Source of the DNA: Candidatus Bathyarchaeota archaeon
Lineage (GTDB): Archaea; Thermoproteota; Bathyarchaeia; 40CM-2-53-6
DNA: 64,000 nt
Reading direction: 5' to 3'
Assembly (NCBI GenBank): GCA_963733055.1
Contig: CAVTBR010000001.1
Span: forward strand, 384,001 to 448,000
The position numbers and the translations under genes were made by a program. The notes beneath the pieces were generated by a model, which saw nothing but the letters and a program-made list of their open reading frames with translations, was not told the DNA's origin and did no database searches. Positions 1 through 64,000 of this stretch are shown one piece after another. Numbering within the stretch: position 1 is the first letter of the stretch; each line of letters opens with the position of its first letter.

Positions 1-2
1 TA

Positions 3-1433
3 ATGTCAAAATTCTACGGCGAATCAGAAGCTAGGCTACGTGAGATATTTCAGAAAGCCCAGGAAACCTCTCCGAGCATCATATTCATCGACGAAATGGA
101 CGCCATCGCACCCAAACGTGAAGAGGTAACCGGTGAAGTTGAACGCCGAGTCGTGGCCCAACTGCTCTCGCTTATGGACGGAATGGGTTCAAGAGGAAAC
201 ATCATAGTCATCGGAGCCACAAACAGGCCAAACGCAATCGACCCCGCCCTTCGAAGGCCCGGCAGGTTTGACAGAGAAGTAGAGATCGGCGTCCCAGACA
301 AAGCCGGACGATTCGAGGTCCTTCAGATTCACACCAGGAACATGCCGCTCGCCGAGGACATGGATCTGAAACGATTGTCCGAGGTAACTCACGGTTACAC
401 CGGAGCCGACACCGCCTCTCTATGTCGAGAAGCTGCTATGAAAGCGCTGAGAAGGTACATCCCTGAAATCAATCTAGAAGAAGAAAGAATCCCGCCCGAA
501 ATGTTAGAGAAGATGGTCGTCAAGATGGACGACTTCCTCTCCGCATACCGCGAAATCACCCCGACCGCAATGCGAGAGGTCTACGTGGAGGTTCCGCAAG
601 TCCATTGGGATGAAGTCGGCGGCCTGAAACAAGTAAAGCAGGAGCTCATGGAGTCGGTTGAATGGCCTCTGAAGAAACCGGAGGTCTTCACGAAGATGGG
701 CATCAAACCACCCCGGGGAGTGCTACTATACGGACCACCCGGATGCGGGAAGACACTTCTGGCAAGAGCAGTTGCGACCGAGAGCGAAGCCAACTTCATC
801 TCGATAAAAGGACCGGAAATATTCTCCAAATGGGTTGGAGAATCTGAGAAAGCCATCCGTGAAGTATTCAGAAAAGGAAGAACCGCAGCCCCCGCGATTA
901 TCTTCTTCGACGAACTTGACGCTATTGTGCCAAGACGAGGCCTGGGTTACGCTGACTCGGGTGCGAGCGAACGCGTGATCAGCCAACTCCTTACAGAGAT
1001 TGACGGAATTGAAAGCCTTCAAAACGTCCTCGTCATAGCGGCAACGAACCGGCCCGATATGCTCGACCCCGCCGTTCTGAGGCCGGGCAGGTTTGACAGA
1101 CTAATCTACGTACCATCCCCAGACCTGGACTCGTTGAAAGAAATCTTCAAAATACACTCAACCGGCATGCCACTTTCGGCCGACGTCGAACTGGAGGATT
1201 TGGCCCGAAAGGCTCAAGGATATTCGGGCGCCGACATCGAATCCGTCTGCAGAGAAGCAGCCATAACCGCCCTACGGGAAGATATCAACTCGACCGAAGT
1301 TTCAAGGCGAGACTTCAACATAGCCATGGAGAGAGTCGGCCCAAGCATAGCGACGGAGGACGACACTTTCTACCAGAAATTCTCAAAACGACTCAGAAGG
1401 GAAAGAGCGACCGCCCCAACCCCAGTAGCATAG
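3..1433 (+). CDS. cdc48: CDC48/VCP family AAA+ ATPase (5' end outside window)
   Basis: Walker [33 protein letters not shown], second AAA module GPPGCGKT / IFFDELD. Confidence 0.97.
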
Positions 1434-1437
1434 TCAA

Positions 1438-1698
1438 GTGTTCACGGAGTCAACTCGATTGGAGAAAGTGTGGGGACCACGACCCCTCCACCTTTTCGTA
1501 CTAGATGTCATAGGACGAAAGGGGCCATTAACCGACGATGAACTGCTCCGTGAAATCCGAAGCGGCAAGGAAGACCTTAGCTTTCGCGAATTGAACCGAA
1601 TACTGTTGAAGTTGGAAGTCAACGGCCTAGTAAGAGTTTCACGCCAGATGAAAGGCAAACGCCGCGTGGAGATTGCCGAAGAACGAAACATTAGATAG
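1438..1698 (+). CDS. Small winged-helix protein
   Basis: 86 aa, starts 4 bp after cdc48; wHTH pattern LSFRELNRILLKLEVNGLVRV. Confidence 0.75.
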   Translation: MFTESTRLEKVWGPRPLHLFVLDVIGRKGPLTDDELLREIRSGKEDLSFRELNRILLKLEVNGLVRVSRQMKGKRRVEIAEERNIR

Positions 1699-1763
1699 AA
1701 GACGCCCCATCCCCCACGTCGCGGACGCTACACGCGCCCCAAATTGCATAGTCGAGAAACCCC

Positions 1764-2996
1764 ATGCCCAATCTGTCAGCTGATGTTATCGTCGTTGGAT
1801 GCGGAGTAAGCGGCGCCACCGCAGCGCTGGCAGTTGCCCAGAAGAATGTATCCGTCTCATTATTCGAGGAACATTCGCAGGTTGGAAAACCCTCCCACTG
1901 CTCGGGGCACGTTGGAATTCCGGCCTTCAAACATTTCAGCCCTGAAATCCCGGAGCGGATAATCGAGAATCGGATCAGAGGAGCGGTCCTGAACTCGCCT
2001 GGAGGTACCCCTCTTACGCTCCAGCGTTCGAAACCTGTAACGTGGGTTCTCAACCGGGCAGCCTACGACCAATACCTCGCCGAGTTAGCGGAAAAGAGCG
2101 GTGTCGCACTGCACATGAATTCTCGCGTTGAAAGCTACAAGCGCATGGACAACGGGGAAATCCAATTGAAAGTTAGTGGCAACAAAGAGCGGGAACCTTC
2201 TTGCAAGGTGCTTATCGACGCAAGCGGAGCCGGAGCGGCCGTCTCTAGATATGCCGGCCTTTCAAAACTTGGAAGAGGCATTGTAGTTAACTCCGCCCAG
2301 GTTAGCGTGGAAAACCTCGTAGACGTTGATGAAGACTTCGTCGAAGTATACTTCGGCCAGGGGTTTGCGCCGGGTTTCTTTGGGTGGATAATCCCTCGCC
2401 GGGACGGGACTGCAAAGGTCGGCATTGCCGCAGGCGCTCGAGCAAACGTTCGCGAATGCTTTGAACGATTCATCGGTAAACACCCTACAGTTTCAACTAA
2501 GCTGAAGCACTCGAAACAGATGACCGCGCCAAGCTACCACCCCATTCCCGTAGGAGGAGCGGTTAACCGGACATACACGGACAATATTCTCGCGGTTGGA
2601 GACGCAGCTTCGCAGGTCAAACCAACAACCGGAGGCGGGATAGTATTTGGCCTAGCCTGCGGCCAAATCGCGGGCGAAACCGCCGCAAAAGCCGTACTTG
2701 ACTTGGAGTTTTCAGCGTCGCGTCTGGAAGAGTATGAAATCCGTTGGAGGAGGATGTTCGGCTTCGACTTGCGTGCCATGTCTTGGCTAAGACGACTTCT
2801 CTACCGCCTTCCTGATCGTAATCTTGACCGAATTTTCAATATAGCCCAAGAATTAGGTGCCGATCAGATTCTCAATACGACAAACGACATCGACTTCCAA
2901 GGTCGGACACTACTATCGCTAGCACGCGACCCCCGACTATTCATTACTCTTCTATCGGCATCTATCCTCTCATTCCCATCATTGATTCATACTTAG
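1764..2996 (+). CDS. Geranylgeranyl reductase family FAD-dependent oxidoreductase
   Basis: GxGxxG (GCGVSG), CSG, GWIIP and GDAASQVKPTTGGGI motifs. Confidence 0.9.
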   Translation: MPNLSADVIVVGCGVSGATAALAVAQKNVSVSLFEEHSQVGKPSHCSGHVGIPAFKHFSPEIPERIIENRIRGAVLNSPGGTPLTLQRSKPVTWVLNRAAYDQYLAELAEKSGVALHMNSRVESYKRMDNGEIQLKVSGNKEREPSCKVLIDASGAGAAVSRYAGLSKLGRGIVVNSAQVSVENLVDVDEDFVEVYFGQGFAPGFFGWIIPRRDGTAKVGIAAGARANVRECFERFIGKHPTVSTKLKHSKQMTAPSYHPIPVGGAVNRTYTDNILAVGDAASQVKPTTGGGIVFGLACGQIAGETAAKAVLDLEFSASRLEEYEIRWRRMFGFDLRAMSWLRRLLYRLPDRNLDRIFNIAQELGADQILNTTNDIDFQGRTLLSLARDPRLFITLLSASILSFPSLIHT

Positions 2997-3072
2997 CGAA
3001 TCGTGCAAATCCTCCTCATAAGCGCGGGAGATTTGCAGTTAATGTTAATAGTTGTAGATTCTGAAGTCATCC

Positions 3073-3318
3073 TTGGGTGGCTCACCTGCTACAACTAGAG
3101 AATCATTTGGAGCAGTGGTAGAGTTTCCCTGTAAGCTCTGCAAGCTTAAGGAACGAAAACAGCTTGACAGGATGATTATAATGGGTGCACTCTATCGTGA
3201 CATTCAAAGAAAGTTCAAGATTCATAGTGTTTCTATGATCTCGTACCACAAGGGAACATGCCTCGGGTTAATCCCACCGCGAAAGAAGAGTGCTTATCCG
3301 GTGGAGAGGCCGTGGTAG
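3073..3318 (+). CDS. Small hypothetical protein with CxxC...HxxxC and HTH-like core
   Basis: CKLC-x-YRDIQRKF-x-ISYHKGTC; fills the gap between GGR and etfA. Confidence 0.5.
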   Translation: MGGSPATTRESFGAVVEFPCKLCKLKERKQLDRMIIMGALYRDIQRKFKIHSVSMISYHKGTCLGLIPPRKKSAYPVERPW

Positions 3319-3320
3319 AA

Positions 3321-4293
3321 TCAGGTCTTTCCTAACTGCTTAACAGCTTCCATGAAGGCGGGCACGAATTCGTATAGGTCGGCTATGACATTGTAGTCGC
3401 TGAATTCGAATATTGGTGCCTTCGGGTCGTTGTTCACGGCGACTATCACCCTGCTGTTTCTAATTCCGGTTAAGTGCTGAATTTGTCCTGAAATTCCAAG
3501 GGCTAAGTACACTTTGGGGCTTACCTTCTGACCTGAGAGACCAACGTACTGGTCCTCCGGCAACCAACGTAGATCTTCCGCGATGGGCCTGGAGCAGGCG
3601 ACCACACCGCCGACAGTTTTGGCGAGCTCTTCGACTAACGCTATGTCCTCCTTCTTCCGAACGCCGCGCCCGAATGAAACGATGACTGGCGCGTCCCCCA
3701 AGCTTCACGCCTTTCACAGGTTTCGGTTTCGTTTCAACTATCTTTGTGCTTGGGGGTTTGAATTTCGGTTCAACCTTGATTACCTCTCCCTTTCGCGTCG
3801 CGTCTGGAGGAATGGGGGAAAAGAGTCCTTTGGCGACGGTTGCGATTTGTGGTTTAGTTTTTGAAATGTGAGTCTCAACCAAATTGCCGCCCCACGTAAC
3901 CCTGTCCATTAGTAAATACTTCTTCTCCGCGTCGAGTTCAAGTTTGGTTGCTTCGGTTACGCAACCTGTCTTTAGGCGTTCGGCTAGGCGCGGCGTGAAC
4001 TCTAACCCGTTTCGAGTCGCTCCGATTAGAAGAATGTCGGGTTTCCGTTCGGTTATGAGATTTTCGAAGGCGTCGGTGTAGGTGTCGACTTGAAACGAAC
4101 CCAACGCCGGGTTGGTTAATGTTAAGACCTTGTCAGCGCCGCTTTGGATTAATTTGTTTCCATCCTCTGTCGAAGTAATTGCGACCACTTCACTGCTAAG
4201 ACTGTCAGCCAGACCCCTGGCTTTGCCAAGCAACTCCAACGTCAGTTGTGGAGTTTCGGAGAATACCCAGACTCCTTTGTTTTCTTGTGCCAT
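3321..4293 (-). CDS. etfA: Electron transfer flavoprotein alpha subunit (split by +1 frameshift at 3695-3699)
   Basis: N part (VWVFSE, PRLAERL) and FAD domain (GRG, CSRP, VGLSG, GISGQIQH) are in two frames; removing one G from the G5 run restores KLGDAPV. Confidence 0.92.
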
Positions 4294-4295
4294 AC

Positions 4296-5090
4296 TCAGG
4301 CCGCCTTCAGAACTCCTTCCTGGACTAAGGCCTTGGCAATCTTTGGCGCTATTTCTCGTGCGTCACCTTGGAGTACGATCCGTCTTCTTTCTCCGACTGT
4401 GACCGAGCTTCGGGCGATATCAATCAGCGACCCGTCGAAGCCGAGTTCTTCTGGCCCCAACGCAAGGTCGGTTGAGGCCCAGACGTTTGTTGGCTTCTTC
4501 GATGCCGCCATAATTGCCATCAGGGTTGGAAGCCGAGGTTCATTGATCTCCCTAACTACACTAACCAAACATGGCAGTTTGGCTTCCACAACCTGCCTCT
4601 CATTCTCAAGATCCCTCTCCACGATGACACGGTCGCCCTCCAAGGTCAGTTTGGCGGCATACGTTAGCTGTGGCAAATTGCACATCTCCGCGAGTCGTGG
4701 CCCAACTTGGAAAGCGTACAAATCCTCTGAATATGCTCCGCAGAGGACCAGATCGTATTCAAGAATCTTGGTGACCGCAGCCGCCAGGACATTGGCAGTT
4801 GCGTGAGCATCTGAACCCTCAAAGAGCGGGTCTGTGAGCAAGCATGCCTCGTCCGCCCCCATCGCCAGCGCCTCTCTTAGCGCCTCCTTTGCTTCGGGTG
4901 GGCCGAGGGTTATCGCGATGATCTTTCCGCCATGTTTCTCTTTAATCCTCACGGCCTCTTCGAGGGCGTTCTTGTCGACCTCGCTGATGACTCGTGGCAC
5001 GCCTTGGGTGATTATGGTTTTGGTGCTACGGTCGACTTTGAGGTCGGCTGTTTGAAGGACTTGTTTCATGAGGACTATGATGTTTACCAT
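4296..5090 (-). CDS. etfB: Electron transfer flavoprotein beta subunit
   Basis: MKQV, NALEEAVRIKE, ALAMGAD, INEPRLP motifs; adjacent to etfA. Confidence 0.95.
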   Translation of the reverse strand: MVNIIVLMKQVLQTADLKVDRSTKTIITQGVPRVISEVDKNALEEAVRIKEKHGGKIIAITLGPPEAKEALREALAMGADEACLLTDPLFEGSDAHATANVLAAAVTKILEYDLVLCGAYSEDLYAFQVGPRLAEMCNLPQLTYAAKLTLEGDRVIVERDLENERQVVEAKLPCLVSVVREINEPRLPTLMAIMAASKKPTNVWASTDLALGPEELGFDGSLIDIARSSVTVGERRRIVLQGDAREIAPKIAKALVQEGVLKAA

Positions 5091-5140
5091 CGCCGATCAC
5101 GAAGAGGTGGGCTGCCTCAACGCGTCATTGAATTAATACG

Positions 5141-7165
5141 TTATGCAGCCGAGATTTGTTCAGCTACGAGTTCGGCGATGTCACGCACTGTAGTGGACTC
5201 CTTGGCCCCCGCCGCAACTGATGCATCTTCAAGCATGGATGTGCAAAAAGGGCAAGCAGTGGCTAGGACGTTTGCTTGCGTTTCCTGCGCTTCCTCGAAA
5301 CGGATCGCTCCCACTTTCTTCTTCTGTTCAACTTTATACCAGAAGTTTGCGCCACCCGCCCCGCAACAGAAACTTCCCTCCCTAGACCGTTTCATCTCGA
5401 CCATTGCTGTGGGTGCCAATGAAGAGATTACTTCTCTTGGGGAATCGAAGACTCCATTGTATCGGCCTAGGTAGCAGGGATCGTGGAACGTAATTGTTCG
5501 CTTGGCTTCAGGTTTGAGCTTTAACATCCCTGACTTGATGAGCTGTTCTATGAATTGTGAGTGGTGTATGACGGTGAAGGTCGTTCCGAATTCGGGGTAT
5601 TCGTTCTTGAATGTGTTAAAACAGTGTGGGCATTGTGTTAGAACGGTTTTTACGTTATACTTCTTGAAGATTTCAGCTAACTCTATCGCGCTCTGTTGAA
5701 ATCGCCCTTCCTCTCCTAACCGCCTCGCAGACTCGCAGTTGCATTTCTCCTCAGTTCCCAGTATAACGAAACGGACCTTCGCGGCGTGAAGAATCTTAAC
5801 CATTGCCCGCGATACTGATTGATTTCGTGGGTCGTACGAACCTGAACACCCGACCCAGTAGAGTACGTCAAACTCAGGCTGCTCCTTCGCCGTTTTCACG
5901 CCCAACCCTTCCGCCCATTTCATGCGGTCCGATTGCGGCAACCCGTAGGGGTTTGCGGAATTGCCCAGATTCGTTAACAGGTCCCTCTTGGGTCGATCCA
6001 GCTTTCCTTCGCCAACCAAATGTCTTCTCATGTCGACGATTGCGTCTATGTGGTCGATGAGGACTGGGCATTCGTTCACGCATGCTCGGCAGGTGGTACA
6101 CGCCCAGAGTTCCTCGGGGTTCACGATGCCCGGCATGATTGGGCTTGGGTTCCCTCCGTCAAGTGTGCTCTGGGTCAGCATCACGTTTCTGAGTTTGAGT
6201 ATGAGATGCATGGGGGAGAGGAGTGTTCCCGCGGCGGTTGCGGGGCATGCGTTTGTGCACCGGCCACATTGAGTGCACGAATCAAACGACAACCTTTGCT
6301 GCCAGGAGAAATCTGTGATCGCTGAGGCGCCCACTTTCACATCGAAACTTCCCGATACCAGAACCTGCCTCAGGTCGAAGGGACTGCTGAGTTGGCCTTT
6401 GGGCCGTAGGTGGATGAAGAGTGCGTTGAGTGGGGAGGTGAAGATGTGGAAGAGTTTTGTATACGGTATGCTGGCGACCGCGGTGAATGCGAGGAGGGCA
6501 TGGAACCACCACAAACCCTGATAGAATAGAACAATCGACGGCCCAACTAGGCCGCGGCTTGTTAGGAAGAGGGCAACTCGGTAGCCTATGAAGGACCATG
6601 GAGCCCAAGCGGGTTTGTCAACGGCGAGCCGAATTCCCTCCATCAGATAGCCCGTGAGTAGGATCACGATTAGAGTGGAATAGATGAACAAGTCATCTCG
6701 CGACGTGGGAAGGTTAGGGGGTCTAGAGACGACACGCCTGAAGATGGCGATAAGAAGCCCAATTATCGCGACGATTCCGAACGCGTCTAGGAAAGTTTCG
6801 AACGTGAGATAAAAGTAGCCTACGAGGATTTGTTTGTGGAAAAGTGGAACCCAGAGATCACTGTCTATCATCACAAGAGTGGTTCCGATCAAGAGAACGA
6901 TGATGCCACTGTAAATCAGCACGTGCATTAAGCCTGGATATCGTTTCTTTGCGACTTTCCGTTGAGCAAAGACGTTCGTGATCGTCCTGAGAATGCGTTC
7001 CGGGACGTGATCGAGTTTCGGTGCTGGGCAACCTTTGAAGTAAATGCGAACTCGTCGGTAGAAACCGTACAGAAATGCTAATGCAAAGCCTGAGAGAACC
7101 GCGTACATTACTAGATAGGTTAGCGGTGGAAGGAGGTCGTATGTTATGCGGTGCGGTTCAGTCAA
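5141..7165 (-). CDS. Membrane-bound Fe-S oxidoreductase (FadF / ETF:quinone oxidoreductase type; NarI-like TM domain, 2x[4Fe-4S], CCG domains)
   Basis: About 5 TM helices with His residues, CTQCGRCTNACP and CTTCRACVNECP, HDPCYLGR, CCGAGG, ACPFC. Confidence 0.9.
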   Translation of the reverse strand: MTEPHRITYDLLPPLTYLVMYAVLSGFALAFLYGFYRRVRIYFKGCPAPKLDHVPERILRTITNVFAQRKVAKKRYPGLMHVLIYSGIIVLLIGTTLVMIDSDLWVPLFHKQILVGYFYLTFETFLDAFGIVAIIGLLIAIFRRVVSRPPNLPTSRDDLFIYSTLIVILLTGYLMEGIRLAVDKPAWAPWSFIGYRVALFLTSRGLVGPSIVLFYQGLWWFHALLAFTAVASIPYTKLFHIFTSPLNALFIHLRPKGQLSSPFDLRQVLVSGSFDVKVGASAITDFSWQQRLSFDSCTQCGRCTNACPATAAGTLLSPMHLILKLRNVMLTQSTLDGGNPSPIMPGIVNPEELWACTTCRACVNECPVLIDHIDAIVDMRRHLVGEGKLDRPKRDLLTNLGNSANPYGLPQSDRMKWAEGLGVKTAKEQPEFDVLYWVGCSGSYDPRNQSVSRAMVKILHAAKVRFVILGTEEKCNCESARRLGEEGRFQQSAIELAEIFKKYNVKTVLTQCPHCFNTFKNEYPEFGTTFTVIHHSQFIEQLIKSGMLKLKPEAKRTITFHDPCYLGRYNGVFDSPREVISSLAPTAMVEMKRSREGSFCCGAGGANFWYKVEQKKKVGAIRFEEAQETQANVLATACPFCTSMLEDASVAAGAKESTTVRDIAELVAEQISAA

Positions 7166-7296
7166 ACCGAAACCCTGCCTTGCTGCGCCTCTCCTAAGCT
7201 AAAAGAAGTTTCGCGCTTACTGTATACGTGCCAGATGAACATCCGAAGATACGTACAATAGCCACCGAACCAAGACCCCGTCGCTGTGAAGTTGCC

Positions 7297-8418
7297 TTGA
7301 ACAAAGTCAAAGTCGTTCAGTACGGCTTGGGACCAATAGGACTGGGAATCGTTGAAGTTCTATTATCCAGACCTTGGGTCCAACTGGTAGGCGCCGTAGA
7401 TATTGACCGTGCTAAGGTTGGGAAGGATGTTGGTCAACTTCTCGCTAACCCTCGAAATACGGGCATCGTCGTAACTGACAAGGCAAAGGAATCCCTGAAG
7501 GGTGGGGGTGTGGACGTCGTTACGCACGCAACCTCGTCTTACATGAAGGCCATTCATCCTCAATTAATTGAAATTCTTGAGCATGGGACAAGCATTGTGT
7601 CAACGGCTGAAGAACTCACCTACCCCTTCGCTAAACACCCCGCGATGGCGAAGGAGTTGGATGAGCTTGCGAGAAAGAAGAATGCGGTCGTTCTTGGATC
7701 CGGGATTAACCCTGGCTTTTTGCTAGATACGTTGGCCGTGGCGTTAAGTGGTGTGTGCCAGAAGGTGAACTCTATTCGGGCGGAGCGCGTGGTCGATGCG
7801 TCACTTCGTAGGTTGCCTCTTCAGAAGAAGATCGGAGCCGGAATGTCTCCCGCAGATTTTGATAAGAAAGTTGCCGAGGGAGCAATCAAACATGTTGGCC
7901 TGCCCGAATCGGTAGGCCTCGTCTCGTTAGCCATGGGATGGAAGGTTGGCGAAATTCAAGAGAGAATTACACCGGTAATCGCCGAAAAAGAAGTTCAGAG
8001 CAAACACTTCAAGGTTAAGGCGGGTGAAGTGGCAGGGGTTCGGCAAGTCGCAAAGGGCATACTCGCCGGCCAAGAATTAGTCGTTCTTGATCTACGAATG
8101 TATCTGGGGGCTCCAAACCCGCACGACTCAGTTCTCATCGACGGTACCCCGCCGGTGGATATGACGATCCGAGGAGGTGTTCAAGGAGACAGCGCGACTC
8201 CAGCCGTAATAGTTAACGCGGTACCAAAATTGAAGAGACTGGAGCCGGGATTGAGAACGATGCTGGACCTGCCTCCTATTTCCCGCGGCTCGATTACTCG
8301 AGTGATGATCGATCTGTTATGCTCAAAACCTTCTAGCCGAGTCGCCTATGTGTTGCTTTTTACGAATCGTTCTACGGATGCAATTAGGTTGTCAATGTCC
8401 GAATCGGTGTGCGCGTAG
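7297..8418 (+). CDS. NAD(P)-dependent amine dehydrogenase / 2,4-diaminopentanoate dehydrogenase-like (DapB-like N-terminus)
   Basis: YGLGPIG Rossmann motif, STAEEL, GSGINPGF, GLRTMLDLP; likely TTG start at 7297; tail overlaps the convergent gene. Confidence 0.8.
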   Translation: MNKVKVVQYGLGPIGLGIVEVLLSRPWVQLVGAVDIDRAKVGKDVGQLLANPRNTGIVVTDKAKESLKGGGVDVVTHATSSYMKAIHPQLIEILEHGTSIVSTAEELTYPFAKHPAMAKELDELARKKNAVVLGSGINPGFLLDTLAVALSGVCQKVNSIRAERVVDASLRRLPLQKKIGAGMSPADFDKKVAEGAIKHVGLPESVGLVSLAMGWKVGEIQERITPVIAEKEVQSKHFKVKAGEVAGVRQVAKGILAGQELVVLDLRMYLGAPNPHDSVLIDGTPPVDMTIRGGVQGDSATPAVIVNAVPKLKRLEPGLRTMLDLPPISRGSITRVMIDLLCSKPSSRVAYVLLFTNRSTDAIRLSMSESVCA

Positions 8419-9662
8419 CTGATTGCACCGTGCAACCTGTCCGGAACTACTACCACTATCCCGTCGTCAAGCATATGCCTGAACAGTCTCCTGGATCTAT
8501 CGTGATCACAATTCGCGTAGCTTCCGGCGTCCTTTATGGGACCCTTGTCTGTCGTGTGTATGCTGAAGACTGAACCCATACCCGTCACCTGAGCCGGGAA
8601 CGCGTTGTCCTTGAAGACCCTGTTGAGTGAAGCCCGTGCTTTTTCTCCGAGTTTGTCTACGTGCTCGTAGACGGGAGTGTGTTCTAGTACGTGGATTGTG
8701 GCGAGTCCCGCGGCTAGGGTTAGTGCGTTGCCTGCAAAGGTACCACCATGGTAAGCCAATTCTGAGCCTGAGTATTTTGTATGGTCCATTCTTTCCATTA
8801 TTTCGCGCGATCCGCAGACCGCGCCGATGGGCAGGCCGCCGCCAATTATCTTGCCCATTACCGTAACGTCCGGTTTGACGTTGAAAAATCCCTGCGCGCC
8901 ACTCAGGCTTACCCTAAACCCGGTAATCACTTCGTCGAAAATCAGCAGTGCGTCCGTATCGTCGCAGTATTCCCTTAGGCCCTTGAGAAACTCCTTCTCC
9001 GCCGGAATCATCCCCCCCGCCCCTAGGACAGGTTCGAGGATGACGCATGCCAGCCTCTCCCCTTTCGTTCGTTTCAGAAATCCGTCAAAATCGTTGTAAG
9101 GAACTACGACCGTGTCGGATTGAGATGCTATTGAGATACCACCGGAGAGAGGCTTTTCGAACGGTGGCATCATGGCAAGGTGGAGTGGATCGTAAGCGCC
9201 GTGCCACCCTCCCTCAAACTTAGCGACCTTGTACCTTTTCGTGAATGTCCTAGCCAGACGGATTGCGAAGAAGTTGGCCTCGCTTCCAGAGCTGGTATAG
9301 CGGATCATTTCCGCGCTTGGCACGTGCTTGCTTATCGTTTCGGCAAGCGTGACCTCTAGTTCATGTTCGAGCCCGAAATGCCAACCGAGTTCCGCTTGGT
9401 TCTTGATTGCTTGCATGACGATCGGGTGTGCATGGCCAAGGATCATGGCGAAATGTGTGCACCAGTAGTCGGTGTATTCGTTGCCGTCTAGGTCGATGAG
9501 TTTTGCCCCGTGGGCTTCTTTAACGAAGAACGGGTATGGTTCAAAGTACCGGTTCCGATATGAGACGCCCGCAGGTTGAACTTGCTTTGAGCGGGTGAAG
9601 AGTGCACGTGAGAGCGGAGTCCGCTTGGTGTACGCAGTTTCTTTTGAACTGAGTTCCTCCAT
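8346..9662 (-). CDS. Class III PLP aminotransferase (glutamate-1-semialdehyde aminomutase-like)
   Basis: SGSEA, FEGGWHG, FDEVITGFR, MGKIIGGGLP, HGGTFAGN. Confidence 0.9.
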   Translation of the reverse strand: MEELSSKETAYTKRTPLSRALFTRSKQVQPAGVSYRNRYFEPYPFFVKEAHGAKLIDLDGNEYTDYWCTHFAMILGHAHPIVMQAIKNQAELGWHFGLEHELEVTLAETISKHVPSAEMIRYTSSGSEANFFAIRLARTFTKRYKVAKFEGGWHGAYDPLHLAMMPPFEKPLSGGISIASQSDTVVVPYNDFDGFLKRTKGERLACVILEPVLGAGGMIPAEKEFLKGLREYCDDTDALLIFDEVITGFRVSLSGAQGFFNVKPDVTVMGKIIGGGLPIGAVCGSREIMERMDHTKYSGSELAYHGGTFAGNALTLAAGLATIHVLEHTPVYEHVDKLGEKARASLNRVFKDNAFPAQVTGMGSVFSIHTTDKGPIKDAGSYANCDHDRSRRLFRHMLDDGIVVVVPDRLHGAISYAHTDSDIDNLIASVERFVKSNT

Positions 9663-9835
9663 TATTAGAACACGAAGACCCTCTACGGCTAGGAGACGAT
9701 TTCAGGTTTTCCAACTGAGCTGGTTTACGTTGATTGGAGCTTGTAATAATGCGCTGTGTGTTTGGGAGCAAGTTTGCAAGTACAGGGGTTAAATATCAAA
9801 AAGAAAATCCCTTTCACCGTAGGGTTTGATGAAAG

Positions 9836-9952
9836 TTGCAGGTTGCGTCAGCATACATCAGATGTGGTTATTGCAGCCAGACTATAGCTCGGGAAAGCCC
9901 ATACTGCCCCTACTGCCAGAAGAAATTCCTCTTCAAGGGTTTAGGCCTCTAG
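9836..9952 (+). CDS. 38-aa zinc-ribbon microprotein (not in ORF track)
   Basis: Hand translation MQVASAYIRCGYCSQTIARESPYCPYCQKKFLFKGLGL*; TTAAATA box at 9789-9795. Confidence 0.6.
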   Translation: MQVASAYIRCGYCSQTIARESPYCPYCQKKFLFKGLGL

Positions 9953-9965
9953 GTTTTCCTATCGG

Positions 9966-11213
9966 CTATGGCGACAGGCTCGAAAGCGAATATCCATCTG
10001 TTAATTCAGAGTATTTTAGTTGATTTTTGCGGGTTAAGCGATTCAACGCTTCTTCCACTTCTTGGAGTTTGAAGCCCTCGTTGAACACCCGGGCGACAAG
10101 CTCGGATCTTTCGTATGTGAATTCTGGAGTCTGAACGATTTTCAGGATGAACTCCTCGCAAGCCCCCACTCTTTCTTCGTCGAGTTTTGGTTGAGTTGGT
10201 TTGGTGCGTGGTAAGTCAGCTACGAGCGCTCGTCCCGTCATGCCGAACCGTTTGGAGACAAGTTCCGCAAGGAGCTTGCTGCCTCCTCGAAAAGTGAAAA
10301 CTGTCTTCGGCCGAGCTTCTTTCACGAAGCGAAGCAACTGCTCTAGATCAGCTTGCTCACTTAGAACGAAGACCCTGCCCGCCGCCCTCTCAGCCGCGGT
10401 TGGCCAGCCAGTTACATGAGCAATCCTGAACTCCCCATATCGACTAGCATCGAATCGCTTGGGGATTATCACCACGCACTTCGCCTCTCCCATCAGAGAC
10501 TGAGCCTCTTCAGTTCCCGCATCCACAAATTGTAACCCTACGCCGTTGTTGGCGTAGACTTGGTTGATTCGGGCTATTTGCGGGTGGACTATCACGGATA
10601 GCTCGGTCCAAGTGTTGAAAACCTTGACCAGTTCTTGCGCGTTGCCGATGGGGTCCGTAGCAAATGTTGGGACTCTATGCTCACCGACGCATTCCAACGC
10701 CCATTTGACGATGTCGGCGATGACTGATTCACGGGGTGGAAGGCTTTGGGACGAGGCTGGGAACGCCGCTTCAAGGATTAGGGTGTCGCACGGTGCTACC
10801 TCAGCCGCTTTGGAGGTCAGTGTGTCGGTGAAGTTGATGTGGCTAGCATAAACCACGTTCTCATCTTGCGTTATGATTTCATATTGAACCGACCCAAGCA
10901 CATGCCCCGCATCATGCGCCTCAACTTCAACTTCCCCTAACCTGAGGCGTCGGCCAACCCGGATCGGTTCCCAATTGCCCGTCTCCCGACGCGTGTCGGC
11001 TTCGTAGAGTTCGTTGGTTTCTTTAGTCGAGTATTTCTTTTGGATTGGAAACTGGAATCCTTTTGAATGGTCGTAATGCGCGTGGGTGATGAATAGGTTG
11101 GGAATCGTAGGGTCGTTGTCCAGCGGATCTAGGAGTAAGCTAGTTTCGCCGCATCGAATGGCTACCCCGTTTGACCATCGAATCAGAGGTTTCAGTTCGC
11201 AGTCCCAAGCCAA
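9966..11213 (-). CDS. MBL-fold beta-CASP-like hydrolase with C-terminal winged-helix-like extension
   Basis: THAHYDH, AGHVLGS; start probably TTG 11213 (the track start at 11342 overlaps trxB). Confidence 0.8.
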   Translation of the reverse strand: MAWDCELKPLIRWSNGVAIRCGETSLLLDPLDNDPTIPNLFITHAHYDHSKGFQFPIQKKYSTKETNELYEADTRRETGNWEPIRVGRRLRLGEVEVEAHDAGHVLGSVQYEIITQDENVVYASHINFTDTLTSKAAEVAPCDTLILEAAFPASSQSLPPRESVIADIVKWALECVGEHRVPTFATDPIGNAQELVKVFNTWTELSVIVHPQIARINQVYANNGVGLQFVDAGTEEAQSLMGEAKCVVIIPKRFDASRYGEFRIAHVTGWPTAAERAAGRVFVLSEQADLEQLLRFVKEARPKTVFTFRGGSKLLAELVSKRFGMTGRALVADLPRTKPTQPKLDEERVGACEEFILKIVQTPEFTYERSELVARVFNEGFKLQEVEEALNRLTRKNQLKYSELTDGYSLSSLSP

Positions 11214-11259
11214 CTCAGGGCGCGGGTTGAAAACCGCACCGGTCCGTAACGGAATTGCT

Positions 11260-12207
11260 TTACTTTTCCAGTGCAGCCACTGTGACTTCTTTCTGTTCTT
11301 CGAGATACGCGAGCGCGTCCAAGGCGGCTTTGCACCCATCACCAGCAGCCGTCACCGCCTGCCGGTACCTGTAATCATGGACGTCTCCCGCCACGAATAC
11401 GCCTTCAACGGAGGCCTTCGTCCCGTGCTCGGCGAGAACGTACCCTTTCTCATCCATTTTGATTTGGCGTGCAAATATCTTCGTGTTTGGCTCGAACCCT
11501 ATGGCTACGAATACGCCGTCACACGCTAGAATAGACCGTTCACCGGTCTTGAGGTTCCTCACCTTCACACCTTCAACCATCTTATCCCCCAGAATCTCGT
11601 CGACCACCGAATCCCAAACAGGCTTGATCTTCGTGTTGGACAGGACTCTGCTTTGCATTATCTTGCTGGCACGTAACTCATCTCGCCTGTGAACGACGAC
11701 AACCTCAGTCGCGTACTTCGTCAAATGGAGAGCCTCCTCCGCCGCAGTGTCTCCGCCACCGATAACAACAACACGTTTACCCCGAAAGAAGTAGCCATCA
11801 CAAGTTGCGCAGCTCGAAACGCCACGTCCACGTAACTTAGATTCTGAAGGTATACCGAGCCATTTTGCGGAAGACCCGGTCGCTATTATGACCGATTTCG
11901 AAGTATGAACGTCGCTACCAACCGTGACTTCGAGCGGGTTGCGAGAAAAGTCAACTGATACGACGTCATCGTCGATGATTTGGGCGCCAAACCGTTCAGC
12001 CTGCTTTCTCATCTCCTGCATAAGTTGGGGACCTTGAACTGCTTCCGAGAAACCTGGAAAATTCTCTACGCCGCTTGTTAGCATGAGCTGTCCGCCCGAT
12101 AACCTGCCGCCGACGACGAGGGTTTTCACCAAAGCGCGGCCGGCGTAGATTGCGGCGGTGAGACCTGCCGGCCCTGAACCAATCACGATAACGTCGAACT
12201 CTGCCAT
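11260..12207 (-). CDS. trxB: Thioredoxin reductase
   Basis: GSGPAG, GVSSCATCDG, GGGDTA, GDV...RQAVTAAGDG. Confidence 0.96.
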   Translation of the reverse strand: MAEFDVIVIGSGPAGLTAAIYAGRALVKTLVVGGRLSGGQLMLTSGVENFPGFSEAVQGPQLMQEMRKQAERFGAQIIDDDVVSVDFSRNPLEVTVGSDVHTSKSVIIATGSSAKWLGIPSESKLRGRGVSSCATCDGYFFRGKRVVVIGGGDTAAEEALHLTKYATEVVVVHRRDELRASKIMQSRVLSNTKIKPVWDSVVDEILGDKMVEGVKVRNLKTGERSILACDGVFVAIGFEPNTKIFARQIKMDEKGYVLAEHGTKASVEGVFVAGDVHDYRYRQAVTAAGDGCKAALDALAYLEEQKEVTVAALEK

Positions 12208-12301
12208 GCTGCCTCAAACCTTCCAGTTCGACTAACGAATTATAAGTTGAACCTTTAATCTATCGAACAAATTTCTGAAGTAATTTTCCGGTGGTTTGTA
12301 T

Positions 12302-12796
12302 CTAGGCTTCTTTCGTGTATTCGTCTTGGTTAGTGGTTTGCATGGGTTTGCCGAGGTATATGACAATAGTATTAGACAGTTTGTTGAAGAGCCTCTGCCT
12401 TGATCTCCGGCATGGCCGATAGATCCATCCAATTAGACAATCCAGAGGGAGCAGCATGGATTTTCCGATGCTCTGGATTGCCGAAGCACGTAGGCTTGCG
12501 TTTTTCCCTTCAGGATTTGTTAGGCGGAGATTGAGTAGCAGCTGCCCGATTGATCTCCCGAAGTACCATTCTGAGAACGTCCAGTACAGAAAGAAGATGA
12601 ATATCGATAACGGGGACCATATGGATACGTCGAACCCGGGAAACCGGGGGAGAAGGAAGGAGGGTAGGAGTTTAGTTTCTAGATCCTCGAGGCGAAAGTA
12701 CGCGAGCATTATGTTGATGATTAGGTAGTCGATCATCCAGGCGATGAAGCGTCTTCCCCAGTTCGCAAGAACGACGGGTTCTGCTTGAAGTTTCAC
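12302..12796 (-). CDS. RDD family membrane protein
   Basis: RRFIAWMID N-terminal motif, TM segments, QRLFNKLSNTIV C-terminus. Confidence 0.8.
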   Translation of the reverse strand: MKLQAEPVVLANWGRRFIAWMIDYLIINIMLAYFRLEDLETKLLPSFLLPRFPGFDVSIWSPLSIFIFFLYWTFSEWYFGRSIGQLLLNLRLTNPEGKNASLRASAIQSIGKSMLLPLDCLIGWIYRPCRRSRQRLFNKLSNTIVIYLGKPMQTTNQDEYTKEA

Positions 12797-12828
12797 GTTG
12801 CAGAACCTAGTCTCAGATTATGGAGTAA

Positions 12829-13899
12829 TTATTTTCGCCGTTTGGTCGGGCGCCCGCCCATCACCATGGCCATGACCGCTTTCTGGACATGCAAACGGTT
12901 TTCCGCTTCTTCGAAGTACAGTGAATACTTCATGTTGTCGATTACGTCGTCGGTGACCTCTTGTCCCCGGTCCGCGGGTCCGCAGTGCATGTACTTGCCT
13001 TTGTTTGTGAGGTCCATCATTTCTTGTGTGCATATCCAGTCCTTGAACTTGTCCTGGTAGCCTGTGGCCCCGTCCTTGTCGACTGTGGCGTTGTGAGGTG
13101 GAACGTAGTTCTTCGGAGACCAAGCCTTGGGATAGACAACATCCGCGCCCTCGAAAGCTTCCTTCATGTCGTTCACGACGCGGAAGCCACCGCCGTAGCG
13201 GTCGGCGTTCGCCTTGCAAGCCTGGGTTACTACGTCTTCTAGTTCGAAGCCTGAGGGATGTGCTAGGATGACGTCCATTCCCATCTGTGTTCCGATGAGC
13301 ACTTCGCTTTGAGGAACGGCGAGAGGTTTGAGTCCTCCCGAGTACGCGTAGGATACGACCAGTTTCTTCCCTTTGAGTTTGGGAATTGCCTGCCTCATCG
13401 CTTGTGCATCTGCTAGAGCTTGAAAGGGGTGGTACATGTCGTCCTCCATGTTTAGGACGGGGATGGTGGCGTGTTTGGCGAACTCCTGAACGACCTTGTG
13501 GCCTCTTCCAATAATCCACTTAGCCGCGTCGCCGTAGATTCGTATCGCAATCGCGTCCCCATACCGGCTTAGCACCCGGGCAACGTCGGAGATCGCTTCG
13601 GTTTGGTAAGCAACCATATCCTCTGGCAATGCCGGTGTGTAAACGTCTTGCGGGCTTAGGAAGTGGGCGTGTCCGTCGAGCTGGTACATACCCGCCTCGA
13701 ACGAGTTTCTTGTTCTGAGGGATCGGTTGTAGAACATCATGAATAGCGTCTTACCGGGCAGGTACGCGTGCTTCTTGCGTGCCCGGAAGAGTCTTCTCAG
13801 CTCGTCGGCCGCGTCAAGGATCTTCTTGACTTCCTCCTGCGAGAAATCGTTCGTGTCAAGGAAGTCTTTGCCACTCCATAACCCTACGAATGAAACCAA
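12829..13899 (-). CDS. Carbamoyltransferase, OTCase superfamily, YgeW/AOTCase-like
   Basis: SLRT, HPFQALAD, YAYSGGLKPLAVPQS, YPKAW, YMHCGPAD, EAENRLH. Confidence 0.88.
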   Translation of the reverse strand: MVSFVGLWSGKDFLDTNDFSQEEVKKILDAADELRRLFRARKKHAYLPGKTLFMMFYNRSLRTRNSFEAGMYQLDGHAHFLSPQDVYTPALPEDMVAYQTEAISDVARVLSRYGDAIAIRIYGDAAKWIIGRGHKVVQEFAKHATIPVLNMEDDMYHPFQALADAQAMRQAIPKLKGKKLVVSYAYSGGLKPLAVPQSEVLIGTQMGMDVILAHPSGFELEDVVTQACKANADRYGGGFRVVNDMKEAFEGADVVYPKAWSPKNYVPPHNATVDKDGATGYQDKFKDWICTQEMMDLTNKGKYMHCGPADRGQEVTDDVIDNMKYSLYFEEAENRLHVQKAVMAMVMGGRPTKRRK

Positions 13900-13937
13900 A
13901 CTTAGTACCTCGAACCCAGTCGGTTCGTGGATTCGAC

Positions 13938-14891
13938 TTAAACTTTTGGCACGGTTATCTGCGTTCCCGTCTTACCGTCTAATGCTTCGATCAGATCTCC
14001 GAGGGATGCGATTACCGCGCGTTCGCCTCCGCTTTCAACAAACCGGATCGCGGCTTCAATTTTCGGTGCCATGCTTCCTTCTTTGAATTGTCCTTCCTTC
14101 GCGTAGTTTCTCAATTTACCGGTTGTGATTTCTTTTATCTTTTCTTGGTTGGGTTTGCCGTAGTTGACGTAGGCTGCATCGACGTCGGTTAGGACAACGA
14201 ATATGTTGGCCCCGATGAGTGTGGCTAGTCTTTGGCCGGCGAGGTCTTTGTCGATAACTGCTTCAACCCCAACCGCGTGGCCGTTCTCCTCGATTATTGG
14301 TATCCCTCCTCCTCCGCATGCAACAACTATGAAGCCCGCGTCGATCAGAGCCCTTATCGCGGTGCGTTCGGCTATAATCTTAGGGTCGGGGGAAGGTACT
14401 ACTCGCCTATAGCCGCGGCCGGCGTCTTCTTTGATGACTACTTCGGGTTTCTGTTCTCGCACCGTATCCGCCTCTTCCTTCGTGTAGAACGGCCCTATGG
14501 GTTTGGTTGGGTTTTGAAAGGCTGAGTCGTGTTTGTCGACGATAACTCGTGTTATGATCGTTACGACGAACTTGTCCATTCCGCGTGACTTCAGTTCGTT
14601 TCTGAGCGCCTGTTGGATCATGTATCCGATGAAGCCCTGCGTTTCCGCGCCGCACGCGTCGAGCGGGAATGGGGGGACGATGGTCTTCGCGGCATCGTGC
14701 CTGAGGAGGGTTGCGCCGACCTGTGGCCCATTGCCATGGGTTAACACGATCTTATGTCCGCGTTCGATTAAGTCCGCGACCTTCGCCACCGTCGCTTTGA
14801 CGTTCTGGTATTGATCGTCGAAAGTTCCTTTCTGGCCTCGCTTGAGTAGAGCGTTTCCCCCAAGCGCAATCACGATAAGCTTCTCAGTCAA
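13938..14891 (-). CDS. arcC: Carbamate kinase
   Basis: ALGGNAL, HGNGPQVG, NPTKPIGPFY, RRVVPSP, GVEAVIDKD, GSMAPKIEA; TTG start 14891. Confidence 0.96.
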   Translation of the reverse strand: MTEKLIVIALGGNALLKRGQKGTFDDQYQNVKATVAKVADLIERGHKIVLTHGNGPQVGATLLRHDAAKTIVPPFPLDACGAETQGFIGYMIQQALRNELKSRGMDKFVVTIITRVIVDKHDSAFQNPTKPIGPFYTKEEADTVREQKPEVVIKEDAGRGYRRVVPSPDPKIIAERTAIRALIDAGFIVVACGGGGIPIIEENGHAVGVEAVIDKDLAGQRLATLIGANIFVVLTDVDAAYVNYGKPNQEKIKEITTGKLRNYAKEGQFKEGSMAPKIEAAIRFVESGGERAVIASLGDLIEALDGKTGTQITVPKV

Positions 14892-15035
14892 ACCTGAAAC
14901 ACTTCGCATAGATCGAAGCAACGAAATGCGGCGCTATATCCTTATCAAGTTTCACGACGTTTCCCGATCAGGAACTTCAATTTACCCGGCTATTTACCAG
15001 GCAGCTTGCGATTAACGAGAACGAGGTTAAGTTAG

Positions 15036-16070
15036 GTGGCAAAGGTCGATCTTGCGGGTAAGGATCTTATCACTACTCAAGATTGGTCTCTTGAAGAACT
15101 AGATGCTACGCTCAGGCTGGCAAGAGACCTTAAGCTGAAATATCATCGCGGCCGCGTCCCGTACCTTCTTGCTGACAAGACTTTCTTCATGTTATTCTAC
15201 GCGCCGTCGACTCGGACGAGGGCTGCGTTTGAAGCTGGGATGACTTACCTCGGGGGCCACGGGCAATACATTGACGTCTCCACAACCCGCTTAGGGTCGG
15301 GGGAGGCGGCGAAGGATGTTGCTAAGATGTATGATTTGTACGGGCAAGGCCTCGGCGTCCGGATTTTGGATTCAGCGATTGATTACGTGTATGGGGCGGG
15401 GGTGTCTGTTGTGCGAGAGTATGCGAAGCATGCGGAGATTCCCGTCATAAACATGGCTTGCTGCACATACCACCCGACCCAAGGCCTGGCAGACCTGATG
15501 ACCGTTCAGGAAGGGTTGGGGAGGGTGAGGAGGAAGAAGTATGTGATTATGTGGGCTTACGCGAAAAGCTTCCGAGGCAGATGCAGCATTCAGGAGGAAG
15601 CTTTGCTGATGCCACGTTTCGGGATGGATGTTGTGCTCGCTTATCCACCTGGATTCGAGATTGATTCAAAGATTGTTGAGGAAGCGAAATCGAACGCGCA
15701 AGCGTCTGGTGGAGAATTCCAAGTGAGTAACGATCTGAACTCGGCTTTGGAGGGGGCACATGGAGTGTTTCCGAGAAACTGGGCTTCCAACGAATTACTC
15801 AGAGTGGGGGCTAGCAAGTTCGGGAAAGAGCGGGAGTCTGAGTTGCATGAGAAGTATCGCGATTGGACACTAACTCAAGGACTGCTGGATAAGATGGACA
15901 AGAAAGCCATCGTCACACACGTACTACCCGTGCTTAGAGGCGAGGAGGCCACGGACGAGGTTATGGATGGACCCCACTCAATGATTTATCCGCAGGCGGA
16001 GAATGGAATGTTCACGAAGATGGCCGTTCTCGCTTTGACAATGGGTGGGAAGAGGAAGCGGACGCGGTAG
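15036..16070 (+). CDS. Second, divergent carbamoyltransferase (YgeW-like)
   Basis: PSTRTR, HPTQGLAD, MWAYAKS, FPRNW, THVLP, QAENG. Confidence 0.85.
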   Translation: MAKVDLAGKDLITTQDWSLEELDATLRLARDLKLKYHRGRVPYLLADKTFFMLFYAPSTRTRAAFEAGMTYLGGHGQYIDVSTTRLGSGEAAKDVAKMYDLYGQGLGVRILDSAIDYVYGAGVSVVREYAKHAEIPVINMACCTYHPTQGLADLMTVQEGLGRVRRKKYVIMWAYAKSFRGRCSIQEEALLMPRFGMDVVLAYPPGFEIDSKIVEEAKSNAQASGGEFQVSNDLNSALEGAHGVFPRNWASNELLRVGASKFGKERESELHEKYRDWTLTQGLLDKMDKKAIVTHVLPVLRGEEATDEVMDGPHSMIYPQAENGMFTKMAVLALTMGGKRKRTR

Positions 16071-16092
16071 AACCGGTCTCGTTGATACCATC

Positions 16093-16935
16093 CTAGATTC
16101 TAGGCGGTCCCTTGCGGATCCGACTCACGAGCTCTTGTTTTGAGTTGCGCCAATCGCGCAAGTCCTGCATCCACCACGTGGCGCCCGCCGCGGCATACGC
16201 GCGCAGTACCTCGTTATCTTCTACCTGACAATCTGCACCTGACGTCGCAACAACGTCAAAGGGAATTTTGTGCACTCTATGTCTTCCAATGAACGAGAGC
16301 ACCTCCCGGATTTCATCCGGGCCCAACTTACTGCCTCGTGTTAAACCTAGGGGGAAGACGCCCTCCCATCTGGCGGCGCGAAGGATTGGTTTCCTTTTCG
16401 GCCACCTGCCAGCTACCCAAATGGGAATTCGCGGCGATTGGAGAGGTCTTGGTAGGAATTGCACGTTTCGCAGTTCGTAGTGTTTTCCGAGGTAGTTGAA
16501 TGGTTGACCGCTCCATAACCCTACCAGTACCTCCAAGCCTTCGTCCAGTTTCTCGGCGCGTATTCTGTCGTCGCCGTTTTCGCCGAGAGAAGTGAAGTCT
16601 AGTTCGGCGGGATCGCCTAGTCCGACACCGAGTGTTAGCCTGCCGTTGGATAGGTGGTCGATTGAGACGGTCTCCCTTGCGAGCGTCCACGGCCGACGGC
16701 GGGCGACCGGTGTAACCAGCGGCCCGATCCGCATTTGCTTAGTATTGATTGCAATGGCTGCTAGAGCAACCCAAGGGTCCGTTAAGGGTACGTGCTCGTC
16801 CTGGCTGTAGTGAATGTGGTCGAAGATGAAGAAGCCATCCCAGCCAGAGTTTTCGGCTTCGACGGCTAGTTCGGTTAGTTCTCTGGGAGACCCGCAGCAG
16901 TTACCGAAATTTGGAACGGTAAGCCCGAAACGCAA
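16093..16935 (-). CDS. LLM-class flavin/F420-dependent oxidoreductase
   Basis: AENSGWDGFFIFDH, DPWVALAAIA, LSNGRLTLGVGLG, PIWVAG. Confidence 0.9.
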   Translation of the reverse strand: MRFGLTVPNFGNCCGSPRELTELAVEAENSGWDGFFIFDHIHYSQDEHVPLTDPWVALAAIAINTKQMRIGPLVTPVARRRPWTLARETVSIDHLSNGRLTLGVGLGDPAELDFTSLGENGDDRIRAEKLDEGLEVLVGLWSGQPFNYLGKHYELRNVQFLPRPLQSPRIPIWVAGRWPKRKPILRAARWEGVFPLGLTRGSKLGPDEIREVLSFIGRHRVHKIPFDVVATSGADCQVEDNEVLRAYAAAGATWWMQDLRDWRNSKQELVSRIRKGPPRI

Positions 16936-16958
16936 ACTCCAAACTTACCCGATTTCTG

Positions 16959-17282
16959 TTAGGAATATTCGCGCCATGTCCATCCGCATTTCGTGCATTT
17001 GAAGAACTGGGTTGAGGCTTCGTCGCCTCCGCGGGTTTGTACCATCCAGTAGAATGCTTCGCCGTGCCGGCATTTTTGGCAGATGACTTTCATTTTGGGC
17101 AGGGTTTGCAGATTCTTCTCATCCTTCCCGATTACGACGATGGCTTCCTTTGGTTTTTCGAGTTTCTGTACTACCGGTGCCGCACGTCTGGTTTCTTCTC
17201 CGCATTTGGGGCATGCGAGGACGACGAGCTTATCCTTCTTGGTTGGGATGAGTGCGAGGCTACATTTGGAGCAGAACTGCAT
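16959..17282 (-). CDS. tfs: Transcription factor S (TFS)
   Basis: Two Zn ribbons and QTRGGDE acidic hairpin, CTKCGWTWRE. Confidence 0.93.
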   Translation of the reverse strand: MQFCSKCSLALIPTKKDKLVVLACPKCGEETRRAAPVVQKLEKPKEAIVVIGKDEKNLQTLPKMKVICQKCRHGEAFYWMVQTRGGDEASTQFFKCTKCGWTWREYS

Positions 17283-17576
17283 GTTTGGTTACGACCGAAT
17301 TGCGGGCGTGCAACAATATACGCATTTAATCCTTACCTTCACAGGGAACCCTGCCTGAAACCTGGGGTTGAGGCATGTTTGGCCTCTTTCCTGGTCTTCC
17401 ATGCTGATTTGTCTCTGGGTGGGGGCGGAATTGGTTTTTATGGTAGGCTGCGTAGGGGGCTGGTGGTATACTGGAGATCTTACCTGCGTGGATGGGAGGA
17501 CCGTCAAGGTCATACCGATTACCGCTGCGAGTATTATCTTTCGTATAACTAAGAAAATGGGACGGTGGAAAACGAA

Positions 17577-17729
17577 ATGGGTTATGACAATAGAAGTGAT
17601 CGTGCTCCGAGAGTAATGACTGACGTCAAATGCTCCGAATGCGGCGCCGATACACAAGTACCGTTTGTGCCAACATCTGGTAAACCAGTCTACTGTAGAG
17701 ACTGTTACCAGAAGCACCGAAGATACTAG
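17577..17729 (+). CDS. CxxC-x17-CxxC domain protein, 50 aa (not in ORF track)
   Basis: Hand translation MGYDNRSDRAPRVMTDVKCSECGADTQVPFVPTSGKPVYCRDCYQKHRRY* fits the family signature (VPF.P..G.PVYC..C). Confidence 0.9.
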   Translation: MGYDNRSDRAPRVMTDVKCSECGADTQVPFVPTSGKPVYCRDCYQKHRRY

Positions 17730-17815
17730 GCGAATAGCTTAGGAACGGTTGCGACGATAATTCCCGGTTTTTTCATTAAACTTCCGCGTGTACGTGCCCT
17801 CACGGGCTGAGGGGA

Positions 17816-17929
17816 TTAGACTTTGGGGCAGTTCTTCTTGTGTAGGGGGAAGATTTCTGGACTGTTCGTCTCGAAACCACACTTGTCGCACACGAATCGT
17901 TGTCCTTCTTTCTCGAATCTTGGGATCAT
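17816..17929 (-). CDS. 37-aa C2H2-type (C2HC) zinc-finger microprotein (not in ORF track)
   Basis: Hand translation MIPRFEKEGQRFVCDKCGFETNSPEIFPLHKKNCPKV*; F-x-C-x2-C-x12-H-x3-C spacing. Confidence 0.65.
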   Translation of the reverse strand: MIPRFEKEGQRFVCDKCGFETNSPEIFPLHKKNCPKV

Positions 17930-18221
17930 GGGTAAACAACTCTGTGAGTGATGAACGGTCAAGGCTTTATCCGTTCCCTATTTCGACCTCGGGAGGTTAC
18001 GGAACCGCAAGGAAGCTCGGATGACTATTTCCAATGTGTGGCGGTTTCTGCCTGCGACCCCTGGGGGGGCATAGTTTTCTATGGCACGTGGGATTTGGTG
18101 GGCGGGTTAGTCCAGTTGGCGGCTTGACGTTTGTTGGGTTAGGGTTGTTATTAGCGTCCGGTGGAGTGTTACCCGGTTTTGCTGCCCGGTTAGGATGTAC
18201 TGTTGCGTGGATTTTCAGGAA

Positions 18222-18812
18222 TCATGATCGAGGTGAATTCGTCCTTCTTCTCTCTTTCACGATCTCGAGTATCTTCCTAAATTGGTCGGTTCCCGCTTTC
18301 TCCGTCAACTCATAGATGACTGCCTCAGTGGTCCCCACCATAGCCCCGGCCCCACGCATCCTCTCTACCGCTGCCTCCCTGTCGACCGGTGCGTGCGATG
18401 AGGTACCGTCTCTCACAAGCAGAACATGGTAACCGTGTGTTAGCAGGTCGAGAACGGTTTGGAGCACGCAGATATGAGTCTCGATACCACACGCGATAAC
18501 CGTCTTCTTGCCCACTTCTTGGAGCTTCCTCATGAACACGGAGTCACCGCAACTGCTGAAGCTGAGCTTCTGAAACTTGGGAGAGTCAGATAACAGGTCT
18601 CTGAGCTCTGGAACAATCTCCCCCAAGTTTTGCTGTTGCGTTGCTATGACGGGCATACCCAGAACACGAGCGGTTCGAATCAGCGCTTTGATGTTCACCA
18701 CAGTCGGTTCGTGCTCAGCAATGGTATCTATGATGCGATCTTGCACATCAGTTACTAGGAGAACACAATCACCTAGTCTAACTTTCACATGTTCGGCCTC
18801 CATGCTTGCCAC
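18222..18812 (-). CDS. Isochorismatase-family cysteine hydrolase, copy 1
   Basis: DVQ, KLSFS, GIETHICVLQT triad motifs. Confidence 0.9.
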   Translation of the reverse strand: MASMEAEHVKVRLGDCVLLVTDVQDRIIDTIAEHEPTVVNIKALIRTARVLGMPVIATQQQNLGEIVPELRDLLSDSPKFQKLSFSSCGDSVFMRKLQEVGKKTVIACGIETHICVLQTVLDLLTHGYHVLLVRDGTSSHAPVDREAAVERMRGAGAMVGTTEAVIYELTEKAGTDQFRKILEIVKERRRTNSPRS

Positions 18813-18816
18813 ATTA

Positions 18817-19182
18817 TTAGGGTCCCCATTCCTCTAGGACGAGTTGCTTAAGTTCTGAAAGAAACAGACCCAAAACTGCTCCCGCAAGCACCTCCGCCTC
18901 CGTGTTTCTGTTCTCCTCAAATGCGAGCCAAGTAATCGGCATCAAAACCAAACCAAGCACAAAGTGATGGACGTGAATCCGATCATGCCTCACGAACAGT
19001 CGAAGATGAAGGAAGTCGGCGAAGAAACGGGCAGCAACGTATGATACAAGTGTTGAGATTGCGAAGCGAAACAGGCTAGGGTGGGATAACTTTCGCCCTT
19101 GGCTATGTTGATTGGTCCCTCGGGACGCGGATCGTGACTCAACATGATCTTCCCCGATGTGTTTCAAACTAGATGACAACAC
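18817..19182 (-). CDS. Small membrane protein with HVHHF motif
   Basis: Three hydrophobic segments, IHVHHFVLG; 4 bp upstream of the hydrolase. Confidence 0.6.
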   Translation of the reverse strand: MLSSSLKHIGEDHVESRSASRGTNQHSQGRKLSHPSLFRFAISTLVSYVAARFFADFLHLRLFVRHDRIHVHHFVLGLVLMPITWLAFEENRNTEAEVLAGAVLGLFLSELKQLVLEEWGP

Positions 19183-19280
19183 CGTTTATGGAACCGTCGA
19201 CCAATCACATAATGATAGCGATGCATGGACACCAAATTTACTGTGGCGTTCTTCGGGTCCGAACCCGGCTCATCGAGCCC

Positions 19281-19610
19281 TCAAGATTCCTGAAGAATGG
19301 GCGGAACCTCCATCCGAAGTATGCTTTCGAGTTCTGGGTCGTCCCGGGTGTACTTGTCGGCGATGTTGAGGGTTCGTATCTTGTCTGGGCTACATTGGAA
19401 ATGTGAGAGTATGAACTCGCGGTAAACTGGTTCCATTACAATGATAAGATCGGCCCAATCGACAAGTTCCTGTGTCAAGAGCCTTCCCCGTGGGTCCGGC
19501 GTGATTCCAGCGGATTTTGCTTCCCAAACCTTCTTCCAACCCTGAAACAGTTCCTCAGCTGTTGGGCTACGCGATACGTTGGCTTTACAAACAAAGAGGA
19601 CTTTCCGCAT
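19281..19610 (-). CDS. Low-molecular-weight protein-tyrosine-phosphatase-like protein
   Basis: VLFVCKANVSRSPTAE (Cx5R), SAG, WADLIIVME. Confidence 0.88.
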   Translation of the reverse strand: MRKVLFVCKANVSRSPTAEELFQGWKKVWEAKSAGITPDPRGRLLTQELVDWADLIIVMEPVYREFILSHFQCSPDKIRTLNIADKYTRDDPELESILRMEVPPILQES

Positions 19611-19747
19611 GGTTAACCCCGGGGCGTTTTGTGCTATGAGATAAACTTGGTAAGCATCAAGAAAAATCTCGTGTATCTAATAACGAGAAAAGAGAATACG
19701 TGATGAGAGTTGGGCAGCGAAATATTGTTCAGCATACAGGAGAATAG

Positions 19748-20731
19748 GTGAACAGCGTGTCATTCGCTCTTGATCCGGATGAAGAAATTTTTATCAAGAA
19801 CCGGGGCGGCAGGCAATGGCTTAAGCACCTGATTCATGAAAAGATGAATGAATGGTCAACAGCTTACTCCGAAATGCTACCGAAAGGTTACCGAGTTGAC
19901 TTTGATGACGAGCTCGCGACGGCCCATCTTCCACAAGTAACGGGTTCTGAAGAATCAACAGATCCGACCGAACTGGAGTCGATATATTACCGAATTGTCA
20001 GAAGCCCAGACGAATCATGTATCGAGTACATCTACTATTGGAATTTTCAATTAATCCCGACCCATTCTTACGATTACGAACCAATCTACGTGTACTTGAA
20101 GGATGGCTTGGTAAAGCGCGTTGCGTTTGATCTCTGGCATTACAAAACCAGGGTCATGCTAAACGCATCTCGTTTCATGATCTGTGGACCCTGGCACAGT
20201 TTTCTATCGATAGATCAATCACATTCCCATATCGAAAGACCCCTAACTCGATTAGATGAGGCAGTTTTGGGTAAGTGGTACGGTCGAGACCCTAAAGCTA
20301 GGTTTGTGATCAAACACAAACTAACCGATCCTTGGCTACTTCATGATTGGGCTTCGTTCAGAGATGAACGCGTTCTGCCTCGCACTCAAGGCCTTTTCGT
20401 GATAACGGCTAACGATAGGGAAGCGATAGAGAACGATGAGAGGCTACAGAGCGCCATAAACAGGGAGTTGCTAAGCCTATTCGTCAAAGACATCAAGGAA
20501 TTCTGCCAAATGGGACCCCACCTGGATCAAATCATAGAATCAATCCCGGCCACAGAGAGAACGGATGATACCATTCAGATGGTTCTCACGAGCATTAGCC
20601 TGACACGGCGAGAGCTTCTCAATCAATTTGAGGCGGCCGGATACATCAAAATAGTTGATAGAAATGCGGTTTGGACTCCGACGGGCGAAACGATTAGGGC
20701 ATTGCTTAGCTCCAATCTGAAGTCGTGCTAA
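19748..20731 (+). CDS. Hypothetical protein, 327 aa
   Basis: Long ORF with GGAGAATAG upstream of GTG; central YYW...HSYDYEP motif. Confidence 0.7.
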   Translation: MNSVSFALDPDEEIFIKNRGGRQWLKHLIHEKMNEWSTAYSEMLPKGYRVDFDDELATAHLPQVTGSEESTDPTELESIYYRIVRSPDESCIEYIYYWNFQLIPTHSYDYEPIYVYLKDGLVKRVAFDLWHYKTRVMLNASRFMICGPWHSFLSIDQSHSHIERPLTRLDEAVLGKWYGRDPKARFVIKHKLTDPWLLHDWASFRDERVLPRTQGLFVITANDREAIENDERLQSAINRELLSLFVKDIKEFCQMGPHLDQIIESIPATERTDDTIQMVLTSISLTRRELLNQFEAAGYIKIVDRNAVWTPTGETIRALLSSNLKSC

Positions 20732-20802
20732 CCCCACTTGCTTCATATGATGTCCACAAATGAGATGGGTAGTGAAGGCCATAGATTGGAGGGGGTTCTT
20801 TC

Positions 20803-21906
20803 TTGAGGATCAAGAAAATCTCGGTATGGCGAGTGGATCTCCCCTTACGAGAGGGAGCATACAAGTGGTCCGGTGGAAAATTTGTCACAGTATTTGACAG
20901 CACAATTGTAGGAGTCGAGACGGAAAGTGGCGCAGTTGGCTACGGGGAGGTATGCCCTCTTGGTCCGTCCTACTTGCCTGCCTACGCTAATGGCGTCCGC
21001 GCAGGCATCAGGGAATTGGGACCCCACTTACTGGGCGAAGACCCGTTAGAACTCGCACGCCTCAACCTCCGCATGGACCTCGCACTCAAAGGACACCCGT
21101 ACGTTAAATCAGGAATCGACATCGCTTGTTGGGACATTCTTGGCCAAACCGCTGGCCAACCACTATGCGTTCTAATGGGAGGGCGTTACGGCAAAGACTT
21201 CGGCCTCTACCGAGCCATCTCACAGGAGTCTCCTCAAGAAATGGCTCGCAGCGTGGAAAACTACCGCGCGCAAGGCTATCGGCGTTTCCAACTCAAAGTC
21301 GGCGGAGATCCGGAGACCGACATTGAACGCATCCGCGCAACTTCATCCAAGCTTCAACCCGGTGACCGCCTGGTGGCTGACGCGAACACTGGGTGGGTGA
21401 TGCATGACGCTATCCGCGTCATACGCGCAGTGAATGACTTGGATGTGTATATCGAGCAACCATGTTTGACTTACGAGGAATGCCTCTCCGTACGCCGCCG
21501 AACCACCCACCCTTTCATTCTGGACGAAGTGATTGACAGCATAGCGACCATAGTACGTGGTCAAGTCGACCTCGCAATGGATGTTGTGAACATCAAAATT
21601 AGCAAATTCGGAGGCCTGACGAAAGCGCGACAGGCACGTGACCTCTGCGCGTCACTGGGTATAGCTATGACGATCGAAGACAGTTGGGGAGGCGACATCA
21701 CCACCGCTGCCATCGCACACCTGGCGCACAGTACACCGCCCGACTTCTTGTTCACCACCACGGATTTCAACAGCTATGTCACCGTCCAGACGGCGGACGG
21801 CGCACCACGACGCGTCAATGGACGAATGGCGGCAAGCACTCGACCCGGACTTGGTATCACACCGAAGATGGAGGTACTGGGCGAACCAGTAATGATCGTC
21901 GAATAA
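20803..21906 (+). CDS. Enolase superfamily (MR/MLE) enzyme, cis-3-hydroxy-L-proline dehydratase-like
   Basis: [23 protein letters not shown] / EQP / DE metal ligands, EDSWGGDI. Confidence 0.85.
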
Positions 21907-21955
21907 GACTAAGATGCCTCTAAAGCTACGCACCGAGTACCTTTCGAGAGCTACT

Positions 21956-22450
21956 TCATTTGTTCGTGCGTCCAATCGTTCTCTTGGAGGCAAGTATGAC
22001 TGCTTGAAGTTGTTGTTGATATCCGGTACATCTGCAAAGATTCCCTGAAAGGTAACGTTTGAGTTCGGGCTCTGTAATGTTAGGTTTCTCTTTCAATAAT
22101 GCCGAAGCGGTCATTATCATGCCGGGTATGCAGTATCCGCATTGGGCCGCGTCAAGTTCAATGAAAGCCTCCTGAACTGGATGAAGGGCCGTTTCACTTC
22201 CTAACCCTTCGATAGTTGTGATCTCATGCCCATCTAATTGCGGAGCAAGAACGAGGCATGAGGTGACAGGCTTTCCGTCCATTAGGACGGTACAGGCCCC
22301 ACATTCCCCCGTGTCGCAACCTTTCTTCACACCAGTAGTTCCCACTTCGTCATGAAGGAAATCACAGAGCGTAAGGTTCGGCGAAATCTTCCTGTGGAGG
22401 GGCGCTCCGTTGATCGTACATGTTACTTCGACTAGTGGTTCTGGCTTCAT
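21956..22450 (-). CDS. Xanthine dehydrogenase family [2Fe-2S] small subunit
   Basis: GCDTGECGACTV, QCGYCIPG, NLCRCTGY. Confidence 0.95.
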   Translation of the reverse strand: MKPEPLVEVTCTINGAPLHRKISPNLTLCDFLHDEVGTTGVKKGCDTGECGACTVLMDGKPVTSCLVLAPQLDGHEITTIEGLGSETALHPVQEAFIELDAAQCGYCIPGMIMTASALLKEKPNITEPELKRYLSGNLCRCTGYQQQLQAVILASKRTIGRTNK

Positions 22451-23346
22451 CGCTCGATTCCCCTCGCTATGTTCACCACTTTCTTGATGGACCTCTTCGT
22501 GAGAACTCGGACTAGTTGTCTTCTGTATTCGGCGCTCGCTCTCACATCGGTTATTGGCCTGCTTTCATCGCCAGCGGTCTTAGCTACAGCGTCGATTGCC
22601 TCCTCAGTGACCGGGCTTCCAGTAAGTTTCTCAGAACTTTTCTGTGCTAGGATTGGAGTGGGCGCAACGGCTCCGAGAGCAATTCTGCTAGTTCCGAACG
22701 CGTTGCCTTTCACTTCGGAGGCGACCGCGACTGATACTACGGATATTACGTTTTCATTGCGTTTTGCGGCTCGCATCCAGTAGCTAGAAACACCCTGGGC
22801 TTGTGGGATTTCGATGGAGGTGATCACCTCATCGGGATGGATTGCTGTCTTCTTTACGCCCGTGAAGAAATCTTCCACATGCATTGTTCTTTCCCCGCTT
22901 TTGGCTAGTAGGTTTACTTTCGCTGAGAGGGTAATGAGAGGGGGCGCGGTATCGGCGGCCGGTGAACCGTTGGCGAGATTCGCTCCGATGGTTCCGAGAT
23001 TTCTGATTTGGTAAGTTCCGACTTGTGATGCCGCCTCACTCAAAGCTCTAGCAAAACGTTTGACATGTGGGTTCAGTTCAAGTTCGGTGTAGGTTGTCAT
23101 TGCGCCGATTCGGAGACTGTTCTTGGTTAGGGTTATTCCGGATAATGCGGGCCGAAGGCGGTTGAGGTCGATTATTGTGTCGGGGTGGATTGAGCGGTGT
23201 TTTAGGGCTATTGTTAGGTCGGTTCCGCCCGCGATCAACCTTGCCTTTGAACCATACTGGGTTAGCGCCTCGAGTAGTTCGCCCATGTCGTTTGGTCTTA
23301 GGTAGTTGAATGGGGCGATTGGTGCTAGGTATTGGAACGATTTCAT
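22447..23346 (-). CDS. Xanthine dehydrogenase family FAD-binding medium subunit
   Basis: AGGTDL, IRNLGTIGANLANGSPAAD, DVRASAEYR. Confidence 0.95.
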   Translation of the reverse strand: MKSFQYLAPIAPFNYLRPNDMGELLEALTQYGSKARLIAGGTDLTIALKHRSIHPDTIIDLNRLRPALSGITLTKNSLRIGAMTTYTELELNPHVKRFARALSEAASQVGTYQIRNLGTIGANLANGSPAADTAPPLITLSAKVNLLAKSGERTMHVEDFFTGVKKTAIHPDEVITSIEIPQAQGVSSYWMRAAKRNENVISVVSVAVASEVKGNAFGTSRIALGAVAPTPILAQKSSEKLTGSPVTEEAIDAVAKTAGDESRPITDVRASAEYRRQLVRVLTKRSIKKVVNIARGIER

Positions 23347-25667
23347 GGGTTATCTCTTGCCGCTAGAGCCGTCTGAACTCGTTCTGGTGTGTAAGGGAAT
23401 GTTCGAATTGGAAATCCGAGGGCGTTGTAGACGGCGTTCCCGACCGCGGCTGCGACGGGCTCGATCGGCGGTTCGCCTATACCCTTCGCCCCAAACGGAC
23501 CGTTTTCTAAGTCAGGAGCTTCGACCGCGATTGGTTTGATTGTTGAAATGTCCGCAAAGGTTGGGATGTAGTAGTCGAGGAATCCTGGATTCATAATTTG
23601 CCCCTTATCGCCGATCAGAAGTTCCTCCATCAGTGCGTATCCGAGTCCTTGAACGACACCGCCGTAAATCTGGCTCTTGAATTGAGTTGGAAGGATTACA
23701 GTGCCAGAATCGTGAGCGGCGACATAGTTCAGCAAGTCGACCTTTCCAGTTTCTACGTCAACTTGAACTTCCGCGACGTGAACAGCCCATGAATACGACT
23801 TCCAAGGCGAACCTTCTCCCTTTGCTTTATCCCAGTTGATGCCCGTTGCACGGTTCCACGCTTCTTCCCTGAGGTCAAGTCCTCTGCGTCTGCATTCACG
23901 CACGAGTTCAGCGAAGGCCAACACTTTGCCGGACCCGCGCTTTATCGTATCGTCTTCCCAGACTAGGTCTTCTGGCTTGCAAGATAGGGACTCCGCGGCT
24001 ACTCGTGCCATTTTGTCTTTAAGCTGATTCGCCGCGAGATAGAGGGCCTTACCTCCCATGACCGTGCTTCGGGAAGCGACTGTGGGGCCCGAATCCAACG
24101 CAAGATTCGTATCCGTCATTTCGACGTTGATCTTCGTTTTCTTCAGACCCAGTACCTTGGCGACGATCTTCACGAAACCCGTGTAGATCCCTTGGCCATA
24201 CTCAGTCATGCCCGTGAATACTTGTACGGTCCCATCTTGGATCACTTGAACAGTGCCAGATCCAACATCTACGCCAAGCGGTCCTAGGCTGGTGGGATGA
24301 ATCATGCAGGCCATGCCTATACCACGACGCAGCTCGCCAACCTGTGGTCTCGAGTACAACTGCCTCTTGTTCTTCCATCCGGACTCCTCAGTAGCTTTTA
24401 GCAAACATTCTTCGAGCCCAACACTGCTGGACAGTAGTTGTCCGGTGGCGGTTTTTGATCCAACCCGCAGGATGTTATTGCGTCTGAATTCAAAGGGGTC
24501 CACGTTCAGTTGCTCAGCCGCCTCATCCATCTGGAGTTCTGCGGCGAAGAGGGCTTGAGGTTTACCGAAACCTCTGAATGCGCCCATCGGAACCTTATTC
24601 GTGTAAGCAACCGCCCCATCTACCTTCACGTTGGGGACATCGTACGCGCCCGAGACCAAGCACACCGACTGGAAAAGCACGCGTGAGCTTAGTGATGCGT
24701 AGGCTCCTCCGTCAAGCAAGACGTTCGCTTCAACCGCCGTAATCTTCCCCTTACGAGTAACTCCCATCTTTCTCTCAATTCTGATGGGGTGCCGTTTGGG
24801 GTGGAAAATTGTGGATTCTTCTCGCGAAAAGGCAAGAAGCGCAGGTTTCTTCGTGAGGTAAGTGGCCAGAGCAGCTCTGGCGCAAACCTCGTCCGGCGCG
24901 TCCTCCTTCCCGCCAAATGCTCCGCCCGTGGGCGCCAAGATAATTTGGACATTAGGAACAGCCTTTCCAAGAACAACCTTTACTGCTTTTTCTACGGCAA
25001 ATGGACATTGCATCGAGCCCAGGACAGCGACACCATCAGGTATCGGATAGGCTAGAGCGGCCTCAGTCTCAAGATATGCCTGCTCTTGGATAGGGGTCTG
25101 ATAGGTGCCATTAACCACAACGTCGGCTTCGCGAAATCCCTTCTCCACGTCCCCCTTTCTAACCAAGAAACTATCAAGAAAATTTCCTTGCTCGTGAATT
25201 TTCACTGCGCTTCTCTTCAGAGCTTCCTGAGGATCGTAGACTGCCGGGAGCGGTTCGTAATCCACTTTGACGGCTTCGACGCCGGTTTCAGCAGCTTCGG
25301 GAGTGGTAGCAATCACCATGGCTACGGTGTCGCCGACGAACCTCACCTTCTGATCGCAGAACAAGGGTTGGTCTTGAATGAAGAAACCTACCTCGTTAGC
25401 TCCCGGGACATCCTTACCAGTTACAACCCTGACCACGCCGCTAATCTTCTCAGCAGCCGAAAAGTCAATCCTCTTGACAATGGCGTGCGCGAGGGGTGAA
25501 CGAACAAGCCTCAGATAAAGAGCAGATTGATCAATCATGTCAGTAGTATACCTAGTCTTGCCGAGCACCTTCTGTAAAGCGTCAACACGTTTCTCCTCGT
25601 CAATTGGTCGTTCAACGCGCTCGAGAGTTTGCATGACTTCTTCACCGAATTTGAAACGCTCTATCAA
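23343..25667 (-). CDS. Xanthine dehydrogenase family molybdopterin-binding large subunit
   Basis: GGAFGGKED, AFRGFG, EYGQG, TVASRS, AKGIGEP; alternative ATG at 25634 preceded by GGTGA. Confidence 0.95.
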   Translation of the reverse strand: MIERFKFGEEVMQTLERVERPIDEEKRVDALQKVLGKTRYTTDMIDQSALYLRLVRSPLAHAIVKRIDFSAAEKISGVVRVVTGKDVPGANEVGFFIQDQPLFCDQKVRFVGDTVAMVIATTPEAAETGVEAVKVDYEPLPAVYDPQEALKRSAVKIHEQGNFLDSFLVRKGDVEKGFREADVVVNGTYQTPIQEQAYLETEAALAYPIPDGVAVLGSMQCPFAVEKAVKVVLGKAVPNVQIILAPTGGAFGGKEDAPDEVCARAALATYLTKKPALLAFSREESTIFHPKRHPIRIERKMGVTRKGKITAVEANVLLDGGAYASLSSRVLFQSVCLVSGAYDVPNVKVDGAVAYTNKVPMGAFRGFGKPQALFAAELQMDEAAEQLNVDPFEFRRNNILRVGSKTATGQLLSSSVGLEECLLKATEESGWKNKRQLYSRPQVGELRRGIGMACMIHPTSLGPLGVDVGSGTVQVIQDGTVQVFTGMTEYGQGIYTGFVKIVAKVLGLKKTKINVEMTDTNLALDSGPTVASRSTVMGGKALYLAANQLKDKMARVAAESLSCKPEDLVWEDDTIKRGSGKVLAFAELVRECRRRGLDLREEAWNRATGINWDKAKGEGSPWKSYSWAVHVAEVQVDVETGKVDLLNYVAAHDSGTVILPTQFKSQIYGGVVQGLGYALMEELLIGDKGQIMNPGFLDYYIPTFADISTIKPIAVEAPDLENGPFGAKGIGEPPIEPVAAAVGNAVYNALGFPIRTFPYTPERVQTALAARDNP

Positions 25668-25686
25668 ATTGTGTTCTAATTAACGT

Positions 25687-25710
25687 AACTCTAGAATATC
25701 TTCCAGAGTT
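25687..25710. promoter_or_regulatory. Imperfect inverted repeat in the divergent xdh/moaD promoter region (candidate operator)
   Basis: AACTCTAGAA-TATC-TTCCAGAGTT, 9/10 arm match. Confidence 0.35.
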
Positions 25711-25835
25711 GTTTGTTGTAACGCGCACATAATCGCATTCGAATGCCCGATGAAAAGAGGTGAAAGGTAAATGGCTCACCCCAACATCTAGAAGTCAACT
25801 AGTCATGAAGATGCATTAGACAGCAGCGTGCATTT

Positions 25836-26135
25836 GTGAAGGAGTCGGCGAGATTGAGTTCCATATCTGTCAACGTGACCGCGTTTGGTTTGTGGCAAAT
25901 GGTGTTAGGAGCCAAGAGGCAGCAAGTTGAGACGAATGGACGCACAGTTGGTGATCTTATTACGACTTTGAATGAGATGGCTTCAGGGAAATTGAAGGAG
26001 GAAATTATCGGCGACGACGGCAGATTGGATCCTAAATTCAAGATATTCGTAAACGGAAAGGAAAGCGCCACTCTGACGACCCAGTTGACTGATGGGGACG
26101 ATGTTGTTCTATTCGGTGTAATCGACGGTGGCTAA
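25836..26135 (+). CDS. MoaD/ThiS/SAMP ubiquitin-like sulfur carrier
   Basis: Beta-grasp pattern IFVNG...LTDGDDV, C-terminal GG. Confidence 0.88.
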   Translation: MKESARLSSISVNVTAFGLWQMVLGAKRQQVETNGRTVGDLITTLNEMASGKLKEEIIGDDGRLDPKFKIFVNGKESATLTTQLTDGDDVVLFGVIDGG

Positions 26136-26136
26136 C

Positions 26137-27093
26137 TTACGAGAAGGACGGTAGCAGCACCTTGCCACATTCTTCTATCTGCTCGTCTATCTCCGAGAGT
26201 TTGTTTACGGAGGGCATCAATACGAGTTCTTGCACGCCCGCCTTCGCGAATGATTCTACCGTGCTCGCGCAGTCTTTGGCTGTACCAATTATTGCGCTGC
26301 TCGGGGTGGCTTCGCTCCATTTGGGCAAATCGCAGTGTCCAGTGATGAATTCGTTCGTTACACGTTCGGCTTCCGCTCGACTTCGATCGATTCTTATGGG
26401 AACCATGTCACAGTTTCCAAATTTGCCCGCGTCCTTGCCTGATGATTTCGCGCTCTCAAGTACCTTTAACCAACTCTTCTCGAAGCTTTGCGGTGTGTAG
26501 AAGTACGATATCCATCCGTCGGCAAGCTTACCCACTCGACGCAACACCGAGTCAACGTATCCTCCCATCCAAAGGGGCGGATGAGGCTTCTGGACCGGCT
26601 TGGGTTCCATTGTTACATTTTTGAATGAATATTGGCCGTACTCGCCAGTCACCGCACTCTCCGTCCACAACCGCTTCATGATCTCAATATTCGTTTGAAG
26701 AGTTCGGCCGCGAGTGTCAAACGGGTACCCGCAAGCTTGGAACTCTCGTTCGTACCAACCAGCTGCAACTCCAAGAGTTATTCGTCCATCGCTCAGGTTG
26801 TCCAGTGTTGCTACTTGTTTGGTTAGGACCACTGGGTTTCTGATCGATAGAACCAATATGCCCGTTCCTAGCCTGACTCGTTCTGTTCTCGCCGCAACGG
26901 CGGATAGTATCGTCAACGAGTCGTGAACGGGAAAGACGCTCTTCGATCCAAGTAATATGTGGTCCCAAACCCAGACCGAAGAAAATCCTAATTCCTCGGC
27001 TCTCGTTGCGTGCTTAATTAGCGTCTTAGGGCTAATCCATTCTCCAGGTGCAACGTAGTTCTGTAACGTTAATCCGAACTTGACCGGTGGCAT
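26137..27093 (-). CDS. LLM-class flavin/F420-dependent oxidoreductase
   Basis: GFSSVWVWDH, LGTGILV, TLDNLSDGRITLGVAAGW, PPLWMGG. Confidence 0.9.
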   Translation of the reverse strand: MPPVKFGLTLQNYVAPGEWISPKTLIKHATRAEELGFSSVWVWDHILLGSKSVFPVHDSLTILSAVAARTERVRLGTGILVLSIRNPVVLTKQVATLDNLSDGRITLGVAAGWYEREFQACGYPFDTRGRTLQTNIEIMKRLWTESAVTGEYGQYSFKNVTMEPKPVQKPHPPLWMGGYVDSVLRRVGKLADGWISYFYTPQSFEKSWLKVLESAKSSGKDAGKFGNCDMVPIRIDRSRAEAERVTNEFITGHCDLPKWSEATPSSAIIGTAKDCASTVESFAKAGVQELVLMPSVNKLSEIDEQIEECGKVLLPSFS

Positions 27094-27109
27094 TTAATCG
27101 CCAAGCTCT

Positions 27110-28384
27110 TCAGGCGACTACTCCACACCAGTCCAGTATAGCCAGCGCATAGACTTTCGTTGCCGCTATCAGATCCTCTACTCTCACATATTCGTTGGTG
27201 GCATGCATTTGATCGGTGGGGCCGGGTCCGAATATTACGCTGGGTGTTTCACCATATTTGTTGAGGAACCTGATGTCTGCGGCGCCAGTCCTTCCGCTTA
27301 CGTTGGCGTCTTTACCCAAAATTTCGTTGTACGCTGATCTTACGCATTTCACAATCTCATGGTCAGTTGGTATCTCGGATGGCTCGGCGAAATATCCGGT
27401 GTACTTGACAGTTGGAGGATGCTCCTTCAACCAAGCGTCGCCCATTGCGGCCGCCTTCAAATGCTCAATGAACTGCTTCTTGACTACGTCAGAATCTTCC
27501 CCAGGGACAGTCGCCATGCTCCCCTTGAGGAGACATGAGTCTGGGAAAGCACTGGGGTAGGAACCGGACTGGAAGACTCCTACCAGACAAGGAATGGTTT
27601 CTCTAATATTCGGGTAAAGAGGGTGTCTGACCTTTCCCATGCGAATTTCTTGGAAGTTTGAAACGGCTTTCGTAACGGCGTAGCCCTTATCGATCGCATT
27701 AATTCCTTCCCATTGCGTTTGAATGCCTGCTGGTTTCCCTTTCACGTGGATCTCATACCATATCCGACCAATGGAGGCCGGTTGAACGCACATACTGCTA
27801 GTCTCGCCACTGATCCCCGCATCAGCCTTGTAGCCCCTTGTAACGCAGGCTAAGGTTCCGTTTCCGCTGAGTTCCTCATCTACCGTGTACTCTAGAATTA
27901 CATCCCCCTTCAACTTCACTCCGGACTCGATAATTGCGCTCATTGCCATACTATAACCAGCAACACCCGCCTTCATGTCGGAAGCCCCACGGCCGTGAAG
28001 TTTTCCATCCCGGATCGTAGCAATCCAGGGGTCGGTATTCCATGCGTCACTCGCTCCCGCAGGTATGACGTCGACGTGACCGTTGAAGAGCAATGAACGA
28101 CCTGACCCAGCCCCCTTGTACACGCCAACCACGTTCGGCCTATCCTTGTAATCCCTATCCACGGCGACAAAACCCGGATGTTTGCCAAGCTCTTCGATGT
28201 TGGGCTCCCAAACGTCAACCTTAACGCGCAAAGAATCCTTCAACCAGTTCGAGATGAAACTTTGAATGTCCTTCTCGTTTCCCGTCACACTGGGGAATGA
28301 GACCAGTTTGCGCAGGAAATTCACAACTTCCTCGCGGTTCTTCTCTATATACGAAGAGACCGTTTGCCGCGGATTGTTCATCAA
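27110..28384 (-). CDS. M20 ArgE/DapE-family deacylase/deformylase
   Basis: NGHVDV, GRGASDMKAG, VDEE, GPG...HATNE. Confidence 0.92.
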   Translation of the reverse strand: MMNNPRQTVSSYIEKNREEVVNFLRKLVSFPSVTGNEKDIQSFISNWLKDSLRVKVDVWEPNIEELGKHPGFVAVDRDYKDRPNVVGVYKGAGSGRSLLFNGHVDVIPAGASDAWNTDPWIATIRDGKLHGRGASDMKAGVAGYSMAMSAIIESGVKLKGDVILEYTVDEELSGNGTLACVTRGYKADAGISGETSSMCVQPASIGRIWYEIHVKGKPAGIQTQWEGINAIDKGYAVTKAVSNFQEIRMGKVRHPLYPNIRETIPCLVGVFQSGSYPSAFPDSCLLKGSMATVPGEDSDVVKKQFIEHLKAAAMGDAWLKEHPPTVKYTGYFAEPSEIPTDHEIVKCVRSAYNEILGKDANVSGRTGAADIRFLNKYGETPSVIFGPGPTDQMHATNEYVRVEDLIAATKVYALAILDWCGVVA

Positions 28385-28385
28385 C

Positions 28386-29168
28386 TCATCCTCCACGCAA
28401 CATGATTTTCTCAGGATCAATTGCTCTCAGAATTTTAAGTTCATGCTTACTTGGAGGAGTTATTCGTTGAAGCTGACTCGCTACCGAAAGGTGAAATCCT
28501 GTGTTCTCTAGGACATTATTGGGTTCAACGCCTTCTTGGAGAGCTTCCAACCTCAACGCTTTCGTGGTTGAATCGAACCCTAAGATGCCCAAGTCGGTTA
28601 CAACCTTGTAAGGTCCCCCGAAAATTAGCCCTGCTTCACGCCTCGAATCTCCACCGTCTAAGAATCCGGGACTCGTTACGAAATCGACCTTATCTACGAA
28701 CCTGCGTTTCTCGTGCATCACACAGATAATTACGCGGGTTGCTGAGGCCGCAATATCATTTGCCCCTCCACTTCCGGGCAACCTAACCTTGGGTGCTTCG
28801 AAATCTCCGATTACGGATGTGTTGAGGTTTCCGAATTTATCTATCTGAGCGGCTCCAAGCAACCCGTAATCCAAGAAACCCCGTTGCTGATACAGGAACA
28901 TGTCCGTGATGCTGCAAAACGCCATTGCCTTCCTACCTGCGCGTGCCTCATTGGTTGACAACGGCATTTTACCCGGCTTCAACTGGGGGGCAATCACCCC
29001 GCCTTCGAACATAATCGATAGATTCGGGCTTTGTGTGAATTGCGCAAGCAAGGCGGCGGCCATCGGTAGACCGATTCCGACAAAGATGGTCTTCCTGTCT
29101 TCCAGTAACCTTGCCGTCGTTACGGCGATCAATTCTGACTTCGAATATTCGAGCTTACGTGATGACAT
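28386..29168 (-). CDS. Family I CoA-transferase beta subunit (glutaconate/3-oxoadipate type)
   Basis: FVGIGLP, FEGG (catalytic Glu position), GAAQIDKFGNLN, LPGSGGAND. Confidence 0.92.
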   Translation of the reverse strand: MSSRKLEYSKSELIAVTTARLLEDRKTIFVGIGLPMAAALLAQFTQSPNLSIMFEGGVIAPQLKPGKMPLSTNEARAGRKAMAFCSITDMFLYQQRGFLDYGLLGAAQIDKFGNLNTSVIGDFEAPKVRLPGSGGANDIAASATRVIICVMHEKRRFVDKVDFVTSPGFLDGGDSRREAGLIFGGPYKVVTDLGILGFDSTTKALRLEALQEGVEPNNVLENTGFHLSVASQLQRITPPSKHELKILRAIDPEKIMLRGG

Positions 29169-30129
29169 TTTGCATGTTCCTCTTCAATTTCTTCAACCTA
29201 CTTGAGCCGATCTTCCTCAGAAATTCCTGAAAAGTTTCCGTGCCGTAAACAAATTCCTTAAGATATTCTGAGGCCCCATCTATGCCGTTTTTGTTGGTTC
29301 GTTCGGCGAATTGAGCAAAGTGGTCGAAGTCCGCCTCATACAAATCCCAGCATTCGCTCGGGTAGGCCCCAAAGGGTACTTTTACGATCGCATCCACGCA
29401 GAAGAATGGAATGGTCGTCCTGTCGGGATGCCTCCTGATCTCTTTCGAATTAACGATTTTTTCTACGGTTACTATGACTCGTTCTGAGGATCGAGCGATG
29501 TCTTGGTCCATGAACTCGTATCCGCCAATCTGCACATTGCCGGCTTCGTCGGCTACTTGCGCGTGAATGATTCCTACGTCGGGGTAGAGTGCAGGTACAG
29601 CCAAGATTTTCTCTCCGGAATATGGACAAGTAATTGTTTGAACGGCGTTGACTCTCTGAAGGTCGGTGCCGATCATTGAGAAGGTCGGCAAGAAGGTTAC
29701 CCCCATAGCCGCGGCTCTATACCTGAGGCCGAGTGAAAGATGGCTCCACTCCTCGAAAGCGACACGTTGTTCTTCCACCGCCTTACGCATCACGCGAGAA
29801 ATTCCCCAAGCGTAACCCACACTCCACCAACTCGTTATCGCCCTTCTCAACAATGATGCGCCGACCAGCAAGTCGCCCTCCATTCCAAGAAGGCTTCGCG
29901 AGACTGTAAGGCCACTGACTTTCTGTCTAATGATTTCATGGATGATCGCTGTTGGAGTTCGAGAGTATAGGCATCCTCCGATCGCAACGTGAGAACCCTC
30001 GTGTACGAACCTTCTAACCGCTTCGTTAGCCGACGTTAGCTTTGATTGTGGCGACTTCGTTTTTTCTTCGATCTTTCTTCTCTTCTCTTTAACATCTAAA
30101 GCGTAACGCGAAATCTGTTGATTCAACAT
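29155..30129 (-). CDS. Family I CoA-transferase alpha subunit
   Basis: AIGG...RTP, LRYRAAAMG, HAQVADEAGN, PFGAYP. Confidence 0.92.
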   Translation of the reverse strand: MLNQQISRYALDVKEKRRKIEEKTKSPQSKLTSANEAVRRFVHEGSHVAIGGCLYSRTPTAIIHEIIRQKVSGLTVSRSLLGMEGDLLVGASLLRRAITSWWSVGYAWGISRVMRKAVEEQRVAFEEWSHLSLGLRYRAAAMGVTFLPTFSMIGTDLQRVNAVQTITCPYSGEKILAVPALYPDVGIIHAQVADEAGNVQIGGYEFMDQDIARSSERVIVTVEKIVNSKEIRRHPDRTTIPFFCVDAIVKVPFGAYPSECWDLYEADFDHFAQFAERTNKNGIDGASEYLKEFVYGTETFQEFLRKIGSSRLKKLKRNMQNVIT

Positions 30130-30236
30130 CGTGATCCTCCGGTTGCTTGCGAGTTATTCGAGTGGAAATATCCTTATCGGTATTTCATCGGCACCGTTAT
30201 ATCCTAATTGCAAATAACGCAAATCTGGAAATCTTC

Positions 30237-31544
30237 TTGTCAAACAAAAGTGGAACTAAGAAAACTCTAGCTATAGTTGTCGCTGTAATCGTGCTTCTAG
30301 CGATTGTAGGAGGCGCGTACTATTACACTACCTCAACATCAGCACCTATGACATCAACAACGATGATGACGACACAAGGCGCATCCATGACGAGTGCATC
30401 CGCGCCAGGTGTCATCAAGATCGGTTTGATCACTCCGCTCAGCGGAATCTATGCCCCTGACGGGACGCAAGTACAACAGGGTGCACAGATGGCAGCCGAC
30501 CAGCTCAATGCCGCCGGTGGAGTCATGGGCCAACAAATCCAGATACTTCCGCAAGACGAAGGCGCAACGACCGCCGATACAGTAAACGCAGCCCAGATCC
30601 TCGTCAACCAACAGAATGTAAACTTCATGATGGGCCCATATTTCAGCGGAGACGTCAGGGCAACTCTCCCTATCACCACAGCCGCTAAGATGGTCCAAAT
30701 ACTAACCGTCTCAAGCCTCGACGCATTAATGGTACCCCCACAGAACAATTACCTATTTCGTGTAACACTACCAGACAGCGGTTACGCAACCATGACGATT
30801 TCATGGCTCGGCCTAGTACACGCAAAATCTTTCGTGTATGAAGCAGAGGACTACGGATACGCGCATGAAATCGGCAGCTTCTTGACCAATCAAAGTGCAA
30901 GTGCAGGCGTCACAATGCTTTCCGCAGACTATTTCCCAGACACTGCCACAGACTACTCATCTGCAATAAACCACATTGCTTCACTCAAACCTGACGGCGT
31001 CGTCGTGGTAATGGAAGGAACAAACGGCATCGACTTCCAAAAACAGTTCGGAGCCAACCCGGCCGTTAACAAGATACCAATCTTCCACCTCGAAACGTTG
31101 TTGATATTGCCGACGAATGCGCAAGCCATCAACACTGCAGTTCCAGGTGGAGTAAATGATGTCTTTGTTGGACCGATCAGCACCATCACGAACCAGACAG
31201 CAGCCTTCCAGCAATCATTTCAGCAGAAATACGCACAAACCGCGAGCCACTACGCCATGGACGGATACGACGGAGTAATGGTACTCGCAAACGCAGTCAC
31301 CAAAGCAGGCAGCACAAACTCGGACGCTGTAGCCACAGCATTGTCCTCGACAGATTACACTGGCCCCGGTGGGCATGTGGTCTTTCTAGGCAACCATAAC
31401 CCAACACTAGGCCCGGGATTCCTCACAGGAACAATCTATCAAATCACAGTGACAAACAACGATATTCACTATCAAATCGTCTGGCCCTCAATGTGGGCAA
31501 ATGCCACCGCAGTGAACCCCTCGACTGGGCAACCATATTCCTGA
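30237..31544 (+). CDS. Liv-type ABC transporter substrate-binding protein
   Basis: N-terminal TM anchor, Thr/Ser-rich linker, IKIGLITPLSG; likely TTG start 30237. Confidence 0.9.
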   Translation: MSNKSGTKKTLAIVVAVIVLLAIVGGAYYYTTSTSAPMTSTTMMTTQGASMTSASAPGVIKIGLITPLSGIYAPDGTQVQQGAQMAADQLNAAGGVMGQQIQILPQDEGATTADTVNAAQILVNQQNVNFMMGPYFSGDVRATLPITTAAKMVQILTVSSLDALMVPPQNNYLFRVTLPDSGYATMTISWLGLVHAKSFVYEAEDYGYAHEIGSFLTNQSASAGVTMLSADYFPDTATDYSSAINHIASLKPDGVVVVMEGTNGIDFQKQFGANPAVNKIPIFHLETLLILPTNAQAINTAVPGGVNDVFVGPISTITNQTAAFQQSFQQKYAQTASHYAMDGYDGVMVLANAVTKAGSTNSDAVATALSSTDYTGPGGHVVFLGNHNPTLGPGFLTGTIYQITVTNNDIHYQIVWPSMWANATAVNPSTGQPYS

Positions 31545-31574
31545 GAAACGCTAACTACACATATAGCTTACCTC

Positions 31575-31592
31575 CCTTCTTCCTTTTTTTTC
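31575..31592 (+). terminator. Oligo-T intra-operon terminator after the binding-protein gene
   Basis: Pyrimidine tract ending in T8 between SBP stop and permease start. Confidence 0.45.
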
Positions 31593-31603
31593 GTGTGTGT
31601 GAC

Positions 31604-32503
31604 GTGCCAGCCTCCGCGTTCCAAGGGCTCTATCTCTCGATTGTTTCAGGAATCAGCTACGGACTCATAATCAGTCTGCTGGCGGGCGGGCTTTCACTCA
31701 TCTACGGAGTGATGAACAACGTTAACACCTCGCACGGGGCTTTTTACATGCTGGGCGGATTTCTCACATTTTTTGCTGTAAGTTCTCTTCACCTACCCAT
31801 CGTGCTCAGCATAATTTTCGCTTTCACGGCTGCTTTCGGATTGGGACTAGTATTTCTCTTCACTTTAGTTCCGAGAAGAATGTGGGTGTCGAGCGACCCT
31901 GATTCTCAAAATATCGTAATGATTTTGTTCTTGGCCCTTGCGCAGGTTCTACAACGAGGAGCCTTCATTGTGTATGGTGGAGGATCCGTGGCTGTTCCAA
32001 CCATTCTATTCGGAAGCCTCTCGTTACCGGGAGATCTATTCATTTCCTACCAGACCCTGATTTCTATTGCAATATCGATCCTCTGCTACGTTGGATTATT
32101 CATCTTCCTTCGGGATAGCAAGATAGGCAAAGCAATTCGGGCGTTTTCGCAAGACAGAGAATTAGCTGAGGCCATGGGGGTTCGAGTTGGCACAATCGCT
32201 TTGATGTCCTTCGGCCTGGGAGTGTCGTTAGCTGCGCTGAGCGGCGCTCTTCTTTCCTCAATTTATAGTGTCACCGCTGCGACTGGTTGGAACGAACTTG
32301 TAATCGCGTTCGTGATAGTGACATTCGGAGGAATCGGAAGCATATCAGGAAGTTTTCTCGGCGGCTTAGTGTATGGGATAATCTACTCAATCACGCAGTA
32401 TTACCTCCCTGCCTACTCTTTTGTTATCGCACTGGTCCTCATCTACATCGTACTGGTCACAAAACCTACGGGGATACTGGGCGAGATTATTGAAAGGGCC
32501 TGA
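31604..32503 (+). CDS. LivH-like ABC permease
   Basis: GLSLIYGVMNNVNTSHGAFYM, GKAIRA, FGGIGS. Confidence 0.9.
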   Translation: MPASAFQGLYLSIVSGISYGLIISLLAGGLSLIYGVMNNVNTSHGAFYMLGGFLTFFAVSSLHLPIVLSIIFAFTAAFGLGLVFLFTLVPRRMWVSSDPDSQNIVMILFLALAQVLQRGAFIVYGGGSVAVPTILFGSLSLPGDLFISYQTLISIAISILCYVGLFIFLRDSKIGKAIRAFSQDRELAEAMGVRVGTIALMSFGLGVSLAALSGALLSSIYSVTAATGWNELVIAFVIVTFGGIGSISGSFLGGLVYGIIYSITQYYLPAYSFVIALVLIYIVLVTKPTGILGEIIERA

Positions 32504-33467
32504 CCACGCTTCCTACATCTCATGGGCCAAGGGTCTCAACCTAAGAGACATCAATTTCCTAATACTCTTGGTTTCCATCATACCTAGCACAATCATCTTC
32601 CTGGCTGACAAGCCTTACCTGAAATTCATCATGATGTACTTCTTTGCGTACGCAATCTACACAGCAAGTTGGGATCTACTCTATAGTTACTCGGGTCAGT
32701 TAAGCCTCGGTCAAGCTTTGCCGTTCGGCCTAGGAGCCTTCTTCACCATCATGCTTACTCAAATCGTTAAGCTGCCATTGGTGCCCTCTGCGATCGTCGG
32801 AACATTAGGCGCGGCAGCCGTTGGGGGAAGTATCGGGGCAACAACAATTAGGCTCAAACCGGGATACCAAGGGATAGCGATCCTCCTCTTCTCACAAGTT
32901 CTCTATTGGCTTTCTCTAATAGCCTACGGGGAAGAAGGAGTATCCATATTCAGCGAGACTCCCCCCAGCGAGACTACGATATACATTACGGGATTCGCGC
33001 TTTTCGTTTTGGCGATGCTTGCAATATACATCATTCAGAATTCTACCTACAAACTCAAGCTGCTCGCAATAAAGGGAGACAACCTCGCTGCAGAAGTATG
33101 CGGGATAAACGTTCCCGTACACAAAGCCATAGTTTTCTTCCTTAGCGCCTTCTTCGCGGGACTGGCTGGAACATATTACGGAATTTTCACCTCGCACGCA
33201 GACTTTAGCATCTTCGCAGTTCCGAATTCGTTCCTTCCAATTGGAATGGCGATCGTAGGAGGAGTCGGTTTCTTAGGCGGACCCATAATCGGTAGCGCCG
33301 TCGTTAGTTTGATAATCAATATCCTTCCGGTCTGGTATTCACTCGCGATAACCTACTTCGCATACGGAATCGTAGTCATCATCATCTTGAAGGTGAGACC
33401 CACCGGTATCTTGGGCCTACTCAAGCAAATTGCGCGAAAGGAGAAATCAAAAGTTGCTAAGAGTTGA
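32490..33467 (+). CDS. LivM-like ABC permease
   Basis: YSGQLSLGQ, AAEVCGIN, IVGGVG...GPIIG. Confidence 0.9.
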   Translation: MKGPDHASYISWAKGLNLRDINFLILLVSIIPSTIIFLADKPYLKFIMMYFFAYAIYTASWDLLYSYSGQLSLGQALPFGLGAFFTIMLTQIVKLPLVPSAIVGTLGAAAVGGSIGATTIRLKPGYQGIAILLFSQVLYWLSLIAYGEEGVSIFSETPPSETTIYITGFALFVLAMLAIYIIQNSTYKLKLLAIKGDNLAAEVCGINVPVHKAIVFFLSAFFAGLAGTYYGIFTSHADFSIFAVPNSFLPIGMAIVGGVGFLGGPIIGSAVVSLIINILPVWYSLAITYFAYGIVVIIILKVRPTGILGLLKQIARKEKSKVAKS

Positions 33468-34146
33468 AGCCTTGGAAAAGCGGTTCGGGGGCCTGACAGC
33501 GCTCTCGAAGATCGATATCAAAGTCGATAAGGGAAAGATCTACGGACTTATTGGACCGAATGGATCAGGCAAGACCACGCTGCTTAACCTCGTCACAGGT
33601 GTCCTCAAACCAACGCGGGGCAAAATCTACGTGAAAGACATCGATGTGACCGGGAAACCGCCCCACACAATAACACGTATGGGCGTGAGTAGAACATTTC
33701 AGATTCCTAGAATATTCCCGGAATTAACTGTCGAAGAAAACATGCTCGCAATCAAGCATGAGTCTTTTTCTAGGGATAGACTAGATGACGTGTTGAAGCT
33801 AGTCGATCTATCCGCGGTCAGAGCGAATAAAGCGAAATCTTTGGGGTACGGGCAACGGAAAGACCTTGAGCTAGCCAGAGCAATCGTACTCGATACCGAA
33901 CTTCTATTCCTAGACGAACCAATGGCTGGCCTCCACGGCTCCACTATAGGAGTAATTTCGAAGCATATTCGCACGCTGAACAAAGAAATGGGCAAAACCC
34001 TGGTAATCATTGAGCATCACTTAGAAGAGCTAATGCAGCTTACAGATTACGTGTTCGTTCTCGACCACGGCGAAAAAATAGAGGAAGGAGAACCAGACGT
34101 AATCAGAAGCAGCAAAGCCGTCCACCGAGCCTATTTCGGAGCGTGA
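33454..34146 (+). CDS. LivG-like ABC ATPase
   Basis: GPNGSGKT, RTFQ, LDEPMAG, IEH. Confidence 0.92.
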   Translation: MLRVEALEKRFGGLTALSKIDIKVDKGKIYGLIGPNGSGKTTLLNLVTGVLKPTRGKIYVKDIDVTGKPPHTITRMGVSRTFQIPRIFPELTVEENMLAIKHESFSRDRLDDVLKLVDLSAVRANKAKSLGYGQRKDLELARAIVLDTELLFLDEPMAGLHGSTIGVISKHIRTLNKEMGKTLVIIEHHLEELMQLTDYVFVLDHGEKIEEGEPDVIRSSKAVHRAYFGA

Positions 34147-34152
34147 ACTTAC

Positions 34153-34851
34153 CTGCTGAAAGTCGAGAATATTCGCGCTGGGTACGCAGGGGCTGAAGTA
34201 TTACACTCAGTAAGTATCGAAGCCCGAGACAAGGAGATAACTATCCTCCTAGGCCCGAACGGCGCAGGTAAGTCAACACTATTGAAAACAATCATTGGCT
34301 TAATCTCTCCGACTGGCGGAAAACTCTACGCTAACGATAAGGATATCACGAGAGCCAGCACGACCGATATCATCAAACTAGGAATCTCGTACGTTCCACA
34401 AGGCGCCTCACTCTTCCCAAGCATGACGGTGAGGGAAAATCTCGAGATGGGCTACTACACTCTGTCCGACAAGCAAGAACTGAAAAAGAAGATCTCAGAA
34501 ACATGCGACATCTTCCCAATTCTCAAAGACCGAATGCACCAGAAAGCTGGGCTCATGAGCGGCGGGGAAAGGCAGATGCTTGCCATCGGAAGAGCCTTAG
34601 TTTCATCCCCCAAACTAATACTCCTCGACGAACCCTCATCCGGACTCGACGTCGGAAAACAAGCAATCATCTTCGACAAACTGATCCAATTAAACAAAGA
34701 AGGAATAGCCATTCTACTAGTCGAACAAAGCGTGGAGAAAGCAACCAAGATAGCCCATCAGGCATACCTTTTGTCCAGCGGGATTCTCAAATTCTCTGGC
34801 GAAGCCTCAAAACTAACAGAGAACATGCTCTCCAGCGTCTTCGGCAAATAA
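34153..34851 (+). CDS. LivF-like ABC ATPase (start non-canonical or disturbed)
   Basis: Walker A GPNGAGKS lies in frame upstream of the track start (34282); MSGGERQ, LDEPS, VEQ. Confidence 0.88.
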   Translation: MLKVENIRAGYAGAEVLHSVSIEARDKEITILLGPNGAGKSTLLKTIIGLISPTGGKLYANDKDITRASTTDIIKLGISYVPQGASLFPSMTVRENLEMGYYTLSDKQELKKKISETCDIFPILKDRMHQKAGLMSGGERQMLAIGRALVSSPKLILLDEPSSGLDVGKQAIIFDKLIQLNKEGIAILLVEQSVEKATKIAHQAYLLSSGILKFSGEASKLTENMLSSVFGK

Positions 34852-34938
34852 CCGGCAGCGTCTGAACCATCCCGGAATCGGTTTGGAAAATCAAGTGCAC
34901 TTGTAATCGAGGGAGCAACTGGCGAAAACCCGAACAAT

Positions 34939-36340
34939 TCAGGCGCGGATATGATTGTTTTCTTCAGCTCGGATGAAGCGTCCTTCTCCTGGAGCCCCGA
35001 CGATTACCCCCTCATTCATGACTAATTTGCCACGTACGAAAGTTGCCACACACTTACCTCTAACGTCCCTTCCGTCGAAAAGAAATGTCTCTCTTGCTTT
35101 AGTTTCGAGCTCATCACGTTTCAATGTCCACTTCTTTTGAAGATTCACTACCGCGAAATCGGCATCGGATCCAACTGTGATCGTACCTTTTCTGGGATAG
35201 AGGCCGAAGATCTCTGCCGGCCTGGTGGAACATAACCTTACAACATCGAGGAGAGACAGTCGTTTGTTATACACCTCTGTTAGCATCAGTGGTAGTCTTG
35301 TTTCGACTCCGGGTGTTCCAGGTGGTGCCTTCCAAATATCATCCTCCCCTTCTTCTTTCTCTTTTTCCGAGTGAGGCGCGTGGTCGCTTACCACGATGTC
35401 AATAGTTCCGTCAACTAGACCATCCCACAGCGCCTGACGGTCAGATTCGTCTCGCGGCGGCGGATTGAATTTCGCATTTGGCCCATTTCTTTTCAGTGCG
35501 TCTTTTGTGAGCAGAAGATAGTGCGGGCAGGTTTCAGCTGTGGCTGTGGACCCATTCTTTCTACAGAGGCGAATTAGAGAAACCGCCTCTTCGGTGCTAA
35601 TGTGAAGTAGGTGAATTCGAGCCTTGAGCGCGTCCGAGATTATCAGTGCTTCTGAAACCGCCAACGCCTCGGTAAACTGTGGCCGAGAATCATAGTGGGC
35701 AGGAGCGTCGCGCCTTCCCTCTCGTTGGAGGCGATCGGTCAGAAAGCGAATAGTGTCATCATGTTCGGCGTGTAAGCAAAGGAGCTTGCGCGTCCCTTTG
35801 ACTTGCTCCATGACACGATATAGGGAAGCCGCTTCAGTGACAAAGGTGCCCGCGTATCTCGCGAATTCTCTCGGGAGGGGGAGCTACCATGTAGGTTTTG
35901 AAAGCTATAGCCCCAACCTCGGCGAGCCCGGCAAGCTCCGACAAATTATCGACTCCAGCTCCAGCATAGAGCGCGAAATCCACAATCGCCTTTGGTTGTA
36001 CTATCTTGATTTTCTCAAGGAATCGCTGCCTTGTTGTGACTACCGGTTGGGTGGTCGGCATATCAAATACCGTTGTCACGCCTCCCTTTGCTGCAGATCG
36101 CGTCCCAGAAAGAAAGTCCTCTTTCTGAGTCATTCCAGGGTCGCGGAAGTGGACATGCGTATCTATTAGTCCCGGAAGTACGTGCAACCCAGTGGCGTCA
36201 AATTCATCATCAGCCTGAATATTGACCCTAGTAGAAATCGAGATTACCTTTCCTTTATCGACAAGAATTGATGCCTTTAGAAGCCCATCTCTGGCGACGA
36301 CGGTTCCTCCTCGAATCAAGAGGTCCGGCATTTCGACCAC
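34939..36340 (-). CDS. Cyclic amidohydrolase (dihydroorotase/allantoinase family), split by +1 frameshift near 35855-35885
   Basis: DTHVHFRDPG, AFKTYM in 5' frame; HAE, HIS, KFNPP, SDHAPH in 3' frame; joined reading RE-YAGTFVTEAASLYRVMEQ. Confidence 0.88.
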
Positions 36341-36357
36341 ACGGATTGTACCGCATG

Positions 36358-36379
36358 TAACAGGACTTATACCCTGTTA
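36358..36379. promoter_or_regulatory. Inverted repeat enclosing the putative TATA box of the amidohydrolase gene
   Basis: TAACAGG-ACTTATAC-CCTGTTA; minus-strand TATAAG lies 26-31 bp upstream of 36340. Confidence 0.4.
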
Positions 36380-36461
36380 TTCATCAACACGAGAATTCGA
36401 GCCTCAGAGAATCAAAAACAGAACTTATTTGCACGGAAACTTAGCCAACGATTGATACATT

Positions 36462-37562
36462 TTGTCACTAACTGGACGTGACTTGGTTTCGGTGCTGGAT
36501 TTTGACAAACGAGAACTTGAGACAATATTCAGAACGGCCGACTCTATGCAACGGTACACTAGGAAATGCCGGAATCAACTAAAAGACAATGTGATGGCGA
36601 CAATTTTCTTTGAGCCAAGTACGAGAACACGGCTTAGTTTTGAGACCGCGATGCATCGCTTAGGGGGATCGGTGATTGGATTTGCAGAACCGGGTATCTC
36701 TAGTGTTGCCAAGGGTGAGACTTTGGCGGATACGATTAGAATGGTCGAAGCGTATTCAGACGTGATTGTGCTTAGGCATAAGATTGAAGGATCTGCAAAA
36801 TTCGCAGGTGAAATAGCGAGTGTCCCGGTTCTCAACGGCGGTGACGGTTCTCAACATCACCCAAGCCAAACCCTCACCGACCTTTACACTATCAGAAAGG
36901 AGTTTGGCAAGATTGACGGTTGCAACATTCTACTCATGGGAGACCTAAACCACACAAGGTCAGCCTCATCCCTCGCCTACGGGCTGGGCCACTACCAAGG
37001 AATCAGACTTTCTTTTGTATCCCCTGATAGTCTCAGAATGCGACCCGAGGTTACTGACTACCTCGATAGAAAAAGCGTAAAGTATGAAGAGAGTGAAGAC
37101 CCTTCGCGTTTCATCGATGAAGCTGACGTAATTTATGTGACAAGGTTACAGAAAGAACGTTTCACAGATCCCAACCAGGCAGAAGCCCTCAAAGCGAGCT
37201 ACGTTCTAACGAAGGAACTCCTGAAACATGCGCCAAAAGACGCCATTGTCCTACACCACCTTCCAAGAATAGAGGAAATACCACTAGAAATTGACTACAC
37301 GCCGAACGCTAGATATTTCGAACAGGCCGCGAACGGCGTTCCAGTAAGAATGGCTTTTCTTTACCTATCAGTTTACCGTTCAAAGTACCGCCCCTTGAAG
37401 AAACGTCAACCGCCGTCAAGTACGAGTGGACTGCGGCGGTGTGCGAACCCAAACTGTATCTCTAATCAACCACGTGAGCCGATTGCGCCCGAGATGAATG
37501 AGGTCACCAGCAAAGGCGAACGAATATTCCAATGTGGATACTGTGGTCGATACACGAAGTAA
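36462..37562 (+). CDS. pyrB: Aspartate carbamoyltransferase-like catalytic chain fused to a PyrI-type C-terminal Zn domain
   Basis: FFEPSTRTRLSF, KGETLADT, HPSQ, TRLQKERF; C-terminus CANPNCISN...FQCGYC. Confidence 0.88.
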   Translation: MSLTGRDLVSVLDFDKRELETIFRTADSMQRYTRKCRNQLKDNVMATIFFEPSTRTRLSFETAMHRLGGSVIGFAEPGISSVAKGETLADTIRMVEAYSDVIVLRHKIEGSAKFAGEIASVPVLNGGDGSQHHPSQTLTDLYTIRKEFGKIDGCNILLMGDLNHTRSASSLAYGLGHYQGIRLSFVSPDSLRMRPEVTDYLDRKSVKYEESEDPSRFIDEADVIYVTRLQKERFTDPNQAEALKASYVLTKELLKHAPKDAIVLHHLPRIEEIPLEIDYTPNARYFEQAANGVPVRMAFLYLSVYRSKYRPLKKRQPPSSTSGLRRCANPNCISNQPREPIAPEMNEVTSKGERIFQCGYCGRYTK

Positions 37563-37581
37563 ATGACATTAGCCTTGCGAG

Positions 37582-38802
37582 TCAGGTGTAGAGTGTGTTG
37601 ACCAGCTGGTTTTCCGCAAGCACTTTTCCACGCTTAATGACATACCGAGGCATGTCCCCGAATCTGAGACAATCAGCCGCGTTCGAATAGTTCAATATGT
37701 TTAGGTCCGCTTTACAACCTTCTTCGACTCCATATTCGCTAAGCCGAAGCATGAGAGCCGCGTTGTACGTGACCATCCTAGGAATCTGTTCAAACAGCTC
37801 CCGGGAGTTGAGTTGACCTCCATAAGCGAGTAACCAGCCGTTTCGTAGAGCGCTGAAGTCTCCGAAGGGGTTGAAAGGGTCAACCATATTATCGATTCCG
37901 TAGGTGACATTCACGCCAGCGTTCAACAGTTCCATTACTCTAGTAATGCCCCTAGGGATTGGCGGCGGATGTTGACCTCCGCTCGTCATCATTGTACAAG
38001 GATTCGTTATGATATTCACCTTAGCACGCTTAATCGAACTGATAATTTTGCTCGCGTAATCGTCACTATAATGAGACAAAGCGATATTATGTGCTGAGGA
38101 CGCCCTGCCTTCATAGTGAGTACTGACAACTTTTGCAATGAAATACTCCAGGTTTCTTCCGGAAGATATTACATCATTGTGAACGTCAACATCAACGTCC
38201 TTCTCTTTCGCGATTGAGAAAACCTTATCCAAGTGTTCTTTTGAGTCATCTGCAGATTTCTCAGCTTCAGGAAGTCCGCCTATAACATCTGCCCCAGACT
38301 CCAATGCTTTGTAGAGCAATTCCTCCGTTCCCTCGTGGCATATGATTCCTTCCTGCGGATTGGCGACGATTTGTATATCCAAGAGAGGAGAATATTCGCG
38401 ACGAAGCTCGTTCAACGCATCAAGGCCTGTTAACCCCACGACGGGATCGATATCCACATGGCTTCTGATTACGGTCACTCCATTCTTTAGAGCGAGTGGC
38501 AGCACGCGTTTTATACGCTGTTTTATGTTGCTGACTGTGAAAGACTCTTTTGCCTTCTTGATGATTTCGCGCGCCTGTCCGATCGAGGAGGCATACCCAA
38601 ATTCTTCCGATAACAAGACTTTGTCAAGATGTATATGCGGTTCAACGAAGGTCGGCAGAACTAAACAGCTGTTTGCATCTATCTCCTTGTCTGCTCCAAA
38701 CTGCAAATCTGAAGCTATTTTGGATATTTTGTCACCTTCAATCAAGACCGAAACGGGTTCCTCGTGACCGGTAGCCTTTGCGTTGCGAATGACAATCGAC
38801 AC
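37582..38802 (-). CDS. Cytosine deaminase (CodA)-like amidohydrolase
   Basis: EPHIHLDK, IRSHVD, IGGLP, GIDNMVDPFNPFG. Confidence 0.85.
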   Translation of the reverse strand: MSIVIRNAKATGHEEPVSVLIEGDKISKIASDLQFGADKEIDANSCLVLPTFVEPHIHLDKVLLSEEFGYASSIGQAREIIKKAKESFTVSNIKQRIKRVLPLALKNGVTVIRSHVDIDPVVGLTGLDALNELRREYSPLLDIQIVANPQEGIICHEGTEELLYKALESGADVIGGLPEAEKSADDSKEHLDKVFSIAKEKDVDVDVHNDVISSGRNLEYFIAKVVSTHYEGRASSAHNIALSHYSDDYASKIISSIKRAKVNIITNPCTMMTSGGQHPPPIPRGITRVMELLNAGVNVTYGIDNMVDPFNPFGDFSALRNGWLLAYGGQLNSRELFEQIPRMVTYNAALMLRLSEYGVEEGCKADLNILNYSNAADCLRFGDMPRYVIKRGKVLAENQLVNTLYT

Positions 38803-38822
38803 CGCGGGAGTCCCTCTACCGG

Positions 38823-39461
38823 CTAATGGTTGACAGTCGTGGAATTTGGTCTTGTTCCAGTCTTCATTTCATGAAAGGTTTGAATGATCTTTGTGGACTG
38901 TGTGACGGATCCTTTTTGGAGCCTCTCCACGGCCGCAAGGGCGGCTTCGTGAGCTTCTCGGCTTGATCCCGCCACACAATCCTTAGGGATTCTAACTGTG
39001 AAGTCAAATTGATGGGCGTCCATGGCGGTAAGGTAGACGCACACGTCGGTGGCTACTCCCGTTATGACCAAGGTGTCCACAGCCAATCCTTTGAGTAGAA
39101 TAGCCAAGTCGGTGCCGAAGAAAGCGCTGTATCGTCTTTTGTTTATCACATAGTCCGATTCTTTTGGTGCCAACTCTTCCACGATCTCGGCACCCCTAGT
39201 TCCCTCAACACAATGAAGCGCCTCATTACCATCCAGTTCTCTTCCGAAATCGACCTTCTGAGGACGATGCACTTCCCTTGTGTATATGATCGGGATACCC
39301 GAGCGACGAGCCTCTACCGACAGTTCCTTAATCCTTGAGACTACCCTGGGCGCGTCCTGACATGGAACCGCGCCATCTTCATCAACGAAATCATGCTGCA
39401 CATCCACTATAAGCAACGCAAGTGTTGCCAATTTCCAATTCCCAGTTAGATCCCAAATCAC
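38823..39461 (-). CDS. Isochorismatase-family cysteine amidohydrolase
   Basis: VDVQHDF, KRRYSAF, GVATDVCV (D-K-C triad). Confidence 0.9.
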   Translation of the reverse strand: MIWDLTGNWKLATLALLIVDVQHDFVDEDGAVPCQDAPRVVSRIKELSVEARRSGIPIIYTREVHRPQKVDFGRELDGNEALHCVEGTRGAEIVEELAPKESDYVINKRRYSAFFGTDLAILLKGLAVDTLVITGVATDVCVYLTAMDAHQFDFTVRIPKDCVAGSSREAHEAALAAVERLQKGSVTQSTKIIQTFHEMKTGTRPNSTTVNH

Positions 39462-39605
39462 AGCGTTAGAGTATTAGAACGCTACCTTTGCGAATGACGG
39501 CGCTGATGAGAGCTGGATATGGTCGGTCCGAGAATGTTCCCAACAATTCCCCCCCAGATTACTCTGTTTATTCCAAACAAAATGCACAGATGGTCTTGGG
39601 AAGGG

Positions 39606-39956
39606 CTAGTCTTCGGTGTAACCCTGGTGGGATCTGAGGTACTGGTCAGGGAATGTCAGTTCACATTTAACGCATTGGTAGTTGGTTCTAATGTTGAAGC
39701 TGGTTCCGTTCCAGATTTGCTCCTGACTTTCGGGCTCTAGTTGGCTCGCGCAGAAGGGGCAGTTCAGTGGGGGACACCTGGGGTTGGTTGGGTTGGGTGG
39801 GTTGTGGTTTTGTGTTTGTTGGTTGCGGCAGGAATAGCAGTAGAAGGTTACTCTCCACTCCAAGGCCCCCTTATTCCGCACCCGCTCAAAACATTCGAAC
39901 GCAGACCCAACCCCACACGAAGGACACAACAACAATAACTCACAGTTCGTAATCAA
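39606..39956 (-). CDS. Cys-rich protein with two predicted zinc ribbons
   Basis: CPSC, CYSC, CPFC, CVKC with an NPPNPTNP linker. Confidence 0.45.
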   Translation of the reverse strand: MITNCELLLLCPSCGVGSAFECFERVRNKGALEWRVTFYCYSCRNQQTQNHNPPNPTNPRCPPLNCPFCASQLEPESQEQIWNGTSFNIRTNYQCVKCELTFPDQYLRSHQGYTED

Positions 39957-40046
39957 GACCCTGTTTCGTTAATCACGGTTGGAAGGTGTGATTTCCCGAG
40001 GCTGAGAGACTAACGAAACTACCCCGCAGAATCCGGTCAGAACAGC

Positions 40047-40585
40047 TTGTTCGGGGATTCCCGCGAGATGGGCGTCGATGCGCCGCCTTCAGGGTGGCAG
40101 TTCAGCATACTGAAGTATGAATTTGAACTGGTGAAGGACAAGAAGCCAACCATAATCGCAGTCGACGAAGTGGACACACTCCTTTACAAGGAGCGGGAGC
40201 CATTAATTTACTACCTTAACCGCCAACCCTACATCTCACTCATCCTGATCAGCAACCAGTTCTCCGACCTCACGAACTTCCCCCCCCCCCCCGAGCCAAA
40301 AGCAGCTTCCAACCCATCCCACTCGTTTTCCACTCGTACCGCGCGGAGGATGCCTACCTAATCCTGAAGACGAGAGTTAGGCACGCGTTCAAGCCGGGCA
40401 CAGTAGAGGAGGATGTGTTGCACGCGACGGCGAAGGCTGCGGCGGAAATCGGCGACATAAGATTCGGCTTCAACCTCCTCCTACTCGCCGGATTAGCAGC
40501 AGAGGCATCAGACAAGAGAGCCGTTCGCATGGAGGATTTAGAAGCATTCACCTCAGGCCTCAAGGAAGTCTTCACGGAAACCTAA
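40047..40585 (+). pseudogene. Truncated, frameshifted Orc1/Cdc6 AAA+ fragment
   Basis: Walker B IIAVDEVD, ILISN; after the C13 run (40280-40292) a second frame reads ILKTRV..AF...GDIRFG; no Walker A or winged-helix domain. Confidence 0.75.
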
Positions 40586-40878
40586 CCTTGGTATTCCATC
40601 CCTATGCAAGCCGATTACTTGCCATGTTAACACCAAAGTTGAACGGCCTGTTCTAGACCATCGATGAATGAATCGCTACCTACATCGCGGGACCCTCTCA
40701 TTTGAAATAGCTAAGGATTTGGTGTGATACGGAACGCATTTTCCCTCGCTTAGGTCTGGATCAAGTTGAGGAAAGGAGGAAAGAGGCTTTGCCCGGAAGT
40801 TAGTAGAAGAAGGGCCACCTTAGCGGGAGGTCTCGACTTAGACAAAATCGAGCTCGCAAGAATATGAGGTAGAACAAG

Positions 40879-42291
40879 CTGGATTCACACAGTCGGAAAA
40901 CACGTGGACAAGCAAAGGGCCAAACCAAAACTCCTGATCGCATTGTTGATCTAATGGTGGAGAAGCTGTTTTCAGGACGCGAGCCCAAGCAAAGTGATGT
41001 TCTACTAGACCCAGGATGTGGCGAAGGGTCTTTCATAGAGGGAGTTCTAAGATACTGTGAACTACACGAGCTCCAAGCTCCACATGTGGTCGGGGTCGAG
41101 ACAGACGCCGACTTAGTGAAAAAGGCACGCAGAAAATTCACAAACTCCGCAGTTGAAATCCTGCATCAAGACTACCTTGGCCCCCAGATTCCGGCAGATT
41201 TCATAATTGGCAATCCACCTTACGTGCCAATCACAGGTCTGACAGATCGCGAGAAGAAGCATTATCGTCGCCTATTCAAAACAGCTGTTTCACGGTTTGA
41301 TCTGTATCTATTATTCTTTGAGCGCTCCTTGGAGAATCTCAGAAGAAACGGGAGGTTATGTTTCGTGACCCCAGAAAAATACGAATACGTTCACACGGCG
41401 GCTTCTCTACGACGCATGTTCGTGAGCGTGTGTATCGAACAGATCGTCCACATCGATGAAGATTCATTTCGTGGACTAGTTACATATCCTGTCATAACTA
41501 CTGTCGAGAATAATCCATTACGCGCAGGTGAAGCCACATCTGTGCACCTCAGACACGGTTCAGTGATCTTGGTGCATCTACCTAAAGATGGATCAGCGTG
41601 GACCGGGGCCATCGAGAACGCTCAACCGATCGACAATGACGGTTTGACTCTAGGCAATGTGTGTATTCGAGTATCTGCGGGAATAGCTACAGGCGCGGAC
41701 TCGATCTATGTTCTTCACAGGGCAAAGATCCCCAAATCTCTTGAAGGATTCTCGCACCCCACAATTTCGGGTAAGCAACTTAATTCAGAGCAGAATGAAC
41801 TGAGTGCGACGCAAGACGTGATGCTTACTCCATATGATGAAACTGGAGCACTATTGCCAGAGGCAAAACTGGAGAAACTTCTAACATATCTCAAGCCTCA
41901 CAAGAAAATACTGGAACAACGTACATGTGTAAAGAAACACAACCACAGTAAGTGGTACCGATTCCATGACAGCGTGCCGCTGCCAGACATTATGCGCCCT
42001 AAAATTCTGTGTAAGGACATCGCACGGGAACCACGTTTCTGGATGGACAGGGCTGGCCTCGTGGTACCCAGACACACCGTGTATTATATCGTGCCAAAAG
42101 AGAACACCAACCCTGACGAATTGCTGATTTATCTAAACAGCGACCAGGCTAAATCGTGGTTGAAGGCCCACTGCCAACGCGCAGCAAACGGGTTCTACCG
42201 ACTTCAGACTGAAGTCATCAAACAGTTACCTATACCCGTCGAATTACACTCGAAGCTCAGAACGAATGAGCAAATATCCATGTTAAACTAG
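40879..42291 (+). CDS. Type II N6-adenine DNA methyltransferase (TaqI/Eco57I-like gamma class)
   Basis: Motif X GQTKTP, motif I DPGCGEG, motif IV GNPPY, FDLYLLF; probable CTG start 40879. Confidence 0.92.
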   Translation: MDSHSRKTRGQAKGQTKTPDRIVDLMVEKLFSGREPKQSDVLLDPGCGEGSFIEGVLRYCELHELQAPHVVGVETDADLVKKARRKFTNSAVEILHQDYLGPQIPADFIIGNPPYVPITGLTDREKKHYRRLFKTAVSRFDLYLLFFERSLENLRRNGRLCFVTPEKYEYVHTAASLRRMFVSVCIEQIVHIDEDSFRGLVTYPVITTVENNPLRAGEATSVHLRHGSVILVHLPKDGSAWTGAIENAQPIDNDGLTLGNVCIRVSAGIATGADSIYVLHRAKIPKSLEGFSHPTISGKQLNSEQNELSATQDVMLTPYDETGALLPEAKLEKLLTYLKPHKKILEQRTCVKKHNHSKWYRFHDSVPLPDIMRPKILCKDIAREPRFWMDRAGLVVPRHTVYYIVPKENTNPDELLIYLNSDQAKSWLKAHCQRAANGFYRLQTEVIKQLPIPVELHSKLRTNEQISMLN

Positions 42292-43155
42292 CTTGATCGT
42301 GCTGGCCATAAACTGCGAATAATCAGTACAGATTCGCTCCAAGAACTTCTTGTATTCGGCATCAACATCGATACCGAACGGGTTGTCTCGCGCCACTCGA
42401 GCAGGGCCAATGTTGTCATAATGGATTGGGCAAAGTAGAAGTACATCAAGCCCAGCTCTCGAACGATCTGGCGGTCGTCTAGGTAAAGTATTGAATTTCC
42501 GAAAAGTTTCCGCTTGTTGCTTGGGCGTGTTCTCACTAATCGCTTTCGGAAACTCATCTGCCAGGGTTTTATCATGAGCCTTAAGGCGGGGCAGTATTTC
42601 GTGCCCAAACCGATCCTTCCCTGCTAGAAACTTGAGCCTGTCGGGTACATTCAAGAAACGCTTCGCAAGACCGACCATTACTGTACCACCTACGATTGCG
42701 TCCACGCCCGCAGTGTTGGCATCCTGCCAAAGGTTGTTAAGGTCATCATAACGCGCATCACGGTTCCGGTGAGCAGTTGCCACCGATTTGTGTTCTATGG
42801 CGACGCGGATTTTTGTGAGGTCAGGTTTCATTCCCTTAATCCCCGCCGCTCCGTGCCAACCGGAGCTCGGAACATTGGGACTCTCATTTTGGGGTTGACT
42901 TAGTGGCGGTGCTATAATCAAATCGGTTGCTTGTTTACGCCCCCAATTTAGTTTCTTGTTTTTCCAATAACCAACCCTCCCAGATTCAAGATCCTTGCGA
43001 AGAGTAGCGCACATTTTCCATAGATCCTCTACAATGGCATCGCTGACTACGTCGGAATGCGTGTTAACACGATGGTTGTGATATCCTTCCTTATTTGTAG
43101 CCTCAGCATGTGCATCAAACGGCGTCCTATTCATGTTCACGATATAGGACCTCAA
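42283..43155 (-). CDS. Putative type II restriction endonuclease (PD-(D/E)xK)
   Basis: TDLII...IEHKS catalytic pattern; convergent with the MTase, 9-bp overlap. Confidence 0.7.
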   Translation of the reverse strand: MRSYIVNMNRTPFDAHAEATNKEGYHNHRVNTHSDVVSDAIVEDLWKMCATLRKDLESGRVGYWKNKKLNWGRKQATDLIIAPPLSQPQNESPNVPSSGWHGAAGIKGMKPDLTKIRVAIEHKSVATAHRNRDARYDDLNNLWQDANTAGVDAIVGGTVMVGLAKRFLNVPDRLKFLAGKDRFGHEILPRLKAHDKTLADEFPKAISENTPKQQAETFRKFNTLPRRPPDRSRAGLDVLLLCPIHYDNIGPARVARDNPFGIDVDAEYKKFLERICTDYSQFMASTIKLV

Positions 43156-43218
43156 TCACCTGTACTCTCAGCGTTCGAATCCGAACCTAGATCATTCATT
43201 AAATCTGCGGAATACTCG

Positions 43219-43998
43219 TTATATCCACTCTTCTATTGGATTAGACACCTTTTCGTAGAGGACTCCGTCACGTTCTCTCTGCGTGATGTAATTGTAAATT
43301 CTTTCAAAGTATCTCCTTTGGGTCATGTCTTCGCTCCGCCTCACAAGATCCTGCCAAGCTTGTTCCTGTGTTAGTTTTCTGCCTCCCCTAGTCCCGAATT
43401 GTCTAAGGATAATATCAAGCAAGATGATTATGTCGATGGGAGGGAAAGCAAAACGGGGCTTCTCCAACCAGGGGTCCCCGCAATAATGGAACCCACCCGC
43501 AACGGAATCAAGTTCTCCGGCCTTCCCGCCGTGCTGTAAATGACAAACTGGTCTTGGGTCAGCGACATCTTCAGTATCAATGTCAAAATGGAATCGGCGC
43601 ATAATCCTCCCATTCCCAAGATCCGCTGACGAGCCCAGACAACATGAAATCACCTCACCAGAGACGGGCTTTCTCGCGCGTTCATCAAGTCCAGCGACAA
43701 TGCACATCGAAAGAGAATAAAACCGAATTTCTAGATTTCGCACACTGATTTCTGCACCTAAAAGGGCCAGTCCCGATCGTTTACCCAAATTGTCATCGTT
43801 GACTATCGTTATTTGCCAAGGCGGATCTATCTTAAATGCCCAAGTGTCGCGGCCGGACTCCTTGAGTTTGCTGTAAATATGGACTGCAGATTCGCTAACA
43901 TTGGAATTGTTGCTGGCTATTTCCGTGTTGTCTTTTATGAATTGAAAGCATTTCTGGAGGTGAGCCTTGTATTCCGCTGGGATTCTTAACGCGGGCAT
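43219..43998 (-). CDS. Hypothetical protein (DUF2290-like H..HLQ.GG / PR...PP.D motif)
   Basis: RFHFDID, PVCHLQHGG, PRFAFPPIDIIILLD; starts immediately after the receiver gene stop. Confidence 0.7.
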   Translation of the reverse strand: MPALRIPAEYKAHLQKCFQFIKDNTEIASNNSNVSESAVHIYSKLKESGRDTWAFKIDPPWQITIVNDDNLGKRSGLALLGAEISVRNLEIRFYSLSMCIVAGLDERARKPVSGEVISCCLGSSADLGNGRIMRRFHFDIDTEDVADPRPVCHLQHGGKAGELDSVAGGFHYCGDPWLEKPRFAFPPIDIIILLDIILRQFGTRGGRKLTQEQAWQDLVRRSEDMTQRRYFERIYNYITQRERDGVLYEKVSNPIEEWI

Positions 43999-44991
43999 TT
44001 AGGTCACAAACTGCCTTACTTCCTCGAAGAACAGAGCGCGTAGCTTGGTTGGGTCTGGTGCACTACATCGGAAATGCACAGGACGTCGAATCCTTGCATC
44101 ATCTTTATCCAAGCCTACAGTATCCGGGTACGCCTCACCGCAAACAATACACTTCGCTACTTCCGCTGGGCGAAGTTTGAATACTCGTTTAGCTAAATTC
44201 TGCAAGTTAGTGGAATCGTCCTGAGGGAATCGTTTTGCGGCTTTGCGAAATACTATTTCCGACAAAGCCGAACTCCACCACAGGGACGGGTTTGTGCTGC
44301 TAAATATACCGAGATATCTGGTTGAGATAAATTTTGAGGCGCGTCTGGAGAATGCCTCTTCAGTCATTCCGAGCTTTGTTGAGGCGTAGAGACAATCGTA
44401 TAAAAAGCCCATCGAAGCAAGAAATCTTGTGTTGACCCATCTCGCAAAAGCAATTGTATTCCCCGCTCTTGAAAGACCCTTCTTGAGGTTTTCGGGCAGA
44501 ACCATCTGGATCCTGTTTTGATCGTCTACAGGGGCCTTTAGAAGCGCGTAAATTACGCGCACTGAATTGCGACGTGCCGTTCTCACCTTTCTATAGTCGA
44601 GGGAATCGTAGTACAGGATCGTGTCACCTTCTCGCTTGACCTTTTTGATATCAATGACTTTGTCAGCCGCGCTTTCTGCCGCCTGAGCTAGTGTTGTATG
44701 AAGAGTTGTTGCTGGCCAAGCACTGAATAAGTAAATGGGCACCTCCGGATATTTCACACGCACTTGTCCTGCGACAGCAATCCCGGTCCTGTAATTTCTC
44801 AGATGTAATCGGTCATCGATTAAGAATAGGTCCGACTTCTTTTGAAGTACTTCTCTTTGATTCCGCTCGAATTTCTGAGCGGGCACGAAATTAATGTGCA
44901 GTTGTCGATTTCTACCTTCCAGGTTTTTTGCATCCTCTTCATCCTCCGGATTATCATCAATCCATGTTACTGTGACACTTCCAGACATCAT
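43999..44991 (-). CDS. Response-regulator receiver protein with long C-terminal domain and CxxC...HxxC
   Basis: WIDDNP, DLFLIDDRL, LFSA, IDIK; C-terminal CIVC...HFRC. Confidence 0.8.
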   Translation of the reverse strand: MMSGSVTVTWIDDNPEDEEDAKNLEGRNRQLHINFVPAQKFERNQREVLQKKSDLFLIDDRLHLRNYRTGIAVAGQVRVKYPEVPIYLFSAWPATTLHTTLAQAAESAADKVIDIKKVKREGDTILYYDSLDYRKVRTARRNSVRVIYALLKAPVDDQNRIQMVLPENLKKGLSRAGNTIAFARWVNTRFLASMGFLYDCLYASTKLGMTEEAFSRRASKFISTRYLGIFSSTNPSLWWSSALSEIVFRKAAKRFPQDDSTNLQNLAKRVFKLRPAEVAKCIVCGEAYPDTVGLDKDDARIRRPVHFRCSAPDPTKLRALFFEEVRQFVT

Positions 44992-47264
44992 GGTAGCGTC
45001 ACCTCAACACAGGTCTTCCACGGTGCGGCGGGATCACGAAAATCGAATGATTTTCCATATGATGCGAGTATGTCTTTTACGATGCTCAATCCAAGTCCAC
45101 TACCTTCTCCCAGCACCAGAAAGTCCTGAGATTGAAGTTTTTCTCTGAGGCGCTTGTAAAGGCGCCCTTCGGGGTCGGAAACCAATGGCATTCCTATTTG
45201 CCCGCGTGAGTCTTCATCCACCCCTATACCGTCGTCAGAGACTCGCAGAATGCGTTCGCCCTTCTCCTCGACCGCCTCAATTTTGATTCTATGTCCATCG
45301 CCAGCGATAACTGCTTTAACTGCGTTTGATACGAGGTTGATCAGGATGGAATAGACCTCCGCTTCCAACATTGGGCCGGTCTTAAGCATGTCGGGAACTT
45401 TGCTGTAGTCAACAGTAATATTGAAACGCTCTGTCAGTCCCGCAAAACAACTCACAACTTCCTCAAGAGTTTTTTTCAATCGCAGAGGGTGTCTCTTTGT
45501 TTCGGTTAGATCTACTGACACACCTTGGATCAATTTCACTTGATTGTCAAACCGATCGACTGTTGCTCTTAGATCAGCGGCCAACTTGAGGAATTGTTGT
45601 TTTTGTCTTTCCCCAAGCCCGCGGGCAAGTCGCTCCAACGTCGAAGCGTGCGTATCCAGCCTTCCTATCACAGTTCTTGCTTCATGAACAAAAGTGAACA
45701 TGAGCGCACCGGCAGATGCCGAGGTTCTCAATACATTCAACTGTTTCTCGAGGTGAGAGATACTGGTTTCGACTACTTGCCTCGCTTTCGACGCATTTTT
45801 GTAAACCTTGTCTGCACTTAGTCCATCAAGACTCGGGCCTTCGGCGGCAAGCTTTACAGATTCCTCCATGAGATTCAAAGCCGACTGAACGATCGGCATA
45901 ACGACTTCAGGTACTTGCTCTCTGGGTATTTCGAGTTCAGCTACCTGCTCTTTTAGTTCCTGAGCGGTTCTCCTGACTTCCTCTTGTTGCGCTCTTACGA
46001 GGAAGTACTGATAGTAAATCGTTGCCCACTCGATTCCTCGTCGGATGAATTGTTTCAGGTGCTTGAAAGCTTCGTTCTCGATGATGCCTTCTCTGTTTAC
46101 GGTAACATCGAAGGTTTTCTTGGGATAGTTTTGAATTATAACGCGGCCGACCAAATTCTCGTTTCGAGGAAGATGCAACATTGCCCGCGAGTGATCGACG
46201 CCTACTAAGTTTTCTGAGACCTTTTTGAATACATCGTCTGCTTTTGTTAATCTTCGGGCCACATCTTTGTCGATATCGAGCCAGTCATCGCCGGGTTCTC
46301 CATAAGGGTAAACGCGGAATCCGTTCAGGTAAACCCTGACACCACTCCACTCTTCGGCAATCTCATCAATCAATCCCATTGTCAGGGTAGACCGATCCCT
46401 GATGTACTCTTTTCGTCTCCAGACAAAATCGATGTCGTAACTAACGCCGGGAATATCGACGTACGTTGTTGGTAGCTCAAAATGAGCCTTGCCAATGTTC
46501 ATCGCTTCGAGACTCAGAAGCGCGGTTCCGTTGGCAGATACTGAACCCTTCAGTCTTCCCCATCCTGCGTTCATAACCTGTTCTGATATCTTCCCTGTGA
46601 CAGACTTGAATTCTGGGGCCTCAAGAATCACTTCAAAGCCCGGATCCGGATTGAATCCTTTGCGTTTGGCTCCGGTCGCCAGTGAGAGCCCCAATACTTG
46701 ACGTCGTAGCACATTTAGATCGCGGGTTGACCATGGTTCCGAGAGGCCAACTAATCTTATTGTTAGCCCTGTGGCATCTGTAGAGATCATTTTTTTTTCG
46801 TATTCGTTGGGTATGTCAGTCAGCGTGAGCCCTGCCTTGAATTTCTTCCATTCAAATAGAACCTTAGTAAACTCACGTTTTCCCTTTTGCCCACACTCTG
46901 CGGTGGATTCAAGAATCAGTCTCTTAGCTAACCGCCGACAGGCAAACCTACCAATCCCCTTGTCCCCCGTTTTGGGTCTGCCGTATTTTGGAGAGAAGGG
47001 ATTGCGCAGTTTATTCGGAGTCGCGACTTTCATCCAAAAACTCTTGACTTGATCAAATGTCATTCCATGTCCGTCGTCAATGAGTATGATCTGACTTGAC
47101 GGACCTGGTGCTTTCTCGATGTTTTGGAAGACTACAGTTACTTTAGTCGCATCCGCGTCGTATGCATTCTTGATGAGTTCGGCCAAAGCGATATAGTTCT
47201 TGGAAACAAGGCGTTCACCCAGCTCGCTCAATAGAAGACTGTCAACGGAGAAAGTAAGACTCAA
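44988..47264 (-). CDS. MORC/GHKL ATPase-histidine kinase fusion (soluble)
   Basis: N-terminal ELIKNAYDADA, DDGHGM, GDKGIGRFA, S5-like YLNGFRVYPYG; C-terminal H-box VHEART, N-box NLVSNA, DDGIG, GSGLGL. Confidence 0.9.
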   Translation of the reverse strand: MSLTFSVDSLLLSELGERLVSKNYIALAELIKNAYDADATKVTVVFQNIEKAPGPSSQIILIDDGHGMTFDQVKSFWMKVATPNKLRNPFSPKYGRPKTGDKGIGRFACRRLAKRLILESTAECGQKGKREFTKVLFEWKKFKAGLTLTDIPNEYEKKMISTDATGLTIRLVGLSEPWSTRDLNVLRRQVLGLSLATGAKRKGFNPDPGFEVILEAPEFKSVTGKISEQVMNAGWGRLKGSVSANGTALLSLEAMNIGKAHFELPTTYVDIPGVSYDIDFVWRRKEYIRDRSTLTMGLIDEIAEEWSGVRVYLNGFRVYPYGEPGDDWLDIDKDVARRLTKADDVFKKVSENLVGVDHSRAMLHLPRNENLVGRVIIQNYPKKTFDVTVNREGIIENEAFKHLKQFIRRGIEWATIYYQYFLVRAQQEEVRRTAQELKEQVAELEIPREQVPEVVMPIVQSALNLMEESVKLAAEGPSLDGLSADKVYKNASKARQVVETSISHLEKQLNVLRTSASAGALMFTFVHEARTVIGRLDTHASTLERLARGLGERQKQQFLKLAADLRATVDRFDNQVKLIQGVSVDLTETKRHPLRLKKTLEEVVSCFAGLTERFNITVDYSKVPDMLKTGPMLEAEVYSILINLVSNAVKAVIAGDGHRIKIEAVEEKGERILRVSDDGIGVDEDSRGQIGMPLVSDPEGRLYKRLREKLQSQDFLVLGEGSGLGLSIVKDILASYGKSFDFRDPAAPWKTCVEVTLP

Positions 47265-47819
47265 GGAAGGCTTTCTCCCTCGCTCAAGGGCGGTCGGTGT
47301 GATAATAAGTGTTCTCCAGGTATTCGCGCCATCAAGACACGTTTGGGCACTCGGAAGTCGGTTATCTTCTTGGAAAGTACTCTAAGACGAAAGTCGCCCT
47401 CTAGCTTTTCGAATCGGTCAAGGCGCACGACTAACTAGACAGAATCTCTGCGATCTACCCTCGATTCTTACCAAGTCGTCAATCGGCAAATGCTTCGAGC
47501 TCCTCACGTTTTTTGGTCAGCTTCCATGCACCAATACGGTAGCGTGATCAATTTCGGGAAGTAAACAGCTCGTATTCCTCTTGTTTGCGAGTGAATTTCT
47601 GATCTGATTCCAACTACCAACCATTTGCATATCTGATGACAAGAAAGATACAACCATTGTTACCTTCAAAAGCATCTTAAGTCCCCGATCAAGAAAAGAA
47701 AGCGGAAAAAACACTCTGAGGTTTGAATTAGCCTCCTAAAGACTGCAACTCAACCTAACGGTTCAAATTACGAGTTTCACCGTGGGGTGCACACTCACGA
47801 CAATACCGTCAAGTAGTCA

Positions 47820-48414
47820 GTGATGATTGAGATCTTGTTACAGTACCTTCTTTTCGTGTCGGCTGGGGCATTCTTGGTCGCTGCTTACGTTTACGTAAGG
47901 TCGATGTTGAAGGGAAGTGTGAAGCCGAATCGAGCGAGCTGGCTGCTGTGGGCTATTGCGTCGATGATTGGTTTTGCTGCAGCAGTTTCCAATGGCGCGG
48001 GCTTGGCTGCTGTGCCAGTGTTTATGTCGGGTTTTTGTCCGCTCTTGATCTTCGCTGCTTCCTTTGTTGTAAAAGGGGGCTCATTGGAAGTTGGTCAAAC
48101 TAGATTATGCTTGCGGCGTGCTGTCAGCCTTGGCCTTAGTTTCTTGGGTGGTGACGAGCGATCCAGACGTTGCCATCTTGTTCGCAATTTTAAGCGACAC
48201 CCTGGCCTCAGTTCCGACGCTCGTAAAAGGGTGGCAGCATCCGGAATCAGAGTCCGCATGGACGTATTTGGTTGGAATTTTCGGCGGCATTACGAGTTTC
48301 CTCGCAATCACCGCATGGACCTTTTCGCAGTACGCCTTCCCAGCATACTTAGTGGTAATGAGTGGTCTTCTAGTTTTGAGTATCTACCGGAAAAGAATTC
48401 TTATCTATTTTTGA
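47820..48414 (+). CDS. Multi-pass membrane protein, split by +1 frameshift in G5 run (48075-48079)
   Basis: KPNRASWLLW; two overlapping hydrophobic ORFs join as VKGAHWKLVKLDY. Confidence 0.75.
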
Positions 48415-48583
48415 AAAAACGGACCCTGCATTTCTAGTGATCCCGATTACATATTTTTTATGTGTACTTGTAAGGGATATCCGCGCCAACGCTTCAAACA
48501 CCTACGTATGTGATCGCCACTAATGTGGTGGCAGCAAATTTCAGATACGCAGATTTTGCCGGCACTAGCTGGCGTGTAGATCA

Positions 48584-48619
48584 AAGGACTCGCACCTTAT
48601 TCGGTTCAAGTCCCTCCGG
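48584..48619 (+). repeat. Degenerate direct repeat copy A, with tRNA T-arm-like core
   Basis: AAGGACTCGCACCTTATTCGGTTCAAGTCCCTCCGG; 30/36 identical to 50554-50588 by hand alignment. Confidence 0.6.
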
Positions 48620-48895
48620 CTCTGACCCTAACAGAGTTCAAGTCCTTTGTTCTGAATCACTAGGTGTGCGACCGGTAAATTGGTGTCAGAATCCCGTTCC
48701 CCATCTCTGAAGTTCGAGTAACTCCGATACGAATCGTTACCTCTCTCAAGCGGATCTGGCCGGCCAGGCGACCGTACGCAGGACCTGGTGCTCTCACTAA
48801 CACTGTTTAGAATTATGCGGCGAAATCGTCGTAACCCACAAAACCGAACATAGGTAACAGTGTACCTATCGAGAACGGTTCCACTAGTCCTCTAG

Positions 48896-50053
48896 GTGCC
48901 TGTGCGCGTAATGGAACAATCTGCTTTACGGGACAAGATTCGCGTTGACGACGAAACCTTGGTGATTGAATCATTCAAGACAACGGCTTTCGACGTCGTA
49001 TCGTATTTCAGAGATAACAAAATTGAAGAATATGAGTCTCTCTTAGACGCCGTCCTCAGAGCTGGAACAATCGCGCTTCGAAGCGTAGCTGTTGCCGAAA
49101 AGATAGATTACATACAGAAGGCGTTCGGTGAACTAGATAACAAGTTCTCCACAGATCTTAAGAATAGTATTCAGATGCTCGACGATAGGTTCGAAGATTA
49201 CTTCGGGGAGAAAGGAAAGGTCTCCGAGATGATCAATACTCATTTTGGAGAAAATGGAAAGATCGTCAAGGAAATCTTCGATCCGAACAGAGATGGCACC
49301 CCTCTCTTCACTCTGTCACAGGGGTTCAAGAGAGACATGTTGGACATTCGCGAGAAACTTGGGATCAAAGAGGAGACTGATAAGATAAGGTCGAAAACTC
49401 CTCTCAAGGGACATGAGTTTGAGGCGACTTGTGAACTAAAGCTAAGTGAGATCACACGACTGAACGGAGATGAACTTGAGAACACGACTAACATCGTTGG
49501 AACCATACCACATAGCAAGAAAGGCGATTACGTAGTTACACTAGTTGGGAAAAATCCCAAAAAGTTTGTCTTCGAATTAAAGAATGTATCAAGTAAATTC
49601 TCGACAAGCGAAATTCACCAGAGCCTCGAACAGTCCATGAAAAACCGACAGGCTTCGTACGGAGTTTTTGTCGTTAAGGATGTTGAAGCTTTGCCTGAGA
49701 GCATAGGATGTTTCAATGAGTGCGCTGATAACCAGCTCGTCTGCGCCCTAGCGAAAGAAGAGTCATCGGATTTGACGAACTTGGATATCCTTTTCATAGC
49801 CTACCGTTGGGCAAAGCTGCGGGTTCTTCTTGAATCAGTGGCCGACCAAAGGATGGATGCCGGTAAAATCAAGGAAATCGTAAATGATCTTAAGGATCAG
49901 CTACGAAGATTCACAACCATCAAGACGAAATGCAGTAGCATACAAACCTCAGCGAAAGAGGTCAAAGACATCTTAGATGAACTCAAAAACCACATTGACG
50001 ACGATATCGGTCAGGTTCTGAAGGCGATCACTGAAGAAAAACCGCTTATCTGA
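48896..50053 (+). CDS. Coiled-coil protein with central PD-(D/E)xK nuclease-like domain (DUF2130/RmuC-like)
   Basis: KGHEFE...KKGDYVV...FELKN flanked by heptad-rich segments. Confidence 0.7.
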   Translation: MPVRVMEQSALRDKIRVDDETLVIESFKTTAFDVVSYFRDNKIEEYESLLDAVLRAGTIALRSVAVAEKIDYIQKAFGELDNKFSTDLKNSIQMLDDRFEDYFGEKGKVSEMINTHFGENGKIVKEIFDPNRDGTPLFTLSQGFKRDMLDIREKLGIKEETDKIRSKTPLKGHEFEATCELKLSEITRLNGDELENTTNIVGTIPHSKKGDYVVTLVGKNPKKFVFELKNVSSKFSTSEIHQSLEQSMKNRQASYGVFVVKDVEALPESIGCFNECADNQLVCALAKEESSDLTNLDILFIAYRWAKLRVLLESVADQRMDAGKIKEIVNDLKDQLRRFTTIKTKCSSIQTSAKEVKDILDELKNHIDDDIGQVLKAITEEKPLI

Positions 50054-50057
50054 GCGA

Positions 50058-50465
50058 ATGAGAAAGTGGACCTTGATCCGGGAACAGAAAGTGGCACAAC
50101 GCGCCATTACCTACGTCAAAAACCAGGCAGCTAGGAATCACATTAAGGTGCGTCCATCGAAGTTTGCGTCTGGCTACGACCTAGTATTACTTTACCCAAG
50201 CGGCAAGAGGCGCAGGATTGAGGTCAAAGGATCGCAGAAGGACAACATGATACCCGACATACGCGTTAGCGAGTTCGACGATGAAAAGAGACTCAAGGCC
50301 GACTTTCTATACTTCGTTGGGAACGTCTTCAAACGAAAGCCGATCCTCCACGTTATACCACGTAATGCAATTAGACCTCAAGATCTGAGTCCAAGGGGAA
50401 CCTATCATCTGAGGTTCGGTATGAACCGATTACAGAAGTATCGTAAGGATACATTCCCCGGATAG
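50058..50465 (+). CDS. Small PD-(D/E)xK nuclease (DUF3883/NO VEIN-C-like)
   Basis: GYDL...IEVKGS motif; 4 bp after the previous gene. Confidence 0.75.
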   Translation: MRKWTLIREQKVAQRAITYVKNQAARNHIKVRPSKFASGYDLVLLYPSGKRRRIEVKGSQKDNMIPDIRVSEFDDEKRLKADFLYFVGNVFKRKPILHVIPRNAIRPQDLSPRGTYHLRFGMNRLQKYRKDTFPG

Positions 50466-50553
50466 GTGTTAGAACTGCATCGTAGACTTCCTTTCTACCA
50501 GTAAGTTGGGGTCAGAATCCCCAATTGCACAGGATAGGCTTGCAACTAGTAAG

Positions 50554-50596
50554 AAGGACCCGCACCCAAATAGGTTCAAGTCCTCCGGACCCGCCA
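50554..50596 (+). repeat. Degenerate direct repeat copy B, ending in a tRNA-3'-like CCCGCCA
   Basis: AAGGACCCGCACCCAAATAGGTTCAAGTCCTCCGGACCCGCCA. Confidence 0.6.
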
Positions 50597-50671
50597 CATC
50601 TACGGTTCGCCATCACAGCCATAGCCCTTAACCTCCGCAGAACCAAGAGTACTTGCGCAAGGCGATAGCGG

Positions 50672-51544
50672 ATGGTTACTTTAGCTGTGATTGTACCATG
50701 TCGGAACGACTGCGACGCAGCGGAGAAGTTGGTTTCAAGTTTCAGTGAACAAACCATTCAACCAGACAAAGTTGTCGTAGGTCACGATAAGTGTCTTGGC
50801 CAGAGTGGATGCGCCCAGTTTGGAAACAAAGCTGCAACAATCAACTTCTACGCCAAGCAGCTCGACACCGACTACATTGTAGTTTTGGATGCCGACATGG
50901 AGTTAACGCCAACATTCTTTGAGGCATTCAAGATCGCCTTCCAACGAACAATGCCGACCGTAGGCAGCGGCGTTGTCTACGCACTATCAGAAAACACGGC
51001 GGCGAGGAAGAACCGACTTATTGGATTCGGTAGTGGGGCAATGCGCTGGTATTGGTTCGGGGGATGCATGTACATGCGAAGAAGCTTCCTCGTAGCCAAC
51101 CCTATGCCTACGGAAACTGTACTTGAGGACGTTGTTTACGGTAAACTACTCGAGAAGAGGGGAATCAACGCCGAATTCGTTCCCAACGCTGTCTGTTTCA
51201 TGTGGAGGAAGAACGAGACCTTAATCCGACAACTACGAAGACAAATTCGGTTCATGCTGGGATCACTCGAACAAACCCGTTTCCATCTGAGTCGACACAC
51301 GCCTGCCCTTTACGCAGCCCTTTCCACCGGCTATGTTCTTACTCTGCTGGGGGCTTTCAGACTTAACCTGGTTTTTGGATTCAGCCTATTTCTCGGCTAC
51401 ACTCTCCTAGTTGCAGCATGCTATTACTCCGGCTCTCAGTATGAAGAGAACGGTCTCGCCGTCACTCTCACATACAGCCTCTTGTGGCTTCCAATCCGCT
51501 GCTACACGTTTGCACTGTTTATCGCAAGGAAGAAGATATGGTAG
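50672..51544 (+). CDS. Glycosyltransferase family 2 with C-terminal TM helices
   Basis: VIVPCRN, NKAAT, VLDAD (DxD), LED, RRQIRF. Confidence 0.85.
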   Translation: MVTLAVIVPCRNDCDAAEKLVSSFSEQTIQPDKVVVGHDKCLGQSGCAQFGNKAATINFYAKQLDTDYIVVLDADMELTPTFFEAFKIAFQRTMPTVGSGVVYALSENTAARKNRLIGFGSGAMRWYWFGGCMYMRRSFLVANPMPTETVLEDVVYGKLLEKRGINAEFVPNAVCFMWRKNETLIRQLRRQIRFMLGSLEQTRFHLSRHTPALYAALSTGYVLTLLGAFRLNLVFGFSLFLGYTLLVAACYYSGSQYEENGLAVTLTYSLLWLPIRCYTFALFIARKKIW

Positions 51545-52014
51545 GCGTCGCCCCTACCAAGAGGAATCAACCTGCCAATATACGGCAGAACTACCCATCA
51601 CTCTTGTTTGAGTTTCCGAAATCCTTACGGCAGTCGTTGCAGTGATCGGATGGAGCATTCCACTTTAGGACGCATCCACGTAGATTACCCTCGAAGGGTA
51701 AATCGTGCTTCCTGGTTTCGCGAAAATGTTAGGGAACCTTGTAAAAGGAAGAATCGAGACCAGAATGCGAGAAGAACTTACGATGGTAAAATGAACACTC
51801 GAAGAGACCTAGCCGTAAAACTCACTGACCCAGTGCCGGTTACTAGTAAATTGGGGCTGAAAGCCCGAGGATGCGTGCTTCTTCTCTGTTTCACTATCTC
51901 GTGTATCTTTCCCTGGCCCTTGACTTGTAATGGAGCAGTAGGGCTTATTTCATCTCCTTTTCTAAAAGGCTCTTTAATCCGAGTGAACCTAATTCTCTTA
52001 CGGAAGCCTCGGAT

Positions 52015-52452
52015 TTGGGTCGGTTGAGGTGTAGAATTCTTCTTCTGGGAATGTTCTCGCTTCTGATTGCGACTCTCCCAAATGCGTTCGCGCAGCCTCC
52101 ATTCGTCGTTCAGAGCGTTAACTACGATTTCCCGTCTTCGATAACCCCGGGGCAGCAGACTACCGTCAAGACTCACCTTACGGCAACATGCATTCAGTGG
52201 GCGCCCTACGCGACCGAGTACAGTATCCGCGTCGACCTAACTAACCCAGCCACGGGCTTTGTTTTGTCAACCACTACCTATCAGGTCGGGTACGCGCAGA
52301 CATACATTGACCAGGTTTTCCTTAACACCGCCACGGCACCCAATTCCACGGGCACATGGTTGCTCAGGGTTGATGTATACGTTTGGGGGGGAAGCGGACA
52401 GCTGCTGGTTCACCTGTCGGATAACGCGAAGCTCCCAGTTGGAGGGAGCTAA
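52015..52452 (+). CDS. Secreted/surface hypothetical protein (beta-sandwich-like)
   Basis: Signal peptide ending AFA-Q; TAP..TGTWLLRVDV. Confidence 0.7.
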   Translation: MGRLRCRILLLGMFSLLIATLPNAFAQPPFVVQSVNYDFPSSITPGQQTTVKTHLTATCIQWAPYATEYSIRVDLTNPATGFVLSTTTYQVGYAQTYIDQVFLNTATAPNSTGTWLLRVDVYVWGGSGQLLVHLSDNAKLPVGGS

Positions 52453-52520
52453 GTGCGCAGGTTCCGTTGAGGAAACTTGGAGAGTCGCGTAGCTTAACGT
52501 CTGCAGCGTTCCGTGTGGGT

Positions 52521-53042
52521 TTAGTTAAATTGGAAGTCTGCCGTCCATGTTCCAGAGATTGGTGCTGGTTGGTTTAGCTGGATTTGGCTGAAGTCTGAGC
52601 TTACGAATGTGATTGTTCCGTCGAAGACGCCTGTTCCCTGCGTCGAAGTTAGAGTGCCGCTCCATTCGCCCTGGCCGATGAAGGCAGCCCGCCCGCACCA
52701 GAAGAGGAAGTAGCACGCGTAAACTGTGCCGGACACTTGCTGAATGGACCCCGATAGGCTGCTGCCGTTACGTGTTCCAACCCATAATCCGCTGGCAGTT
52801 ATTGGTATTTGGCCGATTGAGGTTTGAAGAATTCCATTGAGGATCATATTCATCGATACCGAGTTTGTATTGACCATTGCGTTCTCCAGGTTCCCGTTCA
52901 ATGAATATCCGGTTAGGTCTAACGCGAACGTACCCTGGCCTGCGCTCGCCATTACCGGAAGGAAAGAGTAACTTAACGAGGCAACAATTAACAACAATGC
53001 TACACCAAAAACTGCAAGACGGTTCAAGTTCGTCATACACAA
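52521..53042 (-). CDS. Secreted beta-rich hypothetical protein
   Basis: N-terminal hydrophobic signal; repeated G-x-W-x-G strands. Confidence 0.7.
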   Translation of the reverse strand: MCMTNLNRLAVFGVALLLIVASLSYSFLPVMASAGQGTFALDLTGYSLNGNLENAMVNTNSVSMNMILNGILQTSIGQIPITASGLWVGTRNGSSLSGSIQQVSGTVYACYFLFWCGRAAFIGQGEWSGTLTSTQGTGVFDGTITFVSSDFSQIQLNQPAPISGTWTADFQFN

Positions 53043-53336
53043 TCTTCCTGGTGCGTCGCTTTCGCAGCTTAAGAATGGGCTGTGACGCGAACACGTCTAT
53101 AGCAACGCGTAGCTGAAGTGTTGAAAGAAACCGGGGTTTAGCGAGTGATCTCGCATTCCAACCCCTGAATACACGTCACTGAGGATCAGGGGACAGTCAA
53201 TAGGACAATGCAGGTACCAATTGAACTGTCGATAAAATCAAGTACCTACAAAACATCTAAGCGCAGTTGGTTCGATGTAGCGCCAGTTTTGACGGATCCC
53301 TGCAGCTATTCGTCAGCGTCTAAGTCTTCTGGTTCT

Positions 53337-54971
53337 CTACTCGGGAGGTATCATTCTGTGCATCTTATCGACGGGTATGCCTCTTGACTTCTGTATGGTG
53401 TAGGATACGAAATAGATGACTAACCCAATCACGAATAGCGCCGCAACCACCGTGATGTACGACGGGTTGAGTGGCCCTACCAAAGCCGGCAGCAATGAAG
53501 CGTAGGCGATCAATAGTCCCATCGGTATGCAGATAGCCCCCACGATCACGATTATTGGTACTCCCGCTATCTTTCTAGTTGTGAGCGGCGGTGAAAGGTT
53601 GAAGACATCTCCGCGGACTCGTGGGAAGAGCACTCCCGCTAGGCCTACGATCGCCACGCTGATGAAGGAGCCCGTTATAACGTATGTGAAGAATGCGGCT
53701 ACCGATGTGTAGACTGTTAAGTAGACAAACAGCAAGTCTATGATAATTACGGTCGCAGTCGCCACGTATGGCACATGATACCTCTCGTTGACTTCGCTGA
53801 ATTTTCTTGGAATAACTGCGTCGAAACTCCAGGCGAACAAGCATCTAACCGACGTAAAGCTCGCCGCGAGCATGTACCCGAATAATGTTGCCAACAACCC
53901 TATACCCATGATCCATTCAACGGCTGCGTTCTTGGTGCCATATCCAGCCAAGAATTGCAGTATAGGTAATCCTGTGGGAAGGGTATACGCGGGGTTCGCG
54001 TTCAAGGCGAGATACGCAATCGACGCCAGAAAGTCATGGCCAATTGATGAATAGGTTACGAGCGCTACAAAGAACATCAGCACGATGTACACGATTGGAG
54101 CTCCCAACATCGCAATCACCTGCGAGCGTTGCGGGTTCTTCACTTCGCCACCAGTGTAGACTGATGCTGTGAACCCCCACACGGCTAGTAGAGTGTAGAC
54201 CACGCCGAGCATTGTATCCGAAGCATTGAAGGACAGGTTTGCCCCCGCGCTCTGCGCAGTAGATATGACCGTGTTGTATGGTGTAGTTGAAAGTGAGTTG
54301 AAGTTTGAAATGAACTGTGCGACGGGTGTGGTGCCCATTGCGAAAAGATATACTATTACGGAAAAAGTGGTTATAACGAAAAATAGGCCCTTGAGCTTGA
54401 AGGTGATTCCTGTCCCGAAGAACAATGCTATGGGCAGGATGACCGCGAAGATTGCCCCTATAATGAATTGATTGGAAGTAGTCGTCAGGCTAGTGGCCAA
54501 GGTGGCCAGGCCGGGATCTCCGTTTATGCCGCTCAGAGCGTTGAGCATCGGGCCTAACGCCATCGTACTGATCCACACGGCTTCGACGCCAATCACCGAG
54601 ATATTGATGATCGTAGCGACAAAATTGAGCATGAACCCTATCGATGGGTGAAGGATCCGGCCTACGAAGACGTAGTCGCCCCCGGACCGCGGAAATGCTG
54701 CAGAAAACTGCGCGTAAATGTAGGCTACTAGGAGGGAGGGAATCAAAGCGAGCAGCGCTGAAACGGGAAGATAGGCTCCAGGAAAGAGTCCTTGGCCTAT
54801 GACCAAGAAGATTAACATGAATGCTGGGCTAGTGAACATCAGATTCAGGACGAAGGCCCTGTACGCTGAGATTTCTCGAACGAGTCCGGTTGCTTCTCTT
54901 TCGAAAACTTTGCCTTTTGACAACGAACTCACCGATTGCTGAGTCCAGAGTCCAAATATAACATTTGGCAT
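53337..54971 (-). CDS. APC family amino acid/amine permease
   Basis: FEREATGLVRE, FPRSGGDYVF, GGEVKNP, about 12 TM helices. Confidence 0.92.
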   Translation of the reverse strand: MPNVIFGLWTQQSVSSLSKGKVFEREATGLVREISAYRAFVLNLMFTSPAFMLIFLVIGQGLFPGAYLPVSALLALIPSLLVAYIYAQFSAAFPRSGGDYVFVGRILHPSIGFMLNFVATIINISVIGVEAVWISTMALGPMLNALSGINGDPGLATLATSLTTTSNQFIIGAIFAVILPIALFFGTGITFKLKGLFFVITTFSVIVYLFAMGTTPVAQFISNFNSLSTTPYNTVISTAQSAGANLSFNASDTMLGVVYTLLAVWGFTASVYTGGEVKNPQRSQVIAMLGAPIVYIVLMFFVALVTYSSIGHDFLASIAYLALNANPAYTLPTGLPILQFLAGYGTKNAAVEWIMGIGLLATLFGYMLAASFTSVRCLFAWSFDAVIPRKFSEVNERYHVPYVATATVIIIDLLFVYLTVYTSVAAFFTYVITGSFISVAIVGLAGVLFPRVRGDVFNLSPPLTTRKIAGVPIIVIVGAICIPMGLLIAYASLLPALVGPLNPSYITVVAALFVIGLVIYFVSYTIQKSRGIPVDKMHRMIPPE

Positions 54972-55078
54972 GACTACTCCATCCTTTTCGTGGCCTTGGG
55001 GTGTTTTGAACGCTCTAATTTGCGGGTGAGGACAAGATTCATGAATGCTACCTCGTTCAGCCCCTCTTGGTTTGAATC

Positions 55079-56398
55079 ATGTCTGAAAGCGAGGCTGGAT
55101 GGGATCAAAATGTCAGATACTTGGATTTGGTGGTTAAGAAGAATCCCAACCTAGTTTTATTCGCCGCAGAACTTCATCAACGAAACCTCATCCCAGTAGA
55201 CACGTTCGTTCTGGACCTCGACGCACACGTCCACAACGCGAAAGCAATGATCGCGGAGGCAAGAAAGTTTGGAATCAAATTGTATTACATGAGTAAACAA
55301 ATCAACCGTAACCCAATCGTTACGCAGGCGGTAGTGAACACCGGGTTCAACGGTGTTGTCACGGTAGAGCCTCAGGAGATGCGCAGCCTGGTAAGGTACG
55401 GCGTTAAGATCGCACACGTGGGACACCTGGTTAACGTTCCAGAAGCTGAAATCGACTACGTCCTGAAAAATGCGCGACCCGAAGTGATTACGGTTTTTAA
55501 TGAAGAAAAGGCAAAGATGATTTCAGACCGCGCTGAGCGTCTCGGGTTGAAGCAGAATCTTCTGATCCGCCCCATGAGTAGGGACGATGTCCTCTACCCG
55601 TACATGGAGGGAGGAGTCCCCGAGAAGGACGCGTTAGATCTCATCAAGAAGATCAATTCGTTTCCGAACACGAAAGTGGAAGGCGTCACCAGCTTTCCCT
55701 GCATCCTCTACGATCTCAAAACAAACAGGCCGGTATTCATGCCAAACATGGACACTATCACTCGTACCGCCATAGAAGCACGGAATCAGGGCATACCGAT
55801 GCCGCAGGTTAACGCGCCACCCATGTGCATCACAAAGACCATTGAATTGTATGCCAAGAGAGGCGCGACTCATCTTGAACCTGGGCTGGGAATGACGGGC
55901 ATGTCACCGTGGCACCTCTATCAACCCGAACTACATCCAGAGATTCAAGCGGCAGTGTACGTGACGGAGGTTTCCCACTTCTATGATCAATACGCGTACG
56001 TTTACGCGGGAGGGCTCAATTACATAGAGATATTCGAAACTGCATACGACGGGAAAAGTTTCGTAGCTGATCCAGCTAAGTTGAAAATGAAAGCGATGGT
56101 GGGACGAACTCCTGAGCAACTGATGTACAATCCAGTTGAAGCCGAGCACTATAACGGCATCATTGACTACCATGCCAGGCTTTACAAGAAGCCATCAGTC
56201 AAAGTAGGAGACACGGTAGTTTACGGGTATCGAACTCAGATGTTCGTAAACAGGGCCCAAATAGCAGTGGTTTCCGGACTGAGAGATAACAACCCGCGAC
56301 TATTGGGATTGTTCGATCACGCGAACAACCTCATCGACCGACATGGGCATTTGCTCGGCGAGCAGAAGACCATAGACTTGATTCAAGAGAACTCATAG
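55079..56398 (+). CDS. Alanine-racemase-fold PLP enzyme, YhfX-like
   Basis: YYMSKQINRNP (PLP Lys), HVGHLV, TSFPC, EPG, YVTEVSH, RTQMFV. Confidence 0.85.
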   Translation: MSESEAGWDQNVRYLDLVVKKNPNLVLFAAELHQRNLIPVDTFVLDLDAHVHNAKAMIAEARKFGIKLYYMSKQINRNPIVTQAVVNTGFNGVVTVEPQEMRSLVRYGVKIAHVGHLVNVPEAEIDYVLKNARPEVITVFNEEKAKMISDRAERLGLKQNLLIRPMSRDDVLYPYMEGGVPEKDALDLIKKINSFPNTKVEGVTSFPCILYDLKTNRPVFMPNMDTITRTAIEARNQGIPMPQVNAPPMCITKTIELYAKRGATHLEPGLGMTGMSPWHLYQPELHPEIQAAVYVTEVSHFYDQYAYVYAGGLNYIEIFETAYDGKSFVADPAKLKMKAMVGRTPEQLMYNPVEAEHYNGIIDYHARLYKKPSVKVGDTVVYGYRTQMFVNRAQIAVVSGLRDNNPRLLGLFDHANNLIDRHGHLLGEQKTIDLIQENS

Positions 56399-56429
56399 AT
56401 TCGATAGATACAATGTAAGGATTCTTCAA

Positions 56430-56900
56430 ATGGCGTTGAACATCCGCAACTTTCGTGAATCAGACGCGAAAGAAACATCAAAGATGCTACTGGACGCGTT
56501 CAAATGGTTCCACAAACGGAGTAAACGGTCATGGTTATGGAAGTCCCTCCAGCCCTCCACCGTCATTGCTAACAGTAGAACTCAGGACATTCTCGTCGCT
56601 GAGAAGGCGAACCATATTGTCGGTTACATATCATCCACGACAACCCCCTTCAAGGTTGCCTACATCCCTATGGTAGCAGTTGCTTCGCATAAGCAGAATC
56701 TGGGAATTGGAACGCTTCTACTAAACAGAAAGCTGAACTACCTTCGCAAACAGAAGGTTCGCAAAGTCTGGCTGCTAGTCACGAATTCAAATGTTCGCGC
56801 GATAACATTTTACTTGAAACACAAGTTCGTGATTGAGGGATACTTACGTGATCACACAGGCCCGGGATCTGATGAAGTACTGCTGAGCAGGTTCCTGTAG
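56430..56900 (+). CDS. GNAT N-acetyltransferase
   Basis: VAV...QNLGIGTLL, N..AITFYLK.KF. Confidence 0.9.
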   Translation: MALNIRNFRESDAKETSKMLLDAFKWFHKRSKRSWLWKSLQPSTVIANSRTQDILVAEKANHIVGYISSTTTPFKVAYIPMVAVASHKQNLGIGTLLLNRKLNYLRKQKVRKVWLLVTNSNVRAITFYLKHKFVIEGYLRDHTGPGSDEVLLSRFL

Positions 56901-56909
56901 AATCATTAG

Positions 56910-58076
56910 GTGGGCCTATCGATGCGTGTAGTCGGATTCATGTCAGGCACGTCTCTAGACGGGTTAAGCATAGCATACGTGGAAATCGACGGAACGAAAC
57001 CACCGTTTTCCTCAAAATTCATCGCGGGCAGAACATTTCCACTACCTGAGAGTTTGCGAGCCCCCCTCCTCAAGTTAGCACAGTCCGGAAATGTCACGTC
57101 TCAAATTGTGGCAAATTGTCATCGCGAGTTCGGTGTGCTAGCAGCCAATTCACTGGAAATCTTCCTTCACGAAGAATCTTTACAGTCACCAGAGCTAATG
57201 GGCTTTCATGGGCAGACAATCTTCCATCAGCCAAGTGCAGATGGAACGACGACGTTACAAATTGGCGACCCATCTCCTCTCTGTTCCCGATTCAATGTTC
57301 CAGTCGTATCAGACTTCAGAAGTATGGACACAGCCGTAAATGGACAGGGCGCGCCGCTCGTTTCGGTCGTTGACTATCTCAAGTATCGCTCTGATAATGG
57401 GACGCGGGTAATTCTGAACCTAGGAGGGATCTCTAATGTTACAGTATTGCCCGTAGGCTGCGACTTAACCGGCGTCCTAGGTTTTGATGTCGGTCCCGCA
57501 AACATCCTGATCGACGCAGTAGTTGACCAACTCACCCATGGCAAGTTGAAGTATGATGCTGAAGGGGAAATGGCATCGCGAGGAAGCGTTTCGAAAGAAC
57601 TGCTTGACTCAATTACGCAGACCGACGACTATAGATTCTTACCGTATCCGAAGACAACCGGTCGAGAGAGGTATGGTCTCAGTTTTGTGGAGAAGATTCT
57701 GAGCAAAGCGAACGAGTTGAAATTAGACCCGAATGACGCTGTGGCGACGACGTCGCAGTACACGGTGTTCATGATTACGTATCACCTCACGAAGTTGAAA
57801 GACAGAGGACTGAAGCTGACCGAGTTAATTATTGGCGGCGGCGGTTCGAGAAACAAGTACCTTGTTCAAGAGTTAAAACAGAACAATCCGGAAATGACGA
57901 TTAAATTCCATACCGATTATGGTGTACCTTCAAGCTACTGGGAAAGCTACGCGTTCGCCGTGCTCTCTTACCTGGCACATCTGGGTTTTTCAGGAAATGT
58001 TCCATCCGTGACTGGAGCTTCGAGACAAGTCCTGCTGGGGCGCATTAATCGTCCCGCTAAACAGATCCTCACCTAG
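56910..58076 (+). CDS. anmK: Anhydro-N-acetylmuramic acid kinase
   Basis: MSGTSLDG, GFHGQT, LQIGD, DFR..D...GQGAPL, NLGGISN, FDVGPAN, PKTTGRE, GGGSRN. Confidence 0.94.
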   Translation: MGLSMRVVGFMSGTSLDGLSIAYVEIDGTKPPFSSKFIAGRTFPLPESLRAPLLKLAQSGNVTSQIVANCHREFGVLAANSLEIFLHEESLQSPELMGFHGQTIFHQPSADGTTTLQIGDPSPLCSRFNVPVVSDFRSMDTAVNGQGAPLVSVVDYLKYRSDNGTRVILNLGGISNVTVLPVGCDLTGVLGFDVGPANILIDAVVDQLTHGKLKYDAEGEMASRGSVSKELLDSITQTDDYRFLPYPKTTGRERYGLSFVEKILSKANELKLDPNDAVATTSQYTVFMITYHLTKLKDRGLKLTELIIGGGGSRNKYLVQELKQNNPEMTIKFHTDYGVPSSYWESYAFAVLSYLAHLGFSGNVPSVTGASRQVLLGRINRPAKQILT

Positions 58077-58109
58077 TCTACTCCACTCGCTGAACTAAGC
58101 GCAGCGCAT

Positions 58110-59225
58110 CTAGGAGATAGATGCGATGACTTCGTTTTGGAAATCCTGTAGGACATTAGTCCATGAGGTGCGCCGTTGCATCATTATGCCAACCGACTCA
58201 TCTGACCCCGGAATGCCTTCTCGAACTGGATGAACTCGGTTGGTTAGTAGAATTATGAAAGCGTCCCTCGCCTTGTCCAGCCAAACGGACGTCCCTGTAT
58301 AGCCGTTATGCCCGTAAGATCCAGTGGAGAGCCTTGATCCAACGGCGGGTGTCAACCGCGTTTTCACTCTCCATCCAAGGCCGTAATATGATCCCAGATC
58401 TCTCGTATGATTCCTTACCATCAACCGAATGGTTCCTTCCCGAAGAATTCTTTTTCCACCATAAGTCCCCCCGTTAAGCATCATCATACAGAATATCGCC
58501 AGATCACTTGCCGTTGAGAATAGACCCGCGTGCCCACTGACGCCGCCCATCGCTGCGGCGTTCTCATCATGCACTTCGCCCCTAATCATCCTAAACCTCC
58601 AGTTCGAGAACTCCGTCGCGGCCACGTTCTCGGCAGCAGCGAGCGGTGGCACAAATGATGTGTGTTTCATTCCTAACGGTTTGTAGATTTCGTCTGATGC
58701 AAAATGGTCTAAGGATTGGCTGCTGGCCCTTTGAACGATCTCCCCAAGAATAATGTAGGCTAGGTCACTGTAAGCGGCCCGTCTTCCCGGCGCCGATCGC
58801 AGAGGCACATCATTACAAATCCTCCAAAGAATCAACGCCCTGCTTGCCCGAGGAAGTGCGTACAGCGGTGCCCAGGCGGGTAGGCCTGATGTGTGGCAGA
58901 GCAGATGTCTGACTCGAACCTTCTTCTTGGGGCCCCTTGAGAAGGAGGGAAGCAGATCAACTACTCTAGTTTCCAAATCCAGCCGATTCTGTTCCACAAG
59001 AACCATAATGGAAGTTGCTGTGGCGATGACTTTGGTTACCGAGGCTAGATCAAAAAGAGTGTCGGGTTCGATTTTTTGTCGCTTTGGGAATATGCTGCTA
59101 TAGCCAACGGCCTTGTTCATGACTATTGATCCGTTAAGTCCAACGCAGGCAACTGCGCCGGCAAACGCATTTTGTTGTGAGCCATTTTCTATAATTCTAA
59201 AGGCCGATTCAAGTTTGTGTGACAT
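58110..59225 (-). CDS. Beta-lactamase-family serine hydrolase (AmiE-like muramoyl amidase candidate)
   Basis: FDLASVTK (SxxK), YSD, GEVHDENA..MGGVSGHAGLFST, GHNGYTG; no signal peptide. Confidence 0.85.
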   Translation of the reverse strand: MSHKLESAFRIIENGSQQNAFAGAVACVGLNGSIVMNKAVGYSSIFPKRQKIEPDTLFDLASVTKVIATATSIMVLVEQNRLDLETRVVDLLPSFSRGPKKKVRVRHLLCHTSGLPAWAPLYALPRASRALILWRICNDVPLRSAPGRRAAYSDLAYIILGEIVQRASSQSLDHFASDEIYKPLGMKHTSFVPPLAAAENVAATEFSNWRFRMIRGEVHDENAAAMGGVSGHAGLFSTASDLAIFCMMMLNGGTYGGKRILREGTIRLMVRNHTRDLGSYYGLGWRVKTRLTPAVGSRLSTGSYGHNGYTGTSVWLDKARDAFIILLTNRVHPVREGIPGSDESVGIMMQRRTSWTNVLQDFQNEVIASIS

Positions 59226-59245
59226 CTGCGCTTGTCCTCAAGCCA

Positions 59246-60187
59246 TTAGAATCTGCTAGCGCGTTTCCGTTTGCCCAGTTCGAGAGCTTTCTCAAGCGAC
59301 CCCCGCGCCGTTTTGATAAGGTCCCGTGCCGCTTGATAGTCTAAATCTTCTCTAGCCATGAGTATTGCGACGGCAACGTCCAATCGGGCCTCTTTGAGTT
59401 TTCTGAACGCCGCGTCAGATTTCAGGCCAGTTTCCGCCGCGACAATCCTTGTTGCTCTCTCTATCAGCTTCCTGCTTGTGGGTCTTAGTCCAACCATGAG
59501 GTTTCCGTGAACTCTGCCAAGTCTGAGCATCGTCACCGTGCTGACCATGTTGAGGACAAGCTTCTGAGCGGTTCCCGCTTTCATCCTCGTTGAACCAGAC
59601 AAAACCTCGCTGCCCGTCCTAGGACAGATTACGAAGTGAGCGTAACGGTAGACTGCTGAATGCGGATTGGATGTTAGCGCAACCGCCTCCGCTTTACGAG
59701 CCTTTGCAAACCTGAGCGCTGCTGTTACGAAGGGTGTGTTCCCGCTCGCTGAAATTCCGAAAACTACGTCCCTCGAACATAATCCAACTTTCTTGAGTTG
59801 ATCTACAGCTGACCGTGGGTTATCCTCCGCTCCTTCAACAGGCCTGAGAACTGCTCTGTTTCCGCCCGCAATTATCGCTCGCACAGTTTCTGGCCCGGCA
59901 CCGAATGTTGGGATGAGTTCTGCGGCGTCCATGACTCCCAGTCGTCCACTTGTCCCGGCACCCACGTAAATCAATCTGCCACCTTCCTCTAGATAGTTGA
60001 CAATCTGAAGGATAACCTTGGCAATTACGGGAATCTCTCTTCGCACAGCATCGGGAACTCGCTTATCTTCATCGTTAATGATTTTGAGAACTGAATTAAT
60101 GGACAGAGAACTCAGTCTGCGTGTTCTTGGGTTACTCTGTTCAGTCGATATGAGACCCATCCGGAACTTCGAACTTTTCATAATCAA
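59246..60187 (-). CDS. murQ: N-acetylmuramic acid 6-phosphate etherase
   Basis: TEQSNP, GAGTSGRLGVMDAAE, GAED, SASGNTPF, GSTRMKAGTAQKLVLNM. Confidence 0.95.
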   Translation of the reverse strand: MIMKSSKFRMGLISTEQSNPRTRRLSSLSINSVLKIINDEDKRVPDAVRREIPVIAKVILQIVNYLEEGGRLIYVGAGTSGRLGVMDAAELIPTFGAGPETVRAIIAGGNRAVLRPVEGAEDNPRSAVDQLKKVGLCSRDVVFGISASGNTPFVTAALRFAKARKAEAVALTSNPHSAVYRYAHFVICPRTGSEVLSGSTRMKAGTAQKLVLNMVSTVTMLRLGRVHGNLMVGLRPTSRKLIERATRIVAAETGLKSDAAFRKLKEARLDVAVAILMAREDLDYQAARDLIKTARGSLEKALELGKRKRASRF

Positions 60188-60274
60188 TCACCCTTTCCGC
60201 GGTCGGCGTATGCTTGATCTCAACTTAGTCTTTAAGCAGGTTTCTCAAGTAGCTTTGCGCGTCTGGTAGCGTAC

Positions 60275-61210
60275 GTGGCTTCGATGCTTGACGAGAATAT
60301 CCAGCGAATAATTAGAGAACTCGAGAAGGAAGGGGTTCCATCAAATTACTCTCTGTCTGTCAGCGAGGCGCGACGCCTCTCGAGGGATATGGGAAAGAGA
60401 TTCGCAGCCCCACCCCCAAATCTTGCCCTAGTCAGAAACGTAGTCGCCTCAACGCCAAGCGCGAAAATCCCAGTGAGGGTCTACGTGCCGACGAAGCAGG
60501 AAGGTCTCCCCGTGCTAGTCTATTTTCACGGTGGCGGATGGGTTGTAGGAGACCTGGACACTTCGGACTGGCTTTGTCGCTCTATCGCACTTGCAGCCAA
60601 CTGTGTAGTCTTCTCCGTCGATTACCGCCTGGCACCTGAAAATAAATTTCCAACTCCGGTTGAAGATTGTTATTGGGCTGTGAAATGGGTTACAGAGAAC
60701 GGTATTGAGCAATACGCAGATCTGAGACGGGTAGCTGTTGGCGGCGATAGCGCCGGAGGCAACTTAGCTGCGGCGGTTTGTTTGATGGCGCGGGACCGCG
60801 GTCAACCAACCATCTCTTTCCAATTACTCCTCTGCCCGGTCATGAATCATTCCTATGACACGGAGTCATATCGTAAGTACGCCGACGGGTATCTTCTCAC
60901 GTTGAAAGATATGGAATGGTACTGGAATCATTACCTAGCGGCCGAGAAGGATGGTCAGAACCCGCATGCGTCTCCGCTACTCGGCGACCTCCGATCCCTC
61001 CCGCCAGCACTAATAATGACAGCCGAGTTCGACCCGTTGCGCGATGAAGGAGAAGCTTACGCGGAGCGACTACGGCAAGCCGGCGTCCCCGTTAAGCTGG
61101 TCCGATACGAATCCATGATTCACACTTGGACCGACTTTCCTCAACTCGAACAGACAACGGCGGCAGTACGGGAAGCAGCAATGGAGCTTCGCAAGGCATT
61201 TGGAACTTGA
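60275..61210 (+). CDS. Alpha/beta hydrolase, HSL-family esterase
   Basis: HGGGW, DYRLAPE, GDSAGG, DPLRDE, His near C-terminus. Confidence 0.92.
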   Translation: MASMLDENIQRIIRELEKEGVPSNYSLSVSEARRLSRDMGKRFAAPPPNLALVRNVVASTPSAKIPVRVYVPTKQEGLPVLVYFHGGGWVVGDLDTSDWLCRSIALAANCVVFSVDYRLAPENKFPTPVEDCYWAVKWVTENGIEQYADLRRVAVGGDSAGGNLAAAVCLMARDRGQPTISFQLLLCPVMNHSYDTESYRKYADGYLLTLKDMEWYWNHYLAAEKDGQNPHASPLLGDLRSLPPALIMTAEFDPLRDEGEAYAERLRQAGVPVKLVRYESMIHTWTDFPQLEQTTAAVREAAMELRKAFGT

Positions 61211-61230
61211 GATCATCAGATTAGTCCAAT

Positions 61231-62391
61231 TTACGGATACGCTTGGACTCCTTGAACAAAAGTTGAGACGACGTTCAGATCTTTGTCTAAGAGGACGATA
61301 TCAGCCTCCTTACCCTTAACCAGACTGCCTGTACTAGCGCCTAGAGTCAATTGTTTTGCAGCGTTCAAAGATGCCATACGAATGACATCAGGAAGTTCGA
61401 GATGTCCCCAGGCGAGGAGGTTTCTCACCGCTCGATCCAAGGTCAATAAGCTGCCACAGAGCCTGCCATCCTCCGTGAAGGAACCCCCATCATGAACGAA
61501 ACCTTTAGTCCCACATAACTCGAACTCAGTCACTTGCGTCCCCGTGGGCATCACCGAATCTGAAACGAGAATTATCCCATCAGGCCCCTTCGCTCGCACG
61601 GCAAGAAGTGCAACGTACGGGTTAAGGTGAAGGCCATCGACGATAATTTCAGCCTTCACATCATCCGAGACAAGCGCCGCCCCCGCAGCCCCCGGCTCCC
61701 GGCCCTGAAGCCCGGACATCGCATTGAACGTGTGAGTGATGTGAGTTATTCCTGCGTCAATACCCTTCACTGCTTGTTGAAACGACGCGTTCGTGTGGCC
61801 CATTGCCGCAACAATTCCGAGACGTACGCTCTCCCTACATAACTCCAATCCGCCCTCTAGTTCTGGTGCTATTGTGATAATTTTCACGACAGGCTCGTAA
61901 CCTTCCATTATCGCTCTGAACGCGTCGAGGGAAGGATTCTGAAGGTATTCTTCGCGATGCACCCCACGCTTGGAGGGATTCAGAAAAGGTCCCTCGAGAT
62001 TCGCGCCCGCGATCTTAGCTCCCGCCCCAGGTTTTGTCATGGAATTTTTCACAGATTGTAGAAAATTTCTGATCTGCTCGGTTGGCATGCTAACGGATGT
62101 TGGTAGGAATGTTGTGATTCCAAACCGGACAAGCGCCTTCCCCATCTTAAGGAGGGACTGCTCATCGCCCCGAGTCGCGTCGTAGCCGCCTATGCCGTGA
62201 ATATGAACGTCAATGAAACCGGGCGATATGTAATTGCCACCGGCATCAATTTTGTTTACGCCAGCCGGAATCACTGAAGGAGAATCTGTGATTCTCTCAA
62301 TCTTCCCAGACTTGATGAGCATATTGCCCCGAGGGATCACTGCCGATTCAGTGATCAACGTACCGTTTACAATTGCGCAGTCAGCGGTCAA
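61231..62391 (-). CDS. nagA: N-acetylglucosamine-6-phosphate deacetylase
   Basis: PGFIDVHIHG, LEGPFL, TIAPE, GHTNA, THTFNAM, DGLH. Confidence 0.94.
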   Translation of the reverse strand: MTADCAIVNGTLITESAVIPRGNMLIKSGKIERITDSPSVIPAGVNKIDAGGNYISPGFIDVHIHGIGGYDATRGDEQSLLKMGKALVRFGITTFLPTSVSMPTEQIRNFLQSVKNSMTKPGAGAKIAGANLEGPFLNPSKRGVHREEYLQNPSLDAFRAIMEGYEPVVKIITIAPELEGGLELCRESVRLGIVAAMGHTNASFQQAVKGIDAGITHITHTFNAMSGLQGREPGAAGAALVSDDVKAEIIVDGLHLNPYVALLAVRAKGPDGIILVSDSVMPTGTQVTEFELCGTKGFVHDGGSFTEDGRLCGSLLTLDRAVRNLLAWGHLELPDVIRMASLNAAKQLTLGASTGSLVKGKEADIVLLDKDLNVVSTFVQGVQAYP

Positions 62392-62509
62392 TTAGCAGAC
62401 GCACCACAAATACACTCAGTGTCATGTAAACGAAGAGGGCTGTGCTCAAATTTACTCCGGTGGAGGAAAAGAAGCCGCTTCGCCCAGTATCAAGTACGGG
62501 ACTGGCAAG

Positions 62510-62535
62510 CTTAAAAGTAAGAATGTGATTCTTAC
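62510..62535 (+). promoter_or_regulatory. TATA-like box plus perfect palindromic operator of the TA operon
   Basis: CTTAAAA followed directly by GTAAGAAT-GTG-ATTCTTAC (8-bp perfect arms). Confidence 0.6.
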
Positions 62536-62599
62536 CAAGTACGCAGGAGAGCGGAGCAGGTCGTCGAGGATCAAATCGGTCAATGCTAAGGGTCGGAGC

Positions 62600-62860
62600 A
62601 TGGAGAATGTGGCAGATTTGGAAGTAGGATTTAGGAGGGTTACTTCTAAGGGGCAGGTCACTATTCCCGAAGTGATGAGAAAACGCTACAACATTACAAT
62701 GCAAACGAGGCTTGAGTTCGTGCCTAGTTCAGAGGGTATTCTTTTGAAGCCCGCGACAGAAGTGGGAAGTTTCAAGGAACTGGCAGGCTCGGCTTCTAGG
62801 AACTGGACTGTGGGTGAGATGTTGAGACGTTTGAGTGAACTGAGAAAGGAAAATGCCTAG
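62600..62860 (+). CDS. AbrB/MazE/SpoVT-family antitoxin
   Basis: VTSKGQVTIPEVMRKRY; ATG 62600. Confidence 0.88.
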   Translation: MENVADLEVGFRRVTSKGQVTIPEVMRKRYNITMQTRLEFVPSSEGILLKPATEVGSFKELAGSASRNWTVGEMLRRLSELRKENA

Positions 62861-63258
62861 CGCAATCTTCGAGACCCGCTTTTTCATTTACTTCTTCGCA
62901 TCCCCTGATCCGGATACGCATCGAAAGTTGCTGAGGCTGATGGGACGATATCGCTCAAGGCTCGTTTCGGCGATTACTCTCTACGAAGTCTACAAGCTCT
63001 CCCTCGAAAAAGAGGGCAAGGAGACCTGCGGAGACAAGGACCGCAAGAATAAGAAAGGAATTTGGAGTAGTCCCCGTGAATGACTCAATAGCCATCCGCG
63101 GAGCACAACTCAAGCACGCCGCGAAAGTTCGGTACAATGAGGACGTGCCAATGGCCGACAGCCTGATCGCGGCGACAGGCGTCATAACCAAAGCGACTTG
63201 CATTACGGACTCGCCACACTTCGATAAGATTCCTCAGGTCAAATGCAAATGGATATGA
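62853..63258 (+). CDS. PIN-domain (VapC-like) toxin, split by +1 frameshift near 63025
   Basis: IFETRFF, SAITLYEVY in frame 1; PMADSLIAAT, ITDSPHF in frame 2. Confidence 0.82.
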
Positions 63259-63369
63259 TTAGGGTGCTGCTCTGTCTTTCATGCGTCGTAGGGTCTCTAA
63301 ATTTGGCTTGATCACTGAAGCTTTCCCCGCCGTTCCTACGGCCGACTTTATCCAGTCCCTCTTCGTCGG

Positions 63370-63939
63370 TTACCGTGAGGTAGGCTCCCTGAGTCTCCTT
63401 CTCTCTTTCACTATCTCGAGTATCTTCCTAAACTCGTCTGTCCCGGCTTTTTCCGTCAACTCATAGATAGCCGCTTCAGTGGTCCCTATCATGGCTCCGG
63501 CCCCACGCATCCTCTCTATCGCTGTCTCCCTGTCGATCAGGGCGTGGGATGAGGTACCGTCCTTCACAAGGAGAACCTGGTAACCGTGTGTTAGCAGGTC
63601 GAGGACGGTTTGGAGTACGCAGATGTGAGTCTCGATACCACACGCGATAACCGTCTTCCTACCTACTTCCTGGAGCTTCCTCATGAAAACGGAGTCGCCG
63701 CAACAGCTGAAACTGAGCTTCCGAAAGTTGGGTGAATCAGATACTAGGTTCTTGAGTTCTGGAACAATTTCCCCCAGGTTTTCCTGTTGCGTTGCCATAA
63801 CCGGCACGTTCAGAACCCGAGCAGCTCCGATCAATGCTTTGATATTCTCCACAGTTACTTCGTGCTCAGCAATCGTGTCTATGATATGATCTTGCACGTC
63901 AATAACTAGTAGAACACAGTCACTCCGGTTAACCTTCAC
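63370..63939 (-). CDS. Isochorismatase-family cysteine hydrolase, copy 2 (close paralog of 18222-18812)
   Basis: Same motifs and long identical nucleotide stretches. Confidence 0.9.
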   Translation of the reverse strand: MKVNRSDCVLLVIDVQDHIIDTIAEHEVTVENIKALIGAARVLNVPVMATQQENLGEIVPELKNLVSDSPNFRKLSFSCCGDSVFMRKLQEVGRKTVIACGIETHICVLQTVLDLLTHGYQVLLVKDGTSSHALIDRETAIERMRGAGAMIGTTEAAIYELTEKAGTDEFRKILEIVKERRRLREPTSR

Positions 63940-64000
63940 TTTGTTGGCCTCTATACTTGCTCAGCGTCCTTTGAGAGCGATATGAAAAGGGTTTGCTTGA

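Follow-up and report, generated by a model that had tools for sequence, protein, structure and literature searches.

Within the 64,000-nt window, that is, the whole stretch of DNA analysed, ~19 neighbouring genes of a peat/soil Bathyarchaeia archaeon form an island whose enzyme combination looks built for the uptake and dismantling of a nitrogen-rich ring compound. The grouping is more than chance, being kept in relatives in three different orders. We tentatively interpret the island as one functional, patchily distributed catabolic unit of three modules, whose substrate may be a nitrogen-rich compound brought into the cell, either a heterocyclic acid or a ureide; the gene set is rare and was probably itself imported. 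The first-pass annotation, which had proposed an N-heterocycle or ureide catabolic cluster, is partly supported, and its failure to recognise the set as a described pathway agrees with our literature search, which found no paper describing this gene set.

Gene content and module organization

Gene families were assigned by Pfam and NCBIfam profile matches and compared with the cut-offs of the models. Every gene listed in the first-pass annotation was recovered where it had been placed, with amendments to the MoaD-like gene, the cyclic amidohydrolase, livF and the ATCase:

21956–22450 (−): XDH-family [2Fe-2S] small subunit; PF01799, 108 bits; under all NCBIfam equivalog cut-offs
22447–23346 (−): XDH-family FAD-binding medium subunit; PF00941, 170 bits; PF03450, 86.6 bits
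23343–25667 (−): XDH-family molybdopterin large subunit of non-xanthine type; PF20256, PF02738, PF01315
25836–26135 (+): MoaD/ThiS/SAMP-like small protein, 99 aa, C-terminal Gly-Gly; PF02597, 26.3 bits (cut-off 22.5)
26137–27093 (−): LLM oxidoreductase, F420-type luciferase-like; TIGR03619, 197.4 bits (cut-off 166.9)
27110–28420 (−): M20 ArgE/DapE-family deacylase; TIGR01910, 293 bits (cut-off 217.6)
28386–29168 (−): glutaconate-CoA-transferase-like subunit B; GctB 1POI_B, 155.6 bits
29155–30129 (−): glutaconate-CoA-transferase-like subunit A; GctA 1POI_A, 175.7 bits
30147–31544 (+): HAAT/Liv-type substrate-binding protein, membrane-anchored; PF13458, 170 bits
31493–32503 and 32421–33467 (+): two LivH/LivM-type permeases; PF02653, 104.8 and 103.2 bits
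33430–34146 (+): livG-like ABC ATPase; PF00005
34147–34851 (+): livF-like ABC ATPase, start frame broken; PF00005, Walker A within the stop-to-stop frame
34939–36340 (−): allantoinase/L-hydantoinase-like cyclic amidohydrolase, frameshifted at 35858; split Pfam and NCBIfam matches
36462–37562 (+): ATCase paralogue with a fused PyrI part limited to the zinc domain; TIGR00670, 345 bits (cut-off 237); PF02748 at the C terminus, 41.6 bits
37582–38802 (−): amidohydrolase resembling CodA and AtzC, deaminase Glu absent; 209.7 bits to E. coli cytosine deaminase, 138 bits to AtzC
38823–39461 (−): isochorismatase-family cysteine amidohydrolase; PF00857, 166 bits

Within each strand block the genes abut or overlap. 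Module A would comprise the GctAB-type CoA-transferase, the F420-type LLM, the M20 deacylase, the non-xanthine Mo hydroxylase trimer and the MoaD-like gene; module B, the HAAT-type ABC importer with its membrane-anchored binding protein; and module C, the isochorismatase-type and CodA/AtzC-like amidohydrolases, the allantoinase/L-hydantoinase-like ring hydrolase and the ATCase paralogue devoid of an allosteric domain.

In module A, the [2Fe-2S] small-subunit gene overlaps the FAD-subunit gene by 4 nt, and the Mo large subunit scores 534 bits against the XdhA model (cut-off 780). Its alignment, in bovine xanthine dehydrogenase numbering, retains the equivalents of Glu802 and Glu1261, has Gln at Arg880, the xanthine-binding residue, and is gapped around Phe1009. 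The MoaD/SAMP gene of the first-pass annotation is present and lies on the + strand; its product falls narrowly under the NCBIfam cut-offs (moaD_arch, 46.4 versus 49.5 bits; SAMP1, 42.1 versus 60 bits), and at loci L016, L017 and L018 the gene is antisense and directly follows the LLM gene. A 90-aa ORF at 25799–26071 (−) is the antisense shadow of this gene. The closest solved chains to the LLM are the luciferase-like monooxygenase 7BIP (77.4 bits) and the F420-dependent Mer (76.8 bits). The M20 enzyme shows the presumably catalytic metal and Glu-Glu motifs. In CoA-transferase subunit B, ‘MFEGG’ aligns with the GctB motif ‘IVESG’ and keeps its glutamate, which we take to be catalytic, whereas AibB chains have no Glu there; those chains, deposited only as GctB-family proteins, presumably represent a decarboxylase.

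The importer genes together span 30147–34851 (+). The binding protein begins with a hydrophobic helix and continues into a Ser/Thr-rich linker. It matches UrtA (93.6 bits) and archaeal urea-binding models (70.1 bits) above the LivJ-type branched-chain amino-acid model (55.3 bits), an ordering in line with the first-pass proposal, with all three scores far under their cut-offs. The livF frame has no ATG, GTG or TTG start before the Walker A motif and carries one extra base at ~34152 relative to the related locus L015, just behind a GTG overlapping the stop codon of livG; this site was covered by none of the short reads.

Similarly, one extra base at 35858 splits the cyclic amidohydrolase into ORFs of 168 and 290 aa. 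The gene is intact (464 aa) in L015, a 91%-related locus, and one short-read contig of run X1 (181 nt, depth 3.6, otherwise identical) crosses the site without the extra base; the frameshift is most likely an assembly error. The intact orthologue (L015:1420–2814) passes the TIGR03178 allantoinase model (390.5 bits, cut-off 357.85), and PDB matches place the enzyme nearer to L-hydantoinase (1GKR, 294 bits) and allantoinase (3HM7, 270.6 bits) than to dihydroorotases (at most 220 bits). The CodA-like gene is preceded, at a distance of 21 nt, by the isochorismatase-type gene, whose product shows Asp, Lys and Cys motifs, which we presume to be catalytic; among NCBIfam models this product scores highest on biuret amidohydrolase (95.9 bits) and RutB (67.6 bits), all far under cut-off.

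Conservation among relatives and the CoA-transferase/LLM core

All modules lie within ~25 kb in four Bathyarchaeia genomes (G000/G001, G003 and G004) in three gene orders, and this persistent proximity supports one functional unit. The first-pass annotation had made its proposal depend on co-conservation, and the genes are indeed co-conserved in relatives. A fifth Bathyarchaeia genome, G002, keeps modules A and B and lacks only the module C block (isochorismatase, CodA-like, ATCase and allantoinase-like genes).

Part of module A has a much wider distribution. CoA-transferase subunit A orthologues are 71–91% identical in four Bathyarchaeia MAG loci and 46–56% identical in Aigarchaeota-type archaea and soil bacterial phyla. 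Among 80 loci from soil bacteria and archaea, 67 were informative, with at least 2.5 kb downstream, and 58 of these carry both transferase genes and the LLM gene on one strand, the LLM following the transferase pair. An isochorismatase-like gene occurs in 24 of the 80 loci and an XDH-family large subunit in 25, the latter being found in all eight archaeal-labelled loci; bacterial XDH-like subunits are only 27–40% identical and may not be orthologous to those of the island. Whether or not XDH accompanies it, the core occurs widely where module C is missing, and such tight pairing in bacteria suggests that module A may have a substrate of its own.

One reading built on this distribution, which we consider rather unlikely, treats module A as a self-contained route for a (hetero)aromatic carboxylate carried as a CoA thioester, with CoA transfer, hydroxylation by the Mo enzyme, reduction by F420H2 and a hydrolysis that yields a C5 dicarboxylate, module C handling a separate ureide and sharing only the island. 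We take such a route to resemble those for furoyl-CoA, thiophene-2-carbonyl-CoA and nicotinate. GctAB-type transferases act on C5 dicarboxylates, and the top single PDB chain for the Mo large subunit is the alpha subunit of 4-hydroxybenzoyl-CoA reductase (327.5 bits), which acts on a CoA ester, although the L and M chains of nicotinate dehydrogenase (277 and 188 bits) together exceed it. In addition, loci of Dehalococcoidia, Binatia and Syntrophobacterales encode the large subunit as two separate pieces, an arrangement shared with nicotinate dehydrogenase. However, modules C and A stay linked through three rearrangements, and none of the enzymes particular to such a route (CoA ligase, thioesterase, ring-cleaving enzyme) was identified.

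Proposed route and comparison with purine breakdown

The reading we favour, held tentatively, joins the three modules in a single flow. The data show the gene families, the preserved catalytic motifs, the co-conservation despite rearrangement and the paralogous nature of the ATCase; we infer what compound is degraded, in which sequence the steps follow and which way the ATCase works. The importer would take up the substrate, the Mo enzyme would hydroxylate its ring and the LLM would reduce it with F420H2, a cofactor whose biosynthesis, which the first-pass annotation had proposed checking, is represented in the host by cofD (328 bits, cut-off 257). The two amidohydrolase-superfamily enzymes could then open the ring hydrolytically, and the isochorismatase-type and M20 hydrolases could cleave an amide or ureido group. 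The ATCase, running in reverse, would phosphorolyse an N-carbamoyl-L-aspartate-like product to aspartate and carbamoyl phosphate, and the CoA-transferase may activate either the carboxylate substrate or a dicarboxylate product.

Carbamoyl phosphate could be turned into ATP by a carbamate kinase at 13938–14921 (TIGR00746, 441 bits, cut-off 358). This gene lies 22 kb away, between two OTC-like carbamoyltransferases and close to genes resembling those of ornithine fermentation; in G002–G004 the OTC-like pair, taken as the marker of the carbamate kinase module, is distant from the island or on another contig. The kinase is not a dedicated partner of the island. There is precedent for purine breakdown that employs a catabolic carbamoyltransferase along with carbamate kinase (Li et al. 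2025, PMC12507026) and for an ATCase-like enzyme beside allantoinase and carbamate kinase (PMC4016543).

We consider it improbable that the island encodes the reductive urate (2,8-dioxopurine) pathway in an archaeal form, with XdhD replaced by the Mo enzyme, YgfK by the F420-type LLM, SsnA by the CodA-like enzyme, HyuA by the hydantoinase-like enzyme, YgeW by the ATCase and YgeY by the M20 enzyme, and with carbamate kinase encoded elsewhere in the genome. Family by family, the set corresponds one-to-one to the clusters of E. coli and C. difficile, and Chloroflexota clusters containing SsnA, the marker gene of that study, carry a putative F420 ‘luciferase family’ enzyme instead of YgfK (PMC12507026). 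Carbamate kinase and cofD are present, and the M20 enzyme scores 140.5 bits on the YgeY model (cut-off 321). Nevertheless, SsnA is found over cut-off neither in the host genome nor in any of five bacterial genomes with the CoA-transferase/LLM core. The best host match (398.7 versus 455.5 bits) adjoins an IF-2B/NUDIX protein resembling methylthioribose-1-phosphate isomerase and is therefore more likely an MTA/SAH-type deaminase. As the first-pass annotation had observed, YgeX is not found either, the best match in a profile search of the genome reaching 49 bits against 274. The ATCase keeps the aspartate-type RXQ and scores only ~41–42 bits on YgeW models, the Mo subunit has Gln at Arg880, and the CoA-transferase is left without a role. 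The reductive purine route put forward earlier holds as an analogy only.

The ATCase paralogue and pyrimidine metabolism

A domain search found the PyrI zinc domain and no PyrI allosteric domain in the island ATCase. Its motifs (STRT, HPSQ, HHLP and RLQ) retain the carbamoyl-phosphate signatures and the ATCase-specific RXQ (Barba 2013, Table 1). The one departure, HHLP instead of HPLP, is also found in 67 unfused archaeal ATCases among the 117 sequences of at least 290 aa that were compared. In a quick tree the main fused ATCases group together with support (SH-aLRT 99), separately from 26 rows of canonical Bathyarchaeia sequences.

We regard as quite improbable the view that the genes do not form a single system and that the cyclic amidohydrolase and the ATCase are an ordinary biosynthetic pyrC and pyrB beside an unrelated catabolic operon and transporter. 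The island ATCase is the only one over cut-off in the host assembly, where a separate pyrI was not found, and it passes a biosynthetic equivalog model; since the remainder of the de novo pathway, with DHODH, pyrE and two pyrC-type genes, is also present, it may serve pyrimidine biosynthesis in this host. Canonical pyrB, sought by the first-pass annotation and likewise missing from this assembly, does occur in relatives: G001, G003 and G004 carry both a canonical copy (~315–389 bits, 306–307 aa), beside pyrI in G001, and the island-type fused form (~347–351 bits), whereas G002, without module C, has the canonical copy only. The whole pyrBI neighbourhood of G001 is absent from the host assembly, which is 96% complete, so that an assembly gap is possible. 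Furthermore, the cluster-type ATCase occurs in none of 200 other sampled genomes of the class (best match, 55% identical), the linkage outlasts the rearrangements, and the ring hydrolase is closer to hydantoinase and allantoinase than to dihydroorotase, with two other, intact pyrC-type genes elsewhere in the genome.

The CodA-like protein scores 259 against cytosine deaminase models (cut-off 438). Its alignment retains the equivalents of the His-His pair, His214, His246, Asp313 and Gln156, with Val at Glu217, the deaminase glutamate, and Asn at Asp314. An oxidative pyrimidine route from cytosine through uracil, barbiturate, ring opening and malonate to malonyl-CoA, the second proposal of the first-pass annotation, is weakened to the point of being highly improbable: a CodA-like enzyme, a Mo hydroxylase, a cyclic amidohydrolase, a weakly biuret-hydrolase/RutB-like amidohydrolase and a CoA-transferase are all present, but the AtzD/barbiturase family has no match (a weak negative, control genomes being silent too), the ATCase, LLM and M20 enzymes would have no role, the transferase is of the GctAB type rather than a known malonate transferase type, and the CodA-like enzyme has Val in place of the deaminase glutamate.

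Gene content and conservation of the island

At the cluster locus, the nearest public relatives of the source genome (2.88 Mb in three contigs, 96% complete, archaeal SSU rRNA at 1452 bits) are Bathyarchaeia MAGs. The window spans positions 384001-448000 of its contig C1. An ORF listing combined with Pfam/NCBIfam scans of the window recovered all the genes that the first-pass annotation had named, at the positions it had given. For the MoaD/SAMP-like gene the presence stood, and the location was amended to an ORF on the plus strand.

Genes of the cluster in the window (Pfam/NCBIfam assignments unless another model is named)
21956-22450, minus: XDH-family 2Fe-2S subunit
22447-23346, minus: XDH-family FAD subunit
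23343-25667, minus: XDH-family Mo subunit, after a 470-bp gap from the LLM gene
25836-26135, plus: MoaD/SAMP-like gene, 99 aa with a Gly-Gly end (PF02597 26.3 bits, cut-off 22.5)
26137-27093, minus: F420-type LLM oxidoreductase (TIGR03619)
27110-28420, minus: M20 ArgE/DapE-type deacylase
28386-29168, minus: CoA-transferase B
29155-30129, minus: CoA-transferase A
30147-34851, plus: HAAT/Liv-type ABC importer, divergent from the CoA-transferase
34939-36340, minus: cyclic amidohydrolase (ring hydrolase)
36462-37562, plus: ATCase
37582-38802, minus: CodA-like amidohydrolase, second of a two-gene unit, after the isochorismatase-type gene
38823-39461, minus: isochorismatase-type hydrolase, first of the two-gene unit

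The MoaD/SAMP-like protein falls slightly short of the moaD_arch and SAMP1 cut-offs, and its gene lies antisense between two minus-strand units, a position common to the relative loci L016, L017 and L018. The GC content of the cluster (0.48-0.52) shows no composition anomaly, and no tRNA was found in the window. A bacterial-type promoter and terminator scan, whose models are not applicable to archaea, returned fewer sites than shuffled sequences.

An extra base at 35858 splits the cyclic amidohydrolase gene, which is intact in L015, a 91%-related Bathyarchaeia locus (464 aa), and in L017 (456 aa). The base is absent from the sole short-read contig spanning the site (run X1, 181 nt, depth 3.6, otherwise identical), and the frameshift is taken to be an assembly error on the thin support of this one low-depth contig. 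Compared with L015, livF carries one additional base right after its GTG start (34152), as a result of which no standard start remains upstream of the Walker A motif. Run X1 was the one DNA run with part of the stretch, and its reads did not reach the livF site. Judged against a 90%-identical relative, these two single-base insertions break reading frames within 1.7 kb, and further indel errors of this kind may be present in the assembly.

A 14-sequence alignment anchored on CoA-transferase A yielded 80 loci, each with flanks of up to 10 kb, onto which the cluster proteins were placed by tblastn. Four Bathyarchaeia genomes, the source genome (G000) and its relatives G001, G003 and G004, carry all modules within ~25 kb, in three gene orders.

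Gene orders of the complete island
G000 and G001: XDH, MoaD, LLM-M20-CoAT, ABC, hydrolase, ATCase, CodA-Isoc
G003: ABC, CoAT-M20-LLM, MoaD, Isoc-CodA, ATCase, hydrolase, XDH
G004: CodA, ATCase, hydrolase, ABC, XDH, gap, MoaD, LLM-M20-CoAT

A fifth genome, G002, is missing only the isochorismatase-type (Isoc)/CodA/ATCase/hydrolase block. The synteny survey proposed in the first-pass annotation found the cluster co-conserved, and linkage that outlasts rearrangement is the strongest evidence available here for functional coupling of the island genes. In a sample of 200 further genomes of the class, no CoA-transferase A exceeded 40% identity and no ATCase exceeded 55% identity to the cluster type, and the island was not found in the three same-genus genomes within that sample. 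A metagenome scan for fused ATCase loci returned relatives of at most 56% identity and no cluster-type orthologue. The island is thus rare and co-conserved. We found no published description of its gene set, in agreement with the earlier judgement that the enzyme combination was unfamiliar.

Several observations concern gene integrity and the flanks. In G004 (contig C16; L114/L231) the CodA-like gene is found as a pair of ORFs (309 and 134 aa), perhaps owing to a further frameshift or to misassembly of that MAG. To the left of the cluster, a segment of ~4 kb (17991-21951) is replaced by ~0.7 kb in the 90%-identical G001; it contains a second isochorismatase-like gene (18222-18812, with an 82%-identical copy at 63376-63960), an unassigned ORF of 327 aa and a cis-3-hydroxy-L-proline dehydratase (610 bits, cut-off 500). 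To the right, 39606-47264 holds a small zinc-ribbon-like ORF, a DNA methyltransferase (40954-42291) with weak likeness to BREX PglX and a 758-aa HATPase_c protein (44988-47264), a content that suggests a defence or mobile region at the cluster edge.

Comparison with purine and pyrimidine breakdown

By family comparison, the closest described logic is that of the reductive urate pathway, whose families map almost one to one onto the cluster. The urate/2,8-dioxopurine cluster of E. coli and Clostridia is described as comprising XdhD-YgfM, YgfK or UacX, SsnA, HyuA, YgeW or UacY, YqeA, YgeY and YgeX (PMC12507026; bioRxiv 10.1101/2025.04.24.650524). The logic common to both joins a Mo enzyme to a ring reductase (here putatively the LLM) and a pair of ring-opening amidohydrolases, with a carbamoyltransferase that supplies carbamate kinase and an M20 hydrolase. 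In contrast to the urate set, the present cluster lacks SsnA and YgeX, its Mo subunit has no Arg880 equivalent, its carbamoyltransferase is not YgeW but an ATCase-type enzyme that carries the aspartate motif, and its carbamate kinase lies outside the cluster. It further contains a GctAB-type CoA-transferase, an isochorismatase-type hydrolase and an ABC importer.

Genome-wide searches bore out these absences. SsnA, the marker used by Li et al. 2025 (PMC12507026), found its best match in G000 at 398.7 bits (TIGR03314, cut-off 455.5), 476 kb from the window and adjoining a methylthioribose-1-phosphate-isomerase-like IF-2B/NUDIX protein. SsnA was not among the 25 best families of the cluster's CodA-like protein, and none of five bacterial genomes with the CoA-transferase/LLM core had a match over the cut-off. 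The SsnA-like gene at 860 kb on contig C1 was considered as a second purine cluster and rejected, as it neighbours a GDSL hydrolase and an MFS transporter besides the IF-2B/NUDIX protein. YgeX, already reported as missing from the window, reached 49.2 bits in the whole genome (TIGR01747, cut-off 274), and YgeW models scored 40.9-42.3 bits against the ATCase (cut-offs 453-500). The single G000 gene over the cut-off for PF01180, the YgfK/UacX family, lies far from the cluster (C1:882596). An F420 'luciferase family' substitute for YgfK has already been noted in Chloroflexota (PMC12507026), and by analogy the F420-type LLM could stand in for YgfK here. The reductive purine route first proposed for the cluster nevertheless fails on membership, with no SsnA, no YgeX and no YgeW.

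The second early proposal, from cytosine through barbiturate to malonyl-CoA, is also not borne out. The CodA-like protein is nearest to E. coli cytosine deaminase (209.7 bits), followed by AtzC (138 bits), but scores 259 bits against a cytosine deaminase cut-off of 438. Metal ligands and Gln156 are retained, while Glu217, presumably the catalytic residue, is replaced by Val and Asp314 by Asn. A cytosine deaminase is accordingly an unlikely assignment for this sequence, which weakens the barbiturate route. Barbiturase (PF09663) had no match in G000, nor in any of 14 control genomes.

The Mo subunit falls under every xanthine dehydrogenase cut-off (XdhA models 534 versus 780 and 522 versus 916). 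Among single PDB chains, 4-hydroxybenzoyl-CoA reductase alpha comes first (327.5 bits); nicotinate dehydrogenase, counted over both of its chains, scores higher (277 plus 188 bits). Aligned with bovine xanthine oxidase, it retains equivalents of Glu802, Arg912/Phe914 and Glu1261, with Gln at the position of the substrate-binding Arg880 and a gap at Phe1009/Thr1010. Given scores and residue pattern, the subunit belongs to a hydroxylase of the XDH family that is not of the xanthine type. The large subunit matches as two adjacent pieces in six relative loci (L045, L053, L076, L082, L090 and L094; Dehalococcoidia, Binatia and Syntrophobacterales), a division that resembles the one into L and M chains in Eubacterium barkeri nicotinate dehydrogenase. 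G000 encodes at least four further XDH-family subunit sets (C1:484.8-492.7 kb, C2:57-61 kb, C3:319-323 kb); two tandem sets lie 37-45 kb past the window end, in a region that also has several amidohydrolase genes (C1:454-481 kb).

The intact L015 orthologue of the ring hydrolase, 82-85% identical over the two window pieces, passes the TIGR03178 allantoinase model (390.5 bits, cut-off 357.85). Allantoin is only one candidate substrate: the pyrC_multi domain model is passed as well, and among PDB chains L-hydantoinase is closest (294 bits), ahead of allantoinase (271) and dihydroorotases (at most 220). Catalytic motifs are visible in the isochorismatase-type and M20 proteins. The binding protein of the importer is membrane-anchored, has a Ser/Thr-rich linker and scores higher with urea-binding models than with the branched-chain amino-acid model, all far under cut-off.

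An ATCase with a fused PyrI zinc domain

The cluster ATCase passes TIGR00670 (345 bits, cut-off 237) and matches Pyrococcus abyssi ATCase (P. abyssi, 1ML4) at 314 bits. Like canonical archaeal PyrB-PyrI, it keeps the STRTR, HPSQ and RLQKER motifs; unlike it, there is no separate PyrI regulatory chain. Instead, its C-terminal 50 residues form the four-Cys PyrI zinc domain without the allosteric domain, and the PyrI model reaches only 28.1 bits, within this C-terminus (model positions 93-143 of 150). Retention of STRT, HPSQ and the ATCase-specific RXQ motif (RLQ), as tabulated for ATCases and pseudo-ATCases by Barba et al. 2013 (PMC4016543), indicates that the protein probably binds aspartate. 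Its AlphaFold model is poor (mean pLDDT 62.3).

The Rubrobacter xylanophilus module is described as combining allantoinase, carbamate kinase and a pseudo-ATCase (ureidoglycine carbamoyltransferase) that works phosphorolytically to give carbamoyl phosphate; in pseudo-ATCases RXQ is lost (AIA, GX[SC] or VXP) alongside HPLA, H[ST]LP or HSLP (PMC4016543). In both systems an ATCase-family paralogue adjoins an allantoinase-type ring hydrolase. The cluster enzyme differs in keeping RLQ, in reading HHLP and in its fused zinc domain, and does not carry the pseudo-ATCase signature; nor did the cluster show any uricase-type gene. HHLP also departs from the ATCase motif HP[LG]P. A changed specificity on this ground was rejected, as HHLP recurs in unfused archaeal ATCases, 67 of them among the 117 examined sequences of 290 aa or more.

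In a search of 5.8 billion proteins, 27 of the best 120 clusters listed had the PyrI zinc domain. A quick tree of 82 rows took in each fused form, every third one of the unfused forms and 28 rows from Bathyarchaeia, and left out sequences shorter than 290 aa. It placed the cluster ATCase in a 21-row clade (SH-aLRT 99) of 20 fused forms and one fragment, sister to HHLP-type unfused ATCases and apart from 26 canonical Bathyarchaeia PyrB rows, which form a clade of their own. The fused enzyme is a paralogue: G001, G003 and G004 encode both it and a canonical pyrB, which adjoins pyrI in G001, and G002 encodes the canonical form only. The first-pass annotation had raised the possibility that the pyrB/pyrC-like genes of the cluster are the only biosynthetic copies. 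This does not hold for pyrC, as G000 has two intact pyrC-type genes elsewhere alongside DHODH, pyrE and the rest of the pyrimidine pathway. Canonical pyrB/pyrI was not found in G000, where the corresponding region of G001 (contig C8, L109) has no counterpart, flanking genes included. Either canonical pyrBI lies in the missing 4% of the genome, or the fused ATCase serves biosynthesis too. An ATCase keeping only the zinc domain of PyrI constitutes a natural experiment on ATCase architecture.

The CoA-transferase/LLM core and a candidate route

Beyond the four close MAGs, the nearest relatives of CoA-transferase A occur outside other Bathyarchaeia, in Aigarchaeota-type archaea (50-56% identity) and in Rokubacteria, Methylomirabilota, Dehalococcoidia, Binatia and others (46-53%). 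Where at least 2.5 kb of downstream sequence was available, CoA-transferases A and B and the LLM gene shared one strand in 58 of 67 loci. An XDH-family large subunit was present in 25 of the 80 loci (8/8 archaeal-labelled, 17/72 others), an isochorismatase-like gene in 24, ABC ATPases in about 34-35 and M20 in 6/8 archaeal-labelled loci against 2/72 others. Bacterial partners of the core vary, and include cysteine-synthase-like and threonine-synthase-like PLP enzymes, an arylmalonate-decarboxylase/EutA-like protein, DUF6282, an alpha/beta hydrolase and a DinB-like protein.

Like GctAB of Acidaminococcus fermentans (1POI; family AibAB, IpdAB), the transferase has a two-subunit family I architecture (176 bits to GctA, 156 to GctB). 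The Glu of 'MFEGG' in subunit B aligns with that of GctB 'IVESG', presumably the catalytic residue, where AibAB relatives, which we take to be decarboxylases, have no Glu. The context differs from that of GctAB, with no 2-hydroxyglutaryl-CoA dehydratase nearby and constant pairing with an F420-type LLM, which to our knowledge is not a member of the hydroxyglutarate pathway. For the LLM, F420 had been offered as a possible cofactor: TIGR03619 membership (197.4 bits, cut-off 166.9) and cofD in G000 (328 bits, cut-off 257) are in place, and cofactor use is predicted from them. An Atlas look-up of the LLM returned generic TIGR03619/LLM clusters only, and we found no paper assigning a function to the pair.

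We tentatively read the cluster as a single catabolic island, a reading we hold at somewhat less than even confidence. The analysis shows the family assignments, the retained motifs, the co-conservation and that the ATCase is a paralogue, whereas substrate, step order and the direction in which the ATCase works are inferred. A compound would be imported, hydroxylated by the Mo enzyme and reduced by the LLM with F420H2. Two amidohydrolase-superfamily enzymes would then open the ring, and the isochorismatase-type and M20 hydrolases would trim amide or ureido groups. The unregulated ATCase would phosphorolyse a carbamoyl-aspartate-like product, and the CoA-transferase would activate an acid substrate or product. 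The main weakness of this model is that the core is widespread without the ATCase block, so that it may act on a substrate of its own, as in a heteroaryl-carboxyl-CoA route; the linkage of all modules across three gene orders favours the single island. Distinctly less probable, and doubtful as it stands, is the specific version, a previously undescribed anaerobic route in which an N-heterocyclic carboxylate is imported, hydroxylated by the non-xanthine Mo enzyme, F420H2-reduced and opened to N-carbamoyl-L-aspartate, with the unregulated ATCase, which retains the zinc domain alone of a one-time regulatory partner, run backwards.

The island is a variant of known N-heterocycle/ureide breakdown, with a conserved core pair that has no assigned function and an ATCase of unusual architecture. 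If the ATCase does run backwards, carbon and nitrogen of the pyrimidine type would yield ATP via carbamoyl phosphate, which would make the enzyme a 'catabolic ATCase' in parallel to catabolic ornithine carbamoyltransferase. On the same model, many uncultured soil bacteria would share the CoA-transferase/LLM pair as a new conserved two-enzyme step, and solving it here would annotate its loci, and related ones, in Aigarchaeota-type archaea and in Rokubacteria, Methylomirabilota, Dehalococcoidia and Binatia. Anoxic soils, peat and sediments are rich in Bathyarchaeia, whose metabolism has seen very little experimental testing. A mobile island dedicated to nitrogen-rich ring compounds would matter for how organic nitrogen is recycled in peat, and would carry the scheme of anaerobic purine breakdown, solved only recently, into archaea, with F420 and CoA chemistry.

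Carbamoyl phosphate could be used by the carbamate kinase at 13938-14921 (441 bits, cut-off 358), 22 kb upstream in another module. Two divergent OTC/AOTC-like carbamoyltransferases flank it (12829-13899, minus; 15036-16070, plus). A similar pair of carbamoyltransferase-like matches, ~1.2 kb apart, occurs in G001-G004, and a further genome, G005, has two such matches ~5 kb apart. This module was rejected as a dedicated partner of the cluster, being unlinked to it in G002-G004 and sitting with ornithine-fermentation-like genes. Further upstream, 1764-9662 encodes a FixC-like FAD oxidoreductase, ETF beta and alpha, an HdrD-like CCG/4Fe-4S membrane protein and 2,4-diaminopentanoate-dehydrogenase-like and aminomutase/aminotransferase-like proteins; the set is syntenic in G001 and looks like ornithine or amino-acid fermentation. 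At the other end of the window, 55079-62391 encodes anhydro-MurNAc kinase, beta-lactamase-family, SIS-domain and YhfX-like racemase-fold proteins and an amidohydrolase, a content that resembles a gene set for the use of cell-wall sugars or amino sugars.

Follow-up and report, generated by a model that had tools for sequence, protein, structure and literature searches.

An archaeal genome (G000) carries a cluster of genes that we interpret as a working, vertically kept catabolic cluster with which an archaeon lacking peptidoglycan uses 1,6-anhydro-N-acetylmuramic acid (anhMurNAc), a reading to which we assign a probability of roughly 0.75. To our knowledge, bacterial cell walls are the only source of this sugar. 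If the reading is correct, an archaeon without a bacterial-type wall feeds on bacterial-wall sugar. Among the related archaea sampled, about one species in ten has a like cluster. The window analyzed is a stretch of 64,000 nucleotides (G000:C1:384001-448000) on a contig of 1,572,808 bases, and the genome is estimated to be 96% complete with 5.28% contamination. Pfam and NCBIfam profile searches place eight genes at window positions 53337-62391, and these are the eight named in a preliminary description of this DNA, each where it had been located:

53337-54971, minus strand: APC-superfamily permease, 544 aa (AA_permease_2, PF13520, 71 bits; PF00324, 58.6 bits)
54972-55078, no strand: divergent intergenic region of 107 bases between the permease gene and the YhfX-GNAT-AnmK operon
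55079-56398, plus strand: YhfX-like fold-type III PLP enzyme, 439 aa (YhfX-like_C, PF21279, 72.8 bits; Ala_racemase_N, PF01168, 43.8 bits)
56430-56900, plus strand: GNAT N-acetyltransferase, 156 aa (PF00583, 56.6 bits)
56910-58076, plus strand: AnmK, anhMurNAc kinase (PF03702, 307.6 bits)
58110-59225, minus strand: cytoplasmic beta-lactamase-family serine hydrolase, PBP4B/AmiE-like, 371 aa (PF00144, 232.8 bits)
59246-60187, minus strand: MurQ, MurNAc-6-phosphate etherase, 313 aa (TIGR00274, 314.6 against a cut-off of 302)
60275-61210, plus strand: HSL-family carboxylesterase, 311 aa (NF058653, LipP1, 390.5 against a cut-off of 350; PF07859, 276 bits)
61231-62391, minus strand: NagA, GlcNAc-6-phosphate deacetylase, 386 aa (TIGR00221, 339 against a cut-off of 225.65)

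Judged from sequence, the AnmK-MurQ-NagA core is intact, as the preliminary description had claimed for the signature motifs of all three genes. MurQ passes its equivalog cut-off and that of NF003915 (369.4 against 168), aligns with the solved MurQ structure 4s12 at 239.7 bits, and in this alignment keeps the glutamate of both the D-A-x-E and the V-E-G-A-E-D stretches. We take these two acidic positions to be the catalytic residues E83 and E114 of E. coli MurQ. NagA also passes its equivalog cut-off and matches 3egj at 211 bits, with the HxH, Glu, His, His and Asp positions all kept, which are presumably the metal and catalytic residues. AnmK is 388 aa long if translation starts at GTG, or 384 aa if it starts at the ATG at 56922, and PF03702 (cut-off 24) covers residues 5-379, corresponding to profile positions 1-364 of 367. 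The protein falls below NCBIfam equivalog level, with the best of 14 models (NF007148) giving 350.9 where 387 would be required. When the protein is aligned to 8bre and 3qbw, however, it shows counterparts of all seven P. aeruginosa AnmK residues S12, D14, T97, R129, N168, D182 and E326. In the published accounts (PMC10570956; bioRxiv 10.64898/2026.03.13.711553), D182 is the catalytic base, S12, D14 and E326 engage ATP/Mg, and T97, R129 and N168 contact anhMurNAc. Six of the seven are invariant in a 29-sequence clade alignment, and the T97 counterpart is present in at least 90% of the sequences. The phylogeny proposed earlier places this AnmK in a separate 29-row clade (SH-aLRT 100%, stem length 0.56). 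The clade is linked to the YhfX-like gene, and the G000 cluster is a distinct variant.

The serine hydrolase had been described as a cytoplasmic SxxK enzyme, and its PF00144 match and S-V-T-K motif, together with the lack of any signal peptide in the sequence examined, agree with this assignment. Its best NCBIfam match is below PBP4B level (207.2 against a cut-off of 385), the match to the PBP4B profile begins at position 39, and the best match to a solved structure, at 81.5 bits, is not a close one; we suggest that the protein works like PBP4B and do not file it as PBP4B proper. The hydrolase is 36% identical (E 2e-69) to a homologue within a Sporosarcina operon and 47% identical to an archaeal homologue (genome G415) that sits between NagZ (GH3) and AnmK. 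AnmK has a homologue of the hydrolase within 10 kb at 8 of 80 bacterial loci and at 4 of 10 extended archaeal loci, and the hydrolase is a recurrent partner of AnmK and MurQ in Bacillales and in other archaea. We regard it as a candidate MurNAc-peptide amidase, or a candidate peptidase acting on the stem peptide.

The permease has about 12 hydrophobic segments (counted by script), matches amino-acid permeases weakly, and is 95% identical at the amino acid level to its counterpart in the congener G013 (dN/dS 0.064). It is a candidate importer of the putative substrate. Blocks of the adjoining intergenic region are kept in G013, among them the palindrome TTCATGAA. The YhfX-like enzyme matches E. 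coli YhfX (4kbx, annotated as 'uncharacterized') at 208.8 bits over nearly its full length, keeps the lysine at the YhfX 'MTKQ' position, and has a dN/dS of 0.050. We know of no established function for the YhfX family. The ESM Atlas name of the protein is 'putative amino acid racemase', and this first gene of the AnmK operon may be considered a candidate amino-acid racemase. Its homologues (60-96% identity) are found on contigs equal in length to those with clade-A AnmK matches. The GNAT gene (dN/dS 0.143) also lies between the YhfX-like gene and AnmK in G013 and on the metagenome contig L099, and both it and the gene for the YhfX-like PLP enzyme are conserved companions of this type of AnmK. 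The GNAT is a candidate for re-acetylation of amino sugars or acetylation of amino acids; it shows no specific kinship with its counterpart in the wall-sugar operon of Sporosarcina. The esterase, in whose sequence no signal peptide was found, is present as had been claimed but is probably an accessory outside the core, given the shortened reading frame in G013 (280 aa versus 311 aa).

The pathway had been proposed to serve a substrate that its host cannot make, and the peptidoglycan polymerization machinery searched for is indeed missing. Profile searches of the 96%-complete genome detected neither PBP transpeptidases (PF00905) nor FtsW/RodA (PF01098), two families that both match in 10 of 10 bacterial control genomes and in 0 of 4 archaeal ones; the peptidoglycan-synthesis search consisted of this pair. 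SLT, GH25, GH3 (NagZ), NamZ and AmpD-type amidase (PF01510) were likewise not found in profile searches of G000, for which the wall-cleaving families were SLT, GH25, GH3, NamZ, Amidase_2 and PF00144, the last being the family of the hydrolase in the cluster. Taken together, these absences point to scavenging rather than recycling. The search for secreted lysozymes or lytic transglycosylases suggested in the preliminary description was empty for the families covered and, since NagZ and NamZ are missing as well, the host probably depends on anhydro-muropeptides of others. Given that these wall-cleaving families are absent, the substrate would consist of fragments from living or dead bacteria. 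The suggested search for nagB had a mixed outcome: canonical nagB is absent from the genome, but four GlmD/NagB-II-like double-SIS proteins are present, all of them under the GlmD and NagB-II cut-offs. Three GlcD-family flavoenzymes are candidates for D-lactate oxidation.

In the proposed mechanism, anhMurNAc, with or without its stem peptide, would enter the cell, perhaps via the divergent APC permease, and the cytoplasmic hydrolase may strip or trim the peptide, as suggested by the repeated finding of its gene near those for AnmK and MurQ. AnmK, on the basis of strong homology, would open the anhydro ring and phosphorylate C6 to give MurNAc-6-P. MurQ and NagA, both with equivalog-level matches, would then remove D-lactate to give GlcNAc-6-P, and acetate to give GlcN-6-P, respectively. 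Fructose-6-P and ammonia may then be formed from GlcN-6-P by one of the four GlmD/NagB-II-like proteins, whose genes lie outside the cluster, and one of the three flavoenzymes may oxidize the D-lactate. The earlier suggestion that this archaeon eats bacterial wall debris is supported by the intact core, the native locus, the absence of the wall machinery searched for, and the hydrolase as a repeated companion of AnmK and MurQ.

AnmK is present in 35 of 401 genomes of the phylum (19 of 162 genera) and in 40 of 401 genomes of the class. Hand counts from genome searches give a strong MurQ match in 37 of the 40 AnmK-positive class genomes versus 7 of 361 AnmK-negative ones, and NamZ in 31 of the 35 AnmK-positive phylum genomes versus 10 of 366, although these counts overstate the support because kin genomes are not independent. 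The survey of archaeal genomes called for earlier bears out the co-occurrence of AnmK and MurQ but removes any impression of a singular oddity, the trait being found in roughly 9-10% of sampled phylum species. MurQ, NagA or the hydrolase lies within 10 kb of AnmK at 9 of 10 extended archaeal loci, and at least six further families of archaea have similar clusters. In other archaeal lineages AnmK sits in Bacillus-like MurQ-NamZ-NagZ-hydrolase-AnmK clusters, the gene order being MurQ-NamZ-GH3-hydrolase-AnmK in G415 and BadF kinase-MurQ-x-NamZ-NagA-AnmK in G555. Because the same partners recur beside AnmK in other archaeal and in bacterial genomes, their clustering is not due to chance. An archaeal AnmK/MurQ pathway was not found in the literature searched.

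Enzymes like those of the core are typically bacterial, and misassembly could have joined a bacterial chimera or contaminant to an archaeal contig; the estimated contamination of 5.28% and public contigs too short to span the junctions are compatible with such an event. We nevertheless consider it highly improbable. The contig had been said to bear unambiguous archaeal genes, and the 1.57-Mb contig that holds the cluster does carry archaeal SSU (1452.5 bits) and LSU rRNA. Codon-usage KL distances put the seven cluster genes tested at genome percentiles 11-78, and cluster GC3 (0.50-0.60) is typical of the genome (0.56 ± 0.05 in 1483 long ORFs). Moreover, G013 matches window positions 53334-62481 without a break at 86% DNA identity, the block sits on a contig of 409,701 bases, and the first 20 kb of G013 are collinear with G000:C1 404.7-470.1 kb. 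In the ESM Atlas, most of the clusters closest to the permease are archaeal and Candidatus Bathyarchaeota is the most frequent label (a lead only), and the same gene partners occur in many other archaeal genomes. Comparison of G000 with G013 shows purifying selection on each of the eight genes (dN/dS 0.05-0.21, dS 0.40-0.57). Because of the rRNA on the same contig, the typical codon usage, the collinear congener and this selection, we conclude that the segment is archaeal and native, not chimeric. The selection also bears on the idea that the cluster is a leftover of an old bacterial transfer, kept by chance or ecologically weightless, so that necromass feeding is over-read. Within the genus, only two of 23 species (G000 and G013) have the cluster, wall-cleaving enzymes of the families searched were not found in G000, and G013 has a disrupted esterase frame, all of which would fit a leftover. 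Such an explanation is unlikely, however, in view of the low dN/dS of all eight genes at appreciable dS, the gene order that is unbroken in both species, and the like clusters in other archaeal families.

Alternatively, the substrate might not derive from peptidoglycan at all, with levoglucosan or some other 1,6-anhydro sugar, such as might come from charred vegetation in soil, as the substrate of the kinase and a different lactyl-ether sugar as that of the etherase. AnmK scores 196 and 178 bits against solved AnmK structures and 155 bits against levoglucosan kinase, which on alignment likewise has the contact positions T, R, N, D and E, and these shared residues do not distinguish specificity for anhMurNAc from specificity for levoglucosan. 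The missed equivalog cut-offs, the separate clade with its long stem, the tie of that clade to a YhfX-like PLP enzyme with no known role in wall recycling and, as a lead only, the fact that a soil metagenome is the only run containing the stretch also lean toward a different sugar. We doubt this alternative, since MurQ, above its equivalog cut-off, lies 1.2 kb from AnmK and the AnmK-MurQ linkage holds throughout the clade on four contigs (paired by equal size). In addition, the C-terminal V-T-G-A-S stretch agrees with AnmK and differs from levoglucosan kinase, and in bacteria the partners within the wall pathway include a PBP4B/AmiE-like hydrolase and NagA. The predicted conversion of anhMurNAc to MurNAc-6-P by AnmK is supported by context, because MurQ is adjacent.

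The proposed use of anhMurNAc by this archaeon can be compared with several bacterial systems. B. subtilis has a muropeptide-rescue operon, murQ-murR-murP-amiE-nagZ-namZ, and secretes NagZ and AmiE, whereas signal peptides were found in none of the archaeal enzymes examined. The Sporosarcina sp. locus L019 contains a BadF kinase, a GNAT, a beta-lactamase-family protein, GH3, AnmK, an ABC transporter, NamZ, MurQ, RpiR and NagA. Like this Bacillales locus, the G000 cluster unites AnmK, MurQ, NagA, a beta-lactamase-family hydrolase (the 36% identical homologue) and a GNAT-fold protein, and the archaeal clusters of G415 and G555 between them add NamZ, GH3 NagZ and a BadF-type kinase. Unlike the Bacillales, G000 has no peptidoglycan of its own, implying scavenging and not recycling, and no NagZ or NamZ; its cluster lacks a MurR/RpiR regulator and a PTS or ABC importer, and includes instead genes for an APC permease and a YhfX-like PLP enzyme. 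Recycling of anhMurNAc in E. coli and Pseudomonas employs AmpG, AmpD, NagZ, AnmK, and MurQ or MupP, and the E. coli murQ-murP-yfeW operon includes PBP4B. The AnmK, MurQ and NagA chemistry would follow in the same order in G000, where a PBP4B-like gene also adjoins murQ, but AmpG, an AmpD-type amidase (PF01510) and GH3 were not found in the genome and the hydrolase, unlike E. coli PBP4B, has no signal peptide.

Tannerella forsythia is reportedly a wall-sugar scavenger unable to make MurNAc, and directs the sugar to its own wall, whereas the end point in G000 would be catabolic. Transferred pbp4b, NamZ, anmK, murQ and nagB are described for anaerobic ciliates (PMC13198582), and a transferred, active AnmK for ticks (bioRxiv 10.64898/2026.03.13.711553). 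As in these organisms, AnmK/MurQ-type genes reside in a host that builds no wall de novo from them and, as in the ciliates, a pbp4b-like hydrolase belongs to the set. In contrast to all three, the host here is an archaeon, and its genes form a compact, operon-like cluster under purifying selection. The YhfX-like protein shares both Pfam domains with E. coli YhfX (4kbx). The E. coli gene lies in the yhfS-yhfZ operon, away from wall-sugar genes, whereas in G000 and its relatives the YhfX-like gene heads the AnmK operon.

Profile searches with Pfam and NCBIfam confirm the eight genes that the preliminary description had placed at window positions 53337-62391, with only short gaps between them.

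Genes of the cluster, with window coordinates, strand and basis of assignment
53337-54971 (-), APC permease; Pfam and NCBIfam
55079-56398 (+), YhfX-like fold-type III PLP enzyme; Pfam and NCBIfam
56430-56900 (+), GNAT; Pfam and NCBIfam
56910-58076 (+), AnmK; Pfam, with an NCBIfam score of 350.9 that is below the cut-off of 387
58110-59225 (-), beta-lactamase-family serine hydrolase; best named relative PBP4B, scoring 207 against a cut-off of 385
59246-60187 (-), MurQ; curated equivalog cut-off passed
60275-61210 (+), HSL-family esterase; curated equivalog cut-off passed
61231-62391 (-), NagA; curated equivalog cut-off passed

The YhfX, GNAT and AnmK genes share a strand and are separated by 31 and 9 bases; on the opposite strand the hydrolase and MurQ genes are 20 bases apart, and 107 bases separate the YhfX gene from the divergently oriented permease gene. 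The permease is the sole membrane protein among the cluster products, and the Atlas clusters closest to it are mainly archaeal, most often labelled Candidatus Bathyarchaeota. An N-terminal hydrophobic segment was looked for in the hydrolase and the esterase and is present in neither, in agreement with the cytoplasmic location proposed earlier for the hydrolase. In G013, a congener carrying the same eight-gene block (locus L005), the esterase gene (13061-13992) is open for 280 aa only, the C-terminal part being in another frame, and may be a pseudogene or an assembly error; because of this truncation the esterase is probably accessory. The frame orf107 (62381-62704) was rejected as a cluster member, having no family match, being unconserved in G013 and overlapping, on the other strand, an AbrB/MazE-like frame (62525-62860, +), which is itself unconserved in G013 and scores 23.6 bits, just below the cut-off of 24.7. 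Directly upstream of the permease gene, within the block common to G013 (81% DNA identity), a gene at 52521-53042 (-) encodes a protein of 173 aa that has a hydrophobic N-terminal segment and matches no family.

The host genome, G000, comprises 2.88 Mb on three contigs (96% complete, 5.3% contamination), and the taxonomy of contig C1 (1,572,808 bases), which holds the window at 384001-448000, is confirmed by archaeal SSU rRNA (1452.5 bits) and LSU rRNA. GC is even throughout the window, the codon usage of the seven cluster genes of sufficient length for comparison falls at percentiles 11-78 of similar-length ORFs, and cluster GC3 is 0.50-0.60 against 0.56 +/- 0.05 in 1483 long ORFs. Moreover, G013 shares all eight genes and their order (protein identity 84-95%) and matches window positions 53334-62481 unbroken at 86% DNA identity; the first 20 kb of its 409,701-base contig are collinear with G000:C1 404.7-470.1 kb, with two extra stretches, of ~30 kb and 17.6 kb, in G000. 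Between the two genomes dN/dS is 0.05-0.21 and dS 0.40-0.57 for all eight genes. The rRNA genes, codon usage, collinearity and dN/dS therefore make it very unlikely that the cluster is a chimeric bacterial segment, the outcome that had been named as refuting the archaeal reading, and indicate that the genes have been selectively kept. The only sequencing run matched in a search was a soil metagenome sharing 0.20 of the words, and RNA runs gave no match; soil-metagenome contigs matching the stretch are at most 831 bases long, too short to bridge either cluster junction. When an empty site was sought, orthologues of two backbone genes in other congeners were found on different contigs or widely spaced, and DNA alignments to four more distant congeners lacked the sensitivity to delimit the block boundaries.

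Window positions 40954-50465 resemble a defence island (an Eco57I/TaqI_C-type methylase, a 758-aa double HATPase_c protein, a NOV_C-domain protein and several matchless ORFs) and fall within the ~30 kb missing from G013. A GT2 glycosyltransferase gene (50609-51563) is 97% identical to a distant G013 site, compared to 86% for the cluster, and an ORF at 47820-48437 (within 47736-48488) has two G013 copies (94% and 91%); both sequences seem to have moved recently. A stretch of ~41 bases (48671-48711) has 85-93% matches in many congener contigs, including at least 14 places in the congener G011, and is found a single time in G000 with up to 6 substitutions tolerated.

The interpretation in the preliminary description, that an archaeon feeds on bacterial wall amino sugars, holds, but the cluster is not singular and the reach of these genes is wider. 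AnmK is present in 35 of 401 genomes sampled across the phylum (19 of 162 genera), in 40 of 401 sampled across the class, and in 3 of 41 close relatives when G000 is counted; within the class one family has it in 33 of 71 genomes and the largest family in none of 104. The survey of co-occurrence in archaea yielded a strong MurQ match in 37 of the 40 AnmK-positive class genomes versus 7 of the 361 AnmK-negative ones, and NamZ in 31 of 35 AnmK-positive phylum genomes versus 10 of 366, although these hand counts are descriptive because kin genomes are not independent. NagA adjoins AnmK in 14, and MurQ in one, of 15 short loci of the AnmK-rich family, and MurQ, NagA or the hydrolase lies within 10 kb of AnmK in nine of ten archaeal loci extended to 20 kb. 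Named archaeal MAG proteins among the AnmK, MurQ and YhfX matches come from Thermoprotei archaeon, Thermoproteota archaeon and Candidatus Brockarchaeota archaeon, and further labels are archaeon GB-1867-005 and Candidatus Bathyarchaeia archaeon. Together with the Atlas labels of the permease, they tentatively place the host in Thermoproteota, probably in Bathyarchaeia. Two archaeal loci are listed here with a bacterial one from the Bacillales.

Gene order at wall-sugar loci
G555 (archaeal; locus L129, 4155-12631): BadF kinase - MurQ - unknown - NamZ - NagA - AnmK - M20 peptidase
G415 (archaeal, another class; locus L121, 4588-10671): MurQ - NamZ - GH3 - hydrolase - AnmK
Sporosarcina: SpoIID - BadF kinase - GNAT - beta-lactamase-family protein - GH3 - AnmK - ABC transporter - NamZ - MurQ - RpiR - NagA

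Judged by predicted gene content, the two archaeal loci are fuller wall-sugar clusters than that of the window, having NamZ, GH3 NagZ, a BadF-type kinase and an M20 peptidase. No signal peptides were found in their wall-sugar proteins; the G415 hydrolase is 47% identical to that of the window, and the gene between MurQ and NamZ in G555 encodes a conserved 332-aa protein without a Pfam match. In gene content the archaeal loci closely parallel the muropeptide operon of Bacillales, and the Sporosarcina hydrolase is 36% identical to that of the window (E 2e-69). This likeness gives the strongest backing to the wall-sugar interpretation and to the idea that the hydrolase acts on muropeptides. The window cluster is a variant, in which an APC permease, a YhfX-like PLP enzyme and a GNAT would take the place of the bacterial importers and glycosidases.

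Alignment of the window MurQ with 4s12 (240 bits) shows that both acidic positions, which we take to be the catalytic residues, are kept, and NagA aligned with 3egj (211 bits) keeps the HxH, Glu, two His and Asp positions. An alignment of the YhfX-like protein with E. coli YhfX (4kbx), an entry titled uncharacterised, gives 209 bits. Compared with P. aeruginosa AnmK (8bre, 3qbw), the window AnmK retains S12, D14, T97, R129, N168, D182 and E326, residues whose roles are given in portions of PMC10570956 and bioRxiv 10.64898/2026.03.13.711553. Because levoglucosan kinase (4zxz) shares T, R, N, D and E at the corresponding positions, these contacts do not distinguish the two kinases. The window protein scores 196 and 178 bits against the AnmK structures versus 155 bits against levoglucosan kinase, and has the C-terminal V-T-G-A-S stretch in common with known AnmK.

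The window AnmK is only 33-41% identical to other archaeal AnmKs in the genome search, and a large protein collection contains 30 proteins with 45% identity or more to it, after which identity falls to 41% or less. These close relatives form a clade in a 92-row tree (clade A; 100% SH-aLRT, stem 0.56), in which one cluster only is named, as Thermoprotei archaeon, and the other archaeal AnmKs form a separate clade with 96% support. We do not claim two independent acquisitions, because monophyly of all archaeal AnmKs, a grouping named post hoc, is not rejected in a reduced 44-row set (LG+G4, p-AU 0.266). Contigs equal in size to those of clade-A AnmKs carry MurQ matches (18869, 2191, 7260 and 24329) and YhfX matches (5768, 7260, 24329, 5671 and 19207), and these equal sizes suggest that the YhfX-AnmK-MurQ linkage is conserved down to ~45% AnmK identity. 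The YhfX-GNAT-AnmK order is seen directly on a 2361-base metagenome contig, one of two metagenome loci found. The clade alignment matched at least 80 loci in genome contigs, all of the listed ones being bacterial, and tblastn found no YhfX, permease or esterase homologue at the 80 bacterial AnmK loci listed. Within the family, window-type YhfX occurs in two of 59 genomes, G000 and G013.

The earlier claim that the organism does not make its muramic substrate is supported by profile searches of G000, which gave no match for the PBP transpeptidase domain or FtsW/RodA; the same profiles match 10 of 10 bacterial and 0 of 4 archaeal controls. Among the families searched, SLT lytic transglycosylase, GH25 lysozyme, GH3 NagZ, NamZ and Amidase_2 are all absent from G000. 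To our knowledge 1,6-anhydroMurNAc is produced by lytic transglycosylases only, and as none was found in G000 the pathway would depend on fragments released by bacteria. Canonical NagB (PF01182), also sought, is absent from G000, but four proteins of 353-382 residues correspond to the isomerase half of GlmS, with GlmD and NagB-II matches below cut-offs. Three of these double-SIS proteins (353-366 aa) are paralogues clustered outside the window at G000:C3:474000-492000 (locus L118), with GlmD, NagB-II and FrlB matches all below cut-offs; their neighbors are a BadF/NagK-like kinase, an F420-dependent LLM oxidoreductase and a sugar-epimerase-like TIM barrel, and the locus resembles an island for the catabolism of amino sugars or Amadori compounds. 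G000 also encodes three GlcD-family flavoproteins, candidate D-lactate oxidisers. Because GlmD/NagB-II-like and GlcD-family candidates are present, the pathway can plausibly run on to fructose-6-P and pyruvate.

In the mechanism that we propose, a wall fragment at the monosaccharide level would be imported, perhaps via the APC permease; disaccharides would be a dead end because G000 lacks NagZ and NamZ. The cytoplasmic hydrolase, from its linkage, would release or trim the stem peptide, and AnmK, MurQ and NagA, by homology (which reaches equivalog level in two of these enzymes), would yield GlcN-6-P, D-lactate and acetate, with the GlmD-like and GlcD-like candidates completing catabolism. The PLP enzyme as a candidate racemase for stem-peptide D-amino acids, and the GNAT as a candidate for re-acetylating N-deacetylated amino sugars, are the readings to test first; the glucosaminide N-acetyltransferase of clostridial recycling is a precedent for the latter. 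We assign a tentative probability of roughly 0.3 to a joint reading in which an undescribed muramic-sugar catabolism is widespread in Thermoproteota-type archaea, reaching about a tenth of sampled species in many families, and the window holds a distinct permease/YhfX/GNAT variant of it. That variant would import amino-acid-like fragments, for example anhMurNAc-peptides or N-deacetylated anhydromuramic acid, and its PLP enzyme and acetyltransferase steps would be without parallel in the recycling pathways described so far.

Soils and sediments contain a large, nitrogen-rich pool of peptidoglycan, muramic acid serves as a marker of bacterial necromass, and the consumers of peptidoglycan are generally assumed to be bacterial. 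If many archaea have an intracellular MurNAc pathway, part of peptidoglycan turnover would belong to archaea and the residence time of the marker would depend on them; were the joint reading true, these archaea would be a real sink of bacterial-wall carbon and nitrogen in soils and sediments. The enzymes and their chemistry are already known, and NCBI automatic annotation already labels MurQ and AnmK in some archaeal MAGs. The pathway in archaea is apparently undescribed, since a full-text literature search returned no description of AnmK or MurQ in archaea, although supplementary tables may list these genes. The nearest archaeal mention, in a section of PMC13288992, concerns carbohydrate esterases 'related to peptidoglycan degradation' in some Bathyarchaeia MAGs, and a passage of PMC9939782 mentions peptidoglycan degradation genes for DPANN. 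As the nearest parallels, PMC13198582 reports that anaerobic ciliates acquired these genes by transfer, and bioRxiv 10.64898/2026.03.13.711553 that ticks acquired AnmK in this way. The defined gene set offers a handle for stable-isotope probing and metatranscriptomics, and near-complete single-contig relatives with AnmK, NamZ and the hydrolase offer handles for testing; one single-contig genome, G098, is 99% complete. The clusters also provide a first functional context for YhfX-like PLP enzymes and PBP4B/AmiE-like hydrolases, families of unknown role.

Elsewhere in the window, an enolase-superfamily gene (20803-21906, +) was considered as an L-Ala-D/L-Glu epimerase and rejected, as it scores 609.9 against a threshold of 500 for the cis-3-hydroxy-L-proline dehydratase equivalog; it points to archaeal hydroxyproline catabolism. 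At 7228-9662, a 2,4-diaminopentanoate dehydrogenase-like gene (286.7, below 400) adjoins a class-III aminotransferase/aminomutase-like gene, and the pair hints at ornithine or D-amino-acid fermentation. Finally, the aspartate carbamoyltransferase catalytic chain and the metal-binding domain of its regulatory chain (PyrB and PyrI_C) are encoded in one frame at 36462-37562 (+).
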